Below are positions 1 through 64,000 of a stretch of DNA of 64,000 nucleotides, piece after piece. A program made the position numbers and the translations under genes. A model generated the notes under the pieces. It made no database searches. It worked only from the letters and a program-made list of their open reading frames with translations, and had not been told where the DNA came from. Origin of the DNA: Chara braunii (Eukaryota; Plantae; Charophyceae); assembly GCA_003427395.1 (NCBI GenBank), contig BFEA01000028.1, forward strand, positions 2,395,112-2,459,111, in the 5' to 3' direction. Numbering within the stretch: the first letter of the stretch is position 1; every line of letters starts with the position of its first letter.

Positions 1-1100
1 GGCCCGCACGCGAACTGACATCTTGGGGGGCTGAAGTCCCAAGCGCGGTCCGACGTCGGTCGACTAGGACGCATCCCGCACACCACCCGCACACCACTTT
101 ACGAACACAAAAATAAAACACACACACACATACACATGAAACGACACAACACAAACAACACGACAACGCTCCTAGCCCCTCGGTAGCCATCCCATAACTC
201 TCCGATGCGGAAATCAGGTAGGCGTCGCGCGCGAGACTTGGTATAAAACCGCGCGGACGCAGGGCTAACTCATGTCGACTCGCAATGCAAGCGTACACAA
301 GCGGTCGCAGTGATGGCGTACTATATAGTACCCATACTCACGCGGTCCCCCCCGTTAATCTTGAGGGTCGCATTCGACACTCAAGTGTCGGCTGACACGC
401 GCCTTGAGGGTTAATCTCTCGACGCTGGACAACCGCCATGCGCGGTTGAAGACCACACACCCTCTTCTGCACTCTGTGCACAGTGGGTGGTACACAGGTC
501 CATACCTGTGGTGGCAGTCGCTTCCTACTGCCCTGGGGAAAGTCCTACTCTAGGCCTAGGCAAAAGTCTAGGGGTTTGATTTTGACGGTTGCCACGGACT
601 ACAACGTCCAACCATAGAAACTCTAAAAAGCAAAGGATAACAGAGGGCTTTCCTTTCTCTCAAGCCATAGTCCGGTTAACCCTTATGCACAAATACAGTA
701 GGTCTCTCAAATACTCAGGGTACTCGTAAACATATGAGGGTTAGTTATATAGGACGATCACTTCTCACAGTCACAGTGAGGCTCCTCTTAGCCATATATG
801 TATGTAATCGCAGGCAGTCACATCCAAAGTCTGAACCACAAACGCACCGGCAATCACATCAAAGATTCAACCAAGAATCCACGCACTACCCGGGATCAAC
901 TTCAATCATTCTCTGCGCTCATACCCCTCGCTGCAGCCATACAAGCCTCACTCCTTCAACTCTTAAATAAGTACTCATTACTTTTGTTGGATGACCATTC
1001 AATAATGTCCGGGTGAAAACACAACAAAACAGTTCAATCACAAGGCTAAAGCCTTTAGGTTGAGTGGCAGGAGTGAATTGGAGTTGGATCGTAAACTGAC

Positions 1101-1154
1101 GAATCGGCAACCGACCTGTTATCAGTGATAACAGAAGATGATCCTCGTAGGATC
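1101..1154. other. Conserved triple-hairpin module of family A
   Basis: TCGG-caa-CCGA, CTGTTATC-agt-GATAACAG, GATCCT-cgt-AGGATC. Homologues at 12142-12195, 32344-32406 and (inverted) 33648-33711 show compensatory changes. Confidence 0.8.
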
Positions 1155-1401
1155 AAGCTGAAACTAGTCCAAGGCCTGAATCGAATGTCCAAGAAAGACC
1201 TGTACCATAAGATAGACCAATGTAAAGGCTAAACCTATAAGTCCATGGAGAGCAATCTCCATATCATGATCTTACCCAAATCACTCTAGTTAACCATATC
1301 TAAGCCTACCTCTAAGCAAATGTCCAAAGAAAGTTAGACCCATGGCAAAATCTCCCCTGGTCAGAGTGGATCGTCAGAATCACCACCTGTTCAACTTATA
1401 A

Positions 1402-1945
1402 TCTAACTCCTCTACATCAAGAAAATTTTGGCAGCGCTTCCCGTAGAAAAAATGCCCTTTCAGAATTTATATCAGTCCGAATATAAAAACATAAATAATC
1501 TCTAACTCTAGAAAGTCAACTTTTTTGTCTAACTCCCTGAATTAGTAAAAATTTGGGCAACATTCACTTTAGAAAGGAATATTTCCCAGATTTATACTAA
1601 GTCAGATATGAACTATTTAACTAGCGCCTTAGTTTTGCAGAAATTTCGTCAACACTCCTTTTAAAAAAGTGTTATTCTAAAATTTATACAAAGCTAAATC
1701 AAGAACTTGAGAATAACTTTGACTTCTCAAAATCCAATTTTATCTAACTCCCTGAACTAGCAAAAATTTGGGCAGCACTCCCTTTAGAAAAGGAGACTTT
1801 CCAGATTTTTACTAGGTCAGATATAAAGAAAAGAGAAGTTGAATTTTGACAAGTTCAAAATTGACTAACTCCTTGGATTTGTAGAAATTTCGGCAGCGCT
1901 TCCCGTAGAGAAAGTAGCTTTCCAAGATTTATACAAAGCCAAGTA
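1402..1945. repeat. Array of 5 long (~70 nt) imperfect hairpins, period ~90-125 bp
   Basis: Units start (t)ctaactcc and contain e.g. ctgaactagcaaaaatttggg...ccagatttttactaggtcag. The same array occurs in A2 (12447-13015) and its start in A4 (~32650-32705). Confidence 0.75.
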
Positions 1946-2228
1946 CAACAAAGGATCTCAAACTATGCGAGAATTGAAATAAGTAAAAAAAACTTAGCTC
2001 TGAAAATGCAAGAATTGAAAGTAACTTCTATGACTCTAGTACGCGGCGAGCCTCTAAAGCAACTACCTGTCAAACTGAAACTCAGACCAAGTAGTAGCCT
2101 CACTTAGTCACATGCAGGTCAAACCACAAAGGTAAATACTCTCACCATCCCCAAGTTGGTTCAGCAGACATAAGGTCATATTCTTTGAATGATTTAACCT
2201 TTTATACCCTACTTACATAGGGCATTGA

Positions 2229-3056
2229 GACTGGTCATTCGTCTTAAAAACAATGCCAGCTCTCTGCCTAGTTATACACGAACGGATTGCACAACTACTT
2301 TTCTCTTCATTGGGCATGTGACTAAGTCATTCATCTTGGAAACCATGCTTAGTCGCTCCGAACTGTTTAAATAGTTATGTTATATATACCTTTCTGCACC
2401 TTAGTCTTCAGAAAGAGGGCGTAGGGCTGAGTCATTCATCTTAGAAACAATGTTCAGCCTGCCCAGGTTACCTTTAGTTATAACTCTTGATTATACTCTC
2501 TTTGCTTGTGATAGGGCTATAGTCAGGCCATTCATCTTAGAAATAACGCCTGACTAACCTTGTTCGTATATAAGTACATATATATACGACATTATAGAGA
2601 ATCCTATTCCTTTATTCTCGTTATGGTCCTGAGGCCTCAGACTTAGACATTCATCTTAGAAACAATGTCTAGTCCTCTGACCCTGAATCCTCCCTCAGAA
2701 CAAAAACAATCAATGAGAGATGAGTCATTCACCTTAGAAACAATGCTCAGCTCTCTCTTTTTCAGCACACAAGAAAAGCAGGGTACCCTGGGTCTGACCC
2801 AGAGACTGTTCAAAAACCACCCAAGTAAAACAACGGTCGGACCATTCATCTTAGAAACAATGTCTGGCCCTCAAAAAGTCAAGCAAGCAATACCCCTCAG
2901 AAATAAGTAGTCAGACCATTCATCTTAAAAACAATGTCTGACACAATTAAAGAAACACAACAACTAAGCCATTCATCTTAGAAACAATGCTTGGTTCTTC
3001 AGAAAACAGAACAAAACATATTAGTCAGGCCATTCATCTTAGAAACAATGCCTGAC
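2229..3056. repeat. Array of 10 stem-loops with conserved core CATTCATCTTAGAAACAATG and variable, self-complementary outer stems
   Basis: Cores start at 2236, 2328, 2433, 2529, 2648, 2726, 2843, 2917, 2970 and 3031. Outer stems include gactaag/cttagtc, ggctgag/ttcagcc, tagtcagg/cctgacta, ggtcgga/tctggcc and gtcaga/tctgac. Confidence 0.9.
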
Positions 3057-4979
3057 CCCTTAAGACCCACTCAATCGTGAGCAAAACTGCCTTCCTCCCA
3101 ACCTTCGCCCTGGTGCAACCCCTTGTGACAATCTGCTTTCGGGCAATCAAGGAAATTGAAACTGCCATTATATATGCATTTCTTTAGTTAGTCTGATTTG
3201 TGTCCTGAAAGCCAATCCAAAAATCAAAGTAAGTGTTGCATACAGTACAGTCAACCAATACACAGGGAGGTATATAGATAGGGGTTATACTGGGTTTATA
3301 GGGGAAGGAAATGGTTACCTTTCAATTCCCTGCCTCCAAAGCCTCGCCTAGGTTCCGGCAGAGGTCTCGCAATCGGTTGGGCGAACCTCCCACAGAGGCC
3401 TTGGCACGGATTACGGGTTCCAATCCCGCCTTCCGCCTTCCTTTCAGAACCGATAGACTAGACTTAGACTAAGAAGGGCAGAAGTAGAAAGACTTAGTTT
3501 CTCAGATCCAAGAATGGTGCACTCAGACTCTCACGAGAGGGCCTCGATAGCTGGATACGCCTGAGGGTCCCACAATGCTGGCCAAAAACGAGACAATGGC
3601 TTGGTCAAACCGACGTCAATTTGTTGAAACAGGCTCCCCTAACGACTCCCGAATCGCAGCACTGACCCTCCTCACCATCACTCCTCCAACATTACAACAC
3701 CGCCCTTCTTTATGAGAAGCGCGCCAATGTGCACAGAACAAAGCAGAGTACACAGTTCCGTAGGCATCGACAGGCCGCTATGGCACACATCAGCACTCCC
3801 GACACTCTCAGCAGCAGCAACAGCTAGTACAGTGCCCCCAACAGCAGCAGCGATTAGTGCTACGGCAACAACTTCACCAACCAAACACAGCCATGTACTC
3901 CTCCTCAAGCTCAAACACCGCAGCAAGGTAACTTGAAAACAACTCATGATGATCACCGCAACCAGTAGTTGTCTATGTCAGCGGAAGATTTTCAGGGGAC
4001 ACTGCCATGCTGAAAACCCTTAGTAAACAGGAGTGTCGCAGTCTGCAGCAGACGGTAGCAACCACTGATCAACTGTAGCAACTGGCCTTTGCGATATATC
4101 CTTCCATAGGATGGGCAGGATCGAGTGGGCCTTCAAACTAGACCTGGCCAGATACAGCGCCGCCAAGTGCAGAGCTGCAGGTGGCTCCTATAGGTCAGGT
4201 GGCTCCCGCTCCTAACTCGACATAAACGAGCTCGGCGTAGCCTGATCAAGCCCCAGCTTCAGCTCCGATGGCCAACGGTAAAACGAACTATGAGCCGAAG
4301 CATAGCTGTCGCAAGGGAGGAGTGGTGATGGCTTCGCGATGAAGGTCCGCTTAATGCTCGCTTAGCTTGTTACGAAAACGCACAGCCACTATCCACACTT
4401 ACAAGCTTCGAGTGGCCGACCGAACATCGCTGAGAGGCGAGCTGACTTGCACCTCCGTTTGCTGATAGAGGGAACAAACGTCGAGTGGGTCTGTTGCCAA
4501 ACATGGGCAGGTGCACAACCCGCTGCACATTCACTACAGAAGGTCACTGCCCTGCCCGCCTTCACCATCATGCGAGCCCACATACACCGTGGCTCGACTT
4601 TCGATCCATCCCGCACCGCCAGTTTCGTACTTCCACGGCCTTGGTAAGTTCCTCACTCCTCTTTCTTCGCTTTACCCTGCCAAGGTTCGTACTTCCTCTC
4701 TCTCTCTCTCTCCCTCTCTCTCGTGTATCTCCGATGCTTGCGACTAGGACGGCGTGACATAGCTACAACCTCGGCTCATACCGCATTGTTACCTCGATTG
4801 TGCCTGTGGGTGTTTGCGAGGGCTACTCCCATCAACCTGACGAGCAACGCGCCAGTCAACAGGTAAGTCTCTATCCGCACGGTTGCCCTCCCGCTATCTA
4901 TTTCAATGGGATTCACAAAAGTGAATGAATCTATTCGCAAAAAACGGCCAGGTGCGTCGAACTCTACTAACTCATATCC

Positions 4980-5490
4980 TACTGACTCATTTCTAAAACT
5001 AAAGCTACTGTCACGCTCGCCCGACCAACAACCCTCAGTTTAGACCTCTGCTCGCCCGTTTTCATCAAGAAAACGGGCGAGTTTCACAACATTTACTCCC
5101 GCCATAGCCGCTTCTCCCGGTACCTCCGCGCACTGACTTTTTCTACTAACTCCACTTTTACTTACTTTCTACTGATTCTAACCGCATAATCTGCTTCGCC
5201 CATCCTAAAAACCCCAATTTAACATCTTAATTCGCTTGATTCTATCAAGAATCGAGCGAAATATCAATCTTCCCGTTTCTTTGATACTCCATCCTCCATT
5301 TCTTCGCGCACATCTTTTTCCCACTAACTCCTAACGTATTATCTTACTACTAAAACTAACACTAGATTCGGATTCGCCAGCCTAAAAAACTCTTACCTAC
5401 CCTCTCCCCCGGCTCGTTCTGGCTAAGAAACGGCGGGGTATGCGTCCTTTNCCCCCGCCATAGCCACTCCTCCCATTGCTGCGCATGCAC
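4980..5490. repeat. Three degenerate ~185-bp tandem units, each with a hairpin
   Basis: Hairpins ctcgcccgttttc-atcaa-gaaaacgggcgag, ttcgcttgattc-tatcaa-gaatcgagcgaa and ccccggctcgtt...aacggcgggg. A homologous array lies at ~16020-16520. Confidence 0.65.
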
Positions 5491-6312
5491 CCGGCGCACA
5501 TTCGCGCCCAGATTCAGCCCCCTCGTTCACCTGTTCTTCGCTGCCCGTCGCCCGCTGCCTTGCTATACGGCCCTAACGTTTTGCCGCAGCGACAAAACAA
5601 ACTCCCCTCTCGTGTCTGCTCCCTCCTTTCTGCCTTCCCCATCTCGCCCGCACCCGACACAGCCCCCCGTCCAGGTTCAACCCACTTCCCCTCTACTCCG
5701 CCTGCCTAGCGCCCGTAGGTACTGCCTCAGCGCCCCCGCAGCTGCCCGTCGGGTCCTTTCTTCCTCCCTACTTCGTCCGCCCGCTCGGTCTACCACTACT
5801 CCCTGCTCAGCGCCTCGCCCGCACCCGACTCTCGTCACCCGTTGCCTCGGACAATAGCGGACCCGCAGTCCGCTACTCGGAGATATGTCGTTGGTCCCGC
5901 CTCCTCTCGAGTGGCCCTGAGCAGAGACTGCTGATGCTCATAGGAGGAGGGGACCAGAGGGGTAGTCAAATGACCAGCCCTTCAAAGAGGCTCGGTCCTA
6001 ATGCTACCGGCCGCCCCCTGGCTGGTTTCACCCACCTACTGTAGCCGGTAGCGCACCTGCTGGTGGGTTCAGCCCCCACATGTTCCCACGTCAAAGGCTC
6101 GAGCACGGATATGGCTGCTACGGGGTTCCCCACAATACTATGAAGGGGTAACTTTGGCGTAGTCAGGACAACATTTCGTAATCGGACCTCAGGCAACCCG
6201 CGAATACAACGCACCCCCGTGCGTCTTTATATCAACCCCAATACCGCCTCCGAAACGGGACGCGAACAGGGGGAAAGCTAAAACCAGAAACGACAAGAGG
6301 TATAAGAAAAAA

Positions 6313-6343
<31 letters not shown>

Positions 6344-8718
6344 AACGGGGAAAAAGGAGAGGAACTACAAACACCTCGCCTCCCCCGTGGGTCGGGCCCG
6401 CCGCCATGCCCATTAACAAAATCGAGGGGGATCGTTGGGCCCTCAACCCCTCCTGTTTTGCTCCACACTGCTCCGCTGCCTCTGCGCCGACGCCCTGCTG
6501 GCCTCGATCCCCGGACCTCCGTATCATCAACCCAGTGCCGTAACCTCTAGGGCTAAGCCCAAGCCTGAGACTAGTGCCCGCAGAGTACCATACAAGGCAG
6601 TGTGGCGCGACGCTTTGCGCCAACAAACGGGTTGTGAGGTTCCCAGTGCCCGCGCCGGCTTGCTTATATCGTGCCATAATTGCCCCGCGCACCATCCTAC
6701 GTCGCCCCGCTCACCGCACGAAGTCACGCCGTCGTTGTCAATGTCATCGTCCTCGCACGGGCGCTTGCCTCAGTCGCAGGAAAATATCCTTAATTCCTAC
6801 TTAATCAAAAATAAATAAATAAAAATAAAACAAAGTTAAACAGGCCGGCGTCTGCGCCGGCTTTATAATCAACGACAGGGGGAAAAAAAAAATTCCGCGC
6901 GCCTCAAACCCTGCGCGCCCATACACTCTCTACTTACCGTACTGCCGCAAGTCGCGCGGCCTTCTCAACAATTCCAGGTTAAACTTGTTTTCTGTCACTT
7001 GCAACACCGCACTCCAATAAAACCCGCATTTGAAACCCGATCCAATGCGTGCGCCAACGCCCGTGCCACTCCCAATTCACACCCGTCCTCATTTTACCGT
7101 ACTCATACTACTTAAAAAAAAAAAAACGGCAGGGTCACCGCTCGCCACATCACCTCACCCGGCCTCACGAACACTCGTAGTACCACCACTTGACCATACA
7201 AAAAAAAAAAAGCTCCACTGCGCCAAAACAAAATCAGCAGCGCCTCAAAACTGCCAAGAAACGGGTAGCACTTCAGCACTGTCGAGGTGTAAATCACCCG
7301 CAAAATGGAGTGCAACCTGTCGCACGGTCACACCAATACTGCGTCGAAAAAGTCCTGCCGACATCGTAAATTTTCGGCAGCACATCCGCACCAAAATGGG
7401 GATCAGCTTGCTGCAAACCAGACCGTCGACACCTCCACCAACATCGCCTTGATGTTTTCGTTGCCGTCGTGGTCCCGCAGCGTCCCAAGTACCGTTCCGT
7501 TAGACAAGCATCAACGAGAAGGATGAGGAGTAGAGTGCTCCCTACCTCGATTTATGTATGCCATCCTTGCGTTGGGGCCATGCTAATTAGGCGCGTGCGA
7601 TTTCGGCCACGTGATCCAAGTGATCGTGAGGTCGAAATCGACCATGCTTTATTACTTCCAACATGGCTGCTCGAAAAGGAGCTGGCCCAAGTAGGGTGGT
7701 ATCGAGTTCGATCCAAGTATCTGTCGGGTGAAAGTCTGCTACATGATCCCACTGGGCTAGCTCCTGTTACACGGTAAACATAAGCAAGTCTTCATTATGA
7801 AGAGCTAACCAGCATATAACCCTGTAGGCTTCAGCCTGCCCCTGCCGCTTAAACTGTCGTCGCCCATCCCCGAAGCAAACATGAATTCATCCGCATAGGG
7901 TGGGGCATAAGTCTTTCGCCATGCCGACGCCGGTTCGAGTTCGAGCAGGGCAATTCTAAAATAAGATAAGTCTGAATCCCCCCGCTACTCTTATTACGAC
8001 TTACATGCCCAACGCGGCCACCCTTTATCCACTTAAACCCTGAGTCACTATTTTATATAGAATAGGTTTAGATTTAGTATTTCCAACAACCGTCTGCCTC
8101 TGCGGCCTTGCAAACGCAGGGTCGGTCAGTCATGCCATTGATCCTCTCCCTTGCTCTTGCAGGCCGCGAACGTCCAAACTTAAATAAAAATATTTTGACC
8201 TGTTGGTCGTGGGTGTGGTCTGAATCGACTTTTGGCAGATACCTGAATCTCATCAAGTAAACCCATTCAAACAAAATTTTACCATTAGTCAGACAATGCC
8301 CGATATTGAAAATCCCGAGCAGATACCCTTGTAAGGATTTTTGCGACACCGTGGTTGCGGGGCAACGCACAAAGAGTTGAGGGATGGACTCTATCTGATC
8401 ACATCTACGGGTCGTGCAAAGCCCCTCATTATGGGGACTTTTGTTGCCAGCCACTGTGTTGTAGGGACTACAAGATGGTAAATCTGCCATAGCAGCCTTG
8501 CCTTCCTCTGGTCGGGCAAGGTCTTCTGAATCTCGCATTGTTCCTACCATTTTCGCACCATCCATCAAAGGATTAGTGTTGAGGGGATCCACTCTCTTTT
8601 ATCTCACCTATCTATCAATTCCTCATATATATTTACTCTTGGCAGCAATAGCTGATGGATTGCCTTTGAAGTGATTGTTGTAGTGCAATACTCTTGTTTT
8701 AATTATAAGGGGAAGGTG

Positions 8719-10410
8719 TCACTCTTGGGGATCCACCACTAGTTGTTGTTTGCCCGTACTCGAGCAAAAAGGGAGGCCCACCTCCTCACTCGCGACAGTC
8801 TCAATCCCCAAATGGTCAATGCTGCATCTACGGGGCAGAGCTTCCTCCCAGGATCCTGCCAGCGGACAGCCTAACCCATCCCAACCCGACCTTACGACCC
8901 TCACCACCCATTTGGAGGTCGCATGTTTTTCCTCTGGCAATGCCCCTTCCACCTTGTACACCGTTCATGGGCAAGGGTCCCTTTTTAACTTCACCCAATC
9001 TCCTTCCTGGAAACCTCCCTTCTTCAATAGGCCCAGCCATTGCACCGGGATGACCTCCTACAATTCTCTCAACCGTTGAAGTCTACTGAACTTTAAGGGC
9101 AAGCACCTTATCATCTTTCCATCATTCCTTCAGTCCCCCTTTGGGTGTCCCATAAATGACCAACCTTGTATATCGCTCGCTCTGCCCATTGATGGTCAAA
9201 CGCACCCACTCTACTTTGTCAGGAAAGGGGTCCCCTGCACTATTACATTTCAACCTATTATCGAAGATGGGTTGATTAAAAACAACACCCATGGACTCTA
9301 GCCACATGCACTAGAGTAATATATTGTCTTTCCATAACACCAACGTAGCGGACCAAGCAGAGGTTCTCCTCATATGGCCCATCATAGCCGCACTGGCGGA
9401 ACACACAAGTCTACCACCACTAGGGAGGTCCTTCAATTTTTTGTATGGACCAAGCAATTGAGTCACCTCTGTCCACGACCCCCCCGTTGTTTTCAACAGG
9501 ACCCAGACCAAGTTTCGAAGTTGCAGGGCAGTCATCTGCAGCCTTGGATCCAGGATTCCCAAGCCTCCCACCAATCTAGGCTGGGTCAGCTTGCCCTATG
9601 CCACTCTGCAAGTATTGTCCCGCTTCACTAGACTTCCTACCCATAGGTACACATGTATCACACTCCTTAACAAACCAAATAGTTGCCTACCTAGCATATG
9701 AATCGCCCCGACGTACGACATAGTAGCAAGCACGAAGTTGTTAACAACTCGCGTTTTGCCAAACAGGCCTAAACTGGTGCGCAATCCCCAAGCCCCCAAC
9801 TTTGCAATTGCAGCTTCCATCAGCGAGGTCATCCGAGCTATGCCTCCACGTGGCGGAGTCACCGACACACCAAGAAAACAGAGCCACGGTGGGGATGTCC
9901 CATCCAGCTGGCGGGGGCGGTCCCTGTGGCATCACTGCCTTGGACTTGCCCTTACAAAAAATGGTTAGGTCGTCCTTTAGAATCTCCAATTGTTGCACTC
10001 TAGGGGAGGTGGTTGCTCATGTATATTTCACCCATTTATCTGGTTCAATCCTCAACCCCTGGAGTAGGTTGTATCTCCTCAGGATGCAACACCTCGATAT
10101 ATATGAAGTAAAGGGTGGGGGATAGGGACATCCCTGCATGACTAATCTAATAAACTAACACCCTTAGTTGTCACCCCATTGACCTGCATGGAAGTCTGAG
10201 CACCCATCAGAAGGGTGCACTCCGAGCCCCCAAAAATTTCCCCAATGCCTCTCCGCTTCATGCATTGTAGCATGAACGCCCACCAAACCCGGTCATAAGC
10301 CTTCTCTAGGTCGATAAGGACCAACGCGAGCAGTTGCTCCCCTTCATTGGCAATTTCCAGCACCTGGCGGATGAGGAAGACATTAGTTAGTATCTGTTTG
10401 GTTGGGACGG
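8719..10410 (-). pseudogene. L1/Tx1-clade LINE ORF2, 3' part (RT domain and C-terminal region), decayed
   Basis: Frameshifted fragments VPTKQILTNVFLIRQ...LIDLEKAYDRV, MQGCPLSP, LKDDLTIF, LGLFGKTRVVNNFVLATMSY and GGLGILD, typical of L1-type reverse transcriptases. Confidence 0.9.
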
Positions 10411-11096
10411 TGTCAAACACATTAGTCCGCCACCGCACAAGCGGGGCGGGACCCTCCCGGCCGCGTCACGCAGGAGTTGGTCTTATCCTCATCGCAAAAT
10501 ACACATGGAGCTTTCGCAAGCCGCTCCGGCCGAGTGCGCCAGCCATACCCCTGGCGAACCCCTACGACAAGATAGGGCCTATGCAAGGCACGACTTACCT
10601 CCACCTTACGGGAGTTGTCACCTCCCTTTGGTGGGCGTATCCCCGCCGAGCTACCAGTCCACAATACGAAAGCTAATCAGTTGCAATCGCAGAGGTGGAC
10701 CAGCCGAGGGCNNNNNNNNNNNNNNNNNNNNNNNNNNNNNNNNNNNNNNNNNNNNNNNNNNNNNNNNNNNNNNNNNNNNNNNNNNNNNNNNNNNNNNNNN
10801 NNNNNNNNNNNNNNNNNNNNNNNNNNNNNNNNNNNNNNNNNNNNNNNNNNNNNNNNNNNNNNNNNNNNNNNNNNNNNNNNNNNNNNNNNNNNNNNNNNNN
10901 NNNNNNNNNNNNNNNNNNNNNNNNNNNNNNNNNNNNNNNNNNNNNNNNNNNNNNNNNNNNNNNNNNNNNNNNNNNNNNNNNNNNNNNNNNNNNNNNNNNN
11001 NNNNNNNNNNNNNNNNNNNNNNNNNNNNNNNNNNNNNNNNNNNNNNNNNNNNNNNNNNNNNNNNNNNNNNNNNNNNNNNNNNNNNNNNNNNNNNNN

Positions 11097-11156
<60 letters not shown>

Positions 11157-13297
11157 CGGCACAACCAAACAACGCACACAATCCTAGTCCCTTTAGTAGC
11201 CATCCCATAACTTTCCGATGCGGAAGTCGGATAGGCGACGCGCGCGAGACTTAGTATAAAACCGTGTGGACGCAGGACCTTCCCATATCGACTAGCGATG
11301 TATGAATATGCAAACAGTCGCAATGATGGCGTACTATGTAGTGCCTATAATCAAGCGGTCCCTCGTGGGCTCGAGTACCGCTTATGACACTCAAGTGTCA
11401 AACTCGAAGTATCGTGAGGGTCTACCTCTTCACGATATTGAAAGGTTGAAGGAACAGTCGTGCGGCCTCCGCAGCACCTCCGGCCTTTAGGCTGAGTGTC
11501 CCGGTGGGCACGGCAGATAGGCTCTGCGTGGGGGGTGATCCCTTCGAAGCAGAGTCTAGGACTTGGGATGTCTTGGACAAGGACCTCGAATCACGGCCCA
11601 GGACTAACGTCCGACTGAGAAATCTCTTTAAGAAGCATACAACAATAAAGGGGGTTTCCCTTGAAGTTACTTTCTCAATTTCAACCTCACTTAAACCCTT
11701 AAGCGTGGGCCCCTCAGACCACGTGAACACCCAAACATAGGTATGTACGTGTACATAAAAAAAAGGGAATAAGTATGTGATGATCACTTCTCACAATCAT
11801 AGTGGGACTCCTCACAGCTATATATATATATGTGATCGCAGAAAATCAAATTCAAAGTCCGAACCACAAAACATATCTCCAATCACATCAAAGAGTTAAC
11901 CAAAAGTCCACCCCCTACACGGAGTCAACTTAAACCATTCTCTATATTCATACCCCTTGCTTTAGCCATGCAAACCCCAACCTTTGTCAAACCTTTTATA
12001 ATTAAATACTCAGTACCTTTGTTAAATAAACATTCAATAAAAGTCCAGGTGAAAACCTTAATAAAATAATAAAACCCACCAGGGCTAAAGCCTTTTTAGG
12101 TCGAGTAATGAGAGTGGAGTGGAGTTGAGTCGTAAACCGACGAATCGGCAACCGACTTGTTATCAGTGATAACAAAAGATGATCCTCGTGGGATTAAGCT
12201 GAATCTATTACAAATCATGAATCAAACGACTTGGATCAAGAGGACCTGTAACACATGACAGGCCAATACTCAAACTAAATTCATAAGTGTATGGAGAATA
12301 AAGCTCCATAACACTTTCTCACCCAAGGTCCTCCTACAACTAAGTCTGAGCCTACCTCTAAGCCAGTACCCAACGTGAGGTAGACCTATGACAGCATCTC
12401 CCCTATTCAGGGTGGATTGTCAGAACTGCCACATGTCAAAATGTAACCTAACTTTTTTAAACTAAGAAAATTTCGGCAGCGCTTCCCGTATGAAAAGTGT
12501 CTTTCCAGAATTTATAATAACATAAATATGGAAAAAAAAAAATTATAATTATGGAAAGTTAAATTTTGTCTAACTCCCTGAATTGGTAAAAAATTGGGCA
12601 GCACTCCCTTTAGAAAAGAACACTCTCCAAATTTCTACGAAATCAGATATGCACCCGGAGTAAAACATGAGTTCAACTAAGACAAAATTTAACTAACTCC
12701 TTAGATTTGTAAAACTTTCAGCAGCACTCTCTTTAGAAAAATGTTAATCCAAGATTTATACAAAGCTAAGTTCAGAATCTAAAGTGACTTTCACTTCTCA
12801 AAGTCCAATTTTGTCTAACTCCCTGAATTAGCAAAAATTTGGGCAGCAGTCCCCTTAGAAAATTAGACTCTCCAGATTTTTACTAAGTCATATATAAAAG
12901 TGAGACAAGTTGAACTTTGAAAAAATAAAATCTGACCAACTTCTTGGTTTTGTATAAATTTTGGCAACGCTTCCCGTAGAGAAAGTGACTTACCAAGATT
13001 TATACAAGACCAAGTATAATAAAAGATCGCAGAAAATGCAGGAATTGACCTAAGTAAAATAAACTTGGCTCAGAAAATGCAAGAATTAAAACTAATTCCT
13101 ATAGCTCTAGCACGTGACGAGCAACTAAAGCAACTACTTATCAACTGAAACTGTGACTAAGTAGTGATCTCACTCAGCAACATGCAAGCCAAACCACAAA
13201 GGTAAGTACTCTCATCAACCCTAAGTCAAACTGGTCAAACAATTATTCGTAGTCGCTTACTAATCTGTCCCTTATGTCCAGCTCACATAAGGCATAA

Positions 13298-13999
13298 GCC
13301 AGACCACCTTATCTTATGGGAACTTATCTAGTTCAACCATAGAATATCCACAAACACAGGGCACTACAACTTTTCTCTTTTTTGGGCACATGACTAGGTT
13401 AGCCAACCTAGTCACCCTCGAGCATTTAAGTATCAAAGTTATTTATAATTGTTTGCACTTTGTCTTTTAAGGTAACATATGATTAAACCAGTCATCTTAG
13501 ATCAATGTTCATCCTGTCCCTTCTTAACACAATTTTATTTTTAATAAGCTATAGCTAGATCATCCAATCGTATGGAAAAATGTTTGACTAACCTGTTCAT
13601 AAATAGAGTATTATAAAATATAAATAAATTTTAACATTTTGGTTCCAACATGTGCGCGGCTTCAGACCAGACCACCCAATTTTATGGGAACTTGTCCAGT
13701 CCTTTGTCTGAATTTTTCCCTCAAAAATAAAACAAGAGAGAGTCAGGGTTATCCAATCTTATGGAACGTGCCCAACTCTCCTTCGGAACTAATAAAACAT
13801 AAGAAAACCCAAAAAAATAAGGCAACCAAGCCATCCAATCCTATGAAAAAAATGCTTAGTTCCTGAAAGTTAAACACAAATAATCATCGCAAGTCAAAGC
13901 AACCAAACCACCCAATCTTATGGGAACCTGTCTGGTCCTTCAGGCAATCGGAAATAAAAATAGCACTGGGTCCTCCAATTTTATGGAGACTATCCCAGC
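13298..13999. repeat. A2 version of the ATCTTA hexaloop stem-loop array (~9 units)
   Basis: Same position in the element as 2229-3056, but the inner stem is mostly CCA-ATCTTA-TGG instead of TTC-ATCTTA-GAA. Outer stems are again unit-specific (e.g. gctag/ttgac, aaccaag/cttagtt, ctggg/cccag). Confidence 0.8.
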
Positions 14000-15207
14000 C
14001 TTTGCTTAACCCAGTCAGCCACAAGCAAAATTGTCTTCCTCCCAACCTTCCCCAGTTGCATCCCCACAATCTGCTTTCAGTCAGACAAACAAACTGAAAC
14101 TGAAACTTGCACAATCATTCCTTTAATTAAGTCTGGTTTATCCTGAAAGTCAAACTGAAAGTCAAAGTAGGGATGCAGGTAAGATACTCAGTCAACCATA
14201 GCAAGACATACATGTAGGGGTTATAATTGGGCTTATAGAAGAAAAGCAAATGATTGCCTCTCAGTTCTCTGCCTCCAGAACTCCTCCTGAGTTCCGACAG
14301 AGCTCCTGCTCTCAGACTCGCACGAGAGGGCCTTGATTCTTTAACTCGCCCGAGGGTCTCGCAATGGCGGCCAAATATACAGCAACTTAGCCAACCGAAG
14401 TCAAACCGTTGTTCGTTGATTCCCCGACAATTCTTCAGATTCAACAACAATCCTTTCGCAGAAGTCTGACGTCACTTCCAACCCCACGCCGCCGCCACTT
14501 CTTACCAAATCGTTGCTATGTAACCCTAGATGGGTGTATTTTTGTGCTTTTACTCGATATGCAGACAAACCAGTGGGGACTCAGTAAGAAACTGTGCATT
14601 TAACAATCATGCGTAGCAATGACACACCTCAACAATGTATAGCGGAAGCGTAGCTCAATATGTAAAGGAAGTTTAACATGCTTACTAGAGGTTCATCCTC
14701 AGCACGACATCCCAACTGCCCTTGGCAATAGTGCCTGATAACCTTTAGAGAGGACCGTAGGCATAGCGGCATGCAACATGTCACTGTGTCATCTGCAATT
14801 GGTAGGCTATACGTAGTGGTGGCGACTGCCCAGTATCACCGATATACGCCAACAAAGACGAGCAGTGTCACTGCCTGTTATAGTCAACGTTGCGCCTGTT
14901 TATTCTCCTTTAGAGACGACCCTTAGTCCTCCGAGTCATAGCAGATGTGCCCCTCAACCAAGTACCTTAGAGCAGAACACAGCGAACAGACCGTGTGCAC
15001 CTACCCATACTCCTCCTCCGATCGAGCGACTGCCCAAGTCTGCCCTCGGACTGCAAACAACTGCACCCGCTAACTCGTTTGGCTGCAAAACAATCCGCCT
15101 GTTGGCTCGATTGGCTACACTCATACCAGTTCGACAAGGCTCGCTCACTCGTTCTCTCTCTTTCCCCCTCGTACTCAGCGTGCGGCTGCAGCACTGCTTA
15201 CGACCTG

Positions 15208-15699
15208 CACAAGCGGTTATCGGGTAGCTGAAAATTCAGGAATGAAAATTATGAAGTGAGAGTTTTTGGCAGTCTGAAAATCTTGAATGGTCCTGAAGTG
15301 GTGAAAGGTTCGAAGACCCTGAAAACCACCTGTTTAGGCAGGCTGCATCCTGAAGTGGTCAAGGGTGTCTTGAAGTGGTCAAGGGTGTCCTGAAGTGGTC
15401 AAGTGAGAGTTTTGGGCAGTCTGAAAATCCTGAATGGTCTTGAAGTGGTGAAAGGTCCGAAGACCATGAAAACCACCCTTCACTACTTGAGGATGCAACC
15501 TGCCTAAATAGGTGGTTTTCAGGGTCTTCGGACCTTTCACCACTTCAGGACCATTCATGATTTTCAGACATGAATGCTCCTGAAGTGGCGAAAGGTCCGA
15601 AGACCCTGAAAACCACCTGTTTAGGCAGGCTGCATCCTGAAGTGGTGAAGGGTGTCTTGAAGTGGTGATGAAAAATACGACTGTTGTTAACCTTCTCTC
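15208..15699 (+). mobile_element. Family B: TIR-less ~0.48 kb non-autonomous element with 8-bp TSD, nested in A2
   Basis: Ends are CACAAGCGGTTA and TTAACCTTCTCTC. Flanks acgacctg/atgacccg differ only by two CpG transitions. The interior is made of direct and inverted tcctgaagtggtgaa subrepeats. Confidence 0.8.
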
Positions 15700-18083
15700 A
15701 TGACCCGATGCATTCGACTACCATGTTGAGCAACACACCACCTTCATCGCTAGTATGAGCGAAATCTGAATAAATCCTCCACTGAAACGCGGAAGCTCAC
15801 ATCACCTGTTAACAACCCCGCGCACAGATGGATAGAAGAAGGTCACTTCCGTCGTCGAAATGAGCACCGTACCGGCCAATAGGTAAGTCTTTTGTCCCCG
15901 TGGCCGATCTCTCATTTCCTCCACCGAAAACAATCAAGCAAAACCAAATGAACTTATCCCTAGAACTGGGATAGGTGTGTGACCAAATATAATCACGCAG
16001 TACCTATCTTTGACAACATCAAGACTAACGCCCTATCTCTGATTCTAAAACCACCCATTAACCCTTATTCCTCACATCCCTAGTTAGCAAGGTATCTCGC
16101 TTGGCCTTTACCAAGAAACAACCGAGATATGCAGTCCCCGCTCCCTATCTTTGTTCTTCCCCGATACCTTCACGCAGTTCGTTGTTCCTCGTGCACCGAA
16201 ACTAACCTTCCTTTGTCAAAACTGAGTCTACCAATCAACTCGCGGTATCTAAAAAACCCCAAAACGAACTTTCACTCGGCTGCCTTCATGAAGAGACGGG
16301 TAAGTTACTCGAACTTTGTTCCCTCCATATTCGTCTTCACCACTTCTTCTCGCAACTCTTTTCTCCCCTCTCTCTCCCCTTACTAACTTTCTACTAATTC
16401 TACACTTTAAAACAGGGTCGCCACCTCCTAAAATCCCCGACTAGAGCCCTTCCCTACCAGTTCTCACTAAAAAGCGAGTGGGGCACGACAAATCTTCCTC
16501 GCCATAGTCTCCCCTCCTTCGTCACTTGCTCCGCCGGATGCCACCCGCGCGCCTAACGCGATTGCGCGTCCTGATTCGGTCCGCTCTCTCTATTAGCACA
16601 CGCAGCGCGTATAGTCGATTGGCCTGTAGTCGTCCTCATACGGACCGAAACCTTCAGACAGGCGGATTACCATTAAGCGGCTTAGTCGGCTTTCTTCGCT
16701 CCTATACATGAGACCAACGATGGTTGACACGCCAATACCGCTATGGCCCTCGCTCCTATTTCCTACTCGATGAGCGCACCTAGAGTAGCAGTACTATGTG
16801 CCCCCTCCCATACATCACCGCACTTCTCCTGCTTTACATACACCTCGACGTTTTTCCCGTCCAGATCCAACTTTTTACATTACTTCACTACCTCTGCCCG
16901 CCTTAGTCAGCGCCGAAGAGACAACGCTCCAACGTTGAGGCAAGTGGAAGGGTGCGGCCAGCTGCAGATCTTGGAGGTAGTAGCAACATTCAAATGGGAA
17001 CTTTGAAGCCCGACGTGAAAAAGAGTTCCACGTAACCGGTCGGGCACTCAGATTAGCAGCGGGCTTCCTCACTGTGCCCCGACCGCTATTCCCAAGGCCC
17101 AGCTCACCATCTTCCGAGTCCCAACCGGCATGCTTAAATTCAAACCTCTCACAGAAGACTGTGGTTGTCGATTGGTACGCCTGCAACGGGGCCTCGCTAC
17201 TCCGGATTCCTTCGCTTCATGGGCCAGCCGCCCCACTGGCTCACCTGCACGTTGAACTCCTCGGTCCACGTTACGAGCCGGACAAAAATAGAGAAATTCC
17301 TCCAGCATCCCGAACGGGCCCACCAACAGCGGTGCCCGCTCAAGGTCCTCGACTGCCATGGCGGCCACTACATTCGGCGTCGTGTCCAAGCCAAAGGGAC
17401 GCTGGAGCACGAAGATAATAATAATAAGTCAACAAATAATCACCTGCTTAAAAAGATCAGTCGTTCGAGAACGACTTGCGGGGAGAAAGGAACCGTTGGC
17501 ACCGATCCGACTCCGCTGACGACAAAACCAAGGGGGATAGCCCCGCCAGGCCTTCAACCCCTTGGTCCCTTCACGCTACTCTGACATTTCCTACGTCGCC
17601 TCCGCTCGATCTCGATCCTTGAATCTTTTGGTTGGAAATCCCATACTGTAACCAATAGTATTGGCCAAAGGTTGGGTCTAGTACCGATTGACACCTAAAT
17701 AAACAGATGTTGCGCGTCGTGCAGATCTATCGAAATATTTTCAAAATCACATTGTTGTCGATGTAGTCCTCCGCACGTTCGCACAAGTCATAGGCAAGCG
17801 CTCCAAATACAAGACATAATCTTTTTGATCCTAACTTAGTCGGAAAAATAAAAAATTTGGTCGGCGACTAACGCCGGTTTCCACAATTTATCAAAAGAAA
17901 ACAGATCACGCACGCCTTAAGTCTGCGCGCCCACACACTCTCTACTCTAGTCATCCATTTAATCATTGTAAGCCCCAAACACAGTTGCACCTCATGCGGG
18001 ATACTTAAACTTTAAACCAAACCTATTTTTTGTTGCTTGCGAAAACCAGGGCGGATACCCTTGTAAGGGTATTCGTACCGACA

Positions 18084-21000
18084 ATGGCCCCGTCTGTGTG
18101 TGGTAGATAAGTGGCAAAGTGGAGCTGAGGCGATTGGCCAATATCTTCTCCAAGATCTTGTACGTAGAGTTAAGGACCGAGATCGACCATAGTTTCGTAC
18201 ATCGTCCTTCGGGCTCTTCTTGCAAATAAGGACTACATATACATTTGCAAGAACTAGCAGGCATTATGGAAAGTTTCCGCCAGGAACAGGGTGAAGGTGA
18301 TATGGAATTCCTCATAGTAAAAGTCAAGCGAAATCCTTTCTAATCCTGGTGTCTTCAAACGAGGCAGTTCTGCGATCACCTATAGCCGCCGAAACATCTA
18401 CCCACACGTCCTTTTCCAGACTACTCTTCCGGAAACAGATATTTGTAGTACTACTCCATATACCCCAACATACCCGCGATTGTATCCTTTTTACCTCTTG
18501 CTGCGTCGAACTGGTGTTTCCATGGTGGTTATAATAAAAGTTTCCTTATTTTTCTCAGTTTAGCAAAGAATCTCCTTGTTATTTTCTCCTTCACCAACGT
18601 CTAAGCAACTCTCATCCTCCTTCCTCATTTCATTGTTTCCTCCGCGTCGCTTGCCATGCCTTTCACTCCTTGATTGCTTTCACCCTCTCTTCACATCATT
18701 CCTCCTTTGTTTGAACATCCAGCGGGTCCTTATGGAGCTCCCCCAAGTTTTTTATGGAGTCTTGCCCAGATCTTTGATACGACTCGTAAGTCCATTTCAA
18801 TGTTGGTTGCAATGTCTTCTTAACGTTGGCCACCTATACACATAGCCAGTTCAACTTGTTGTAAGTGACTTTACATTTCCATCATTTCCACTATTAAGTC
18901 TTTGTAATCATGCGATCATAATACTCAAGCCGCCATTGAAAAACAAGTTATAACCATAGAGTGGTCTGACGTAGCCGACGGACAAATCTTGACCTCCTTG
19001 CAGCTATTGACAATATCACGGGTAGGCCATATAAAGTCAATCCTGGTTTTTTTCGCTGCATGGGACCCAATGTAGCTATACTTCATATTGTTTGAGTGCA
19101 ATACTCGGTACACATCCTTATATGCCAACTCCGCCATGGCCATTTGAAGTGCAACCGAGTCCAGCTCCATTATCTTAATTCCCCTAACGTTCAATCCGGA
19201 CAAATACCTGTGTGAAATCCTCGATAATTATAAAGTTGTTCACCTCCGGTAGCAGCGTTGCAGGCCTTCCCACATTCTTCTCCGTTCGCTCCCGTCAGTC
19301 AGGACGTAGATCGTTTTGGAACTCAAATCTCCTAATCCCATTTCAACAAAACCCATGCTCACTTTCACCTTGAGTCATAGAACCAATCAGTCACCTACCT
19401 CGAAAGTGGGGGGGGACCAGAAGTGCCCCCCCCCCCCTTCATCCCTCGAGTTGTAGCCCACAACTGGTGTCCCTTCCACCATGGTAGGGGAGAGGTGATT
19501 TTGTGTTCCTCCAACTTCGTCTCCTGCACGAACACCACTTCAATCTGTATGTTTTTAACAAAGGATATGAGTTCCTTTCGTCTGGGTTTATCAATTTTAG
19601 CCCCATGCCTTTAATATTCCATGTAAGTAATTTCATATGATTGAGTTTTTTACTCCCACCGATGGTCGAACATACCCACCAAGTTCCCACTACGTTAATC
19701 CCTTTGGACAACCCCTCCCAAATTGCTAATGAAAAAAACAAACACAATTACCCACCAAACCCGTGCTATGCCCAACCTAATCACCTACACATCCTCAAGA
19801 AAAAGAACGACATACATTTTTATGTGTCGAGAAAGGGTGCCCATCCCAGGGCCCCCACGGAAAAATAGTCTCTCGATCTCTCCCTTTTACCTATTGCCTA
19901 TCCTAAAAAAAAATTATCACTCCCGATGTACTCGTGGATAGGGAGCTTCGCATTAATGCTCCTCAAGATCGACATGGTGGAGTCGTGTACTATATGAAAC
20001 TCTCATGGTCGTGCTACCGGTTTTTATCCTTAGAACGTTCACCCATCTAGCTTTGTGTAACCCCAAGCCAGAGAAATCTGACATGCTCGGAGTGATAATC
20101 AAAAGTCGTTGCCCATACGAGTGAATCTTATAAACTTGTATGTTGAAGGAGGGGGAGCCTTGCAACATCGTAATAGCGACTCACCCAGTGACAAACCTGT
20201 TGGACTACCAACCTTTCCTACAGTAGAGCAGTGACCTTTATCACCAACATCGCGTTCCTTCCTTTCACATGGGGGTTCATGTGCCCACCAAAGAATGAAA
20301 GGGTAGGCATAACCGTCACCTGCCACCAAGATATTCGTTAGATTGCTCGGGGCTATCTCCTACCCCACCCTCCCCCCTTCATTTTTCCCTTGCTCTATCC
20401 CATCGTCAGTTGCGCCCATAAAGACACTCCATCCACTATTCAAAATTTTACTCCCCCTACTTGTTTTTTCCTTGTCCAATGCTTCCCGACATATTTCTCC
20501 CACCTCGTCACTCCGCAGTTGATGACCATCTTCCTCGTCCCTACAACCCTTCTCTTCACCCAATCTGCCAAATCCTTTGCTTCCCCACGTTTCTCTCCAA
20601 ACTCGTCACTTCTCAACTAATGGTCATCCTCATCGTCCCTGCAACCCTTCCCTTCACCTAATCTGCTGAGTCCCTCCCCATGGTTGTTGTCCATTGACCT
20701 TCCCCGCTCTCTTCCTCACTCTCAACATCACCTTCTCTACTGTCTTTCCCAACTTCCTCCACGGGGCCACCAACAAACCATTTTGCCTCCCCACCAAAAT
20801 CATTTCCACTATCATTCATCGCCTTCCGATTGGGTTCCCACTGTTGACTTGCACTTTTTTGGCCAGACCCTTTATACCCCCTCTCCCTCCTGAACAATGT
20901 CCTCATAATCCTGTTGCATCGGGGAGTTGACCACGTCACCACTTCCAGTCTCCCCCCTTCTGATTTTGTAAGCTCCTCGCTTTTGTTGCCATATCGCTGC

Positions 21001-21480
21001 ATCAGGGGGCCTGCGGCGTCTCGACTCACCATCCTCTTCCCTCCGTACTCCATAGACTTATCCTTCCATTCATCGAAACTTACGAATGTCTTCCCTTCCC
21101 CTACCAGATCAACAATTTGTTTCTCGCGCTCCCTCGGTGGGGGTGAAGCCACCTTTGGTCCGACACTCCTAGGCCAGTACCTGGGAGTTTGCACTTTCGC
21201 TCGTATCTTGGCAATCTACAACGAGGATGTTTACCTTTTCCTTCCTTGTCAAGTCTCACCATGCCTTGTATTGCTCCGCCGATCCAACTCTCTCTGGTAT
21301 CCTCGACTGATACAAGTGGACTCTTGCGAGACCGACATACTCAATGGGACATCTTCTCAACCAGCTCCCTAGTTGGCCTCATTGCGACCTACTTTTTCCT
21401 TCTCGTATGCCTATCTTAATTTCGCTCTCACTTCCCTTGCATCCGGCCTTGCTCCCGTCGACTTTCCTCTTCTGTTTGAG
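18084..21480 (-). pseudogene. L1/Tx1-clade LINE 5' part: ORF1 remnants (~19900-21450) and ORF2 APE endonuclease plus start of RT, decayed
   Basis: MKLLTWNIKG (from 19636), VQETKL, KTRIDFIW and SDHSMV endonuclease motifs, and the YKILEKILANRL...HTQTG RT motif ending at 18088. Continues at 10410. The 5' boundary is approximate. Confidence 0.88.
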
Positions 21481-21529
21481 TGTCACACGTGACACACGAC
21501 CAGATACCCTCTAAGGCACAACCTATTCT

Positions 21530-22004
21530 GAGAGAAGGTTAACAACAATCGTATTTTTCATCACCACTTCAGGACTCCCTTCACCGCTTCAGGATGCAGC
21601 AGCCTGCCTAAATAGGTGGTTTTCAGGGTCTTCGGACCTTTCACTACTTCAGGACCATTCACGTCTGAAAATCCTGAATGGTCCTGAAGTGGTGAAAACT
21701 TCGAAGACCCTGAAAACCACCTGTTTAGGCAGGCTACATCCTAAAGTGGTGAAGGGTGGTTTTCATGGTTTTCGGATCTTTCATCACTTCAGGACCATTT
21801 ATTATTTTCAGACTATCCAAAACTCTCACTTGACCACTTCAGGACACTCTTCACCACTTCAGGATGCAGCCTGCCTAAACAGGTAGTTTTTATGGTCTTC
21901 GGACCTTTCACCACTTCAGGACCATTTAGGATTTTCAGACTGCCAAAAACTTTCAATTCAGAATTTTCATTCCTGAATTTTCAGCTAGCCGATAACCGCT
22001 TGTG
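21530..22004 (-). mobile_element. Family B copy 2
   Basis: Reverse complement of 15208-15699 with the same ends. Perfect 8-bp TSD cctattct (21522-21529, 22005-22012). Confidence 0.85.
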
Positions 22005-22257
22005 CCTATTCTACAACTACACATTTCACCTTCCCCTCCCCCTTTCCATCCATTGTAGGTTCATGACATTTTAACTACCTTCACTTTGGTGGTTATGAAT
22101 TGGCCAATACTAAAAGGTTGATGCAAAATGTTCCACAATTCAATAAAAAACATAATTGTTCATATATTTATGAAACCTGTTAAAATAACTGAGAAGCTGC
22201 ATTTGAAATATATCTATATATCTATATATGTATAATCCAACTAAGTAGATAAATAAC

Positions 22258-22467
22258 CTGGGCTACCAGTCGTGCCGCCTGGGTCCCCAAAGTTGGCACG
22301 GGACCTGCCTCGGACGCCCGACCATATAACTGGGTCGGGCAGGGTCCCAACCGATATCCCACAAAAAACAAAATAAAAAGTTAATTTTTTTTTTATTGAG
22401 GGTTACTTCCAAAGTCTTCACAGAATTTGAAATAAAAATAAAATAATGGATGAAAAATCATTTCACC
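22258..22467 (+). mobile_element. Left end of a hAT-like MITE (TIR CTGGGCTACCAGTCG)
   Basis: The TIR and subterminal sequence resemble 30347-30619 and 56160-56880. The matching end is uncertain. Confidence 0.5.
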
Positions 22468-24353
22468 CTGTTTCCAGAGTTCCTCCTGAACTTCGGCAGA
22501 GCTCCCACAATTGCTCTGTTATCAGCCTATGCAATTAATTGTGTGGACCCAAAGTTCGCAAAAAACAGGATTATCTTACTGGAAGTACGCCATAAGTCAC
22601 TTATAGTCGAAGAGATAGGTGTTTGAGAGGATCAAACAACCATAAGAACGGAGGAGGATGGAGGAGGTAGGCACCATCACAAAGTGATAATGTCTCTCTC
22701 CTTTCGTTATGCCTCGTATTCTCTTCCTCTCCGACCCTTGTTTAATACATGATGTTTAATAATAGCAATAGTAAAACAACAAAATAACCAATAATAATAA
22801 TAATAATAACTGGGTAGAAAGCCGTACGCGTACGAACCCAAAATCGCGTGTACTCGTACAGAAAAAACAAAACACAAATATGAAAAAAACGTATGTTGTG
22901 CAGAACAATGATACAAACAACATTTGTCTGAGAGTCATACCCGAATTCCCAACCAATCTTGATTTAAAAATCAAAAACCTTAAAGAAAACTTTAAAATAA
23001 TAATAATAATAAATTATGTTTAAATAGTTTTTAAATTATTATGATAATATTACCTTTTTTTTAGTTTTTAATTTCTTACTCGAGTTTGATTGGGAATACG
23101 GGGATGACTCCAGGGCAAAAGTTGTTTGTATCATGCATAATATATATTTGTTATAGAAGTTTATTTTTTTTGTGTCTTTGATTTTTCACTCGAGTTTCGT
23201 ACAGAATTTGGCGATGAATCTCAGGCAAAAGTTGTTGCAAATATCATTTTGCATAACATACTTTTGTTTCAGATTTGTCTGACAACGGTTTGTTTTTTTT
23301 TTTTTACGTATTCTCACGTACGGGAGGACATTTACACGCGTACGTGTCGTGTTGTCGGGGCAAATACCCTCACAAGGGTATTTGTCAAGGTTTTTCAATG
23401 TCAGACGCTGTCTGACCTTTTTTCTTTAAATCGAAGGACTTGATGAGACTGGCGTTTGCTAAAAAGCTTATTCAGATCTGACCTATGATTGAGAGACAAA
23501 AAGTTTTCAGACTTTAGTCCGGACGCGTGTGGCGCCCAGGAGTAACGAATGTGAACGGCAATGCTTCGCGTCTGTCAAAGCCGCAGGAATGTGCGGATAA
23601 GGGACTGCTAAAATTAAACCTATCCTACCGCGGCACACTCAGCATGAGCCGCCCGATTGAATGGGCGGCAGTGTGTGTGCTGCAGGACCAGAAGACCGTC
23701 GTACCGACAACGGCGCAGCTAGCATTGAGAAAGGAGGCCGACAAGGCCTGCCTTTGGTCGTGGTTGGGTAGCCTGCTGGGCTGCTACCCTTCATATAGAA
23801 GAGTAACAGGCTTAACTTCTGTGAAAAGGAGCTAGCCTAGTATGTTACCATGTCAAACTCTTACCGTGTTGATACCGGGATCGAATCCAATAGGCCCTAC
23901 TGGGCGCAGCTCCTTTTGGAGTTGCCTTTCTATAGGGCGCGGTCAACCTCGAACGCCCGATCACGAAGATCGCGCGACCAAGATTGGTCGCGCGAGATTA
24001 GCGTGACCCCTGCGCAAGTATGACACGCACAAATCAAGAAAATGGCCCAAGTTTTTTTTCGATTCCCTTCACTCGGGTCTGTATTTCAACAAGTTTACTG
24101 CCGTTGGCATAAGCCAACGGCTTCAATATTACTGCGCCAGATGGCGCAGAGAGATGTGGTTGGGGACTTACAGTCCCCAGAGAAGGCCCGTTGAAAACGG
24201 GCAGCCATTTTCTTTTAAGTTTTCTTTTTGTTTTTCTTTTCAGTTATTTAGATTTTTTCTTTAGATTTTCTTGTTATATTTTGTTAGATTTTTTCCTTTT
24301 TTTTTTTTTTTTTTTTTTTGAATGCCCGTTCATTTCAAACGAACGGGTGACTA

Positions 24354-24406
24354 GACTGTTTCGTCGGGGTTGCGCCAACTCATCAGGAGGTTGGACCTCG
24401 ACAGTC
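24354..24406 (-). ncRNA. Type III hammerhead ribozyme (copy 1)
   Basis: Minus strand GACUGU-C^GAGG-UCCAA-CCUC-CUGAUGA-GUUGG-CGCAACC-CCGAC-GAA-ACAGUC. Complete core with GUC cleavage triplet, and stems I, II and III all pair. Confidence 0.92.
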
Positions 24407-24635
24407 CAATCGTTGCGCGTGAACCTTACGCTGAAGGCAACCAGGTGCAGAGAAAGAGAGAAGGGGAAAGAAAGGGGGGGAGCCACCAAACTTACCTATG
24501 GTTGGCCCCTCCGTGCAGCTTTCAACAATAGGATAAGCAAAATCGAATGAATCTCCCACCAGAAAGTGGGAGAATACATCCTCGCGTGCAGTGGCGAAGC
24601 CACTGCTACAGCTGCGACCAAGGAGGGTTGTGCCA

Positions 24636-24688
24636 GACTGTTTCGTCGGACTCTCACCGACTCATCAGGAGGTTGGACCTCGACAGTC
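24636..24688 (-). ncRNA. Type III hammerhead ribozyme (copy 2)
   Basis: Minus strand GACUGU-C^GAGG-UCCAA-CCUC-CUGAUGA-GUCGG-UGAGAGU-CCGAC-GAA-ACAGUC. Differs from copy 1 only in stem II and loop II, with pairing preserved. Confidence 0.93.
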
Positions 24689-25087
24689 AGCCCCTGCGCC
24701 TGAACCCGGCGCCGATAGCGTCTAGGTTCAGGCATATATAGAGAGAGAGAGAGGGGGAGAGAGGGAGAGGGAGAGAGAGCGAGAGGGAGAGAAAAAGAGA
24801 GAGGAAGGGTACCTACCCTACCTACCTACCTACCTATCTGGTTGACCCCGTGGTACTTCCAACGATGGGATGACCAAAATCGAAGGAATCTACCCCAAGG
24901 ACAAGGGGAGATTCACGCTACAGATAGAAAAGGTAAGTTGTTGTTTTTTTTGCTTTCTTCTTTTGTTTTTGTTTGTTTCTTTTTCTTCGTTTTTTTAGCT
25001 CGCCCACGTCACGTGGCCGTTGGCGTATAGAAAGCAGGGGAAAACGGGGAAGGATGAAACGAAATAAACAAAGAAACTGTAAAAAAA

Positions 25088-25118
<31 letters not shown>

Positions 25119-26244
25119 GAGGCAGCTGCCTCGTGGAAACAAAAACGAAAAAAAACAGCCTTTTCGGCTGTGTGGGAGCAGAAAGGCTCCCCACCCCATT
25201 CAGGGCGAATATTTGAGGCCGCGAGATTTTAAATCTTGCGGCTCACGATGCGCGCATGAGAATGGGATTGTGAAGTTGGTTGAAGAGAGGAAGGGAGGAG
25301 GGACGTGAGAAATGGGAGAGGGAGGTCCTACTCCTCCCAGCCTGCCAACTGCCCTCCCCGTTTTTAGGGGAGGGTAGCAAAAAGTTAGGGAGGACTGTAG
25401 CATGCAACTGCATGAACCTGTCTGAGAGAATGGCCAGGCGCATGCAGTTAGAATAGTTTTTTTTTTTTTTTTTTTCTTCTTTATTTTTTTGAGGACACTT
25501 GTCCTCACGTGGTGCTACCTCTGGCAGAAACTGCCAGAGGTAACTGTCAGGCTCCCGTTTTTGAAGGGAGCTTGAAAATTGAAGGGCCACTAAGGAAAAG
25601 GCTAGGTGCAGCCTATTCCCTGATGTATCTGCCCTGGGAAAAGGGTCCAGATACATCAAATTGTAAGGGGTTGTATCTCTCCAACCCTTTATCAGAAAAA
25701 TAAAGGAAAAACAGATTTAGAAATGGTAGAAGCCCAGCTATCTCGTGAGATTCCGAGATAGCTGGGAAAAAGAAAAGAAAAATAAAATAAGGGCAATTAA
25801 AGAAACTGCCCCACACTAAGGCTGTGGCTGTGGTGCGACCACAGTCAGCCCTGGATCTTGGCAGATCAAGGGCTCACAGTGAGCCCGCGATTTTGCCTCG
25901 GGGCTGGAGTGACGTCCAGCCCTCCTCAGCCAATATAAAACAGGCAGTTGCCCCCCAGCTGCCACACAATGCAATCGTGATGCCAGTGTGTGACGAGCAC
26001 ACTTGAGTATTGCTGGTTGCTGGAGCTGCTGCCTGAGGCAACGTGAGGAGAGGCTGGAGGTCTGCAGAGGAGCGCAAGGAGAAGAACTGGGCAGCCATAG
26101 CTAAGGCAGGGGGCACTCTGCTCCCCTCCCCTCTGGCTGGTGTTGGTCCCACGGGACAGACCCAGTGGCGCTGTGGGACTACGGCAGTACGGCACAGTGA
26201 AATTTAGGCCTGGGGCCCAAATTTTACTAATTTTGGCCTGCTAT

Positions 26245-26610
26245 TTTTTTTCGGCAGCGGTACGGAGGTGTTGTCGAAATTCTGCGGCGGCGGCACGGGT
26301 TTTTACAACAGCGATATGGAGGTGCTGCCAAAATTTTGCGGCGGTAGTTCTGGTTTTCTCGGCGGTGATGCGGAAGCGCTGCCCGGATTTTGCGGCGGCG
26401 GTTCTGGTTTTCTCGACGGTGGTGCGGAAGCTCTGCCGGATTTTTGCGGCGGCGGTTCTCGTTTTCTCGGCGGTGATGCGAAACCACTGCCGGATTTTTG
26501 CGGCGGAGGTTCTGGATTTTTTCGGCGGTGGTACGGAAGCGCTGTCGGATTTTTGCGGCGGCAACTCCGGTTTTAACGGCGGCAGTGCGAAAGCGCTGCC
26601 GGATTTTGTT
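26245..26610. repeat. 54-bp GC-rich minisatellite (~6.5 copies) inside A3
   Basis: Unit ggttttctcggcggtgatgcggaagcgctgccggatttttgcggcggcggttct. Produces 18-aa periodic ORFs in several frames. Confidence 0.85.
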
Positions 26611-27917
26611 TGCAGCGTCAGTATCGGATTCTTGCAGCGACGACACTATTTTCACGACAGTAACGACAATATTTTTGCACTAAGTGGAGGTGGGACATTG
26701 ACACAGAGGAGGTGCGTCTAAGCGGTGTTTTATTTTGAAGTGGCGTGAGGGTGACGCCGCTGAGACGCCGTGCTTTAAAACCAAGTGGCGGTAACAAGAA
26801 AACGCCACCAGGTTTTTGGGAGGCGATCGGTGCTGAGAAGGTACTCTGGCAAGCGATCGTCAAAGGAAGTGGTGTCGATCACTTTGGTGGCGACTGGGTG
26901 CGACAACCTTCTCGTCGGGAGAGCGTACTTCTATACGGTTTTCTTGGGTATACCGTTCAACTTCACTCAAGGTCAGTTAACCTGATTCAGTTCCCTTCAC
27001 ACCTGTGTGAACCCGCACTTGCTTGACCTTAACTCTCTTAACGTTCATTGAAAAGGAAAAGGAAATGTGTGTTAGCGTGTGTTATGAGGAGTCTGGCGAT
27101 GGCAAAGGAATGTATGGTGGTATGTGTGATCTGGCTTTGATTGCAGGTACAACATGTGGGCTGAGATGGATGAGGGTGATGATGGTGGAAGAATGGTTAT
27201 TTTCTCACCTTTTTACTTATGACTGCGTGTAAACTAAAGGGAAAAGAAGACGACGAAAATGAAGCGGGCACAAAGAAGAGAAGCGCAATTTAACTTAGAC
27301 TTTTTCCCGAGGTCACCAATTATTTCGCGAATGACCCTTTCTATCTACGCTTGTCCATCTGAATGATCCTTTCTTTACAATTATCTTTTTCCTTCGTCTA
27401 AGTTGCTCCTAACGTCAGGCGGCAAGAGTTTCTTTGCCCATCGTGTAGATATTTTTCCTTTTCCTATGAGGCATCTGGGGCGGGGGTTCGTTGCCTTAGG
27501 GGCCGGCCCTGTTATCGACTCAGAGTGGACCGCTTTGCGGGGGGGTACCATGCTGTTGCGGTGGAGTCAGCCCGACTTCTGAGTTCCGACGTTCACTCGG
27601 ACGAGGACGAGGGGTATCCCAGACCACCTCCTAGGGGGATGGATAAAAGCATCTTCACGAAAGGACTTTAAGTTCTTGATGCCTTGCGTAAGGAGAAACT
27701 GCCATAGCACTCATTTTGTGGCCGTTCTAATGAGCCACTGACGTATGGGGAATTGGTGCCACAAGCAGCTCATTTCGTATCCTACTATCCAAACGGAGTG
27801 TATTTAGATATTCTCGACGTGGCTGGCCGTGCCATAAGAAGCACGGGCCAGAAGGAAGGTAAATGTTTTAGTAATACTTAGTTGTAACTTGATCACTTTT
27901 GTCTTCACTTCGTTCAG

Positions 27918-29006
27918 ATGGTTGTGGGAACGACGGTCTGCTACCTTTTCCACAATCGTGATGCAGCGGCGGAACGGGTCGAGTCTCGGAGACTTAATGG
28001 AGAGAGATTAGAGAGGATAGGACGGTTCGTCTACAATCCTTATGAATTATACTCTGAGGAGGACGTCCCGCGGTTCTGGGGAGACAGTGCTCGAAATCCC
28101 CCTAGACGACTTATTTTTAGTTTAAGAACCGGACTGGACATCCTACACTATGAGTTTGCGCCACCACTGCCCAAGCGTGATTTCGCTAATATGAACTTAG
28201 TGGCGATGTAGCCATACGAGATTAATCCACGAATGAACGAGATCCCCGAGATAAAGCCGACGTTCATTCGTTGCGTACTGTGGTTGAACGAACGACAGGG
28301 GTATTTCTTCGGCATATATCACACAAGGCGGGTGCGGGCAAACAGGTTCAGTATTCTACGAGTTGAACCTTTCTCTGAGTATGCATGGCAGGATGAGGAG
28401 GACGAACTCGAGGAAGGAGTACGTGACTAATGTAATTTCTGTTCTGACACGCAGATGCCTGGAGCACGACGAGACTTGACGACCCTGAGGTACCTGCTAG
28501 TTCGCAACACACATGAGGTCGATCTTATCAAAGGAGCGAAGCAACTTTTACGGGTTCGAGCCGGTTCTCCTACGGAATGGACTGGCTTCATCGGATTATT
28601 ACGAAACGGCGAGGGATTTTTTCCCACTACTCGCACGGATTTCCGGGCAAATACGGTTCGGACTCAGGATGAGTTTTTCACATATACCTTGTATTTCCAC
28701 CGCGTGAGTAATCTCCAATGTCTCTCACGAGTCATTGTGAGTATCACGATTACCTCGTCCAGCAGACGTTTCGGCGCCATCCGGATCCGGGATACTGAGA
28801 CCAGACACGTGTTTGGACTCAGTCGGCCTTTCCGAATCATAGTATGGAGACTAGCCTCACAGATGACCTCCCTATATGGTACTCAGATTTTTAGAGTCAT
28901 GCGAAGAGGGCGAGCGACAACCCTGGTACTTGACAACGACGAGTGTGCGCGTTTGGATTTGTTGGAGGCACAGGTGCGCGGAGGACGACATAGTTACCAG
29001 GGTTAG
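27918..29006 (+). pseudogene. Decayed cargo ORF of unknown function in A3 (~362 codons), probably with an upstream exon
   Basis: ORFs 27918-28211, 28233-28430 and 28455-29006 are all in one frame, separated by single TAG and TAA stops. They are preceded by an AT-rich GT..AG intron candidate (27859-27917). No recognisable domain. Confidence 0.55.
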
Positions 29007-29769
29007 ACTCCGTTTTTTGAAAATCTTACTCAGATTCCAGAAAACCTCTTGCATAGACCAAATCCCGTCGAGAAAGTCATATGATTATGACTTCACGAGG
29101 TAATCTCAAAAACAAAAACAAAAACACTTTATGTAGTTAGGACCGCCGGATGGATAGTATTCGGATTACCCCGATGATTTCACTATCATGCTTATGCATT
29201 GAGGGGTAATCGTTCGCATAAAAACAAGCGGAATAAAGTGAAAAGCGAGACATCTGAAAAGAGATGCAAAGCGTAGTAATGAGAACGAGGTAGTGAGAGA
29301 CGGAGCATTTCTTTGTTGAGTTACTTGGGGTTGGAGATGAATACTTCGTCATTCGTGGAACATAAAAAGTAATTATTGTCCAAGAGGACAAAACGACCAA
29401 CAAAGTTTTCACACACTTCTTCAAGTAGGTGCATGGTACGGAAATGTGGTCGGACCAAAAATTCAAACATCGACCAGGAATCAAATCACTTGTTGATCTG
29501 CATGGTACCAGTGATATTTACTTGCAGAAGATAATCATGACGAGTTTTAGTAGTCATGATAGGAAGATCAGTCTTAGTTTATTTCTTTAATTTATAGTCT
29601 TGGAGTGACAATATAAAAGTTTTTCAGTCATACAGGTTGAAAAAGAGACACTTTGGCAAATCAGCTCATCAAGTTCATGATTTGGATTGTGTGATTTTAT
29701 TTTAAGGTATAGGGATTTTTATTGTTTGATTGCTAGAGACTAAAGATTGTTTTCACACTTGGTTGAGAC

Positions 29770-30225
29770 TGTCCTAGTCGAACGGCGTAGGCTTCGTACT
29801 TGGGAGATCAGCGCCCCAGGGAACGAACGGCGTTCAGGTTCATTCGGCAATTGCCAAACATTTCCTAGACTGCAGCGAGACGAGCAAACACCCTCGGTTG
29901 ATCTACCTCTGCGATCGCATTTAAAAGCCTTTGTACGTGGGTCAGTAGCTCGGTAGGGATACACCCCTAAGGGTGGTGACAGCCCCTTAGGGATGCAATT
30001 TTATGCCCCGCGAAAACCTATCCTGTCGTAGGGGACCGCGAGATGTACAGCTGGCGCACCCGGCTAGAGCGGCGAAGGAGCGATGCAACCACGTCCGTCT
30101 CGGCGGCTCGCGGAAAGTTATGCGTCGATCCTTAGTTGTGTCTTGAAGTTATGTTTTAGGTAAACTCCTGCGTGACATGCCCGGGAGGGCCCTCGTTTTT
30201 CGCGCGAGGGCCGATGCGCTCGACA
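29770..30225 (+). ncRNA. Putative structured 3'-terminal RNA module of family A
   Basis: Conserved in A2 (10411-10711), A4 (31135-31440), A5 (34340-34644) and partly A1 (1-75). Contains covarying helices and a G-GUGA-C GNRA-type loop. Confidence 0.6.
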
Positions 30226-30346
30226 GCGTACAGGAAGACGTGTACGCACAACCCCCGTACACATACGTCGTTCAACCCATAATAATAATAATAATAATAA
30301 TAATAAGCGAATAATAATGATAATAAGACAATAATAATCGTAATAG

Positions 30347-30619
30347 CTAGGCTACCAGCGTGGTCCGGGGACACTTGCCTGGCCGACCCGAGCCAAAAAT
30401 ATTTAAAAAATAAATAAATAAATAAATAAAAATATTTTTTATTTGGAAAATTTTGAATAATTTTGATGTGACCTTGGAGCAAACGTTGTTCAGTTTATTT
30501 TCCTGCATAACATAGTTTTTTGTGGAGTTTTTTTTTTTTTTTTTTTTTTTGGTGAGATTTTCCCTGGTCCTTGCGCGGGCTGGCCACCCAGGATCCAGGC
30601 AGCCCGGCTGGTAGCCTAA
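30347..30619. mobile_element. hAT-like MITE
   Basis: TIR CTAGGCTACCAGC / GCTGGTAGCCTAA. Flanks cgtaatag/ggtaatag match at 7 of 8 bases. Confidence 0.7.
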
Positions 30620-30754
30620 GGTAATAGTGTAATTAGTAAAAAAAAAACATAATGATAATAATAAGAAAAATAAGAATAATATCAATATTCATGATGATAA
30701 CAGTAACAATAATAATAATAATAATAACGAAAATAATAATAATAATAATAATAT

Positions 30755-30909
30755 TGTGACCCTGAGGCAAAAATTTTCATTTTATTTTTCTGCATAATGT
30801 AGTGTTTTTTCGGATTTCTTAAAGTTTTTTTTTTGGGGGGGGGGGGACCTTCCTTGGTCTTTGTACAGCCTGGCCACCCGAAACCCGAGCAGCCCGACTG
30901 GTAGCCTAG
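30755..30909. mobile_element. Right end of a hAT-like MITE of the same family
   Basis: Ends CGACTGGTAGCCTAG, similar to 30470-30619. Embedded in (TAA)n. Confidence 0.55.
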
Positions 30910-30917
30910 TAATAATA

Positions 30918-31001
<84 letters not shown>

Positions 31002-31134
31002 GTGGTAATAATCCGTCAACTATTTTGAATGATCTTGCAAGGAGCAAGGGATCAAAGAAAAGAAAGACGTATTATTGATGTATCACTTGTCAGAGATCTT
31101 TCCCCATTTCACTTATTTTCTCCCTTCACTTTTT

Positions 31135-32705
31135 GAGTGCGCCAGTCATACCTCTCGCGACCCCCTACGACATGATAGGGTCACGTGAGGTACAACTTAC
31201 CTCCACTTGCGGGAGCTGACACCATCCCTTAAGTGGGCGTATCCTCGCCGAGCTACCAGTCCACACTACGAAAGTTTTTACATGCAATCGCACTGGTGGA
31301 CTAGCCGAGGGCGTTTTCTCGTGTGTTGTAGCATAGGGGGTACAAGTGGTCGCACTCCTCTATCAGACCCATACGCGAGCTTACGCACTGGGGGGCTAAA
31401 GTCCCAAGCGCGATTTGTCGCCAGTCAACTAGGACGCATCCTTTTTACCACGCGTTACACCACGCAAAAAATAAAGAATTAAGTTACTCACACAAACACT
31501 CCTAGTCCTTTTATCATCCAGCCCATAACCTTCTCAACACTGAATCAGTTAGGCGTCATGCACGAAACTCATAATAAATATCGTGCGGGCGCAGACTTGC
31601 TCATATCGACTAGTCCTGTTTGAATAAAAAAATAGTCTCAATGATGGTGTACTCTGTAGTACTCATAAGCGCGTGGCTCTCAACGGTTTCGAGGGTCGCG
31701 TTCGACACGCAAGTGTCGGCTGACACGTGCCTTGAGGGGTTAATCTTTCGACGCTACATAACCACCAAGGCGGTTGGGAACTACACCCTCTTGTGCACCC
31801 TGCGAAGAGTGGGTGGTAGACAGGTTCAAGCCTATCGTGGAAATCGAGCATTATTGTCCTGGAGACGATCTCCTTCAACGGGAGTCTACCACCACGGACA
31901 TTAACGTCCAACTATAAAAATTAATAAGAAAAATCAATCAGAAAATAAATAGACATTAAAAAACCTACATTAAAATTAGAACTCGAGATAAGATAAAATA
32001 GAGAAAGATATGCAGATCGTGCGACACATGGTTCATTATCACTGCCTCCAAAGTAAAACTTGTACACCGAGCTCCAAATAGTAACCTGCATAAAAGACGA
32101 ACATATACGAAAGTCACATTGTCATACACCAATGTAGTAAACTTTTCTATTTCGTGTAACTCACACCACGCCTCTCACACTCAAGCCTCAAACATTGTTA
32201 AACTTTCCATTAAAACTCAACAGTTCTTTATAATGGTCATTAAAAGAAGTCCGGTTAAAAACCCTTTAAGAAACACATCAAATCCCAAGGCTAAGGCATC
32301 AAGTTGAGGTGCAAATGCAAACAAAGTTGTGTCATGAGCCGAGGAATCGGCAATCAACCAATCGACCTGTTATCAGAAGATAACAGAAAACGATCCTCGT
32401 AGGATCGACTGAACTAATCCGATCTTGAATTAAAACGACTAAGAAGGACATATTACACAACAGAGGTTAAATCTCAAATATTTAAACTTTAAGTGTATGA
32501 AGATAAATAGCCATATCACATGTCACTCAAACTCTTATAAGACCAGATCTTAAATTTATCTCTCAAATAGACCTTAGAGAATAAGGAAAATTATTGCAAC
32601 GTCTCCCCTATACAGGGTGGATCGTCAAGACTTCTCCTATCAAAATGTAATCTAACTCTTCAAAACTAAGAAAATTTCGATAGCGCTTCCCATAAGAGAA
32701 ATGTT
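31135..32705 (-). mobile_element. Family A copy A4, truncated at both ends
   Basis: Colinear with A2 10532-12500 and A1 1-1450 (terminal module, triple hairpin, first long hairpin). Confidence 0.85.
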
Positions 32706-32808
32706 TTTTTTCTAGGCTTCATTTTCATGCACACGGGCGCCCCCGGCTTGCATGGATCCTTGCACAACTGCACAGTCGTGCGGGTCCCCCGTATGGGTCC
32801 CGTGCGGC

Positions 32809-33075
32809 CACAAGCGGTTAACGGGTAGCTGGAAATTTAGGAATTAAAATTTTGAAGTGAGAGTTTTGGGCATTCTAAAAATCCTGAATGGTCAAAAAGT
32901 GGTGAAAGGTCCGAAGACCCTGAGGCAGATAGCATCCTGAAGTGGTGAGTATGTCCTGAAGTGGTGAAAGGTTCGAAGACCCTGAAAACCACCTGTTTAG
33001 GTAGGCTGCATCCTGAAGTGGTGAAGGGTGTCCTGAAGTGGTGATGAAAAATACGACTGTTGTTAACATTCTCTC
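32809..33075 (+). mobile_element. Family B copy 3 (internally deleted, no TSD)
   Basis: Same CACAAGCGGTTA and TTAACATTCTCTC ends and the same subrepeats. Confidence 0.8.
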
Positions 33076-34644
33076 TGGAATTGATAAGTAGTAAAAAATT
33101 TTCATGTAAATCAATCCACTACTTGTGTATGTCAGGACAAGAAGAAGAGAAAGGAAAAAAGAGGGTGCTTCAGCGGGAGCGACTCCAGAAGTCCTAAAAG
33201 AAGTAGACTAAAGGGCAAATACTGCAGAAATAAAAAATTAGAAAAGAAGAAGCTTCGCGTAGACCCAATTCATTAATAAACTCTTAAGGGAGGAAACGCC
33301 AATGACATGAATTGATCTCAACTAAACTACCGTGTAAGCACCGAAGGGTGTGCTTATCCACAGGAGAGAAACTGTAAGGACTGAAAGTAGGGGAAATATG
33401 GTTCCCTAAGACAACTTAAGACATAGGCAAGAAACTCCTTGAACAAAAGGAGAAGGAGGGACAAACGACTTAGGGTAGGTAGAAGCTAAGGGGTTAGACT
33501 TTGGGATGTTGATCCCAAAGCTCACATGCCAGATCTAAGGGTTTGGCCCTTAGGGATCAATATATAGGAAATCGAGTGGGGGTGTTGAATCTTTGTTGAC
33601 CTGTGTGTGTGCAGGTCCATGTTTTGATCTACTGCGATTGAAGGAAAAGTCCTACAAAGAGGACTCAATTTTTCTGTTATCTCTCGATAACAGGTCGGTC
33701 GTCGCCGATTCAACTTTTCCCCCCTTGACTTGATACCCACGTCTCAAATCAAACCCTGTGGTCAGTAACACTGTCACGTGTGGTCATTGCCTAAATGATC
33801 CGAGTCACTCTCAAGGGTGCTTTGAAAAAATGTGAGGGAGGTGGGCTTACGTTTAAGGAAAGATAGAGCTGTCATATATGGTTTGGGGAAGTGAGAAACA
33901 AGGTCAATGGTTGATGGTTGACGTCGTTAGTACATGGCATGTGAACTGTCTTTGCATTATTCTGTGTAGGTCTGTCTTGTGCGTGGTTTGGATTGAACTG
34001 GGTTTGACCTCATGAAGAGTCTTGGACACACAACACTTGTGAAAGTGGAAAGGGTTCTCGGCGCTAATACCTCTATATTCATTATCTATCCTATATAACT
34101 TTTGTAATATCTGATGTCCAGTTTAGTCATGACCTGTCAAATATAATAAAATGTCCTAGGTAGTAACATGATTTGATTGGTACCTTGGCAGGAGAACAAC
34201 ACATTTTCAAAAGCGGATAAAGACAACCTTATAAAAGTTTGACCTGAATATCTAGAAGTCCAGGATAGGGAAACACATCCTGAACCTGACTTGACTAACG
34301 GGTCAGTCTTATACATCTTACTTCTCGTACCCCATTCCTATGCTGCGACGATCGAGCAAACGCCCTCGGTCGACCTACCTCTACAAAGACATGTAAAAGC
34401 CTTCGCACGTGGACCGGTAACTCAACAGGGATACGCCTACCTAAGGGTGGTGACAACCCATTGGGTGAAGGTAAGTTGTACCTCGCGGCGCCCTGACCTG
34501 CTGTGGGGCGTCGTGAGAGGTATAGCACACGCGCACGGTCGGAGTGGTGACTGGTTTTTTCAATAACTCTGGAGAAACATCCTGCGTAACACGACCGTGA
34601 GGTTCAATGCTCCCCAACAGGGTGTGGGACCACCGCGCGCGACA
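33076..34644 (+). mobile_element. Family A copy A5 (divergent, 5'-truncated)
   Basis: Triple-hairpin module at 33648-33711 and terminal module at 34340-34644, ending GCGACA with right flank acgc. The left boundary is approximate. Confidence 0.7.
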
Positions 34645-34648
34645 ACGC

Positions 34649-36334
34649 GATACTTCCTTCTCTGCTAGACCTTTTCTGTTTGCCCGACGTCCGATTGTTC
34701 TGCCTCCTTCCATCCGATGTTCCCCCTTTTGCTCCTCGTATGCCAGAGGTGTAGAAATTTTTTATTCTAGTTAATTATTTCACTAGGGCGAAAGGGAGTC
34801 TTATGTACTCTCTCTCTCTCTTGTACCTTCCCCTCTTTCTTGCGTTACCCCTCGCCCTTGTCCTATGTCGTCATCTTGTTGCCATCCTCATAAGTTCGGT
34901 TGTCCTTCATAGTGATGATTGACGCCTCTTATGCCGGTCAGATCTAGTGACAATTGTCCTCCTAAGTATGGATGGTTGTACCCTCCGAAGAGTCCTCCGC
35001 TTGGTACACCTTGCAGGTCTGTATAGGCTCTTGGTGGGAGACCATAACCACTCGGTGGGATAGTTTGACCGTATTGGCCTTATGCCGCCCACGACATAAA
35101 TGACGAGGGGTCATTTGTCATCCCGAATCCAAAGCCCATCTGCTCCGTCCCTGGAACTTTCTGTCATAGAATCACGCTTGGAGGATAAATATGATTAGTA
35201 CGGCTATGTGCCATTCCACTTGGTGGTTGACTAGTCGGATCTCTTTATTCCCCTCCCGATCGACTTGGCTTTGGCCCCAAAGGACACTGGTACCCCTGAT
35301 GAGTGACCGACTCTGTTTGTTGAAAGCCTTGCAAGCGTTCTTGTGAAACTCCATTCTGCTGTTGTTGTAGGTTTTTGCGGTATTGATCCTCCATATGGAA
35401 GAAGGCTTTACATCTTATGCAGCTTGGAGTCCCTGATGAAGTGAGGTTCACAATCAAAGTATCTCCTTCGAAGGTCATAACGAAGATTTTGTCCTTCATG
35501 TTCACTCAAGATGCCGGTTCCACATTGAACTTGAGATTAAGTAGCGACGGTTTTAATCGATCTGGCTCTGGTGGATAGTAGGACTGGACCTATCGCTTTA
35601 TGGATTTGAGCCTCCAGGTAAAACATAGCGTAAAGAGGCACTTGCTGCCACAACCCAAAAGGTGGAGTCCTCTTCTCTTCTCCCCTGCTCTTGTAGTTGA
35701 GCCCTCGTCAACCATGATTTAAACTCCAATACATACCGCGTGCTTCGAAGGGTAATCGCGTCTTGTCCTTTGTTCTTTAGCCATGTAGCGACTATTGCAC
35801 TTTTCCCGATGTAGGAAACCACATTTGGACTCTCGATTTTCACTCTCCTTCGTTTGAATACGATTGCATTGAAGCTGTCATCCTGCAGCCGTTCGTCCTC
35901 ATACGCTCTTACCACGTCGTCCTTCATTTTTTTGGGCAAAAAATGAGCGGCTTCCCTGAAGATTACTGTGACCGTATGTTCTTTGATCCAATCCACTTTG
36001 GTTTTGTCAATCCTTTCGTTGACTTTAAACGTCACTTCCCTCTCGTTCACTGTCATTTCTCGTGGATCCACCGACGCTGACATAATCCCTTCATCATAGC
36101 ATAATCGAGCAAACTCCCTTATTCTATTGTCATCTTCATCCAGTGGTTGCTCCGGAGCCGCTGAAGGGGAACGCCCTCCCTCGACCATAGGGGCTTCCAT
36201 ATCATTTTTTTTCCCCTCGTCCTATTGTTACTTCCTCCTCTGTTGACTATGGTGACATTAACCCTAATTACGCTCCAGAAACATGTGTGTGTGACCATAT
36301 GTTTCCTGATCACGCCATTTTCTTGGTGTAGCAC
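34649..36334 (-). pseudogene. LINE ORF1-like remnant with a zinc knuckle
   Basis: A 200-aa fragment 35598-36200 (EHTVTVIF...LEFKSWL...FWVVA) followed by frameshifted TPSCIRCKAFFHMEDQY, a degenerate CX2CX4HX4C. This layout is typical of plant L1 ORF1. ORF2 is absent. The element may extend to ~37700. Confidence 0.65.
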
Positions 36335-39197
36335 TCCTTGAGCTTCTCCTTGTTATATCTTCACCCTGTTAACCTCCTTTTCTCCTTTGGGGTCCGACTA
36401 CGGGTGCTCGCAACTCTGTCCTCCATAGCTAAAGCTATGACCTCCGTCAAAGCGGATGGCATCGAACGTAGTTCCCACTGCAGTCCCATCGCGCTGGTAG
36501 GACTTTCGGCCGAAAACGCCTCCCGTGCCCGCGCTTGGTCCGAGCGCTTGAAAATCAGCGCTGCCGGACCGCGCCGGTCGGGCCCGTCTATTCCTCCCGT
36601 TTTGGACCCTATTTCGAGCAAAGTGACGCTCCCCGCAAATAGATGGAGCCTTCCCAGCAGGGTCCCACCAAAAGAGGCTGCTCTTACTTTTTTTCTTTTT
36701 AGAAGAAAAGGGATCCATTCATTGCAAGAGAAAAATAAGGGGGCCGGGAAACCCTCCACAACACAACCCAAAGAAAATCTGGGACTATTACCCAGTTCCG
36801 GGTCTATGTCCAGAAGCAGGAGTGGCCAACACCAGACCCCTGCTCTGACATTCCGCGCCCCTGGTAAAAAAAAACGGTACAAGAGGCTGCTCTTAGTGTG
36901 GCCCCTGCCTTGAAGTTCACCAAAAAAGAAGGAAAAAAAAAGAATGAAAGCCCTTAGGGCTGCGTTCCAGTGCCACCTGTGCTGGGTGCCACCGCTCTTT
37001 TTCAGAGGAGGCCGGCAGACCCGTACCACCCCAGCCTGGGGCCTTCGTGCCCAGTGGCAGCAGTCTACTGGTAGGCCTTTCCGTGGCTGATTCCCCCAAC
37101 CCCAGTCCTGTGGGTTTTCTTGATTCCCCCATGCCCTCCTAGCCCCCCGGTCTTCCCNCCCAGTGGCAGCAGTCTACTGGTAGGCCTTTCCGTGGCTGAT
37201 TCCCCCAACCCCAGTCCTGTGGGTTTTCTTGATTCCCCCATGCCCTCGTAGCCCCCCGGTCTTCCCATCAGGCGTCCGCGTGAAAGAGAGTTTCTTGGTC
37301 CTACTGTTTTCAACAGTGCATTCAAAGGCTTTGGAAAGGTGGTATGGACGTCCAGTGACACCGAGCCAACGTCAGTTACCGAGGCAAGGGAAGGCGACTC
37401 AGGGATGGGGCAATTGGGAAGGCTCCCGTTCAAATTGGCGCTGTTACTTCGGCACCGATTTCGTCGGGGTTGAATCTGACACGTGAGATGAAATCTGTGC
37501 GATCCCGTGAAAGGTGCTCGCCGTGTCTGTCTGTCGGGAGGTACCGTTCCACAACGCTACTGTAGAAAATGTCAGGCTCTAGCTTAGAGGTAGCAGCTTT
37601 TGGCCTCGTCATAGGTGAGCCTCGTTTTTAGGCTAGGGTGTAGCCCGGGGCGTAGCTTCGCATGCATGAGTGGATTGCTTTCGCTTCTCGGCTTAGCTTT
37701 GGATACGTTGTGCGGATTTGGTTTTGTCTATTCCTAGAGGCGGCGTTGTTCTTACGGCAGAAGGCGAGTGCTTTCAGTATACCGGCAACCACGGACGTAT
37801 GCGGCTCGATTCCCTTGGGAATTCCCTCGTTCTCTCCCCGCCACCACAACCCACTGTGGCTTTGTTACGCCCACACAGGCAGCGATAGCAAGCGAGTGAG
37901 CGAGCGGTGAGCGGACGAAAGACCAAGAGCGCGAGCGAGAGCGGGGCGAGCAAAGAAGGTTGACATGACACGACGGAGGAGGACATACGTATACAAGTGG
38001 TGGACGTATATTCTTTGGCTTTGTCCATAACATAACGCACGATCCAACCGTCCCGCGAACGCGGGTTTGCCTCAAATCGAACGGCTGGCCATAGCTCAGC
38101 TATCACCCGCCACCACTTACTGGCATGGACAGTAGCAGTGCGGCTGTGTACCTACGGCACGCAGCCCAGGAAAAGAATACTACACGGGCAGGCACAAAGG
38201 GCAAAAGATTCGGGTACTAGAAGCACAAAGGATGTGTGTCGGATCTGTAGCAGAACTGATGATGAGCAGGAAGCGATCAAGTTGCCTGCGGATCAAGGTG
38301 AGTGCGACAAGCACAGAGCAAGTAACGTAGGGCACCCAAGTCAGGAAAGGAGGGAGGGGGAGGGGGAGGGGGAGGGGGAGAGATGACTTAGAGGAGACGC
38401 TACGGTAGTGAAGTGTTGAGGGAAATCCCGGCCAGGGTAAGGCTTCAGTTCGGTCCCAACCGGAGAGGCTTGGGATGTGGAAGAGGGGGGGAGAGCAGGG
38501 TCGAGGGAGATCCGTGTCCTCTGCCTCCCAGCTGAATTTGGGGTGAGTGGGGGCATTCTTGCGACTCCGCGGGAAAAGGGCCTCGGGATGAGAGGATACG
38601 CGGGCGAAGCTGGGGGTGGTTGAACGGGGACGTGCGTCAGCAGGGGCCAGGTGTGGCCACGTGTCAGCTGGGGAAACGATGATGACGTTGATGATGATCG
38701 TGATGATGGAATCGGAACCGCCCGTTCCACGTGGATCGCCGCCTCCCCCGTGAGGCGAAGGAGTAGGTTCTCTGTCTCTCTGTGTCTTTCTTCCCATCCC
38801 ATCAACCTTTTCTGTCTCTATACTCCCATCCCATCCTGTCTCTGTAATTAATGCATCATCTGCAAATCATCTCGGCAGTGCGCGGCCACAGCGCTTTTGG
38901 TGGACGGTCGATTGGCTAAAGGTGTGATTGATTGTTTTGCCTGCGCGTGCGGGAGAATAATCCTCCCTCCTCTCTGACTTCCTTCTCTTGGCCTCCTCTT
39001 GCTCATCCTCCTGAGGTGTCCTCTTGTCTTCCCTCCGTGCTCACCCTCTGCTCTCCCTTTGATTGGTTTGAGGTAATCAAGGGGAGGAAGAGAGGCACAC
39101 CTCGGCTACGGCATCAATCGCCACGTCCTCGGTGGGGATCGTCCATCTGGCGGTCCCCCTTCCGGCGGTGAATGCGCGCCGGTCGGATTACCCCGCG

Positions 39198-41611
39198 ATG
39201 TGCATTTTGTGCGTGGCTAGCCGTTGGTCTCGCCGCTTGTTCACGATGCTTCCGTGGTTAATCGTTCCGTTGATCATAGCCTGGGCGCTGTCGCAGCTGC
39301 TGCCGCCAGGATGGCGCCTAGAAGCAACCTCGCCGCGAATTGCTTGTGTGGTAGCGTTGTTCCTCTCGCTCGCCTGGTATGAAGTCGTTATGCCCAAGCT
39401 GCAGGAATTGAGGATGAGGAGAACTAATTACTTGAGGGAACTGCGGCGCATACGGCTGCAGGAAGAGGCCAAGTGGCGGAAGGAGGCGACGCGACGATGC
39501 CGCAATTGCCTGACAGCGTACAGGGAGCAGACGCCGGCAGGAGGGCGATTCATGTGCACGTTCTGCGGGCATGTATCGAAGCGACCAGTGCTGGAGACGN
39601 NNNNNNNNNNNNNNNNNNNNNNNNNNNNNNNNNNNNNNNNNNNNNNNNNNNNNNNNNNNNNNNNNNNNGGGCGGGGGATATAATCGAAGCTGTGAGATGT
39701 CTGGAATCGCGATGGTGCTCTGCGGGGGGTGGTGGTGGTGGAGGAGGAGGAGGAGGAGGAGGAGGAGGAGGAGGGACGAACTCGGGACTTGTCTGTCGAG
39801 TCGGCGGCATTATGTTGTGGCCCTTGTGGAGGATCTTGCATCTTTTGGAAAGATGGGGTGAAGAACGGACGAACGGGGGAGGGGGAAACAGCGGAAGGAG
39901 AGGGGGTAAGAAAGACGCAGGGGGGGGGGGGGGGGGGGGAGGGGTAACAGGAGCGGGTGGCGGGAAAGTAGATAAGGCAAAGAGAAGGGAAGAGAAAAGA
40001 CTGTTAAAGATAGAAAGGGAATTGTTAGAGGAGGAGGAAAAGAAGCAAAGGGAGGAGGTGGCACGATTGGTGGAGGAGCAGCGGCGTCTCCGCGACGAGA
40101 AGCTAGAGGCTGAGAGAGAGAGTGAGCGAGAGGCTATGGCGGCGGAAAAGGAGCTTTTGGAGCGCGAACAGAGGAAAGAGAAAGAAGGCGAACGGCGAAA
40201 GCTGGAAAGGAACCGAGAGAGAGAGCGCGGCTCCGCGGCGGGCGCCACCGCAGCCGCTGTGTCAGCAGATGAAGCGTCCACAGGGACGACAACGACGGCG
40301 GCCAGAACACGGGGCGCTGTTTCGGACGCGCTCGAGCAGCCGTCGCGGAAGAGGGAAGACAAGAAGTTTCCAGATCGGGAAAGGAAGTCGACGGCCAAGT
40401 CGGCGGGGTCGGTAAGCATGGTCTCTGCCCCGCGATCTCCGCTATCGGGACGACCCCTCCTTTCAGACAACGGCGCGCTTCTAATCTCGACGAGGTCCTC
40501 CACGGCGGGCAACAAGTCCATCATCTCAACCTCCTCCTCCTCCTCCTCGATTTTCTTGTCTTATTCCTCGAAGTCCGGGGGGCTCCTAGGGATGAGGCCA
40601 GCGCCGTCGTTCTCATCAGCCACGGTCAACCCGACAGGCTCATCTCCGCGATGCTCGCCGAGATTTACGACATCTGCGGGCTCTTCAGGGTCGTCGTCGT
40701 CCTGCTCCTCCTCCTCCTCCTCTTCCTCTGCCTCATTGTCCACGTTCTCGTGGTGGAACAGAGGGGGTGGGAGTGCGAAAGGTGCTGGGGGAGGAGCAGG
40801 TGGGGGGAGCATGGCTGGTCTGGCGGGGGCGGCGTCTTCTTCGGGCGCTTTAGGCGGGAATGCTTCGTGTACAAGTATTAGCATTGGCAGCAATAAGATG
40901 GTCACGGCGGCGGTAAGTAGTAGTAAGATTTGCCAGGACAGCAAGAAGAAGGCTGGGTCCAATAATGCGGCGTCGGGTGCCATTGGCGGCGCTAGCGCGA
41001 ACGCTAATCATGGGGGTAGTAGTGGGGGGAATGGCGGCGGTAACAGCGGCGGCGGGGCGACGACGTCCGCCACGTGTTCGTCCACGGTCTCTGCCGGGGC
41101 ATCATCGACGGCGCGCAGCGGCGAGTCGGGATCGGGATCTGGATCGCGGCTGCGAGCGCCGTCGGCCTGGACGAAGTCCGTCTGGAAGCCGTGGGGACCG
41201 AACCGTAGTCAGGTGGCCCCGATGAGTGCCACGTGTCTTCAGGAGGGCGGCGGGGACAAACCGATCGTGTCAGTGTGGGGGTCAGCGTCTGCTGCTTCAT
41301 CAGGAGTAGGAGGAGGTGGGGTCGGGGGAAAGCTAGCCATGGCCGGGACCACAACGACGACGGCCGCCGCCATAGCCTCGAGCTCGCGGATGGGATCAAC
41401 GACCACGACGGCCGCCGCCTCCGTGGCGGCGGGGGATTGCGCCACGACAGTCATCACAACGACGACTACGGCGACCACCACAACGACCACCAGCATTACC
41501 ACCACTGTGAGCACACCAGCTGGCATCACCGTCCCGGTCCCGGATTGGGCATCGACGGGGGGCGAGACCTGGAAGCTCGGGCCCATCATCGGGGAGAATG
41601 CGCCCATCTCG
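39198..41611 (+). CDS. First coding exon of a plant 'stress response NST1-like' protein (AT3G51640/AT3G51650 family)
   Basis: MCILCVASRWSRRLFTMLPWLIVPL...WALSQLLPP...SPRIACV...WYE...ATRRCRNCLTAYREQ..GGRFMCTFCGHVSKRPVL matches the remembered family N-terminus (TM segments plus a CxxC..CxxC finger). An E/K/R coiled coil follows (EEEEKKQREEVARLVEEQRRLRDEK). The frame changes across the N gap 39600-39668. A G|GTAAGT donor lies at 41612 (phase 0). Later exons were not identified. Confidence 0.88.
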
Positions 41612-41948
41612 GTAAGTTACCTCGGTCAGCCCATAGCTCCAAACGACAAGACAACGATGCTGTTGATAACTACGATAATGACGATGATAATGATGATTAT
41701 GGCGATGATGACAATCATGATTTTGATGATGGCGAAGATGAGAGTGATGGTGGTGATGATGAGCGTTCGTTGCGAGCCAACGGATGGAGCAGAAGTACAG
41801 AAGTACGGTTGTCAATGCTCACGGTCTTGATTAGGATGAAATGATTCGGACGAAACCCTTGGATGGATAATGACGCCGAACATGATTATGACGATCATAC
41901 TTCCATTTGTCATGCCTACGTTCTGGATGCTATTGCGACGACGATGAC

Positions 41949-41982
<34 letters not shown>

Positions 41983-44900
41983 CATTAATTGGGGGATCGA
42001 ATGGATTTCGGCAGTTGATAATGGCCTGTGTAATGATGCAAAACAGGGAGCTTTGCCGAATCCAGTGATCCCACCCCTTCCTCCGGGGGGGGGGGGGGGN
42101 GGGCGGCGGTCATTCAGAATGAATGGGCACAAATCTGTCCAGAAGAATGACCGATTCACACTCTAGTACTTGGGACTTTTTAGTTCTCAAGTCCGTTATC
42201 CTAACCTTACCTTGTGCTTCATCGAAGCCGTTGTTCGACTTTCGCGTGTTGCTTTCATGCATGACCTATCACTACCGTAGGCATACCACGGACGTGTAGG
42301 TCACACCCTTGGCCTGGGTCAGCTTGGGATGGTGTGGCAGAAGAGTTGGGGACAGCTGCTCAGCAATCGAGGTCGGCGACATAGGTGGCGCTCATTCATG
42401 TCTAAGTTATCTTTTTGTTCTTTCATTGCTGTCTATCAGTGCGTGTGTGCCTTGTTATGGGAGGGGAGAGGGCCGACGCGATTAATAAAGCAGGTCTGTG
42501 TGTATGTTTGCATGGGTGCATGCATGCATGCGTTCGTTTCGCCCGCGCGCGCGCGAGCATTGAGAGAGAGAGAGAGAGAGAGAAGGTGAAAGGGAGTGAT
42601 AATTCATCATCGAGTGGAGGGGTAGAAATGTGGGTGGAAGTTTGTCAATGAATCACCGATTATGGCTATATCTGACTGGTGTTTTGCATAGGCAAGCCGA
42701 AAGAATGCCCGGATAAGACTGTCATTAATTATGCAATCAAGCTGGATTCGTATAGTCGATTGATTGCATGAATGCGAAGACGAAGCTGGATTGCCATCAA
42801 TTAATCAAGCTGAGGGCGAAAAATGGTGAAGGGGGGCGAGCCCTTCTCTAGTGGAGGGAATTCATTTTCCTGGAACTACCGTCTTCCCCCGAACTTAACG
42901 CACCCTGAAAATGAACGTATACAAGTATGTTTCCGGCCCGATACAGTCAAAATGAGGGTGCGTTGTGTTGGGGGGAAGGAAGGTAGGAAGACAAAGACAG
43001 CAGAGAGCGATTAGCTTCTCCCTTTTTTTTTCTGTTTTTTTTGCGTTTATATTGATTCTCTACCAAATGCCACTTGTCGCAGATTAAGTATCACTGAGTC
43101 GTGATTTTTTTCAGTCTTTTTTGTAAGGTTCTAATCCTAAGTTTGCCAGCGTGCATTCTTTTTCCTATTGTTGATATATTGTTGATATGACGATATGTAT
43201 TTTTATGTGACGATATATATTGTCACAAGATTTTAATTAAAAAATAGAAGAAAGATTGTTACAAACCCTCAGCCGAGTGACTGGGTGAAGGTCTTTTCCA
43301 CCGTGCTTTTTCCCTTTTTTTAAATTTTAGTTTTAGAAGTAGTCGATTTCCCCCCTTCCCCACCTTTGGCGGCAATGTCAATGGGTTTAAGGGCAGGGGA
43401 GGGCTCAGAGATAGGTGCAGGGACGGTTGGGAAAGAGGGGGGGGGGGGGGGGGAAGAGGGTCGGTGGGAAAGATAGGGGAAAGATAGGGGATACGGGGTT
43501 GGGATGGAGACTGGCGGGAAAGATAGGGGGGGGCCGGGAGGAGGTTCGGGGGGGGAGGGGGAAGGTGTGGGGGGGGGGGGGGGGGTATAATCGTTTACCG
43601 TATTAATTTTTTGAATTAGATGGGTTTTAGAAAAAAAAAAGTGAGAGGAAGGTAGGCATGTCTTCGTCGTGGCACGATGAGTGATTCCTTGCTTTTATAA
43701 TAAAGTTATTATATTAAATATTTAAATATTTAATTAAATTCATTTAATATTTTATCGTTTTTCGGAAATCTCAAGTACTGGTAGGCCCAGTTAAAAAAGA
43801 GCATATTACGATTGTCTGGGAGGACCTTTTTTTGGGGGGGGGGGCGCGGGGGGGATGATTGGGGTCAGCGACGATCAGCAAAGCGGAGAGAGATAATAAC
43901 AGGTCAACTGGCTGGGCAGTTACTTGTGAATTTAAAACCTCAAAAAATGATAAAACTAGAAATTAAAAAGTTTAAAAGAAGAAAATTGAGCTAATTTATT
44001 ATCTGGAAGGAATCAGCAAAGACCAATAAGTAGAGGTCAACTGGCTGGCAGTTACTCTGAATTGAAAAAAAAAACACAAGAAAACACGAAATAGTCAAAT
44101 TGAAGGAAAATAAAATTCAGATAATTTTCTCATTGCGAGGACTGAGCGAAAGGCTTTTCGATGGATAGAGAACCTGTTTGACGGATAGAAATGCAAAATA
44201 ATAATCATAATAATAATAATAAATCGACATACTTCACCGTAATTGAGTGTTTGAACGAAAAGAAAAGAATTTCACGAAAAAATTCTGAATTTCTTTACTG
44301 TATTTATTTTTGGTGGATCGGAGACTGTCAATTGCTCGTCAACGATTGTTTGACGAATGTGCGAGTTCAATCCATCATGTTTTCAATTAATTGAATTTAA
44401 TTCTCAATTTCCTCCGAATAAATTCGGAACTTAATCTTTTATCAATTCGATGTTTTTTTTTTTTTTTTTTTTGGAAACCTGTTTGGGCATGTAACTTTGA
44501 CGTTCCTGGCGGCAGTTTCAATTCAACGTTTTTTTGGAACCGAACTCGTCAGGGTCCTACTGGCGGGACCCCAGGAAGCCCAAATGTGTAGGAAACAAAT
44601 TCCCAAGCCCAGCTTCGAGTCCATCAAATCTATCAGGGGAATCGTTGACGAGCAATTAAAAAAATAATACATATACATAATGTAAAATTGTAATAATTTA
44701 ATTATATTATAGCAATTCATAGGTATTATATATGTATGTGCTTAGAAAGCAAACGTGCCAGATCTTTGAAAGAAAATTAATCTTAAAAAAAAAAATCCGA
44801 CTTTCGACTTTTCGTTAATGACTCGGTTTGACTCGCCAAAAGAAAATTAATCTTAAAAAAAAATAAAATCGACTTTCGACATTTCGTTAATGACTCGGTT

Positions 44901-45829
44901 TGACTCGCCTGCCAGATCGTACAGCTGCCGACGAGGTTGGCCTGCTAAGTGGGCAACAACTGGCACTGGCTCCTAATCCACGTCTGGCTGTAAACCTTTG
45001 GCTGTTGTCGATGTTGGCCACCACGTCAGCAGTCAACCTGGGATCAAGATCCCGATCAACGGTCGCAGGAGTACCGAAAATTAATAAAAAATGATCATTT
45101 TGTGTTCCCCCCCTTCCCCCCTTCCCCCGCCTCCCCAAGAAATTACGACGACTTTATGACGATTTTTTAAATCATTTTGCCAGAAATGTTCACTCTACCA
45201 GCATTTTTTTGGCTCTTTGTCACAGACCACCATCGTTTTGAATTTCACACCAGCCGCGGCCTGCTGAGTCAGCTTTTCCCAGCTCCTCTCAGTATCGAAG
45301 GAAAAAATGATAAAATTAAAAACTTCATGGGTAAGTGGAGAGGAGGGTAACAAAGTATAAGACCGCGAGTTTAAAGAACGGATGTGCGCATTGGTATGCC
45401 TGTGTATGGAGGCGTCTTCTTGTGCCAGGTACATCCACAATATTTACAATAGTAATGGTGTCGAGTAGGCCACGAACCGTTGGCGCTGCAAACGTTACTC
45501 TCTGTCAGATTTTATAAGACGTTGACGTAAACATGCATATGGAAGAATACATAAAAAAGAAAAACGATATCTTCTCAGCGTTGGGTCTGCGGTGAAATTG
45601 GTGGCGAGCCTCCATGAAAAGCTGAGAATGTGAAGCCACCCCACTTCTTGTATGTATGTTAGAATACACAGGGGGTGGCCGTGCCGCCCGGTCGAATTCG
45701 AGCGCTGCTTCCGTACTACAGGTAGCAGCGGCCTCGTGCGTGAGGGAAACTCAAGTGCAGCTCCTTGTTGTCAAAGAGCTGCAAACTGGGGGCGTCTGCG
45801 CCCACCCGCGAGCGCAAGCCAGACACACA

Positions 45830-45893
<64 letters not shown>

Positions 45894-45966
45894 NNNNNNN
45901 NNNNNNNNNNNNNNNNNNNNNNNNNNNNNNNNNNNNNNNNNNNNNNNNNNNNNNCGTGTTTGTTTG

Positions 45967-46004
<38 letters not shown>

Positions 46005-47179
46005 CACGTTCAGGTCAGGAGTCTTTGTATGCTTTGAGGTTCACCGATGTGAGAAATGTGTACATTGTCTCGCGGAGGTATACCATTAAGCTGGAGTTTC
46101 ACTGTGTTGCGAACGGTTATCTCCGATAGCCAGGGGGAATAATTCTGGGGGAATCATCGAATCTGAAAACCACTACCTCCGGAGAAACGGCCCCAAGTGG
46201 CACACAACACCCCTTCAGACAGACAGATTGGAAAAAAGAGACCCTTGCCCTTGAGATCATCCATCAGCCGATGGAGGCCGCTCCTCGGTCGCAAGCATCT
46301 CGAGTGTCCCTTCAGTTGTTTTTTTATGCTTTGTACGTGCTATATAGATAAATGCTATGTATTTCTTTGAGTGTCCCTCTTAGTCGTTTTTATGCTACGT
46401 AAATGCTATATAAATACTATGCAAATGGTATGCAAATGCTATACAAATGCTATGCAACTGCTATATAAGGGGACTGTGAATGGAATCGAGGATTGGTGGC
46501 TTCAGATTGCAAGATGATTTTTCTGCCTGTCAGGCCACAGAGTAGATAAGCTCATTATGTTTAGGGCCCTCTTTCCTAACGCCGGATTCGTGATGTGAAT
46601 TCATCGTAGTACAAACTATTTGTGTTATGATCATTCTCAGAGTCTTCGTCGTCCTTCCCCCCCTCCTGCCACGCATGGATGTATAGGATATAAGATAGTT
46701 ATTGACTCCCGTTAATGCTGATCCTCCACTCAGCAATTAATCAGCCTGGTGATCTGAGTCTCCTCTGAATAATAATCATTTGATTGGTTGATCAACCAAT
46801 CAGATACACATCTGAATAGAGTTTTTTCTTATGTTTTGCTATCCATGTCCAGCCAATAGTGCTTTTTCTTACGTTTTGCTATCCATGTCCAGCCAGGTTC
46901 TCATCAGCTGGACTGCATGGAGGGGACGTCATCCTGCATCTGAACAGTCTTTTTGCTTATGCTGCTATCCATGCCCAGGTTCTCTGCACTGTTCTTGACG
47001 AGGACGTCGTTCTCGTCCTGCACATTATGATTGCTATCTTGTTTTGATGACTATTTATTATTAGTATTATTACTGCTATTTCATCAATGAATCAATCATT
47101 GATGTGATTATGATTACAATCTTTGTTGTCATTATGATTACTATTGTTGATACGAGCACGATTGTTCATCGTCCTACTC

Positions 47180-47217
47180 CTGTCTCTTATACACATCTAG
47201 ATGTGTATAAGAGACAG
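47180..47217. other. Nextera mate-pair junction adapter (assembly artefact)
   Basis: Exact CTGTCTCTTATACACATCT + AGATGTGTATAAGAGACAG (back-to-back Tn5 mosaic ends), flanked by a duplicated ~75 bp. Confidence 0.98.
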
Positions 47218-48543
47218 TCATTGATGTGATTATGATTACAATCTTTGTTGTCATTATGATTACTATTGTTGATACGAGCATGATTGTTCATCGCGTCTGC
47301 ACCCGAATAGAACGCACAGTTATTATAGCTGTATCTGGAGCAATTTTCCGTCTGAAGTCAGTGATAAGGATCGAGCACGTTGTATTTGGGTGAAAATTTC
47401 CTGTCTCAATTCAGCTATAATGACCGTGGGTTCTATTCGGGTGAAGAGGGTAGTCTTCATCTCTCGTCTTGCACACCTTGATTGATTGCTATCATTGTCG
47501 TAGATAAACTGCACATCCTCATCCCCTCTGCCTGAGTGCAGGCCTAACATGATTATGATGATCATCTTCATCGTCGTGATAATCCTGAGCATCATCTTTA
47601 ATCATCATCATCATTATCACCCTTGTTGTCATTAATCTCAGCTCTTCCACGTGGCGTGTTCATGGTTGTTCTCATCATCTTTATGAGTAGGGTTCTCCCA
47701 CACGGAGAGGGTGATCAATCTGGAGAGAGAGCCGTGTGCAGGTGCAAAAACTCCGTGTTGATTGTTCGTGTCAACTTGTGGCTTGATTGGCCTTGCTGAT
47801 GGGTCTAACGTGTTGATTGATTGGCCTCATTTATGTTATAAGCCTCAGCATCTGGCTACCCTTCTTCCCCCTAATACAGCGTACGGTCATTATAGCTGTA
47901 TTTGAGGTATCTTTCAGTCTAAATACAGCTATAATGATCATGCGTTGTATTCGGGGCAAGAAGGTAGGACTTCACGTGAGTACTTGTTCATGATGTCATG
48001 ATTAGTACTCGCTCATTCTTGAAATTGTGGATTTGATGTCGTGTCGTTTTTCACGATCATCCTTTCTATCATTGATAAGAGTCGGTTACCAAAAGTTGAG
48101 ATGTGATAGGGAAACATAAAGAAGGTAAACGCTAGATCTTTGTAAGGCCGCAGCCAAAGGGAAAAGGGAAAAAAGACAAACGATCTTGTTCAGGGAGCGA
48201 CATTGGGGTAGATGCAAGGATACAGTGTCAATTGTTTTATCCTCAGATAGACACGTACCTGTCAACTATGATTGGGGCTCTTGTGTAACTTTTTAAGTGG
48301 TCTATTACTGCCCTAATGGAAAATGATGGGAGGGATCGAGGGATGGAATTTCTTGTTCTTGTTTGTTTCTCTGGGGCTCGATCGAGCACGCCTTAGAATT
48401 TATTCATCAAACAGGACGAGTATCAAATTCAAGCTTAAAGGATGATGGTACTCTGGTCAATCCTCGGTGTCGTGGGATTGTTTTGTATTGATTAATTAGC
48501 CATTGATTATGTGTGTCATCCTCTTTACAATATGGTCGGTTCA

Positions 48544-49122
48544 AATCGCATTGAAAGCCGTTCCGTTGATGGTGGATGGCTGTAAGTTGACGTCGCCGAG
48601 TGGGACCAGAGAGTTACTCCGGAGGGAGGAGAGTAGGGGTTATCAGGTCCGCGATCAAATTGCATCGAAAGCCGTTCTGTCGATGGTGGACGGCTGCAAG
48701 TTGATGTCGTCGAGTGGGAGCAGAGAGTTACTCTGGAGAGAGGAGAGTAGGGGTTATCAGGTCCGCGATCTAATTGCATCGAAAGCCGTTCCGTCAATGG
48801 TGGATGGCTGTAAGTTGATGTCATAGAGTGGTAGCAGAGAGTTACTCTGGAGAGAGGAGAGGAGTAGCGGACGGCTGTAAGTTGACATCGTCGAGTGGGA
48901 GCAGAGAGCTACTCTGGAGGGAGGAGAGGAGTAGGGGTTATCAGGTCCGAGCAGAGAGTTACTCTGGAGGGAGGAGAGGAGTAGGGGTTATCAGGTCCGC
49001 AATCAAATCGCATTGAAAGCCGTTCCGTTGATGGTGGACGACTGTAAGTTGACATCTCGGAGTGGGAGCAGCGAGTTACTCTGGAGGAAGGAGAGGAGTA
49101 GGGGTTATCAGGTCCGCGATCG
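48544..49122. repeat. ~114-bp minisatellite, ~5 partly truncated copies
   Basis: Unit gaaagccgttccgttgatggtggatggctgtaagttga...gagtaggggttatcaggtccgcgatc. Confidence 0.85.
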
Positions 49123-49198
49123 TAAACAATGGTCCGTCTCTGCCCTCCTCAATGTTGGTAAGGAGTGCTGGTCGATGTCCAAATCTGTGCTCACACGA

Positions 49199-49263
<65 letters not shown>

Positions 49264-49288
49264 NNNNNNNNNNNNNNNNNNNNNNNNN

Positions 49289-49360
<72 letters not shown>

Positions 49361-51226
49361 AGGTATGGGTCTGGCTGTGTGGAAGCCCGGTGGTGGGCAT
49401 CCCTCATGGTTCATTGACAAGCTACGAGCTCAAACCCAATGAAACTTGCAACTTTTGTTCAAGACTCCAAGATTGAAAGGGAAGGAAAAGGAGGGAGGAA
49501 CATGGGAGACAGGGTACAGGAGAATGCGGCGCAAGCATGCTGTAATTGCGTGGAATGATCGGATCAAACAGTTCTGTCAGTAATTTGTGTTGCACGCTTG
49601 AGCATTGCAGGACCATAACTTTCTCTGATCAGTTTTTGTCAACTATCCCATTGATTATGGGAAATCAAACCAATTGCACGCAGGATTGAACGAAGTAGTG
49701 GAAAACGAGTCAGATAATTAATCCAATCAAACCAATGAGAGAACGAGTCAGATAATTAATCCAATCAAACCAATGAGAGAATGATCAATCAAACCTATGG
49801 GATTAAGCAATGCTTATTCCATGTCATTGTTTAATCAGATTATCAACCTGTCTGTTTAACAGTAAATGGCCTGGGAGGTAATCAATTGATCAAGCAAGTC
49901 TACATGTCTCCATCTCTTTCTCCATATCCTATCCTAAGTAATCGAGACCATCGACCCCAATAACATAATTCGGGTCACAGGTTTGTTGGTTCGGCCCGCA
50001 TTGTCCATGTGACCGTCACTGTTCGTCTCATACGTAGGGAATCAATATAATTTGGGGTCCATTGACATCCTTCTGTCATGTAATTCGTGTCCAGGCGAAT
50101 GAACTGCAAATATATGGTTACCTTTGCAATAAGTTTAACCAGTCTAATTAATAAACCAGTCAATACATCAAGCAGGAGTAATTCATCTGCTCGACGATGA
50201 ACTGCGAGTGTATGTCAATCTTCTCAATTGATTAACCAGTTACATTTGTCAACTGCTCAATCCATCAAGCAGGAGTCATTGATTAACTGCTCAAATGACA
50301 GACAGAGGAAGAGAGGAAAGGATATACCTAATCCACACGGGCCACGTAGAGTATTTGAGAGCAGAGGATCCGAATGGAGGAGAGGAATGAGTGGAGTAAG
50401 ATGGAAAAAGAGAGGTGGCAGACAGGATAAGGAGAGAAGGGTGGGGGAAAGTAGATTGGTGAGAGGAAGATCGGGAGGGGGGTTGGGGGTGCAAGTTGAA
50501 AGATGGAATTGGACAGGTGCTACGCAGTGTTGGAGAGCAGGAGCTCGGAGAGGATCCGAACGGAGGAGAGAAAGGCGTGCAGTAAGACGGAAGACTCGTG
50601 ACAAGGAGAGAAGAGGGTGTGGGAAAGTAGATTATCGAGGGGAAGTTCGGGTTGGGCAAGTTGAGGGAGGGCATTTGACGATTGTTAATGACTGGATGCG
50701 CCCCCTAGAGCGAGAGCGAAAGAGGGATGGAGAGAGGGGAGAATAGCAAGAGAACGGGAAGAGTGAGGGAGAAAGAGATGGTGAGAGGGATAGGACAGAG
50801 AGATATCCCGGTGGGATAGTAATCTTCGGGCCACTATCTTCTGTTCATGGAGACATGCCCTTCGGCACTCCCAAGTCCCGCCATAGATGATTCTAAATGT
50901 TATAAGAACAAGTGGACGCACCGCAGCTACGCTGCNNNNNNNNNNNNNNNNNNNNNNNNNNNNNNNNNNNNNNNNNNNNNNNNNNNNNNNNNNNNNNNNN
51001 NNNNNNNNNNNNNNNNNNNNNNNNNNNNNNNNNNNNNNNNNNNNNNNNNNNNNNNNNNNNNNNNNNNNNNNNNNNNNNNNNNNNNNNNNNNNNNNNNNNN
51101 NNNNNNNNNNNNNNNNNNNNNNNNNNNNNNNNNNNNNNNNNNNNNNNNNNNNNNNNNNNNNNNNNNNNNNNNNNNNNNNNNNNNNNNNNNNNNNNNNNTC
51201 TCTTTGTCTGTCTCTCTCTCTCACTC

Positions 51227-51257
<31 letters not shown>

Positions 51258-51277
51258 GACTCTCTCTCTCTCTCTCT

Positions 51278-55240
<3,963 letters not shown>

Positions 55241-56159
55241 GCCGACACCAACCCCCCCCCGGGGCGCGGCGCGAAAAAAAACGGTAGCGAAAAAAGAGCC
55301 CGTTCATAAAGTCGCGCCGACACCAACCGCCCCCGCCAAAAATGGCAGTAAACAGAAAACCCCGCCAGGCCCACGAAGCCGTCCCAACACCAACCCAAAA
55401 AAAAAAAAACGGCCCTTAACAAAAAACCGCGCCGGGCCCAAGGTGCACCGGGCCCAGGCGGGAAAGGTCTCAGCGGGACGCGTCACGCGAGACCCGCGTT
55501 TTGCTTTAGAGTATTAGGGAAAAAGAAGAAAGAAAAAAAAGAAGACGAAATATTGTCTGTGTGATTTTACTACACCCTATGAGTGCTCCGTCTCTATCGT
55601 GTTCTTTTTTTTTTTTTCCGCCTTGGTGTGCTGTTATGCTGTCGTCTCTTCAGGTCTGGAAGTCCTATCACTCTGTTGCTATCATAGGTTTTTAATTTTC
55701 ACCATTCTATTGGTGGGAAGGTTGCCAGACCTGTTGCCTCTCTCCTCTTTCATATCTCGCCCGTCCTACCATTGGTGACGCCAACACCTAATGCTCGTCA
55801 GCTCTGCATCGAAATCAAATGCAGAATTGATGATCCCATCTGAATGATTTTAATCAAGTTGAGATGTTTGTCAATTCCACAACCAATCCTCTCAGTCAAG
55901 CCTTCACTAATCCAGATAGTGAATGAATTGATTGCGATGGATGAATGGATTAATTAAATCCGGTGAACAATTGGTTTCATGGGTTGATTTTTCCTCTGCT
56001 GTTTTTTTCGTACTCATGACCATCATCAGGTATTAATTTAATGAACTGATCCACATGCTGCACACAGCATCTGATTGTCATCGCATTTCATTATCGTACT
56101 TGAATCAAACGATGAACTCTGTTCCACACAATAGGCATTGTTCAAAATGTCGCTCCAGC

Positions 56160-56880
56160 CATGGTAGCCGGCGTTCGGCCAGGGCTGAACGACTGAACCT
56201 GGACGCCCGATCGTTCGGGCCCCCCTGTAGACCTGTTCGCCCGAACGCGGACCCAAAAAAAAAAGAATAGAAACCAAAAATCTGAAAAAAATATATGTTA
56301 TGCAGAGAAATAAACTGAACAACATTTGCCTCAGCATTACATCGAAATTCTTTACCAAATTTGGAATAAAAACAAAATACGGAAAAAATAATAATAAAAA
56401 AATAAGAAAAAATGAAGAGTTAAAATCAGTGTGTGGGCGGGCACGTTTTGAACACCGCCAGCTTTGGCGATTTTTCCTTTTTTTTTGGCTTAGTCAAATG
56501 CCCTGAGAATTTATAGATCTGTATCTCACATGATACAAGACTCATAAAAAAAAATCAGAAATTAAATTGTTTAGGCCCTGAAATAAAGCTAAAAAAAAAG
56601 TGAAAGGAGAAAAAGAAACAAAATAGTGAGTGGGTGAGCACGTTTTGACACCGCCATCTTTGGCGATTTTTTAAATTTATTTATGGGATAACCAAATGCC
56701 TTCAAAGTTATGTACCTCACATCATAAAGAACTCACAAAAAAAATTCAAAAATGAAAATTTTTTAGGCCCCGAAATATTTTTTGGCGGGGGCTGAACCCC
56801 TTCAGGTTCGGACCCCGAACGGGGCCTGAACGCATGCAGGTCTGCGCAGGGGCCTCCGTATGTACGGGCTGGTAACCTTG
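56160..56880. mobile_element. hAT-like MITE (721 bp)
   Basis: Imperfect 13-bp TIR CATGGTAGCCGGC / GCTGGTAACCTTG with a perfect 8-bp TSD gctccagc. Confidence 0.85.
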
Positions 56881-57478
56881 GCTCCAGCAGTATTCTTCCT
56901 TTCCTCTTTCACTTTCTCACTGCATCTCTCTCTCTCTCTTTCAATGCAGGTAGAGAGGGTTGTTTCTTGCTCGTCCGCTCTTGAGAGACGGAACTCAAAG
57001 AGCCGAGGGAGATGCAGTCTCGCCAGCTGGTGATTTTAACGGAATACGGAATATCCAATTAAACCTTCAAAAAATAAACAAAAGATGGGGCCAGCGGCCC
57101 AGCTCAGTTGGTTGAGCACGTAAGTGGTATTCAGGAGGTTGGTGGGTTCGATTCGCCATGGCATCCATTGGACTCCCCACGACCTCTTGCTGCACACTTC
57201 GGGCCACCGCCTGACATAGATGCCCCCCCCCTCCTCCCCCCCCCCTGGTCTCCTCTCCAACGCTAGGGGTTAGCTTCAACCCTGAGGGGACCGGCTCAAC
57301 TGGGAAGGCTCAACGCTTAGAGGATAGGTGGGCTGGGATAGACTGGGGAGGAAAGTGTCCCGTAGGTGCAATAGAACAAAAGAAACAAAAGATTCAACCC
57401 CTGGCATCAAGAAAAGTTAGGTTCATCGATAAGATAAAAGGAAAAAAGAGAGATTCAACCCCTTGCATCTCAAAGAAT

Positions 57479-57571
<93 letters not shown>

Positions 57572-58221
57572 NNNNNNNNNNNNNNNNNNNNNNNNNNNNN
57601 NNNNNNNNNNNNNNNNNNNNNNNNNNNNNNNNNNNNNNNNNNNNNNNNNNNNNNNNNNNNNNNNNNNNNNNNNNNNNNNNNNNNNNNNNNNNNNNNNNNN
57701 NNNNNNNNNNNNNNNNNNNNNNNNNNNNNNNNNNNNNNNNNNNNNNNNNNNNNNNNNNNNNNNNNNNNNNNNNNNNNNNNNNNNNNNNNNNNNNNNNNNN
57801 NNNNNNNNNNNNNNNNNNNNNNNNNNNNNNNNNNNNNNNNNNNNNNNNNNNNNNNNNNNNNNNNNNNNNNNNNNNNNNNNNNNNNNNNNNNNNNNNNNNN
57901 NNNNNNNNNNNNNNNNNNNNNNNNNNNNNNNNNNNNNNNNNNNNNNNNNNNNNNNNNNNNNNNNNNNNNNNNNNNNNNNNNNNNNNNNNNNNNNNNNNNN
58001 NNNNNNNNNNNNNNNNNNNNNNNNNNNNNNNNNNNNNNNNNNNNNNNNNNNNNNNNNNNNNNNNNNNNNNNNNNNNNNNNNNNNNNNNNNNNNNNNNNNN
58101 NNNNNNNNNNNNNNNNNNNNNNNNNNNNNNNNNNNNNNNNNNNNNNNNNNNNNNNNNNNNNNNNNNNNNNNNNNNNNNNNNNNNNNNNNNNNNNNNNNNN
58201 NNNNNNNNNNNNNNNNNNNNN

Positions 58222-58284
<63 letters not shown>

Positions 58285-59740
58285 GTTGTAGAACCGAGTG
58301 CGGAGAGTTTTCGAGCAAGCTTGAAACCATGTTCGCATCGAAGTTTGTGCTGGTGATCAATCTCGCATGTAAGATCAGCTCTGTAAGATCGAATGGATGG
58401 AATGTGAGTGAGAAATTCAAAGGTGCACAGCGAAGAACTTCTCCTGTTCTTTGTAAATTCACTGTGCAAAGCCAAGTTTGCACGTTAGCATACGAGTGAG
58501 AAGCCTGCCTGTTTGAAGCCAAGTTACAGGCCAAGTTCGCACGTTGGTTGGTGGTTCAAATTGAGTCCGCAATGAGGATCCCTTGAAGGTTCACCTCAAG
58601 TGAGACTTTTGCAACGGAGTTGCCCGCAAGTTTGGATTCAAGTCGGACACTTATATTCATAACAAAGCTGGCATGTAAGATCACAAGGAAGCTAGGGATG
58701 CACACGTTGGCCGCAAGTGTGTGTGTGTCCCTCTCTCTCACACACACGCATGGGCAAAATTGTGAGTTTCCTTGTGATCTTAGTTGCCCAATGTGCGATG
58801 TGTGTGGATTAATGAACTTTGTGTGCTCCCACACAGTTTGGAGTGCAGGAGGCACACTGAAGTGTTATGGGAGGTGGGGTTGACTGTGTGCCCATGCCTG
58901 CTCGCTAGGGCGTTCAGAAGGCGGCGAGAGGTTGGTGTTTGCAGCCCTTAGGCTGCGGTATAGTGGGCTTCCGCGTCTGTGTCAAGGTGTCGCATTTTTG
59001 GCGGCTGGCGACCAGGATGAAAGTGGGTTCTTAGGGGGCAAAAAAAATTGGGGGACCGGTCCTTGGCAAAATTGCGGACTACCTACAGCTAGCTCTGGTA
59101 GAACCGGGACTTTTGGAAAAAGGAAGGACCGGTCCTCAGGTGGAAGTGGACCCCAAAAAGAAGTGGGGGGCGTTGGACCGGTCCCCGGGTAGAAGTGGAC
59201 CCCAAAACGAAGTGAGGGCATGTGAACTGCAAAAGGGCCCTCAGGCCCAGGCATTGAGCCCCGTCTTCTCAAAACAGGGAGGTCAGGCACAACGAAATAG
59301 GCGTTTTGCAAGAGGCAACTTTGGCGATTTTCTGTGCTCGGACAAACATGCACAAAAATCTGAAATTTTGAGAATCCGTAGATGAGGTCGTGTTCTTTCC
59401 AGAAATAATAATAGAACATTTACAAAATATCATTTACACTGTGAAATAATCGTCACGACGATTCGGCACATTTTCCATTTTTGCCACTCAGCCATGCCTG
59501 GGCTAACTAAAATAATACTCCAAATTCAGTGAGCTTTCACGCTTAGAAGAATGCGTGAAAAAACCTGAAAATTGGAGTACTCATAGATTTTGTTGTGATC
59601 TTTCCAGGAAAAACGCTAAATAAATTTTAAAAAATCATTCCAACTGCAAAATAGATCGCAGCCGCAATTTGACCAATATTTCAATGTTGCCATTCAGTCT
59701 CTCTCTCTCTCTCTCACTCGTATCAACAAACGGAACAAAA

Positions 59741-59776
<36 letters not shown>

Positions 59777-61410
59777 TGTGTTAGCTCTTAGTCTCATTGA
59801 TTTGGCTACCTTAGGGCTGCGTTCCCCGCGCCCACGCGGTAGACAATAAATGTGAGTGACCAGAGGGAGGAAAGTTGGGGGTTGGCTCTGTGTGTCCATG
59901 ACTGCATGCCAGTGCGTCCAGAAGGTGGCAACCCCCGTAGATGGGGAAGCAGGGGTTACCCTAAGGAAGCAGAACGATGATGATGTAAGGTGGGGGGTGG
60001 GTTCTGTGAGCTCCAAAAAAAAAACAAAACGGAAGGCGGTGTAAATAAGAGTGGCCATAGGGAGGAAATGGGGGTCGGCAGGTGAGCTTGGAGGGGGGGT
60101 TGGCTATGTGTGTCCATGGCCGCATGCCAGAGTGTTCAGAAGGCGGCGGGAGGTTGGTGTAAATGAGAGTCGCCAGAGGGAGGAAAGTGGGGGTCGGCAG
60201 GTGAGCTTGGATGGTTTGAGGCGGTGGCAGCAGGCAGTCGCTTTTGGGGGCTGACAGTCCTATGCCAATCTCTCTGTGTCTCCCCTTCCCCTCTGTGTGA
60301 TGTTGGTTTGGGTTCTTCATAAAGCCGTGAAAGGTGCGGAAGGGGGGGAAAGTGGTGCGTGGGCTCAAACGTTGGGAAGGCAGTGCTAGACTGGGGTAGG
60401 TGGGGTTAGCGGAAGGCAGGAGAGATGGGGGGTTGACATGCTAGAGAGGTTGTGGGAGGTGGCAGCACGCGGATGAAACAGGAGGATGGCAATCACTTGC
60501 CACACTTTCTCTCTCTCTTTCTCTCTCCCACTCTCTCTTTCTCTTCTTCTCTCTCACTGATCTCGCCCGGATGCTACGGAAGGGTGGGGAGGCAGTGGGA
60601 GGTAAAATGACTTGTAGACTCAGACGTTTGGAAAGTGGTGTTAGATGGGGGGAACTGGCGACTAGCTGCAGTAGGGGAGCGATGGGCGAACATGAATTTG
60701 CAATTCCGATACAATGGCAGTCGCTGCACCTCTTTGTCCTAGCATGTGGAATCCATCTCCCGTTTGACACCTGTGTGGGCCATGCCTTCCGACGCAGTGA
60801 CTTTAACTGCGGGGATTGGATGCAGTATTTCCACAGGGCACACACGAACTGGTTTTGTCCATTCTGTGCCGGTGGCCACTCACCGTAGGCCTGACCCTTG
60901 AGTGGGCACTGGCTTCTGGCGGTCTGTTCACTGTCTCTGTCTTTTGCACTTTTTCCACACCTCTCTCTTTTCCTTCTCTCCCCTCCTGTGTCCTGTGCAG
61001 AACTGCCATATGAATAAGAATGAGCATCATGTAGAGAACAGACTAAAAATAACATTCAAGTGGCGAACTGGTGTGGTACTGTGTACACACACTGCGCTCA
61101 AGTACACAGACGTGGCAGGCGTTCCACATCTCAAACACAGCAGTGAAACGGCTGTTTTGCCAAAACATCGTTTGACAATATTACATGGCTGGACTGTCCG
61201 AAACATGATACCTATGGGACATGGTGGAGAACGGGGTACTGTGATGATTGTTTAAAACACACACACATACTTTGTGCTCAACCATGCAAACAGAGCAAAA
61301 TTTGAGCTCATTTTGTTGCGGTGGAGTTTGGGAGGATTTGGGTTTGATGTTTTGTCCTTACCCCACAGCGTGTGTGCACATACAACACAGAGGCACAAAC
61401 GCAGACACAG

Positions 61411-61504
<94 letters not shown>

Positions 61505-63715
61505 ATGTATGGAGGAATATTCCGGCCATTCATAGCTGGGTGGTCTGTTCCGTCTACCTTTGCTGTGTATGCATTGCATTAGAGCATGACATGGTTCTGC
61601 TTCACTATGTAGCAAGGCCCTACATCAGTGTGTCTATTGCTAGTATTGCCTTGATTGTTAGGACAGATTGCCAGTATGGGGGGGACAGTACTGTATTTGT
61701 GTGTCAGTCTAGCTATTCCTCAACGTCCGTGGAATACATCCTTGTTATTTTGTGGTGTGTTGCTCAGCGATTAGGGCCTTGCCTTTGCTGACAGTTCTGT
61801 TGGATACACCTTATTGCTCCAAGATATGTCTGGGCAACAGGCCAAAATTCCATGTCTATTGTGATGGAATCGTTTAAGAAAATTTGAGTGAATTCATAAG
61901 GCTACAAGTGAAACATTGCTTCAGGGACTTCTCTACTCTTACAAGATACATTGGTTGGGTTCCCAATCAATTGTCTTTTCTCCTTCATTGAACTCAGGTG
62001 CACCTTTTGAAAAGGCCCAGCATTAGATAGGTGCGCCTTTTGACAAGGCCCATCATTAGATTGACAGGGCCTTTGAGCCCATGCTCCGGAAACAGTTTCT
62101 ACTTTTCACAGAAGTCAAAGCTGTCCCGGGGTGCTTCATTGGCCAACCTGCCTTCCCCACCCAACTGCCACTTTTGTAGACCCAGGTCTTCCTTCCCGCA
62201 CATCCATGATGCAATGGAAGTGATCTGGACAGTCGCCGGTCAGAACCTGCTGTAGTGCGCAAGTATAACAAATCCATGTTATCCTGTATTTGAGTATTTG
62301 ATGGAGTTAAAAGGCTGTAGTGGTACACGTTTCACATCTGTAGCTCTCCCTCGTGAGCCTGTCTGTAGCTGTAGTGACAACTGAATGGACCTCTCTCAAA
62401 AGCGTAGTCAAAGACAGTGGTGATTCTAGTCATTTGGTGAGCGGGAGGTGAATCCTTTTTTCAAAACTTCCCACTTTGCCAAGGAAAGTGGGTTGGGAAA
62501 GCTCCCAGATGTAACACATCTGCTTCACATATACCCTGTTATCACACCAATTTTCGTCCTCCGCACTATTGAGCGGTGGGTCCCTTTCCCAGCTATTTTG
62601 CTCTGACGTGGCAGTGAACACACCTCATTAACAGGGGTTCAGGCTACCGAAATGGCTGGTGGCGCTAGGCCCAAAAAAAATATTTTGTGCCCATGTCGTT
62701 TCATTATTTTTTTGCGCCCAGCAGCAATCTGGGTCGGGAAAAAGAGAGTCCCGGAGCGACTGGGTGGGTTTTTTAATCCGCTTTTGGTTAAGTGCCCCGT
62801 TGTGGGAGTGTTACATGTCGGATTTCTCGCACACTCGAGGTCTGATGTTAATGCTCGAGGAAAACATGAGCAAAATATTTGGTGGTTTGAGGCGTTCTCT
62901 CTCTCTCTCTCCCATGAGTGCACACTCATGCACTCGCAAAGACGTGTTCTCACCATTTCTCTCTACCGTGGCCATCTATTCTCTCACTAGTAGGCACTTC
63001 TACATTCGCACACACATGCCCACTCTTTTGTTTTCTCTCTGACTCACGACCATGTACTCGTCCACTCATCCTCTCGTGCACTCATGCAGTTGTGCACATA
63101 AACATGCCCCCTTCCTCTCGCCCTCTTTTACGTGGGCTACTGTGGGAGCTTGTTGGTTGGACACACATGCGCACTCGCCCTCTTCTACACTCACACACAC
63201 ATGCCCACTCTTTTGATTTCTCTCTAACTCATGACCATGTATTCCTCCACGCATCCTCTCATGCACTCATGTGGTGGTGCACATACACACGTGCTCTCAC
63301 CTTCTTTTCCTCTCTTGTTTCTTTTGCTCTGTCCTTCCTCAGCAACAGGAGGCCGAAGGCCGAGTTGTAGTTTTACTTGGGCTACTGTGGGAGCTTGTTG
63401 GTTGGACACACATGCACACACACTCTCATTCCCTCCATGAGAATGATATGTCATGGCTAACGAATGATGTGCGACGTGATTAACAACAATATCATATATC
63501 CCTGCGACTGTCAGCACAATGTTTTCTCTCCGATGACCAATGGTTTTAGTGATGTGATGACTACCTGTGGGGGGGAGTGGTAGCTTGATTTGCAGGCAAG
63601 ACAGGGAGAGTGTCCAGGTCAATGGACAATCCTTTGCATCAATGGGGAGAATGTGGGAGGAGTCATGCTATGTGTTGCATGTGTTGGGGGGAAGGAGAAT
63701 ATTTTTGAGGGGGAT

Positions 63716-64000
63716 GGGGGTGTTCCCGGGTGCTTTGCATGCATGAGGTGCAGGAGGTGGAGAGTAAATGGTGTGAGATGCTTTGCATGTGTAAGGGCAG
63801 GAAGAAGAANTGGGGGTGTTCCCGGGTGCTTTGCATGCATGAGGTGCAGGAGGTGGAGAGTAAATGGTGTGAGATGCTTTGCATGTGTAAGGGCAGGAAG
63901 AAGAAGAATTGTTGGGGGTGTTCCCGGGTGCTTTGCATGCATGAGGTGCAGGAGGTGGAGAGTAAATGGTGTGAGATGCTTTGCATGTGTAAGGGCAGGA
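63716..64000. repeat. ~100-bp tandem repeat, 3 near-identical copies running off the window
   Basis: Unit gggggtgttcccgggtgctttgcatgcatgaggtgcaggagg...gggcaggaagaagaa. Confidence 0.9.

What the first reader, a model, noticed from the sequence alone, without database searches (positions are those of the whole stretch)
1..34644. Family of 7-8 kb, essentially non-coding mobile elements with TGTC...GACA ends, 4-bp TSDs and structured-RNA interiors
Seen: five related insertions (A1-A5). A2 (7673 bp) and A3 (6873 bp) are complete, with only 4-5 bp terminal inverted repeats and no internal LTR pair. I saw no PBS/PPT and no recognisable RT, integrase or transposase ORF. The copies share a terminal TACCCT-(T/C)ACA-AGGGTA hairpin and a ~350-450 bp conserved module at the other end, while the interiors are mosaic. 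Established: TG...CA ends with short TSDs are the signature of retroviral/Gypsy-type integrases and of the related Ginger DNA transposons, but Ginger elements have long TIRs. Inference: these are either exceptionally long solo LTRs, or a non-autonomous, LTR-less class mobilised in trans by a Gypsy/Ginger-like integrase whose information is carried in RNA structure. I do not recognise it as a described family.
Basis: partly seen in the sequence, partly recalled or inferred. Interest (0 to 1): 0.92.

Follow-up and report, generated by a model that had tools for sequence, protein, structure and literature searches.

The report
Giant solo LTRs in stonewort alga
These 7-8.7 kb repeats, which end in TGTC...GACA and sit at CG-centred four-base target sites, are likely the left-over terminal repeats of a very abundant Gypsy-type retrotransposon of a stonewort alga (probably Chara) rather than a new class of mobile element, but they are unusually long and one copy carries two hammerhead ribozyme motifs.

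Summary
The repeats are real: ends, lengths, hairpin and conserved module are confirmed; each target duplication has one CpG-type mismatch. The LTR-less reading is not supported. A relative found elsewhere (L001, 82% alike to A3 in the module) ends in GACA, and 2 nt later carries a 19-nt tRNA-Asp primer-binding site, then about 800 nt of leader and an ORF start. So the module is the U5 end of an LTR, and A2 and A3 are solo LTRs of 6.9-7.7 kb (A1 about 8.7 kb). All 4 visible targets are NCGN, as in moss Phygy; the primer is Athila's. The host is probably Chara, where the module is about 10^4-10^5 times deeper than unique DNA. No gag-pol, polypurine tract or LTR pair was seen, and only one PBS junction. 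Extras: two type III hammerheads (A3 only, antisense), and a Pol III-like unit plus a U6 3' half (A1, A3). Covariation in the module is not significant with 5 sequences. Verdict: new variant of a known kind, with LTRs longer than the 6.5 kb cited for Ogre.

The parts
1..8348 (-). A1: LTR, U3 start at 8348; U5 end about 350 nt off the window (about 8.7 kb in all); solo LTR or 5' LTR of a full element, cannot tell
   Evidence: (L001 422-443 matches window 71-50, 402 nt before the LTR end)
10411..18083 (-). A2: complete solo LTR, 7673 bp including 385 N and a ~500-bp nested repeat; target ACGG/ATGG at 10407-10410 and 18084-18087
23353..30225 (+). A3: complete solo LTR, 6873 bp, no gaps; target GTGT/GCGT at 23349-23352 and 30226-30229
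31130..32710 (-). A4: LTR fragment of the A1/A2 type, both ends lost (limits approximate)
33076..34644 (+). A5: LTR fragment with intact U5 end (GACA, then ACGC); inner limit approximate
29880..30225 (+). U5 module of A3 (core also at 10516-10711 in A2, 31130-31322 in A4, 34353-34548 in A5); adjoins the PBS in L001; carries a splice-donor-like motif in 4 of 5 sequences (absent in A3)
23364..23381 (+). terminal hairpin at the U3 start (also 8323-8340 in A1 and 18055-18072 in A2)
7529..7764 (-). A1: Pol III-like 91-nt unit (7764-7674; box A-like, box B-like, terminal stem, T run) followed by the 3' half of U6 snRNA (Rfam model 48-105)
23828..24060 (+). A3: homologous Pol III-like 90-nt unit (23828-23917) followed by the 3' half of U6 snRNA ending in a T run
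24635..24689 (-). type III hammerhead ribozyme motif 1, antisense to the LTR; predicted cleavage after 24682
   Evidence: Rfam RF00008, 50.6 bits over a 48.5 cut-off
24353..24407 (-). type III hammerhead motif 2, intact core, 282 nt downstream of motif 1; predicted cleavage after 24400
   Evidence: core pattern and alignment to motif 1; not listed by Rfam
28431..29003 (+). open frame in A3, LTR sense; its 28455-28697 part has two relatives in Chara braunii gene models; no Pfam family
15207..15700 (.). palindromic MITE-like repeat nested in A2; not part of the family (other copies lie outside it)
8349..21400 (-). decayed host LINE into which A1 and A2 inserted (pieces 8349-10410 and 18084-~21400; left-most and right-most limits approximate)

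Best explanation
A1-A5 are likely long terminal repeats (6.9-8.7 kb) of a very abundant Ty3/Gypsy-type, probably non-chromovirus retrotransposon of a charophyte alga, and A2 and A3 are likely solo LTRs left when the two LTRs of an inserted element recombined and deleted the part between them. SHOWN: TGTC...GACA ends; 4-bp NCGN targets; a family member whose conserved module is followed by GACA, 2 nt and a 19-nt site complementary to tRNA-Asp, then a leader and an ORF start; no PBS and no enzyme gene in the window copies; very high depth in the organism's DNA. INFERRED from the established LTR cycle: the full element is transcribed from its 5' LTR, tRNA-Asp primes reverse transcription at the PBS, strand transfer rebuilds two LTRs, a Gypsy integrase inserts the DNA at NCGN with a 4-bp stagger, and LTR-LTR recombination leaves one LTR between the duplicated bases, whose CpG then decays. 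The long U3 would collect and swap blocks by template switching (Pol III-like unit, U6 piece, hammerhead block, coding island), giving the mosaic. NOT SEEN: gag-pol, a polypurine tract, an LTR pair; the parent may be autonomous or borrow its enzymes.
For: (1) L001 (1 hit in the metagenome scan): the module ends in GACA at 845, then 2 nt, then a 19-mer identical to the site that PMC2844528 Table 1 lists as complementary to the 3' end of tRNA-Asp. Chance of any of 50 tRNA-type 18-mers within 6 positions is about 4e-9 (my arithmetic). ARAGORN finds no tRNA gene there. (2) L001 belongs to the family: 82% identity to A3 over 221 module columns, and 73-78% to the others. Its terminal 24 nt match at 23 positions the consensus end seen in 80 and 102 contigs of the organism's own DNA runs. 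(3) The 4 bases after GACA in L001 are not NCGN, whereas all 4 window insertion sites are (CG background 0.044). The consensus flank in the laid contigs is also CG-centred, though overall agreement is only 0.53-0.56. (4) 4-bp NCGN targets are the signature of Phygy (186 elements, 100%), and tRNA-Asp is the main primer of Athila (72%) and TatII (37%); all are non-chromovirus Gypsy lineages (PMC6317226). (5) A splice-donor-like motif lies in the module on the strand that the PBS defines as sense, in 4 of 5 sequences. (6) Summed contig depth over the module is 1.9e5-9.2e5 against 6-13 on the flanking LINE, which fits Gypsy being the main LTR class in C. braunii (10.1101/835561).
Against: Only one PBS junction was seen, on a 1749-bp contig from another record. 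The 33-codon ORF after it has no real relative: 2 spurious repeat hits, none, no Pfam family. So it is not shown to be gag. No RT, integrase, polypurine tract or LTR pair was found. The loose-end rows shown (18 of 773) include no PBS junction. Superfamily and lineage rest on TSD and PBS only, and they point to different lineages. TGTNR ends with CCGT/ACGG targets also describe Ginger1. The lengths exceed those in the papers read.
Confidence: 0.85

Rival explanations
1. The repeats are non-autonomous Ginger1-like cut-and-paste DNA transposons that have lost their long TIRs, and L001 is a chance insertion next to another element's PBS.
For: Ginger1 has TGTNR ends and 4-bp CCGG (75%) or CCGT/ACGG (24%) targets (PMC2836005). 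A1 and A2 sit at CCGT and ACGG, and all visible ends fit TGTNR.
Against: Ginger1 TIRs are 40-270 bp; here they are 4-5 bp. The passages read name no plant Ginger1. The L001 junction has the short spacer of a true LTR-PBS junction and lacks the NCGN target. NCGN is also the Phygy target.
Confidence: 0.05
2. A new LTR-less, non-coding class is mobilised in trans by a Gypsy-like integrase, with its information held in RNA structure.
For: No enzyme ORF in 105 frames scanned; many hairpin-rich windows, above all in the first 3 kb of A3; hammerheads and a Pol III-like unit are present.
Against: PBS after the end in L001. Module covariation does not exceed shuffles: 7 of 59 pairs change on both sides, and 239 of 500 shuffles reach that. 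Only 2 of 5 module copies fold with z below -2. The hammerheads are in 1 of the 3 long copies.
Confidence: 0.04
3. These are LTRs, but of a non-autonomous LARD- or retrozyme-like element that has no working pol and borrows enzymes from a Gypsy partner. This is a variant inside the best explanation, not an alternative to the LTR reading.
For: The ORF after the PBS has no relative in the protein collections. Plant retrozymes carry type III hammerheads in LTRs, make 4-bp duplications and use Gypsy enzymes (PMC4918200).
Against: L001 has a long leader and an ATG-led frame running off the contig, as an autonomous element would. Retrozyme LTRs are 300-400 bp with a tRNA-Met PBS. Here the hammerheads are antisense to the LTR.
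Confidence: 0.2
4. The true LTR is much shorter, and the 7-8.7 kb lengths come from insertions made after integration; the hammerhead block in particular is a nested Penelope-like remnant.
For: A2 holds a ~500-bp repeat found elsewhere and 385 N. The ~2-kb hammerhead block of A3 is absent from A1. High-copy Chlamys Penelope-like elements with hammerheads and tandem pseudo-LTRs are reported from C. braunii (PMC8557442).
Against: A1 and A2, two separate insertions, are colinear over about 5.5 kb of aligned sequence spread along nearly the whole of A2, so most of the length is inherited. The Chara Penelope hammerheads in the supplement rows seen have the type I layout; four short motifs from the A3 hammerheads were not found in that supplement (one strand only, line breaks could hide them).
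Confidence: 0.12

Closest known systems
Phygy (non-chromovirus Ty3/Gypsy of the moss Physcomitrella; PMC6317226)
   Same: 4-bp target duplication with NCGN preference, stated there to be the only plant lineage with such a preference; non-Met tRNA primer; non-seed green lineage.
   Different: Phygy uses tRNA-Trp (81%) and whole elements are 7.7-10 kb, about the size of one LTR here; no protein was available to test kinship.
Athila and TatII (OTA superclade; PMC6317226, PMC2844528, ATHILAfinder preprint)
   Same: tRNA-Asp PBS identical over 19 nt, a short spacer after the LTR end, and a long leader (about 800 nt here, 1009 nt in FIDEL).
   Different: Athila makes 5-bp duplications (95%) with no target preference and has LTRs of 1-2 kb; TatII makes 4- or 5-bp duplications, and its extra RNase H could not be tested.
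Ogre (PMC6431247, PMC6317226)
   Same: [quoted passage not shown]
   Different: tRNA-Arg primer and 5-bp duplication; the LTRs here are 6.9-8.7 kb.
Plant retrozymes (PMC4918200)
   Same: Type III hammerheads within an LTR-type element; 4-bp duplications; reliance on Gypsy machinery.
   Different: Retrozymes have one hammerhead per 300-400 bp LTR and a tRNA-Met PBS. Here two lie in tandem 282 nt apart, antisense, inside one giant LTR, in 1 of 3 long copies.
Cassandra, Helenus, Ajax (small-RNA-bearing TRIMs; PMC10886601)
   Same: A Pol III-type small RNA sequence inside the LTR.
   Different: Those are 0.3-1.3 kb elements with 5S- or tRNA-derived sequence. Here a unit that matches no Rfam family and a U6 3' half sit in the U3 of a giant LTR, and A2 lacks them. 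The term snRNA does not occur in that paper's text.
Ginger1 and GingerRoot DNA transposons (PMC2836005, PMC6839031)
   Same: TGTNR ends and CG-centred 4-bp targets (Ginger1); 4-13 kb size and cargo (GingerRoot).
   Different: Both have TIRs of 40-270 or 100-150 bp; GingerRoot makes 6-bp duplications; neither has a PBS.
Chara-specific Gypsy family of the C. braunii genome paper (recalled; paper not held)
   Same: Same probable host and superfamily; it may be this very family.
   Different: Not testable: I could not read its description or sequence.

Membership tests
LTR retrotransposon (solo LTR) | TG...CA ends with a short target duplication | tested here: met
   A2 and A3, 3 of 4 letters each, CpG-type mismatch
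LTR retrotransposon (solo LTR) | PBS complementary to a tRNA 3' end just after the LTR in a family member | tested here: met
   one junction, L001 848-866, 19 of 19 with the published tRNA-Asp site
LTR retrotransposon (solo LTR) | two direct LTRs around an internal region, with a polypurine tract before the 3' LTR | not testable with these tools
   no genome held; L001 is 1749 bp and its record is not held
Ty3/Gypsy | gag-pol with order PR-RT-RH-IN | tested here: inconclusive
   only 33 codons of an ORF are on L001; no true relative found
Phygy | 4-bp NCGN target | tested here: met
   4 of 4 window sites; consensus flank of 80 and 102 contigs
Phygy | tRNA-Trp primer; element 7.7-10 kb | tested here: not met
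   primer is tRNA-Asp; one LTR alone is 6.9-8.7 kb
Athila | tRNA-Asp/Asn PBS | tested here: met
Athila | 5-bp duplication without target preference | tested here: not met
   4-bp NCGN
Athila / Tat / Phygy | place in RT and integrase trees | not testable with these tools
   no RT or integrase sequence of the family was obtained
Ginger1 | TGTNR ends and CCGG/CCGT/ACGG target | tested here: met
   ends fit; 2 of 4 targets are CCGT/ACGG, the other 2 are GCGT/ACGC
Ginger1 | TIRs of 40-270 bp | tested here: not met
   4-5 bp only
GingerRoot | 6-bp duplication and 100-150 bp TIRs | tested here: not met
Retrozyme | type III hammerhead | tested here: met
   A3 only; RF00008 above cut-off, plus a second intact core
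Retrozyme | 300-400 bp LTRs each with one hammerhead, tRNA-Met PBS | tested here: not met
Retrozyme | self-cleavage and circular RNA | not testable with these tools
   needs a bench assay; no reads were laid on A3
Small-RNA-bearing TRIM (Cassandra/Helenus type) | Pol III boxes conserved in the LTR | tested here: inconclusive
   box-like motifs (consensus recalled), terminal stem and T run kept in 2 of 3 long copies; z -3.35 and -2.19; no Rfam family

The most novel reading that the evidence does not exclude
This is an undescribed early-branching non-chromovirus Gypsy lineage that makes up a large part of the Chara genome. It joins the Phygy target with the Athila primer, has the longest LTRs yet reported (7-9 kb, beyond the 6-kb ceiling of common LTR finders), and uses its U3 as an exchangeable platform for working small RNAs: a Pol III transcript, a U6-derived RNA, and an antisense hammerhead pair that releases a 282-nt, possibly circular RNA. 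Such an LTR would show how retrozymes can arise inside an autonomous Gypsy LTR.
Probability: 0.2. Interest if true: 0.8.

Novelty: new variant of a known kind. Interest (0 to 1): 0.5.

Why it matters
The mechanism is the ordinary LTR cycle, so this is not a new class. Three things still matter. First, size: LTRs of 6.9-8.7 kb exceed the 6.5 kb cited for Ogre and the 6-kb limit set in the plant survey and in an algal genome pipeline, so such elements would be missed by those settings although they look very abundant. Second, the mix of a Phygy-type target with an Athila-type primer in a probable charophyte bears on where non-chromovirus Gypsy lineages came from. Third, type III hammerheads and a Pol III-like/U6 block inside a giant LTR offer a testable link to retrozymes and to Cassandra-like elements.

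Tried and rejected
No whole genome is held, so ends could not be paired genome-wide. The module pattern found 0 loci in viral contigs and 0 in genome contigs. The PBS-junction pattern found 2 loci in viral contigs, both unrelated chance hits with no similarity to the window, and 0 in genome contigs. The hammerhead pattern found 0 in viral contigs. The L001 record could not be extended. The ORF after the PBS gave 2 spurious repeat proteins and nothing in the word search. No RNA holder was listed for A3. RNA reads over the module are few and on both strands (X6: 47-86 against 94-197), which I do not count for either orientation. My first guess, a chromovirus (Galadriel/Tcn1) LTR, is rejected: those use tRNA-Met or self-priming. 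My first orientation (module = 5' end) was reversed, so the remark in notebook entry 3 about a polypurine tract is void. The miRNA-family Rfam hits are far below cut-off and fall on palindromic repeats. Earlier findings of the scan had nothing on this genome or sequence. Ten literature searches listed no paper that, by title or abstract start, describes a Chara LTR family; the Chara genome paper is not held, so absence from print is not established.

Full report
1. The observation. Self-comparison shows five related stretches. A2 (10411-18083) and A3 (23353-30225) begin with TGTC and end with GACA and have the stated lengths. Their flanking 4-mers are ACGG/ATGG and GTGT/GCGT, each with one CpG-type mismatch. 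A2 splits a LINE reverse transcriptase into Pfam profile positions 12-44 and 37-99, which supports its limits without using the end motif. Removing A2 and one 4-mer does not restore the LINE frame (my reading), but that LINE is broken in many places. The terminal hairpin is at three places against 0.01 expected. I scanned 105 of the 106 gap-free frames of 70 aa or more inside A1-A5; none hit an RT, integrase, gag or transposase family, and the three weak hits lie in low-complexity frames. A2's length includes 385 N and a ~500-bp repeat also found outside the family. A4 and A5 are fragments.

2. Host and abundance. One frame in A3 has exactly two relatives in the protein collection, both Chara braunii gene models that begin with the same stretch at 69-70% identity and go on with unrelated sequence. 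The host is therefore probably Chara, and the stretch is multi-copy. Laying two DNA runs on 7650-10710 gave depth of about 6-13 on most of the LINE, 1223 and 4700 in the bin with A1's end, and 1.9e5-9.2e5 on A2's module. The tool warns that summed depth is no copy number, and the runs may be the source of the assembly; I take it only as an order of 10^4-10^5. In 80 and 102 contigs that leave the reference near A2's end, the consensus is an A3-type end preceded by a CG-centred flank (agreement 0.53-0.56; 18 of 773 loose-end rows shown).

3. The deciding locus. A degenerate module pattern found one contig in the metagenome collection, L001, and none in the viral or prokaryote collections. L001 is 82% alike to A3 over 221 module columns. 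On its plus strand the module ends in GACA at 845. Two bases later comes a 19-mer identical to the site that PMC2844528 (passages, Table 1) calls complementary to the 3' end of tRNA-Asp; the ATHILAfinder preprint (passages) gives its first 13 nt as the Asp/Asn PBS. It starts with the complement of CCA, and no tRNA gene is there. About 800 nt further an ATG frame runs 33 codons to the contig end. The chance of such a match at such a place is about 4e-9. The four bases after GACA are not NCGN, so this is unlikely to be a target site. The module is thus U5 and the hairpin marks the U3 start; LTR sense is plus for A3 and A5 and minus for A1, A2 and A4. A splice-donor-like motif lies on that strand in 4 of 5 module sequences. 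No PBS follows A2, A3 or A5. A2 and A3, with target DNA on both sides, are solo LTRs. A1 extends about 350 nt off the window (about 8.7 kb in all) and could be a 5' LTR. Limits: one junction only; the ORF has no true relative; no polypurine tract, pol or LTR pair was seen.

4. Lineage. In PMC6317226 (passages; supplementary file 3 read whole) Phygy is the only plant lineage with a target preference, 4-bp NCGN, and uses tRNA-Trp. Athila uses tRNA-Asp (72%) with 5-bp duplications; TatII uses tRNA-Asp (37%) with 4- or 5-bp duplications. All four window sites have CG at positions 2-3 in at least one flank, against a CG frequency of 0.044. The family thus works like a non-chromovirus Gypsy but fails one defining test each for Phygy and Athila, and without RT it cannot be placed. 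Ginger1 shares ends and targets but has 40-270 bp TIRs (PMC2836005, passages). GingerRoot has 6-bp duplications (PMC6839031, parts 1-3 of 7). The largest LTRs in what I read are about 5 kb and 1.9-6.5 kb for Ogre (PMC6431247, passages). LTR finders were capped at 6 kb in PMC6317226 and in the Penium preprint (10.1101/835561, passages), which also states that Gypsy predominates in C. braunii. PMC13570524 (passages) was read for LARD terms only. I recall that the Chara genome paper names a Chara-specific Gypsy family; it is not held, so this family may already be catalogued.

5. The interior. In LTR sense, A1 and A2 align at 1343-3532 with 40-2247 and at 4700-8248 with 3650-6967; A1 and A3 align at 5-809 with 8-692 and at 787-1117 with 2738-3057. 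So A2 lacks a 1.3-kb block that A1 shares with A3, and A3 has a 2-kb block that A1 lacks. The shared block holds a 90-91 nt unit with box A-like and box B-like motifs (consensus recalled), a terminal stem and a T run (z -3.35 and -2.19). About 80-90 nt after it comes the 3' half of U6 (39.3 and 26 bits, below the 44-bit cut-off; model positions 48-105 for A1). The A3-only block holds two type III hammerheads with intact cores, antisense to the LTR, with cleavage sites 282 nt apart. One passes the Rfam cut-off; the piece between them folds only modestly (z about -2). The core pattern gave 3 matches below 36 kb: these two, and one at 28054 that lacks the flanking stems by eye. Plant retrozymes have type III hammerheads in 300-400 bp LTRs (PMC4918200, passages and section 5). 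Chara Penelope-like elements also carry hammerheads, in the type I layout in the rows I saw (PMC8557442, passages, section 9 and supplement searches). TRIMs with small-RNA sequence are known for 5S and tRNA (PMC10886601, passages); snRNA-headed SINEs are known (PMC4494074, search listing only). Activity of any of these motifs is untested.

6. Structure. Folding z below -2 on either strand occurs in 10 of 17 windows of A3 (all of the first 8), 8 of 21 of A1 and 5 of 17 of A2, against 0 of 13 LINE and 1 of 9 right-flank windows. Much of it is near-symmetric between strands, so it may reflect DNA palindromes. For the module, 2 of 5 copies pass z -2, and the predicted 59-pair structure has 7 pairs changed on both sides, which 239 of 500 shuffles reach. 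Conserved RNA structure is not shown.

7. Verdict. Most likely (0.85) these are giant LTRs, two of them solo, of an abundant non-chromovirus Gypsy-type element, moving by the ordinary tRNA-primed cycle (inferred from established knowledge). The LTR-less class is unlikely (0.04). The case remains of moderate interest for LTR size, for the hybrid target and primer, and for the ribozyme and small-RNA cargo.

Noticed in passing
window 15207-15700, 21515-22005, 32809-33075: A ~500-bp palindromic MITE-like repeat with internal ~20-bp units in three copies (79-96% alike): inside A2, inside the LINE, and between A4 and A5.
   Followed up: partly
window 22260-23352 and 30226-30900: A3 sits inside another element rich in inverted repeats and (TAA)n runs, with a related stretch at 56250-56780.
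   Followed up: no
window 31130-34644: A4 and A5 point away from each other and meet at a truncated MITE-like copy, as if a deletion joined two inverted LTRs.
   Followed up: no
window 4645-4870 (+), 15881 (+), 24838 and 24497 (-): Splice-donor-like motifs beside pyrimidine tracts lie antisense to the LTR in A1, A2 and A3; in A3 each precedes a hammerhead. They could mark an antisense transcript.
   Followed up: partly
window 27150-29050 (+): A stretch of A3 with several short frames bordered by splice-like sites by eye; only one frame was searched, and it has two Chara relatives and no known domain.
   Followed up: partly
L001 848-875 and about 1570 (+): The PBS could pair with the bases just after it as a hairpin, and an acceptor-like site lies about 80 nt before the ATG; splicing from the U5 donor would remove the PBS from the mRNA (by eye).
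   Followed up: no
window 26255-26608; 1423-1947; 2230-3060: Tandem 54-bp units in A3, and dispersed ~30-90 bp repeated motifs in A1 with counterparts in A2.
   Followed up: no
window 34645-36300 (-): A second decayed retroelement-like coding stretch right of A5; its 207-codon frame has only a weak, probably spurious Pfam hit.
   Followed up: no
window 39072-41830 (+): Probable host gene: membrane-type N-terminus, zinc-ribbon-like motif (weak Pfam hits) and a long low-complexity tail.
   Followed up: no

Follow-up and report, generated by a model that had tools for sequence, protein, structure and literature searches.

What is a short sequence doing ten times over, at irregular intervals, in the genome of the charophyte Chara braunii? 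In a 64,000-nt stretch of this genome (hereafter the window), plus-strand copies of a 20-nt core begin at 2236, 2328, 2433, 2529, 2648, 2726, 2843, 2917, 2970, and 3031. Five cores are exact and five carry one or two mismatches, where the chance mean is 0.01 matches; with up to three mismatches allowed, the core is absent from the rest of the window. The scan bears out an earlier interpretation of the locus made from its letters alone (the sequence-only reading), which had described ten cores at a spacing of 53–119 nt, and base composition agrees with the T-rich left and A-rich right linkers noted there (T 0.34–0.42 in linkers 1–4, A 0.36–0.65 in linkers 5–9). Tandem Repeats Finder did not report the array, and no Rfam family matches it. 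Homologous arrays lie at the matching place in a second copy of the surrounding element (copy 2, array at 13295–14004, minus strand) and in a public contig, L001. L001 is the sole true extra copy from scans of sequence collections: three other hits (L002–L004) are single cores without paired flanks, taken as chance, and further scans for array copies returned none beyond L001.

A short core repeated at intervals, with linkers that differ, resembles a CRISPR array. The sequence-only reading had called the array CRISPR-looking yet not CRISPR, and a CRISPR array is indeed ruled out by the irregular spacing, by flanks that pair across the core, and by linkers that are colinear with other copies of the element and thus inherited with it. 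The host is a eukaryote, the gaps between cores have no uniform length (33–99 nt), and the repeat has no match among Rfam families. None of 145 stop-to-stop frames of at least 95 aa, a set that left out frames with N runs, matched a Cas family in Pfam, and none of 50,697 phage records matched the array.

The array (2229–3056, putatively minus strand) instead reads as ten hairpins, each with a unit-specific outer stem of about 7 bp, an asymmetric internal loop, an inner UUC/GAA helix, and a hexaloop that is UAAGAU on the minus strand and ATCTTA on the plus strand. The loops occupy 2241–2246, 2333–2338, 2438–2443, 2534–2539, and 2653–2658 in units 1–5 and 2731–2736, 2848–2853, 2922–2927, 2975–2980, and 3036–3041 in units 6–10. 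The outer stems were evaluated with one register search, applied alike to true and swapped partners. True partners form 60 of 70 possible Watson-Crick (WC) pairs, compared with 46.1 ± 3.5 in partner permutations (p=7e-5); a narrower register search gave 59/70 versus 44.3 (p=1e-5). Thus, each unit pairs best with itself. Flanks paired straight against the core edges give no signal (11/60 WC, under the permutation mean), as the pairing is offset by one: the final base of the core has its partner just before the core. With the register shifted by this base, the earlier claim that unit-specific flanks are complementary within each unit stands, and complementarity is above chance in all three arrays, the outer stems being self-specific in copy 2 (41/56, p=0.007) and in L001 (53/70, p=0.005) as well. 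A perfect 14-bp inverted repeat (2102–2115 and 2314–2327) would pair in competition with the unit-2 outer stem.

Thermodynamic predictions give a less uniform picture. On both strands the array region is predicted to fold more stably than its shuffled versions (z −4.66 plus, −3.51 minus; 20 per strand), and mean unit z-scores are −2.9 plus and −2.7 minus in copy 1, −0.8 and −1.9 in copy 2, and −1.8 and −3.5 in L001. The 3-bp inner helix of copy 1 is marginal, with a mean predicted probability of 0.27 on the plus and 0.14 on the minus strand in a set that took in one copy-2 unit with a wrongly placed loop, and it competes with a CATT/AATG fold. A rod with ten side arms, as envisaged in the sequence-only reading, is unsupported by these models: duplexes between left and right linkers were equalled in 31 of 200 shuffles on the plus and 127 of 200 on the minus strand, and the partition-function test in which the real array exceeded all shuffles, on both strands, comprised only six.

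Closing stems that change in copy 2 and L001 strongly support the hexaloop fold. The TTC-ATCTTA-GAA core fold proposed earlier is borne out, its helix being intact in eight of ten copy-1 units and covarying across the three arrays. The copy-2 array holds eight loop-bearing units, closed mostly by CCA/TGG (plus letters), and one unit that retains only the outer stem. The loop consensus in copy 2 and L001 is A[T/A]CTTA on the plus and UAAG[A/U]U on the minus strand. Over 28 units the successive loop positions read A in 27, T in 19 and A in 8, C in 26, T in 26, T in 28, and A in 27; only position 2, with C in the remaining unit, varies, the other positions being held in 26–28 of 28. Besides the TTC/GAA type of copy 1, this loop is closed by five further stem types (CCA/TGG, CTG/CAG, CAA/TTG, CTA/TAG, and GTC/GAT), six in all. 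The inner three pairs are WC in 77 of 84 cases over the 28 units, versus 37.2 ± 6.2 and a maximum of 64 in permutations, and in 24 of 30 (p=1e-5) when 10 distinct stem types are counted once each; these pair counts are not based on a MAFFT alignment of 40-nt units, in which TTC-type units fell out of register. Among 18 distinct rows, 87.5% of cells are paired and two-sided changes occur at all four pairs, with 26 two-sided cells versus 7.4 expected, counts that do not represent independent events since the units are akin. No shuffle of 500 reached the observed number of cells paired, of two-sided cells, or the score, whereas two type-count measures of covariation were as high in 128 and 108 of 500 shuffles; slid controls were lower.

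Outside the arrays, none of 61 hexamer occurrences is closed by three WC pairs. A covariance model, a check that the sequence-only reading had suggested, was trained on 15 units drawn from copy 2 and L001, with copy-1 units left out; in 66 kb it recovered 8 of the 10 copy-1 units (E 1e-5 to 0.55) along with two further units also withheld, and it made one unrelated hit. In an allele readout showing 4 of many array positions, family alleles restore WC pairs at 2839, where A makes up 6835 of a summed depth of 6911, and at 2928, where G makes up 24684 of 26769. The conserved loop on covarying stems supports the earlier picture of a multivalent display of many identical loops, and covariation singles out one loop as apparently maintained by selection. 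Three CTG/CAG-type units of L001 (336–497) read GUAAGU, the 5' splice-site consensus, on the minus strand; other unit types lack it.

How did one loop come to sit on so many stems? The three arrays are colinear, with best between-copy linker matches of 0.70–0.75 as against 0.14–0.57 among copy-1 linkers themselves. Identity of the 14-nt loop module is 0.93 within copy 1 and 0.48 versus copy 2 and 0.57 versus L001 (7 positions each), and in L001 the module types are arranged as a run along the array. At one array position the outer stem is retained and the loop module is gone in both copy 2 and L001; at 13392–13413 and at L001 25–42, a 4-nt loop stands in its place. The sequences point to concerted evolution of the loop module on an older scaffold. 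An ancestral hairpin would have been multiplied into an array, and its outer stems would then have diverged, each unit coming to pair best with itself. Selection would preserve UAAG[A/U]U as a loop on 3–4 closing pairs, while new loop modules may spread along the array via template switching or gene conversion. Much the same could arise with no selection, the array being a neutral by-product of hairpin tandem duplication, template-switch correction, and gene conversion. Retroelements gather tandem repeats without known function, according to the surveys cited (PMC11963269, PMC6317226), some units have lost the loop module, and a distant element copy in the window lacks the motif. We nevertheless consider neutrality unlikely: the loop is nearly fixed while the adjoining pairs shift among six stem types in copies that are only ~67% identical, and wobbles and the asymmetric internal loop are retained instead of being mended to perfect palindromes.

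The host of the array is a 7–9 kb high-copy element, likely the long terminal repeat (LTR) of a Ty3/gypsy retrotransposon, as far as its ends and insertion sites indicate. Five copies lie in the window. Copy 1 (1–8348, minus strand) runs off the left window edge; it starts with TGTCG at 8348, adjoins CCGT in a LINE remnant, and is likely a solo or 5' LTR. Copy 2 (10411–18083, 7673 bp, minus) has TGTC..GACA ends, a target duplication ACGG/ATGG, and no internal terminal direct repeat. It splits a LINE reverse transcriptase, with a Pfam RVT_1 match on one side (E 2.9e-6) and the continuation read by eye. The truncated copy 3 (31088–32720, minus) comprises the downstream end only and ends short of the array. 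Copy 4 (23353–30225, 6873 bp, plus) is distant, with TGTCG..CGACA ends and a target duplication GTGT/GCGT, and copy 5 (34324–34644, plus) is a downstream end with terminal GACA followed by ACGC. Self-comparison aligns 84–3366 with 11100–14305 at 67%, and colinear blocks continue to ~8350 and 18080. TG..CA termini are seen at both ends of copies 2 and 4 and at the single visible end of copies 1, 3, and 5; the 4-bp target duplications of copies 2 and 4 each contain one CpG-type mismatch. Summed DNA depth over the array is 15,000–25,000 compared with ~10 on single-copy DNA, which would suggest copies on the order of thousands, although summed depth is not itself a copy number. Within copy 1, depth is near single-copy over 3732–5740 and 6889–8036 and high-copy again over 5741–6888; the low-depth stretches may be a variable upstream part of the element.

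Several other features accompany the element. A second array in copy 1 (1395–1960, minus) consists of about five degenerate 92–123 bp repeats with several predicted long imperfect hairpins, the apical sequence of which recalls the main hexaloop motif; it recurs at 12436–13025, and its minus-strand unit z-scores reach −6.4, with others near 0. Sequences like the 3' half of a plant-type U6 snRNA occupy homologous places in copy 1 (7529–7589, minus) and copy 4 (23994–24055, plus); they lie on the inferred sense strand and score under the Rfam gathering score (E 0.015 and 1.3e-6, respectively). Copy 4 lacks any match to the hexaloop covariance model; at the site of the copy-1 and copy-2 arrays it carries numerous hairpins unrelated to them, as well as 54-bp repeats (25480–26650, plus). 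It also contains a type III hammerhead ribozyme (24635–24689, minus; 50.6 bits), antisense to the inferred sense strand, with a second, similar hammerhead copy at about 24353–24410, and a decayed 461-codon frame with six stops (27621–29003, plus). Relatives of this frame are four hypothetical proteins of Chara braunii, none with retrotransposon domains; no Pfam family matched it, and two other searches gave no match. All six protein matches of a neighbouring frame are from Chara braunii, and another frame matches a conserved land-plant protein. A ~500-bp, internally palindromic MITE-like repeat is present in three copies (15207–15700, nested in copy 2; 21529–22005; and 32809–33075). Farther along the window, 39132–41612 (plus) is an expressed single-copy gene akin to land-plant 'stress response NST1-like' or U-box-bearing proteins.

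Assignment to Ty3/gypsy rests on details of insertion. TG/CA ends and 4–5 bp duplications are LTR hallmarks, and a preference for NCGN targets is attributed to the Phygy clade in the survey cited (PMC6317226); here, an NCGN 4-mer is at a junction in four of five insertions and four of seven junctions. Phygy elements as surveyed there are short and mostly polyprotein, in contrast to the 6.9–8.3+ kb seen here without a polyprotein, and the LTRs of non-chromoviruses extend to about 5 kb, so that a length of 7–9 kb, beyond the LTRs cited, counts against the LTR reading (PMC6317226). No gag, pol, second LTR, primer-binding site (PBS), or polypurine tract lies beside any of the five copies in the window, and no loose read ends, taken as a PBS probe, are listed at the element end at 34644. 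With no second LTR, PBS, or gag-pol, the copies are presumably solo LTRs, though copy 1 may instead be a 5' LTR; paired LTRs, gag-pol, and a PBS are not expected beside solo LTRs.

The same gaps, together with the unusual length and the near single-copy depth of half of copy 1 at 90% likeness, would fit a non-autonomous TG..CA element moved not as an LTR but by an integrase-like transposase, presumably Ginger-like; the array would then serve another step. Ginger-type DNA transposons, however, have long terminal inverted repeats, while the inverted repeat between the ends of this element is merely 4–5 bp (TGTC or TGTCG), and its TATA box is internal. In a rice long-LTR family, moreover, solo LTRs outnumber complete elements (429 versus 162) in the data cited (PMC3485330). 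We therefore regard a transposase-driven element as improbable and retain the LTR reading.

On which strand would the array act? We consider the minus strand the probable sense strand. A TATA-like box lies ~240 nt upstream of the array in copy 1 (3295–3300, minus, CTATAAA context) and at 14230–14238 (minus) in copy 2, and is kept in all three aligned copies (copy 1, copy 2, and L001). If it acts as a promoter, minus-strand transcription would start ~210 nt before the array. The sequence-only reading had taken wobble pairs to favour plus-strand RNA. This holds for copy 1 (six G.T, two A.C), but the other two arrays show the opposite bias (19 A.C, six G.T, p=0.015), with pooled numbers (21 A.C versus 12 G.T, p=0.16) not significant; at the fourth inner pair, seven wobbles are of the A.C type and none G.T. 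One of the wobbles cited for the plus strand, at 2839, is private to copy 1, with A in 99% of genomic summed depth.

Stranded RNA-seq, the check proposed for this question, sides in part with the minus strand. First mates map to the minus strand for the plus-strand gene at 39132–41612 in three runs; by this calibration, array reads in runs X5 and X7 are almost all minus-strand RNA. Over 2297–3157, X5 gave 0.61, 1.27, and 0.86 on the minus versus 0, 0, and 0.26 on the plus strand, and X7 gave 0.7, 0.3, and 0.02 versus 0, a signal of a handful of reads at depth ~1, none 99% alike to copy 1. Run X6 covers both strands (6.4, 5.1, and 2.7 minus versus 5.5, 5.0, and 12.1 plus) and has a plus-strand excess over 1–2296. 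In X6 alone, both strands of another element end have reads too, and the run may thus hold unstranded background.

A plus-strand non-coding RNA, a ten-armed rod acting as a CsrB-like protein sponge, would draw on the copy-1 wobbles, on the whole-array z-score, which like the fold of copy 1 itself is slightly better on the plus strand, on the X6 plus-strand excess, and on the six-shuffle rod test. CsrB-type sponges are independent, abundant small RNAs with GGA loops. Here, by contrast, the array belongs to a transposable element of high copy number, there is no GGA loop, and family-summed RNA depth in X5 and X7 (oligo-dT libraries) is ~1, below that of one single-copy gene (1–9); RNA is scarce in all three poly(A) runs, making an abundant sponge unlikely, at least in poly(A) RNA. 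As the wobble bias of the other arrays, the private 2839 wobble, the minus-strand TATA box and X5 and X7 reads, and the non-significant linker-duplex test also speak against it, we find the sponge suggested in the sequence-only reading highly improbable.

As to function, we lean, on sequence evidence, towards an RNA array through which the element binds a protein: stems that vary freely beneath a conserved loop fit selection by a single-stranded-RNA-binding protein. A minus-strand leader RNA would fold into insulated hairpins, each exposing UAAG[A/U]U, and would present a single protein, most likely Gag of the element, with many identical loops for selective packaging. Gag is favoured as partner by analogy with the clustered packaging signals described for satellite tobacco necrosis virus (STNV; PMC5699041). 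Gag as ligand is a guess from this analogy, and so is capsid nucleation, our best functional guess, while action at the RNA level is what we infer; a role specifically in Gag packaging is possible, if doubtful. Export or translation factors rank next, ahead of DNA-level and neutral origins.

Within the protein-binding reading, a smaller share falls to ligands other than Gag: a host RNA-binding or element accessory protein might govern export, stability, splicing, or translation of the leader. All structural evidence for the array fits this tentative view; the minus-strand array RNA contains 24 AUGs, which would impede scanning, and IAP and MusD carry structured export elements in the work cited (PMC12786077). 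The decayed frame of copy 4, with relatives in Chara only, suggests a candidate accessory protein, but the copy that bears the frame lacks the hexaloop motif.

Alternatively, the hairpins may act as DNA, in the strong-stop single strand made in reverse transcription, an extruded cruciform, or a promoter-proximal motif for a transcription or anti-silencing protein. Covariation would be the same for RNA and single-stranded DNA, the array is 240 nt from the TATA box, and family RNA is scarce. However, a double-stranded motif needs no complementary, freely covarying flanks, and wobbles are strand-biased in two arrays; we give DNA-level action little weight. Returning to protein-bound RNA, its most elaborate version is a self-homogenising, MS2-like cassette: a family with 7–9 kb LTRs would carry an 8–10-valent hexaloop array on mutually insulated leader-RNA stems, with modules swapped by concerted evolution, as a family-specific Gag packaging code in which different closing stems mark different subfamilies. 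Taken jointly, these propositions are speculative. If a protein ligand exists, the loop–protein pair would make a novel RNA tag whose stems are non-repetitive by nature.

How does the array compare with known systems? Large Ty3/gypsy elements are already known to carry repeat arrays, and retroelement RNA to contain structured cis-elements; in a search of mainly open-access literature, we found no account of this element, nor of a hexaloop array on covarying stems within an LTR. CsrB/RsmZ sponges, MS2 and boxB cassettes, and the Xist A-repeat repeat a single loop many times on short stems between unstructured linkers, as does the array; in contrast to these, its RNA is not free or abundant, it resides inside a transposable element, and its loop is not GGA, AUUA, or GNRA-like. 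The CTE of MPMV and the RRE of HIV are structured, protein-binding cis-elements of retroelement RNA. The RTE of IAP and the MTE of MusD are a further likeness of this kind, yet comprise one or two modules as described, compared with 8–10 homogenised units here (PMC12786077). The array has no sequence or Rfam similarity to any of these four export elements. Direct studies of the export of plant LTR-element RNA are lacking, according to the source cited (PMC12786077).

Among plant elements, the closest likeness is to the non-chromovirus Ty3/gypsy giants Ogre, Tat, and Retand, which have a long non-coding region with repeat arrays (PMC6317226, PMC11963269); arrays of this sort are common among large Ty3/gypsy elements of plants and are described as having no known function (PMC11963269). 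TG..CA ends and a 4-bp duplication are common to these giants and the element, while the NCGN preference is that of Phygy (PMC6317226). The element differs from the giants in its 7–9 kb, longer than the LTRs cited (PMC6317226, PMC11963269), and thus points to terminal repeats longer than those in the cited survey (PMC6317226). It differs also in that the hexaloop array is a loop motif on covarying stems and no plain tandem repeat; no polyprotein that would place its lineage is linked to the element in the sequences analysed. In STNV, stem-loops near the 5' end share a loop motif on different stems, and the same combination of shared loop motif and variable stems is found here (PMC5699041). Compared with the STNV signals as cited, the Chara braunii array is regular, has a six-base loop and a two-helix scaffold, and resides in a retroelement, where capsid binding would be by analogy (PMC5699041).

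Follow-up and report, generated by a model that had tools for sequence, protein, structure and literature searches.

Tandem hammerhead ribozymes on the minus strand of a Chara braunii contig raise the question of whether this charophyte alga carries a locus that makes small circular RNAs, and of what kind of element the ribozymes belong to. Genome-encoded tandem hammerheads are a known route to ribozyme-made circRNAs. The picture so far is split: in flowering plants the hammerheads are type III and belong to LTR retrozymes, and in animals they are type I and belong to non-LTR, Penelope-linked repeats. At the locus described here, type III hammerheads are arranged in tandem, in association with microsatellites and without LTRs. 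We analyzed it within a 64-kb window (the whole stretch of DNA under study) and compared it with 130 kb of other C. braunii loci, or ~195 kb together with the window.

The two ribozymes, HH1 and HH2 (Table 1), were detected with the Rfam Hammerhead_3 model (RF00008) and were also recovered by a separate motif scan. HH1 scores 50.6 bits (E = 3.5e-8) in a scan of the whole window, which is above the gathering score of 48.5 bits, whereas HH2, scored in a scan of 6 kb, falls short of it at 41.7 bits (E = 1e-6) and is not listed by a permissive RF00008 scan over the whole window. The lower score of HH2 is attributable to its loop II and to a G-U pair in stem II. Both RNAs carry the core CUGAUGA...GAAA and a GUC cleavage triplet, and both have an open helix III of 6 bp, a helix I of 5 bp closed by a 3-nt loop, and a helix II of 5 bp closed by a 7-nt loop. 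The canonical fold lies within 0.5 kcal/mol of the minimum free energy in each case (-18.3 versus -18.7 kcal/mol for HH1, and -15.3 versus -15.8 kcal/mol for HH2). Hammerhead_3 is the best and sole Rfam family that matches them and the open helix is III, so they are not type I ribozymes. We reject a chance match, as the two Rfam matches are in phase and their helices I and III are identical. These Rfam matches, with complete cores and helices, agree with the original prediction of two intact minus-strand hammerheads, and place the predicted cuts after C24682 (HH1) and after C24400 (HH2). Rfam scans found no hammerheads in the 64-kb window besides these two, and no ribozyme on the plus strand at the locus.

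Both ribozymes are intact and constrained relative to their flanks. HH1 and HH2 are identical at 48 of 55 positions (46 of 48 when loop II is left out), while the flanking sequences are only about 60-62% identical, and it is this disparity that indicates constraint. A blastn alignment of 24353-24482 with 24635-24761 has 74.6% identity. Among the seven differences, five are in loop II, one converts a G-C pair of stem II to G-U, and the last affects the unpaired base that lies 5' of helix III. Outside the ribozyme the units are ~38% diverged and their microsatellites differ in length, indicating that the locus is old.

Retention of a ribozyme within a decaying context might also be expected if the host had domesticated these hammerheads, with selection keeping them to process a host transcript, for example in 3'-end formation or noncoding RNA regulation. 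Isolated type III hammerheads that are transcribed and active are present in Arabidopsis (reviewed in PMC7761336). However, no credible gene was found near the hammerheads on either strand in this repeat-rich, gap-rich region, and selection on the master copies of a family, combined with separate insertions, explains the conservation with no need for a host function. Domestication thus seems extremely improbable.

Double cleavage is predicted from the sequence to release a 282-nt RNA, a length that was proposed originally and that agrees with the two cleavage sites. If the minus strand is transcribed and cut by both ribozymes, the 282-nt circRNA could be a transposition intermediate, or even a replication intermediate, of a living retrozyme family. 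The intactness of both ribozymes and their strong conservation relative to the flanks are consistent with such activity, and circRNAs are known to be produced from tandem hammerheads in both plants (PMC4918200) and animals (PMC7229834). Moreover, because the 6-bp helix III is stable, each hammerhead is predicted to be capable of acting as a monomer. The divergence of the units and their unequal microsatellites nonetheless point to an old locus, and the only complete monomer at the locus is a microsatellite-containing mosaic. The predicted fold of this monomer (-96.8 kcal/mol) is marginal when compared with shuffled sequence (z-score of only -1.9), in contrast to retrozymes, for which compact rod-like or branched structures have been described. 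A 92-amino acid stop-to-stop ORF spans the monomer (24386-24661, minus strand), and a translated search across it returned no candidates. Finally, this was the only locus with intact ribozymes seen in ~195 kb, so any family of intact tandem units is hypothetical. We consider it quite unlikely that the locus is an active retrozyme, and this diverged copy is probably no longer active.

The anatomy of the array is modular and bounded by microsatellites. Read along the minus strand, it consists of body module a, a (CT)n tract, a unit comprising a pre-hammerhead segment, HH1, a tail and body module b, a CT-rich junction, and then a unit comprising a pre-hammerhead segment, HH2 and a short tail, after which come a hairpin and an A-tract. 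Alignments and blastn resolve two hammerhead units of ~282 bp and a truncated third unit. The 282-nt "unit" is itself a mosaic that combines a hammerhead module with a body module of ~100 nt and a (CT)n microsatellite. At least eight further copies of the body module, all with a constant 5' edge, are present in the window with no hammerhead attached. Repeats of (CT)n, (CA)n or C-rich type border these free copies, which are sometimes accompanied by inverted partial copies. In the plus-strand cluster each copy has (CT)n on one side and a C-rich or (CA)n repeat on the other, and the minus-strand cluster includes adjacent inverted partial copies and microsatellites and borders an assembly gap (54652-54962). 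Upstream of module a, positions 24926-25000 are an A-rich tract and not a ribozyme. At the other end, A-rich sequence continues beyond the A23 tract to about 24205.

Table 1. Features of the tandem hammerhead locus and of related modules in the window
Feature	Position	Strand	Evidence
HH1, type III hammerhead	24635-24689	minus	RF00008, motif scan, fold
HH2, type III hammerhead	24353-24407	minus	RF00008 (below gathering score), core and three helices intact, fold
Predicted 282-nt RNA between the two cuts, circularizable monomer	24400-24681	minus	Cleavage-site coordinates
Pre-hammerhead segment of upstream unit, with GGGTTCAGG motif	24690-24737	minus	Aligns with pre-HH2 segment and with L003 and L005 copies
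Pre-hammerhead segment of downstream unit	24408-24449	minus	Alignments; ~60% identical to upstream partner
Post-hammerhead tail, then body module b with GATTCATTCGATTTTGC core	24488-24634	minus	Alignment with unit 1 and with copies lacking a hammerhead (51.3-51.9 and 54.3-55.2 kb)
Body module a, no hammerhead upstream	24815-24925	minus	Alignment; same 5' boundary as free-standing copies
(CT)n and (GGTA)n microsatellites, junction of module a and HH1 unit	24740-24836	minus	TRF rows 24740-24803 and 24810-24836
Degenerate C/T-rich microsatellite junction before HH2 unit	24450-24487	minus	Sequence reading, alignment
23-nt hairpin (24347-24325), then A23 (24319-24297), end of array	24297-24347	minus	Sequence; TRF homopolymer 24289-24319
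Four hammerhead-less body-module copies (51275-51332, 51535-51593, 51730-51789, 51824-51878)	51275-51878	plus	blastn, sequence
At least four hammerhead-less body-module copies (54285-54344, 54487-54546, 54978-55142, 55164-55233)	54285-55233	minus	blastn
Composite ~2-kb block holding the hammerhead pair, absent from paralogue 7468-8344	24039-26089		blastn alignments

The pair could have arisen with no RNA intermediate, through unequal crossing-over of a single hammerhead insert as in a satellite. Its units are head to tail, and slippage and unequal exchange occur readily at microsatellite junctions such as theirs. Duplication in situ followed by neutral decay should, however, erode the ribozymes as much as their flanks, which has not happened, and upstream module a lacks a hammerhead part. 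Satellite-type expansion is therefore very unlikely to account for the pair. Newt satellite 2, Schistosoma Sm-alpha and cave-cricket pDo500 are short tandem repeats that each contain a self-cleaving hammerhead, but these ribozymes are type I and reside in long homogeneous arrays, unlike the two diverged units of mosaic modules observed here. Carnation small viroid-like RNA (CarSV), a circular RNA with hammerheads and a plant DNA counterpart, is close in size (275 nt) to the predicted 282-nt RNA. CarSV, however, is linked to a pararetrovirus and has hammerheads in both polarities, whereas the plus strand of the C. braunii locus has no ribozyme.

Plant LTR retrozymes (Cervera et al. 2016, PMC4918200) share with this locus a type III hammerhead, membership in the green lineage, and two direct-repeat ribozymes that delimit a circularizable noncoding RNA, which is predicted here from sequence. 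In other respects they are distinct. Plant LTR retrozymes have LTRs of 300-400 bp, a tRNA-Met primer-binding site (PBS), a polypurine tract (PPT) and 4-bp target-site duplications (TSDs) (PMC4918200), none of which was found here. Their ribozymes are separated by 400-1000 bp, and they are mobilized by Ty3-gypsy elements (PMC4918200), whereas the ribozymes of C. braunii are 282 nt apart. Also, the LTRs of plant retrozymes flank an internal region of 300-600 bp, whereas the units here abut, with no internal region. Using a PBS motif taken from general knowledge, we found no tRNA-Met PBS near the locus at two or fewer mismatches; two matches elsewhere in the window (22.5 and 48.8 kb) are fewer than expected by chance. 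The hammerhead strand has no polypurine tract, and carries a (CT)n polypyrimidine tract instead. No TSD is recognizable around the array, because both flanks are A-rich low-complexity sequence. We therefore reject a plant LTR retrozyme, as was anticipated from the apparent lack of LTR, PBS and PPT.

Non-LTR retrozymes of metazoans (Cervera & de la Pena 2020, PMC7229834; PMC7761336) also resemble the locus. They too are tandem hammerhead repeats of 150-400 bp that lack an LTR, PBS and PPT and have a GC content below 50%, and they likewise have predicted small circRNAs and a proposed Penelope-like link. Tandem-hammerhead retrozymes of animals have been argued to be non-autonomous derivatives of Penelope-like elements (PLEs) (preprint 10.64898/2026.07.22.740005). 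Unlike this locus, which has a type III ribozyme with a 6-bp helix III and only ~2 units in a streptophyte alga, the metazoan retrozymes occur in animals and have ribozymes of type I, whose helix III is often weak so that cleavage takes place as a dimer.

Hammerheads in C. braunii retroelements are already known. Chlamys-type PLEs of this species bear hammerheads at their 3' ends, and canonical hammerheads have been reported for Chlamys-2 and for a third Chlamys/PLE-X type (Craig et al. 2021, PMC8557442). Copies of these elements are frequently 5'-truncated, form partial tandems and have inverted copies next to them, and they insert into microsatellites, the reported targets being (CA)n and (C)n (PMC8557442). 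The topology of the Chara hammerheads, type I or type III, is not given in that study (PMC8557442). The classical PLE hammerhead is a minimal type I, unlike the type III ribozymes of this locus.

On balance, we consider it somewhat probable that the locus is an old partial-tandem insert of a hammerhead-bearing non-LTR retroelement of Chara, corresponding either to the 3' portion of a Chlamys-type PLE or to a short non-autonomous PLE derivative (a "non-LTR retrozyme" with a type III hammerhead), of which the derivative is more likely. The mosaic unit, with its ~38% divergence outside the ribozyme, argues for such an insert and against a fresh multimer of one circle. In the life cycle of the proposed family, the ribozyme would cut multimeric or tandem transcripts in cis to produce unit-length RNAs, and cDNA would then be reinserted into simple-sequence DNA, generating 5'-truncated, tandem and inverted copies. 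The Penelope-like partner of the locus is inferred, as are its transcription, self-cleavage and circularization.

Truncated relatives elsewhere in C. braunii are in keeping with an insert of this kind. Homologous copies of the hammerhead and tail are present in three other C. braunii loci (L003, L005 and L007), where they are variably truncated inside the ribozyme, lie next to inverted partial copies and terminate in (TA)n. These tails are 5'-truncated, arranged in tandem and inverted orientation, and embedded in (TA)n. Two Penelope-like features can thus be recognized. Copies that are 5'-truncated, tandem or inverted and partial occur among the hammerhead tails of L005 and L007 and the body modules at 54.3-55.2 kb, and the sequences bordering the copies are microsatellites of (CT)n, (CA)n, C-rich or (TA)n type. 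Chlamys-2_cBra and PLE-X-like elements (PMC8557442) match the C. braunii copies in genome or genus, in having a canonical hammerhead near a retroelement 3' end, and in that copies are truncated at the 5' end, occur as partial tandems with inverted copies alongside, and sit in microsatellites. When compared by published description, they differ in that our copies have no linked RT, GIY-YIG or gag-like ORF, and in that our units are only ~250-290 bp. We considered and rejected the idea that the L005 copy begins precisely at the ribozyme cut site; the initial 8 nt of this copy are identical to the pre-hammerhead GGGTTCAGG motif, so an internal deletion is the simpler reading.

No Penelope-like RT or GIY-YIG ORF was found beside any hammerhead copy in the window or in the 130 kb of C. 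braunii loci, and therefore the Penelope-like link is drawn entirely from anatomy and the literature. Among 22 ORFs from the window and L005, the only Pfam matches were to fragments of RVT_1, to a hAT transposase and, weakly, to FAM193_C. The RTs that were found are of LINE or Ty3 type, and include a Ty3-type RT in L006 and APE/RT-like ORFs typical of LINEs. An ApbE match was also observed in L005.

Two features count against a Penelope-like reading. The body module is absent 3' of HH2, which is odd for a 3'-anchored element, and the A23 tract at the array end also fits LINE-type retroposition. Specifically, a tandem-hammerhead RNA might have been reverse-transcribed by an L1-like LINE via its poly(A) and inserted into an A-rich target, creating a SINE-like or processed retrocopy. 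The A23 tract directly follows the array, C. braunii has abundant L1-like LINEs (with ORF1, APE endonuclease and RT), which also occur in the window, and elements with A-rich tails are stacked within the same ~2-kb block. Conversely, no TSD can be recognized in the A-rich low-complexity flanks, the internal junctions are (CT)n microsatellites and not poly(A), and neither module matches the C. braunii LINE loci that were compared. Furthermore, the free body-module copies and the C. braunii hammerhead tails terminate in repeats of (CT)n, (CA)n or (TA)n and have inverted partial copies next to them, which is not an L1 signature. LINE-mediated retroposition is accordingly a quite doubtful origin for the array.

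If the preferred reading of an old Chlamys-type or PLE-derived insert is extended to a family that is still living, Chara would have a non-LTR type III retrozyme family that is mobilized by Chlamys-type PLEs and makes ~280-nt circRNAs. We view this as rather unlikely. If true, the family would stand, in a streptophyte alga, midway between the ribozymes associated with PLEs and the type III hammerheads found in viroid-like RNAs and in the LTR retrozymes of angiosperms, and plant hammerhead circles would have originated before land plants. An active family would thereby bridge the plant and animal groups, and bear on the source of type III hammerheads in retrozymes and viroid-like RNAs. At present there is a single decayed copy, in a genome for which retroelement hammerheads have already been reported, and the locus is a useful pointer rather than a discovery. 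The locus had been put forward as an unusual new circle-maker; that view holds as a sequence-level prediction, but the PLE hammerheads of C. braunii were described previously, the unit is a diverged mosaic, and the proposed genomic context was not reproduced.

With regard to this context, the hammerheads had been assigned to a 6.9-kb "family A" element, antisense to a cargo ORF. With blastn, no repeat copy of such size containing the locus could be delimited. The nearby plus-strand ORFs (24191-24550 and 26140-26721) translate low-complexity or tandem-repeat sequence, and the second of them has no Pfam match. The only detectable paralogy around the locus is that of 23360-24038 and 26090-26183 to 8344-7468, which is inverted and 61-68% identical. 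Because only these two flanks align, the ~2 kb between them are absent from the paralogue, and this hammerhead-containing block is, as judged from the alignments, an insertion. Exact-pattern scans with a motif combining helix I and the core found 0 matches in IMG/VR, and two JGI metagenome matches (TARA contigs L001 and L002) are attributable to chance, as they are not hammerheads according to Rfam. Elsewhere in the window, whose sequence comparisons point to C. braunii or a close relative, an ORF at 35601-36221 (minus strand) matches only Chara braunii proteins, at 54-62%, and repeats that the window has in common with C. braunii scaffolds are 85-88% identical.

HH1 and HH2, the two hammerhead ribozymes on the minus strand (see table), both match the Hammerhead_3 family of Rfam. 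HH1 is the single match when the whole window is searched with Rfam at the gathering threshold (50.6 bits, E 3.5e-8; gathering score for Hammerhead_3, 48.5 bits). HH2 is found in a permissive Rfam scan of 22-28 kb (41.7 bits, E 1e-6); its score is under the curated cut-off, and it is missing from the permissive whole-window list. Our own motif scan of the whole window retrieved both ribozymes and no further hammerhead, and no plus-strand ribozyme was detected in the permissive Rfam scans of 22-28 kb and of the whole window. By direct reading, each has a CUGAUGA and GAAA core with a GUC triplet, an open helix III of 6 bp, a helix I of 5 bp with a CCA loop, and a helix II of 5 bp with a 7-nt loop. 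The canonical structure lies 0.4-0.5 kcal/mol from the minimum free energy (MFE) structure in each case, and is therefore thermodynamically accessible. Cleavage is predicted after C24682 (HH1) and C24400 (HH2), which would yield a 282-nt RNA. Rfam, the motif scan and direct reading thus agree with the original prediction of two minus-strand hammerheads, and the same cut positions and product length were obtained from the sequence.

From shortly before to just past the HH2 cut site (24399-24413, minus strand), pairing is possible between UUGGAC, directly 5' of HH2, and GUCCAA of helix I and loop I. This alternative hairpin spans the cleavage site, is present in the MFE structure of HH2, and has no counterpart in HH1. 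It could be a cleavage/ligation switch, or possibly a mere weakening of HH2.

The two units headed by these ribozymes can be aligned (74.6% identity over 130 nt including the ribozyme, blastn). HH1 and HH2 are identical at 48 of 55 positions; of the seven differences, five fall in loop II and one at the unpaired base 5' of helix III, while the last, C to U in stem II, leaves a G-U pair. Outside loop II, 46 of 48 positions are identical, whereas the 60 nt upstream and the unit body are 60-62% identical between units, which bears out the earlier claim of far stronger conservation in the ribozyme than elsewhere in the unit. With flanks at ~62%, such identity is far beyond the neutral expectation, and means that the ribozyme has been under selection, perhaps at this locus but more plausibly in the master copies that gave rise to both units. 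The unequal decay of ribozyme and flanks also argues against mere duplication in situ followed by drift. Satellite-type duplication in place fits the data more poorly and appears improbable, and domestication of the hammerheads by the host, likewise a poorer fit, is more improbable still.

The order of parts along the minus strand (see table) establishes that the 282-nt unit is a mosaic of hammerhead module, body module (a repeat piece of ~100 nt) and microsatellite junction. Free-standing body modules occur elsewhere in the window, with a constant 5' edge, and no hammerhead lies beside either group of these copies. No target site duplication could be called around the array, both flanks of which are A-rich simple sequence.

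Coordinates of the array and of other features in the window
Feature	Position	Strand	Remarks
A-rich tract	about 25000-24940	-	array start, direct reading
Body module a	24925-24815	-	no ribozyme upstream
(GGTA)n and (CT)n microsatellites	24836-24740	-	after body module a
Pre-hammerhead segment with GGGTTCAGG motif	between microsatellites and HH1	-	
HH1, then tail of ~35 nt	24689-24635 (HH1)	-	after GGGTTCAGG segment
Body module b	up to about 24488	-	after HH1 tail
C/T-rich junction, then second pre-hammerhead segment	between body module b and HH2	-	
HH2, then short tail with 23-nt hairpin	24407-24353 (HH2)	-	before A23
A23 and further A-rich sequence	array end	-	
Free body modules, 4 copies	51275-51878	+	(CT)n on one side, C-rich or (CA)n on other
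Free body modules, at least 4	54285-55233	-	inverted partial copies, microsatellites; assembly gap adjoins
Reverse-transcriptase fragments	10145-10465, 17995-18339, 38183-38866	-	
Inverted repeats, ~480 bp	15207-15700 / 21529-22005		87.5% identical, enclose 6.8 kb
Third partial copy of inverted repeat	32809-33075		32.8-33.1 kb
AT-rich palindrome, ~440 bp	22840-23278		MITE-like

In a sensitive self-comparison, segments 23360-24038 and 26090-26183 have an inverted paralogue at 8344-7468 (61-68% identity), and the ~2 kb between them (24039-26089), with both hammerheads, are missing from this paralogue. This arrangement suggests that the hammerhead block, which has numerous small hairpins and several A-rich tails, is a composite that was inserted secondarily. 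Its absence from the paralogue agrees with the original remark that hammerheads are missing from the other copies, but a 6.9-kb family A element around the pair could not be reproduced in this comparison, nor could its proposed cargo ORF. Nearby plus-strand ORFs are translations of low-complexity or tandem-repeat sequence. ORF 24191-24550 translates poly-T or low-complexity sequence; the 193-aa ORF 26140-26721 stems from a 54/108-nt tandem repeat (26255-26607, plus strand, 3-5 copies, 78-83% matches) and, lacking a Pfam match, is not a credible cargo gene.

The ~480-bp inverted repeats, each with internal palindromic sub-repeats, may be what was originally taken for element ends. Segments resembling the 3' half of U6 snRNA (23994-24055, plus strand, and 7529-7589, minus strand; 39.3 and 26 bits, neither of which reaches the gathering score) sit in a repeated element with two inverted paralogous copies, and one directly borders the hammerhead block. 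A full-length U6 (71 bits) is present in another C. braunii locus (L004, 2349-2456).

Relatives of the ribozyme regions were sought by blastn in ~130 kb of C. braunii sequence, from loci reached via protein look-ups. Homologous copies are found in loci L003, L005 and L007, and no hammerhead in the 130 kb is intact. The L003 copy retains the GGGTTCAGG motif but has a mutated and shortened core. In L005, GGGTTCAG directly abuts the 3' strand of helix I and the cleavage site is gone, and the L007 copies start 5' at differing points within helix II. The L005 and L007 copies share 95-97% identity and a tail of ~85 nt with (TA)n at its end; the homologous L003 tail is more diverged and is followed by a different short tandem repeat. 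An inverted partial copy lies alongside several of these relatives. The pattern is the one expected if these are 3' ends left by a microsatellite-targeting retroelement that was active recently and inserted in the manner of Penelope-like elements (PLEs). Tails of the abundant L005/L007 subfamily are unlike the body module of the window, so there are at least two hammerhead-bearing subfamilies.

The L005/L007 repeat is abundant and recently amplified (L005 8980-9290; L007 6860-7130, 8890-8955 and 19330-19555). It consists of the 3' part of the hammerhead plus the ~85-nt tail, always within (TA)n and with inverted partial copies. Only the L005 copy extends far enough 5', and there the cleavage-site half of the ribozyme is absent.

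C. braunii has three types of Chlamys-clade PLEs, in families that are highly abundant throughout the genome (Craig, Yushenova, Rodriguez and Arkhipova 2021, PMC8557442). Chlamys-2_cBra has a canonical 3' hammerhead and a gag-like upstream ORF, and the third type, which is EN-less and also occurs in Selaginella, has canonical hammerheads; the topology of the Chara hammerheads is not given there (PMC8557442). PLE insertions are generally 5'-truncated, form partial tandems (pLTRs) and often carry an inverted truncated copy 5', and many Chlamys elements insert into microsatellites, for example (CA)n and (C)n (PMC8557442). These insertion hallmarks are common to PLEs and the Chara copies. We infer that the family represents either the 3' region of a PLE or a short non-autonomous element derived from one; animal retrozymes are argued to be non-autonomous PLE derivatives in a 2026 preprint (10.64898/2026.07.22.740005).

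Retroposition by LINEs could also be considered. ORF 35601-36221 (minus strand) belongs to a multi-copy family, with six protein matches, all from C. braunii (54-62% identity). Homologues in L004, L006, L007 and L008 (around 10-16 kb) are closely followed by ORFs whose motifs resemble those of APE endonuclease and RT (recognized by eye, not scanned against Pfam), and the family therefore looks like ORF1 of an L1-like LINE. The abundance of L1-like LINEs and the A23 tail favour LINE-mediated retroposition, but microsatellite junctions and inverted partial copies are left unexplained, and we consider it unlikely.

Under the PLE-related reading, a host RNA ligase may close the released RNA unit, and a retroelement reverse transcriptase would copy it back into simple-sequence DNA. 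In this predicted working the locus is retrozyme-like. In plant LTR retrozymes the ribozymes lie 400-1000 bp apart, and the elements have LTRs of 300-400 bp, a tRNA-Met PBS, a PPT and 4-bp TSDs (PMC4918200); the Chara locus has no PBS, PPT, or LTR with internal region and differs in size, and was not assigned to this class. Its architecture matches that of animal non-LTR retrozymes, which are tandem units of 150-300 bp without LTR, PBS or PPT (PMC7761336). However, their hammerhead is of type I, typical of animals, whereas that of Chara is of type III, found mostly in plants and their infectious circRNAs (PMC7761336). Earlier work already describes hammerheads in retroelements of C. braunii, and the circRNA concept is an established one; what is new here is that a charophyte, a streptophyte alga, has a type III hammerhead arranged in tandem in a PLE-like, non-LTR setting. 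It is also conceivable, with a rather small probability, that a type III non-LTR retrozyme family still lives in charophytes and links the animal systems with the plant ones.

Several features suggest that this locus is a relic: its units are 38% diverged, its monomer gives a weak fold signal (-96.8 kcal/mol, z -1.9), and a single complete monomer is present. An active retrozyme locus producing a 282-nt circle is possible but unsupported, and we regard it as doubtful.

The window as a whole looks eukaryotic, with assembly gaps, dense microsatellites and snRNA-like fragments, and no long real ORFs. Other repeats common to the window and the C. braunii scaffolds L003-L008 (GCA_003427395.1) are 85-88% identical, and together with the protein matches of ORF 35601-36221 they place the window in C. 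braunii or a very close relative. Its longest ORF (39473-41830, plus strand, 785 aa) is of low complexity (poly-G, poly-S, poly-T), crosses an N gap, has no Pfam match and is probably not a gene. The three reverse-transcriptase fragments look LINE-like and not Penelope-like. RVT_1 is matched by two of them, at 27.6 and a very weak 13.1 bits, each short of the 29.6-bit Pfam cut-off, and the ORF of the third has a FADD motif at its start. Matches to plant miRNA precursors (MIR7533, MIR841) at the AT-rich palindrome are all far below gathering scores and were dismissed as spurious. Tandem units of ~200-290 bp at 53400-54100 (minus strand) each comprise a fragment similar to the 5' portion of U2 snRNA (33 bits at 53846-53961, 29 bits at 53565-53665), then an A-rich stretch and (GA)n, and this array looks like snRNA-derived retrocopies.
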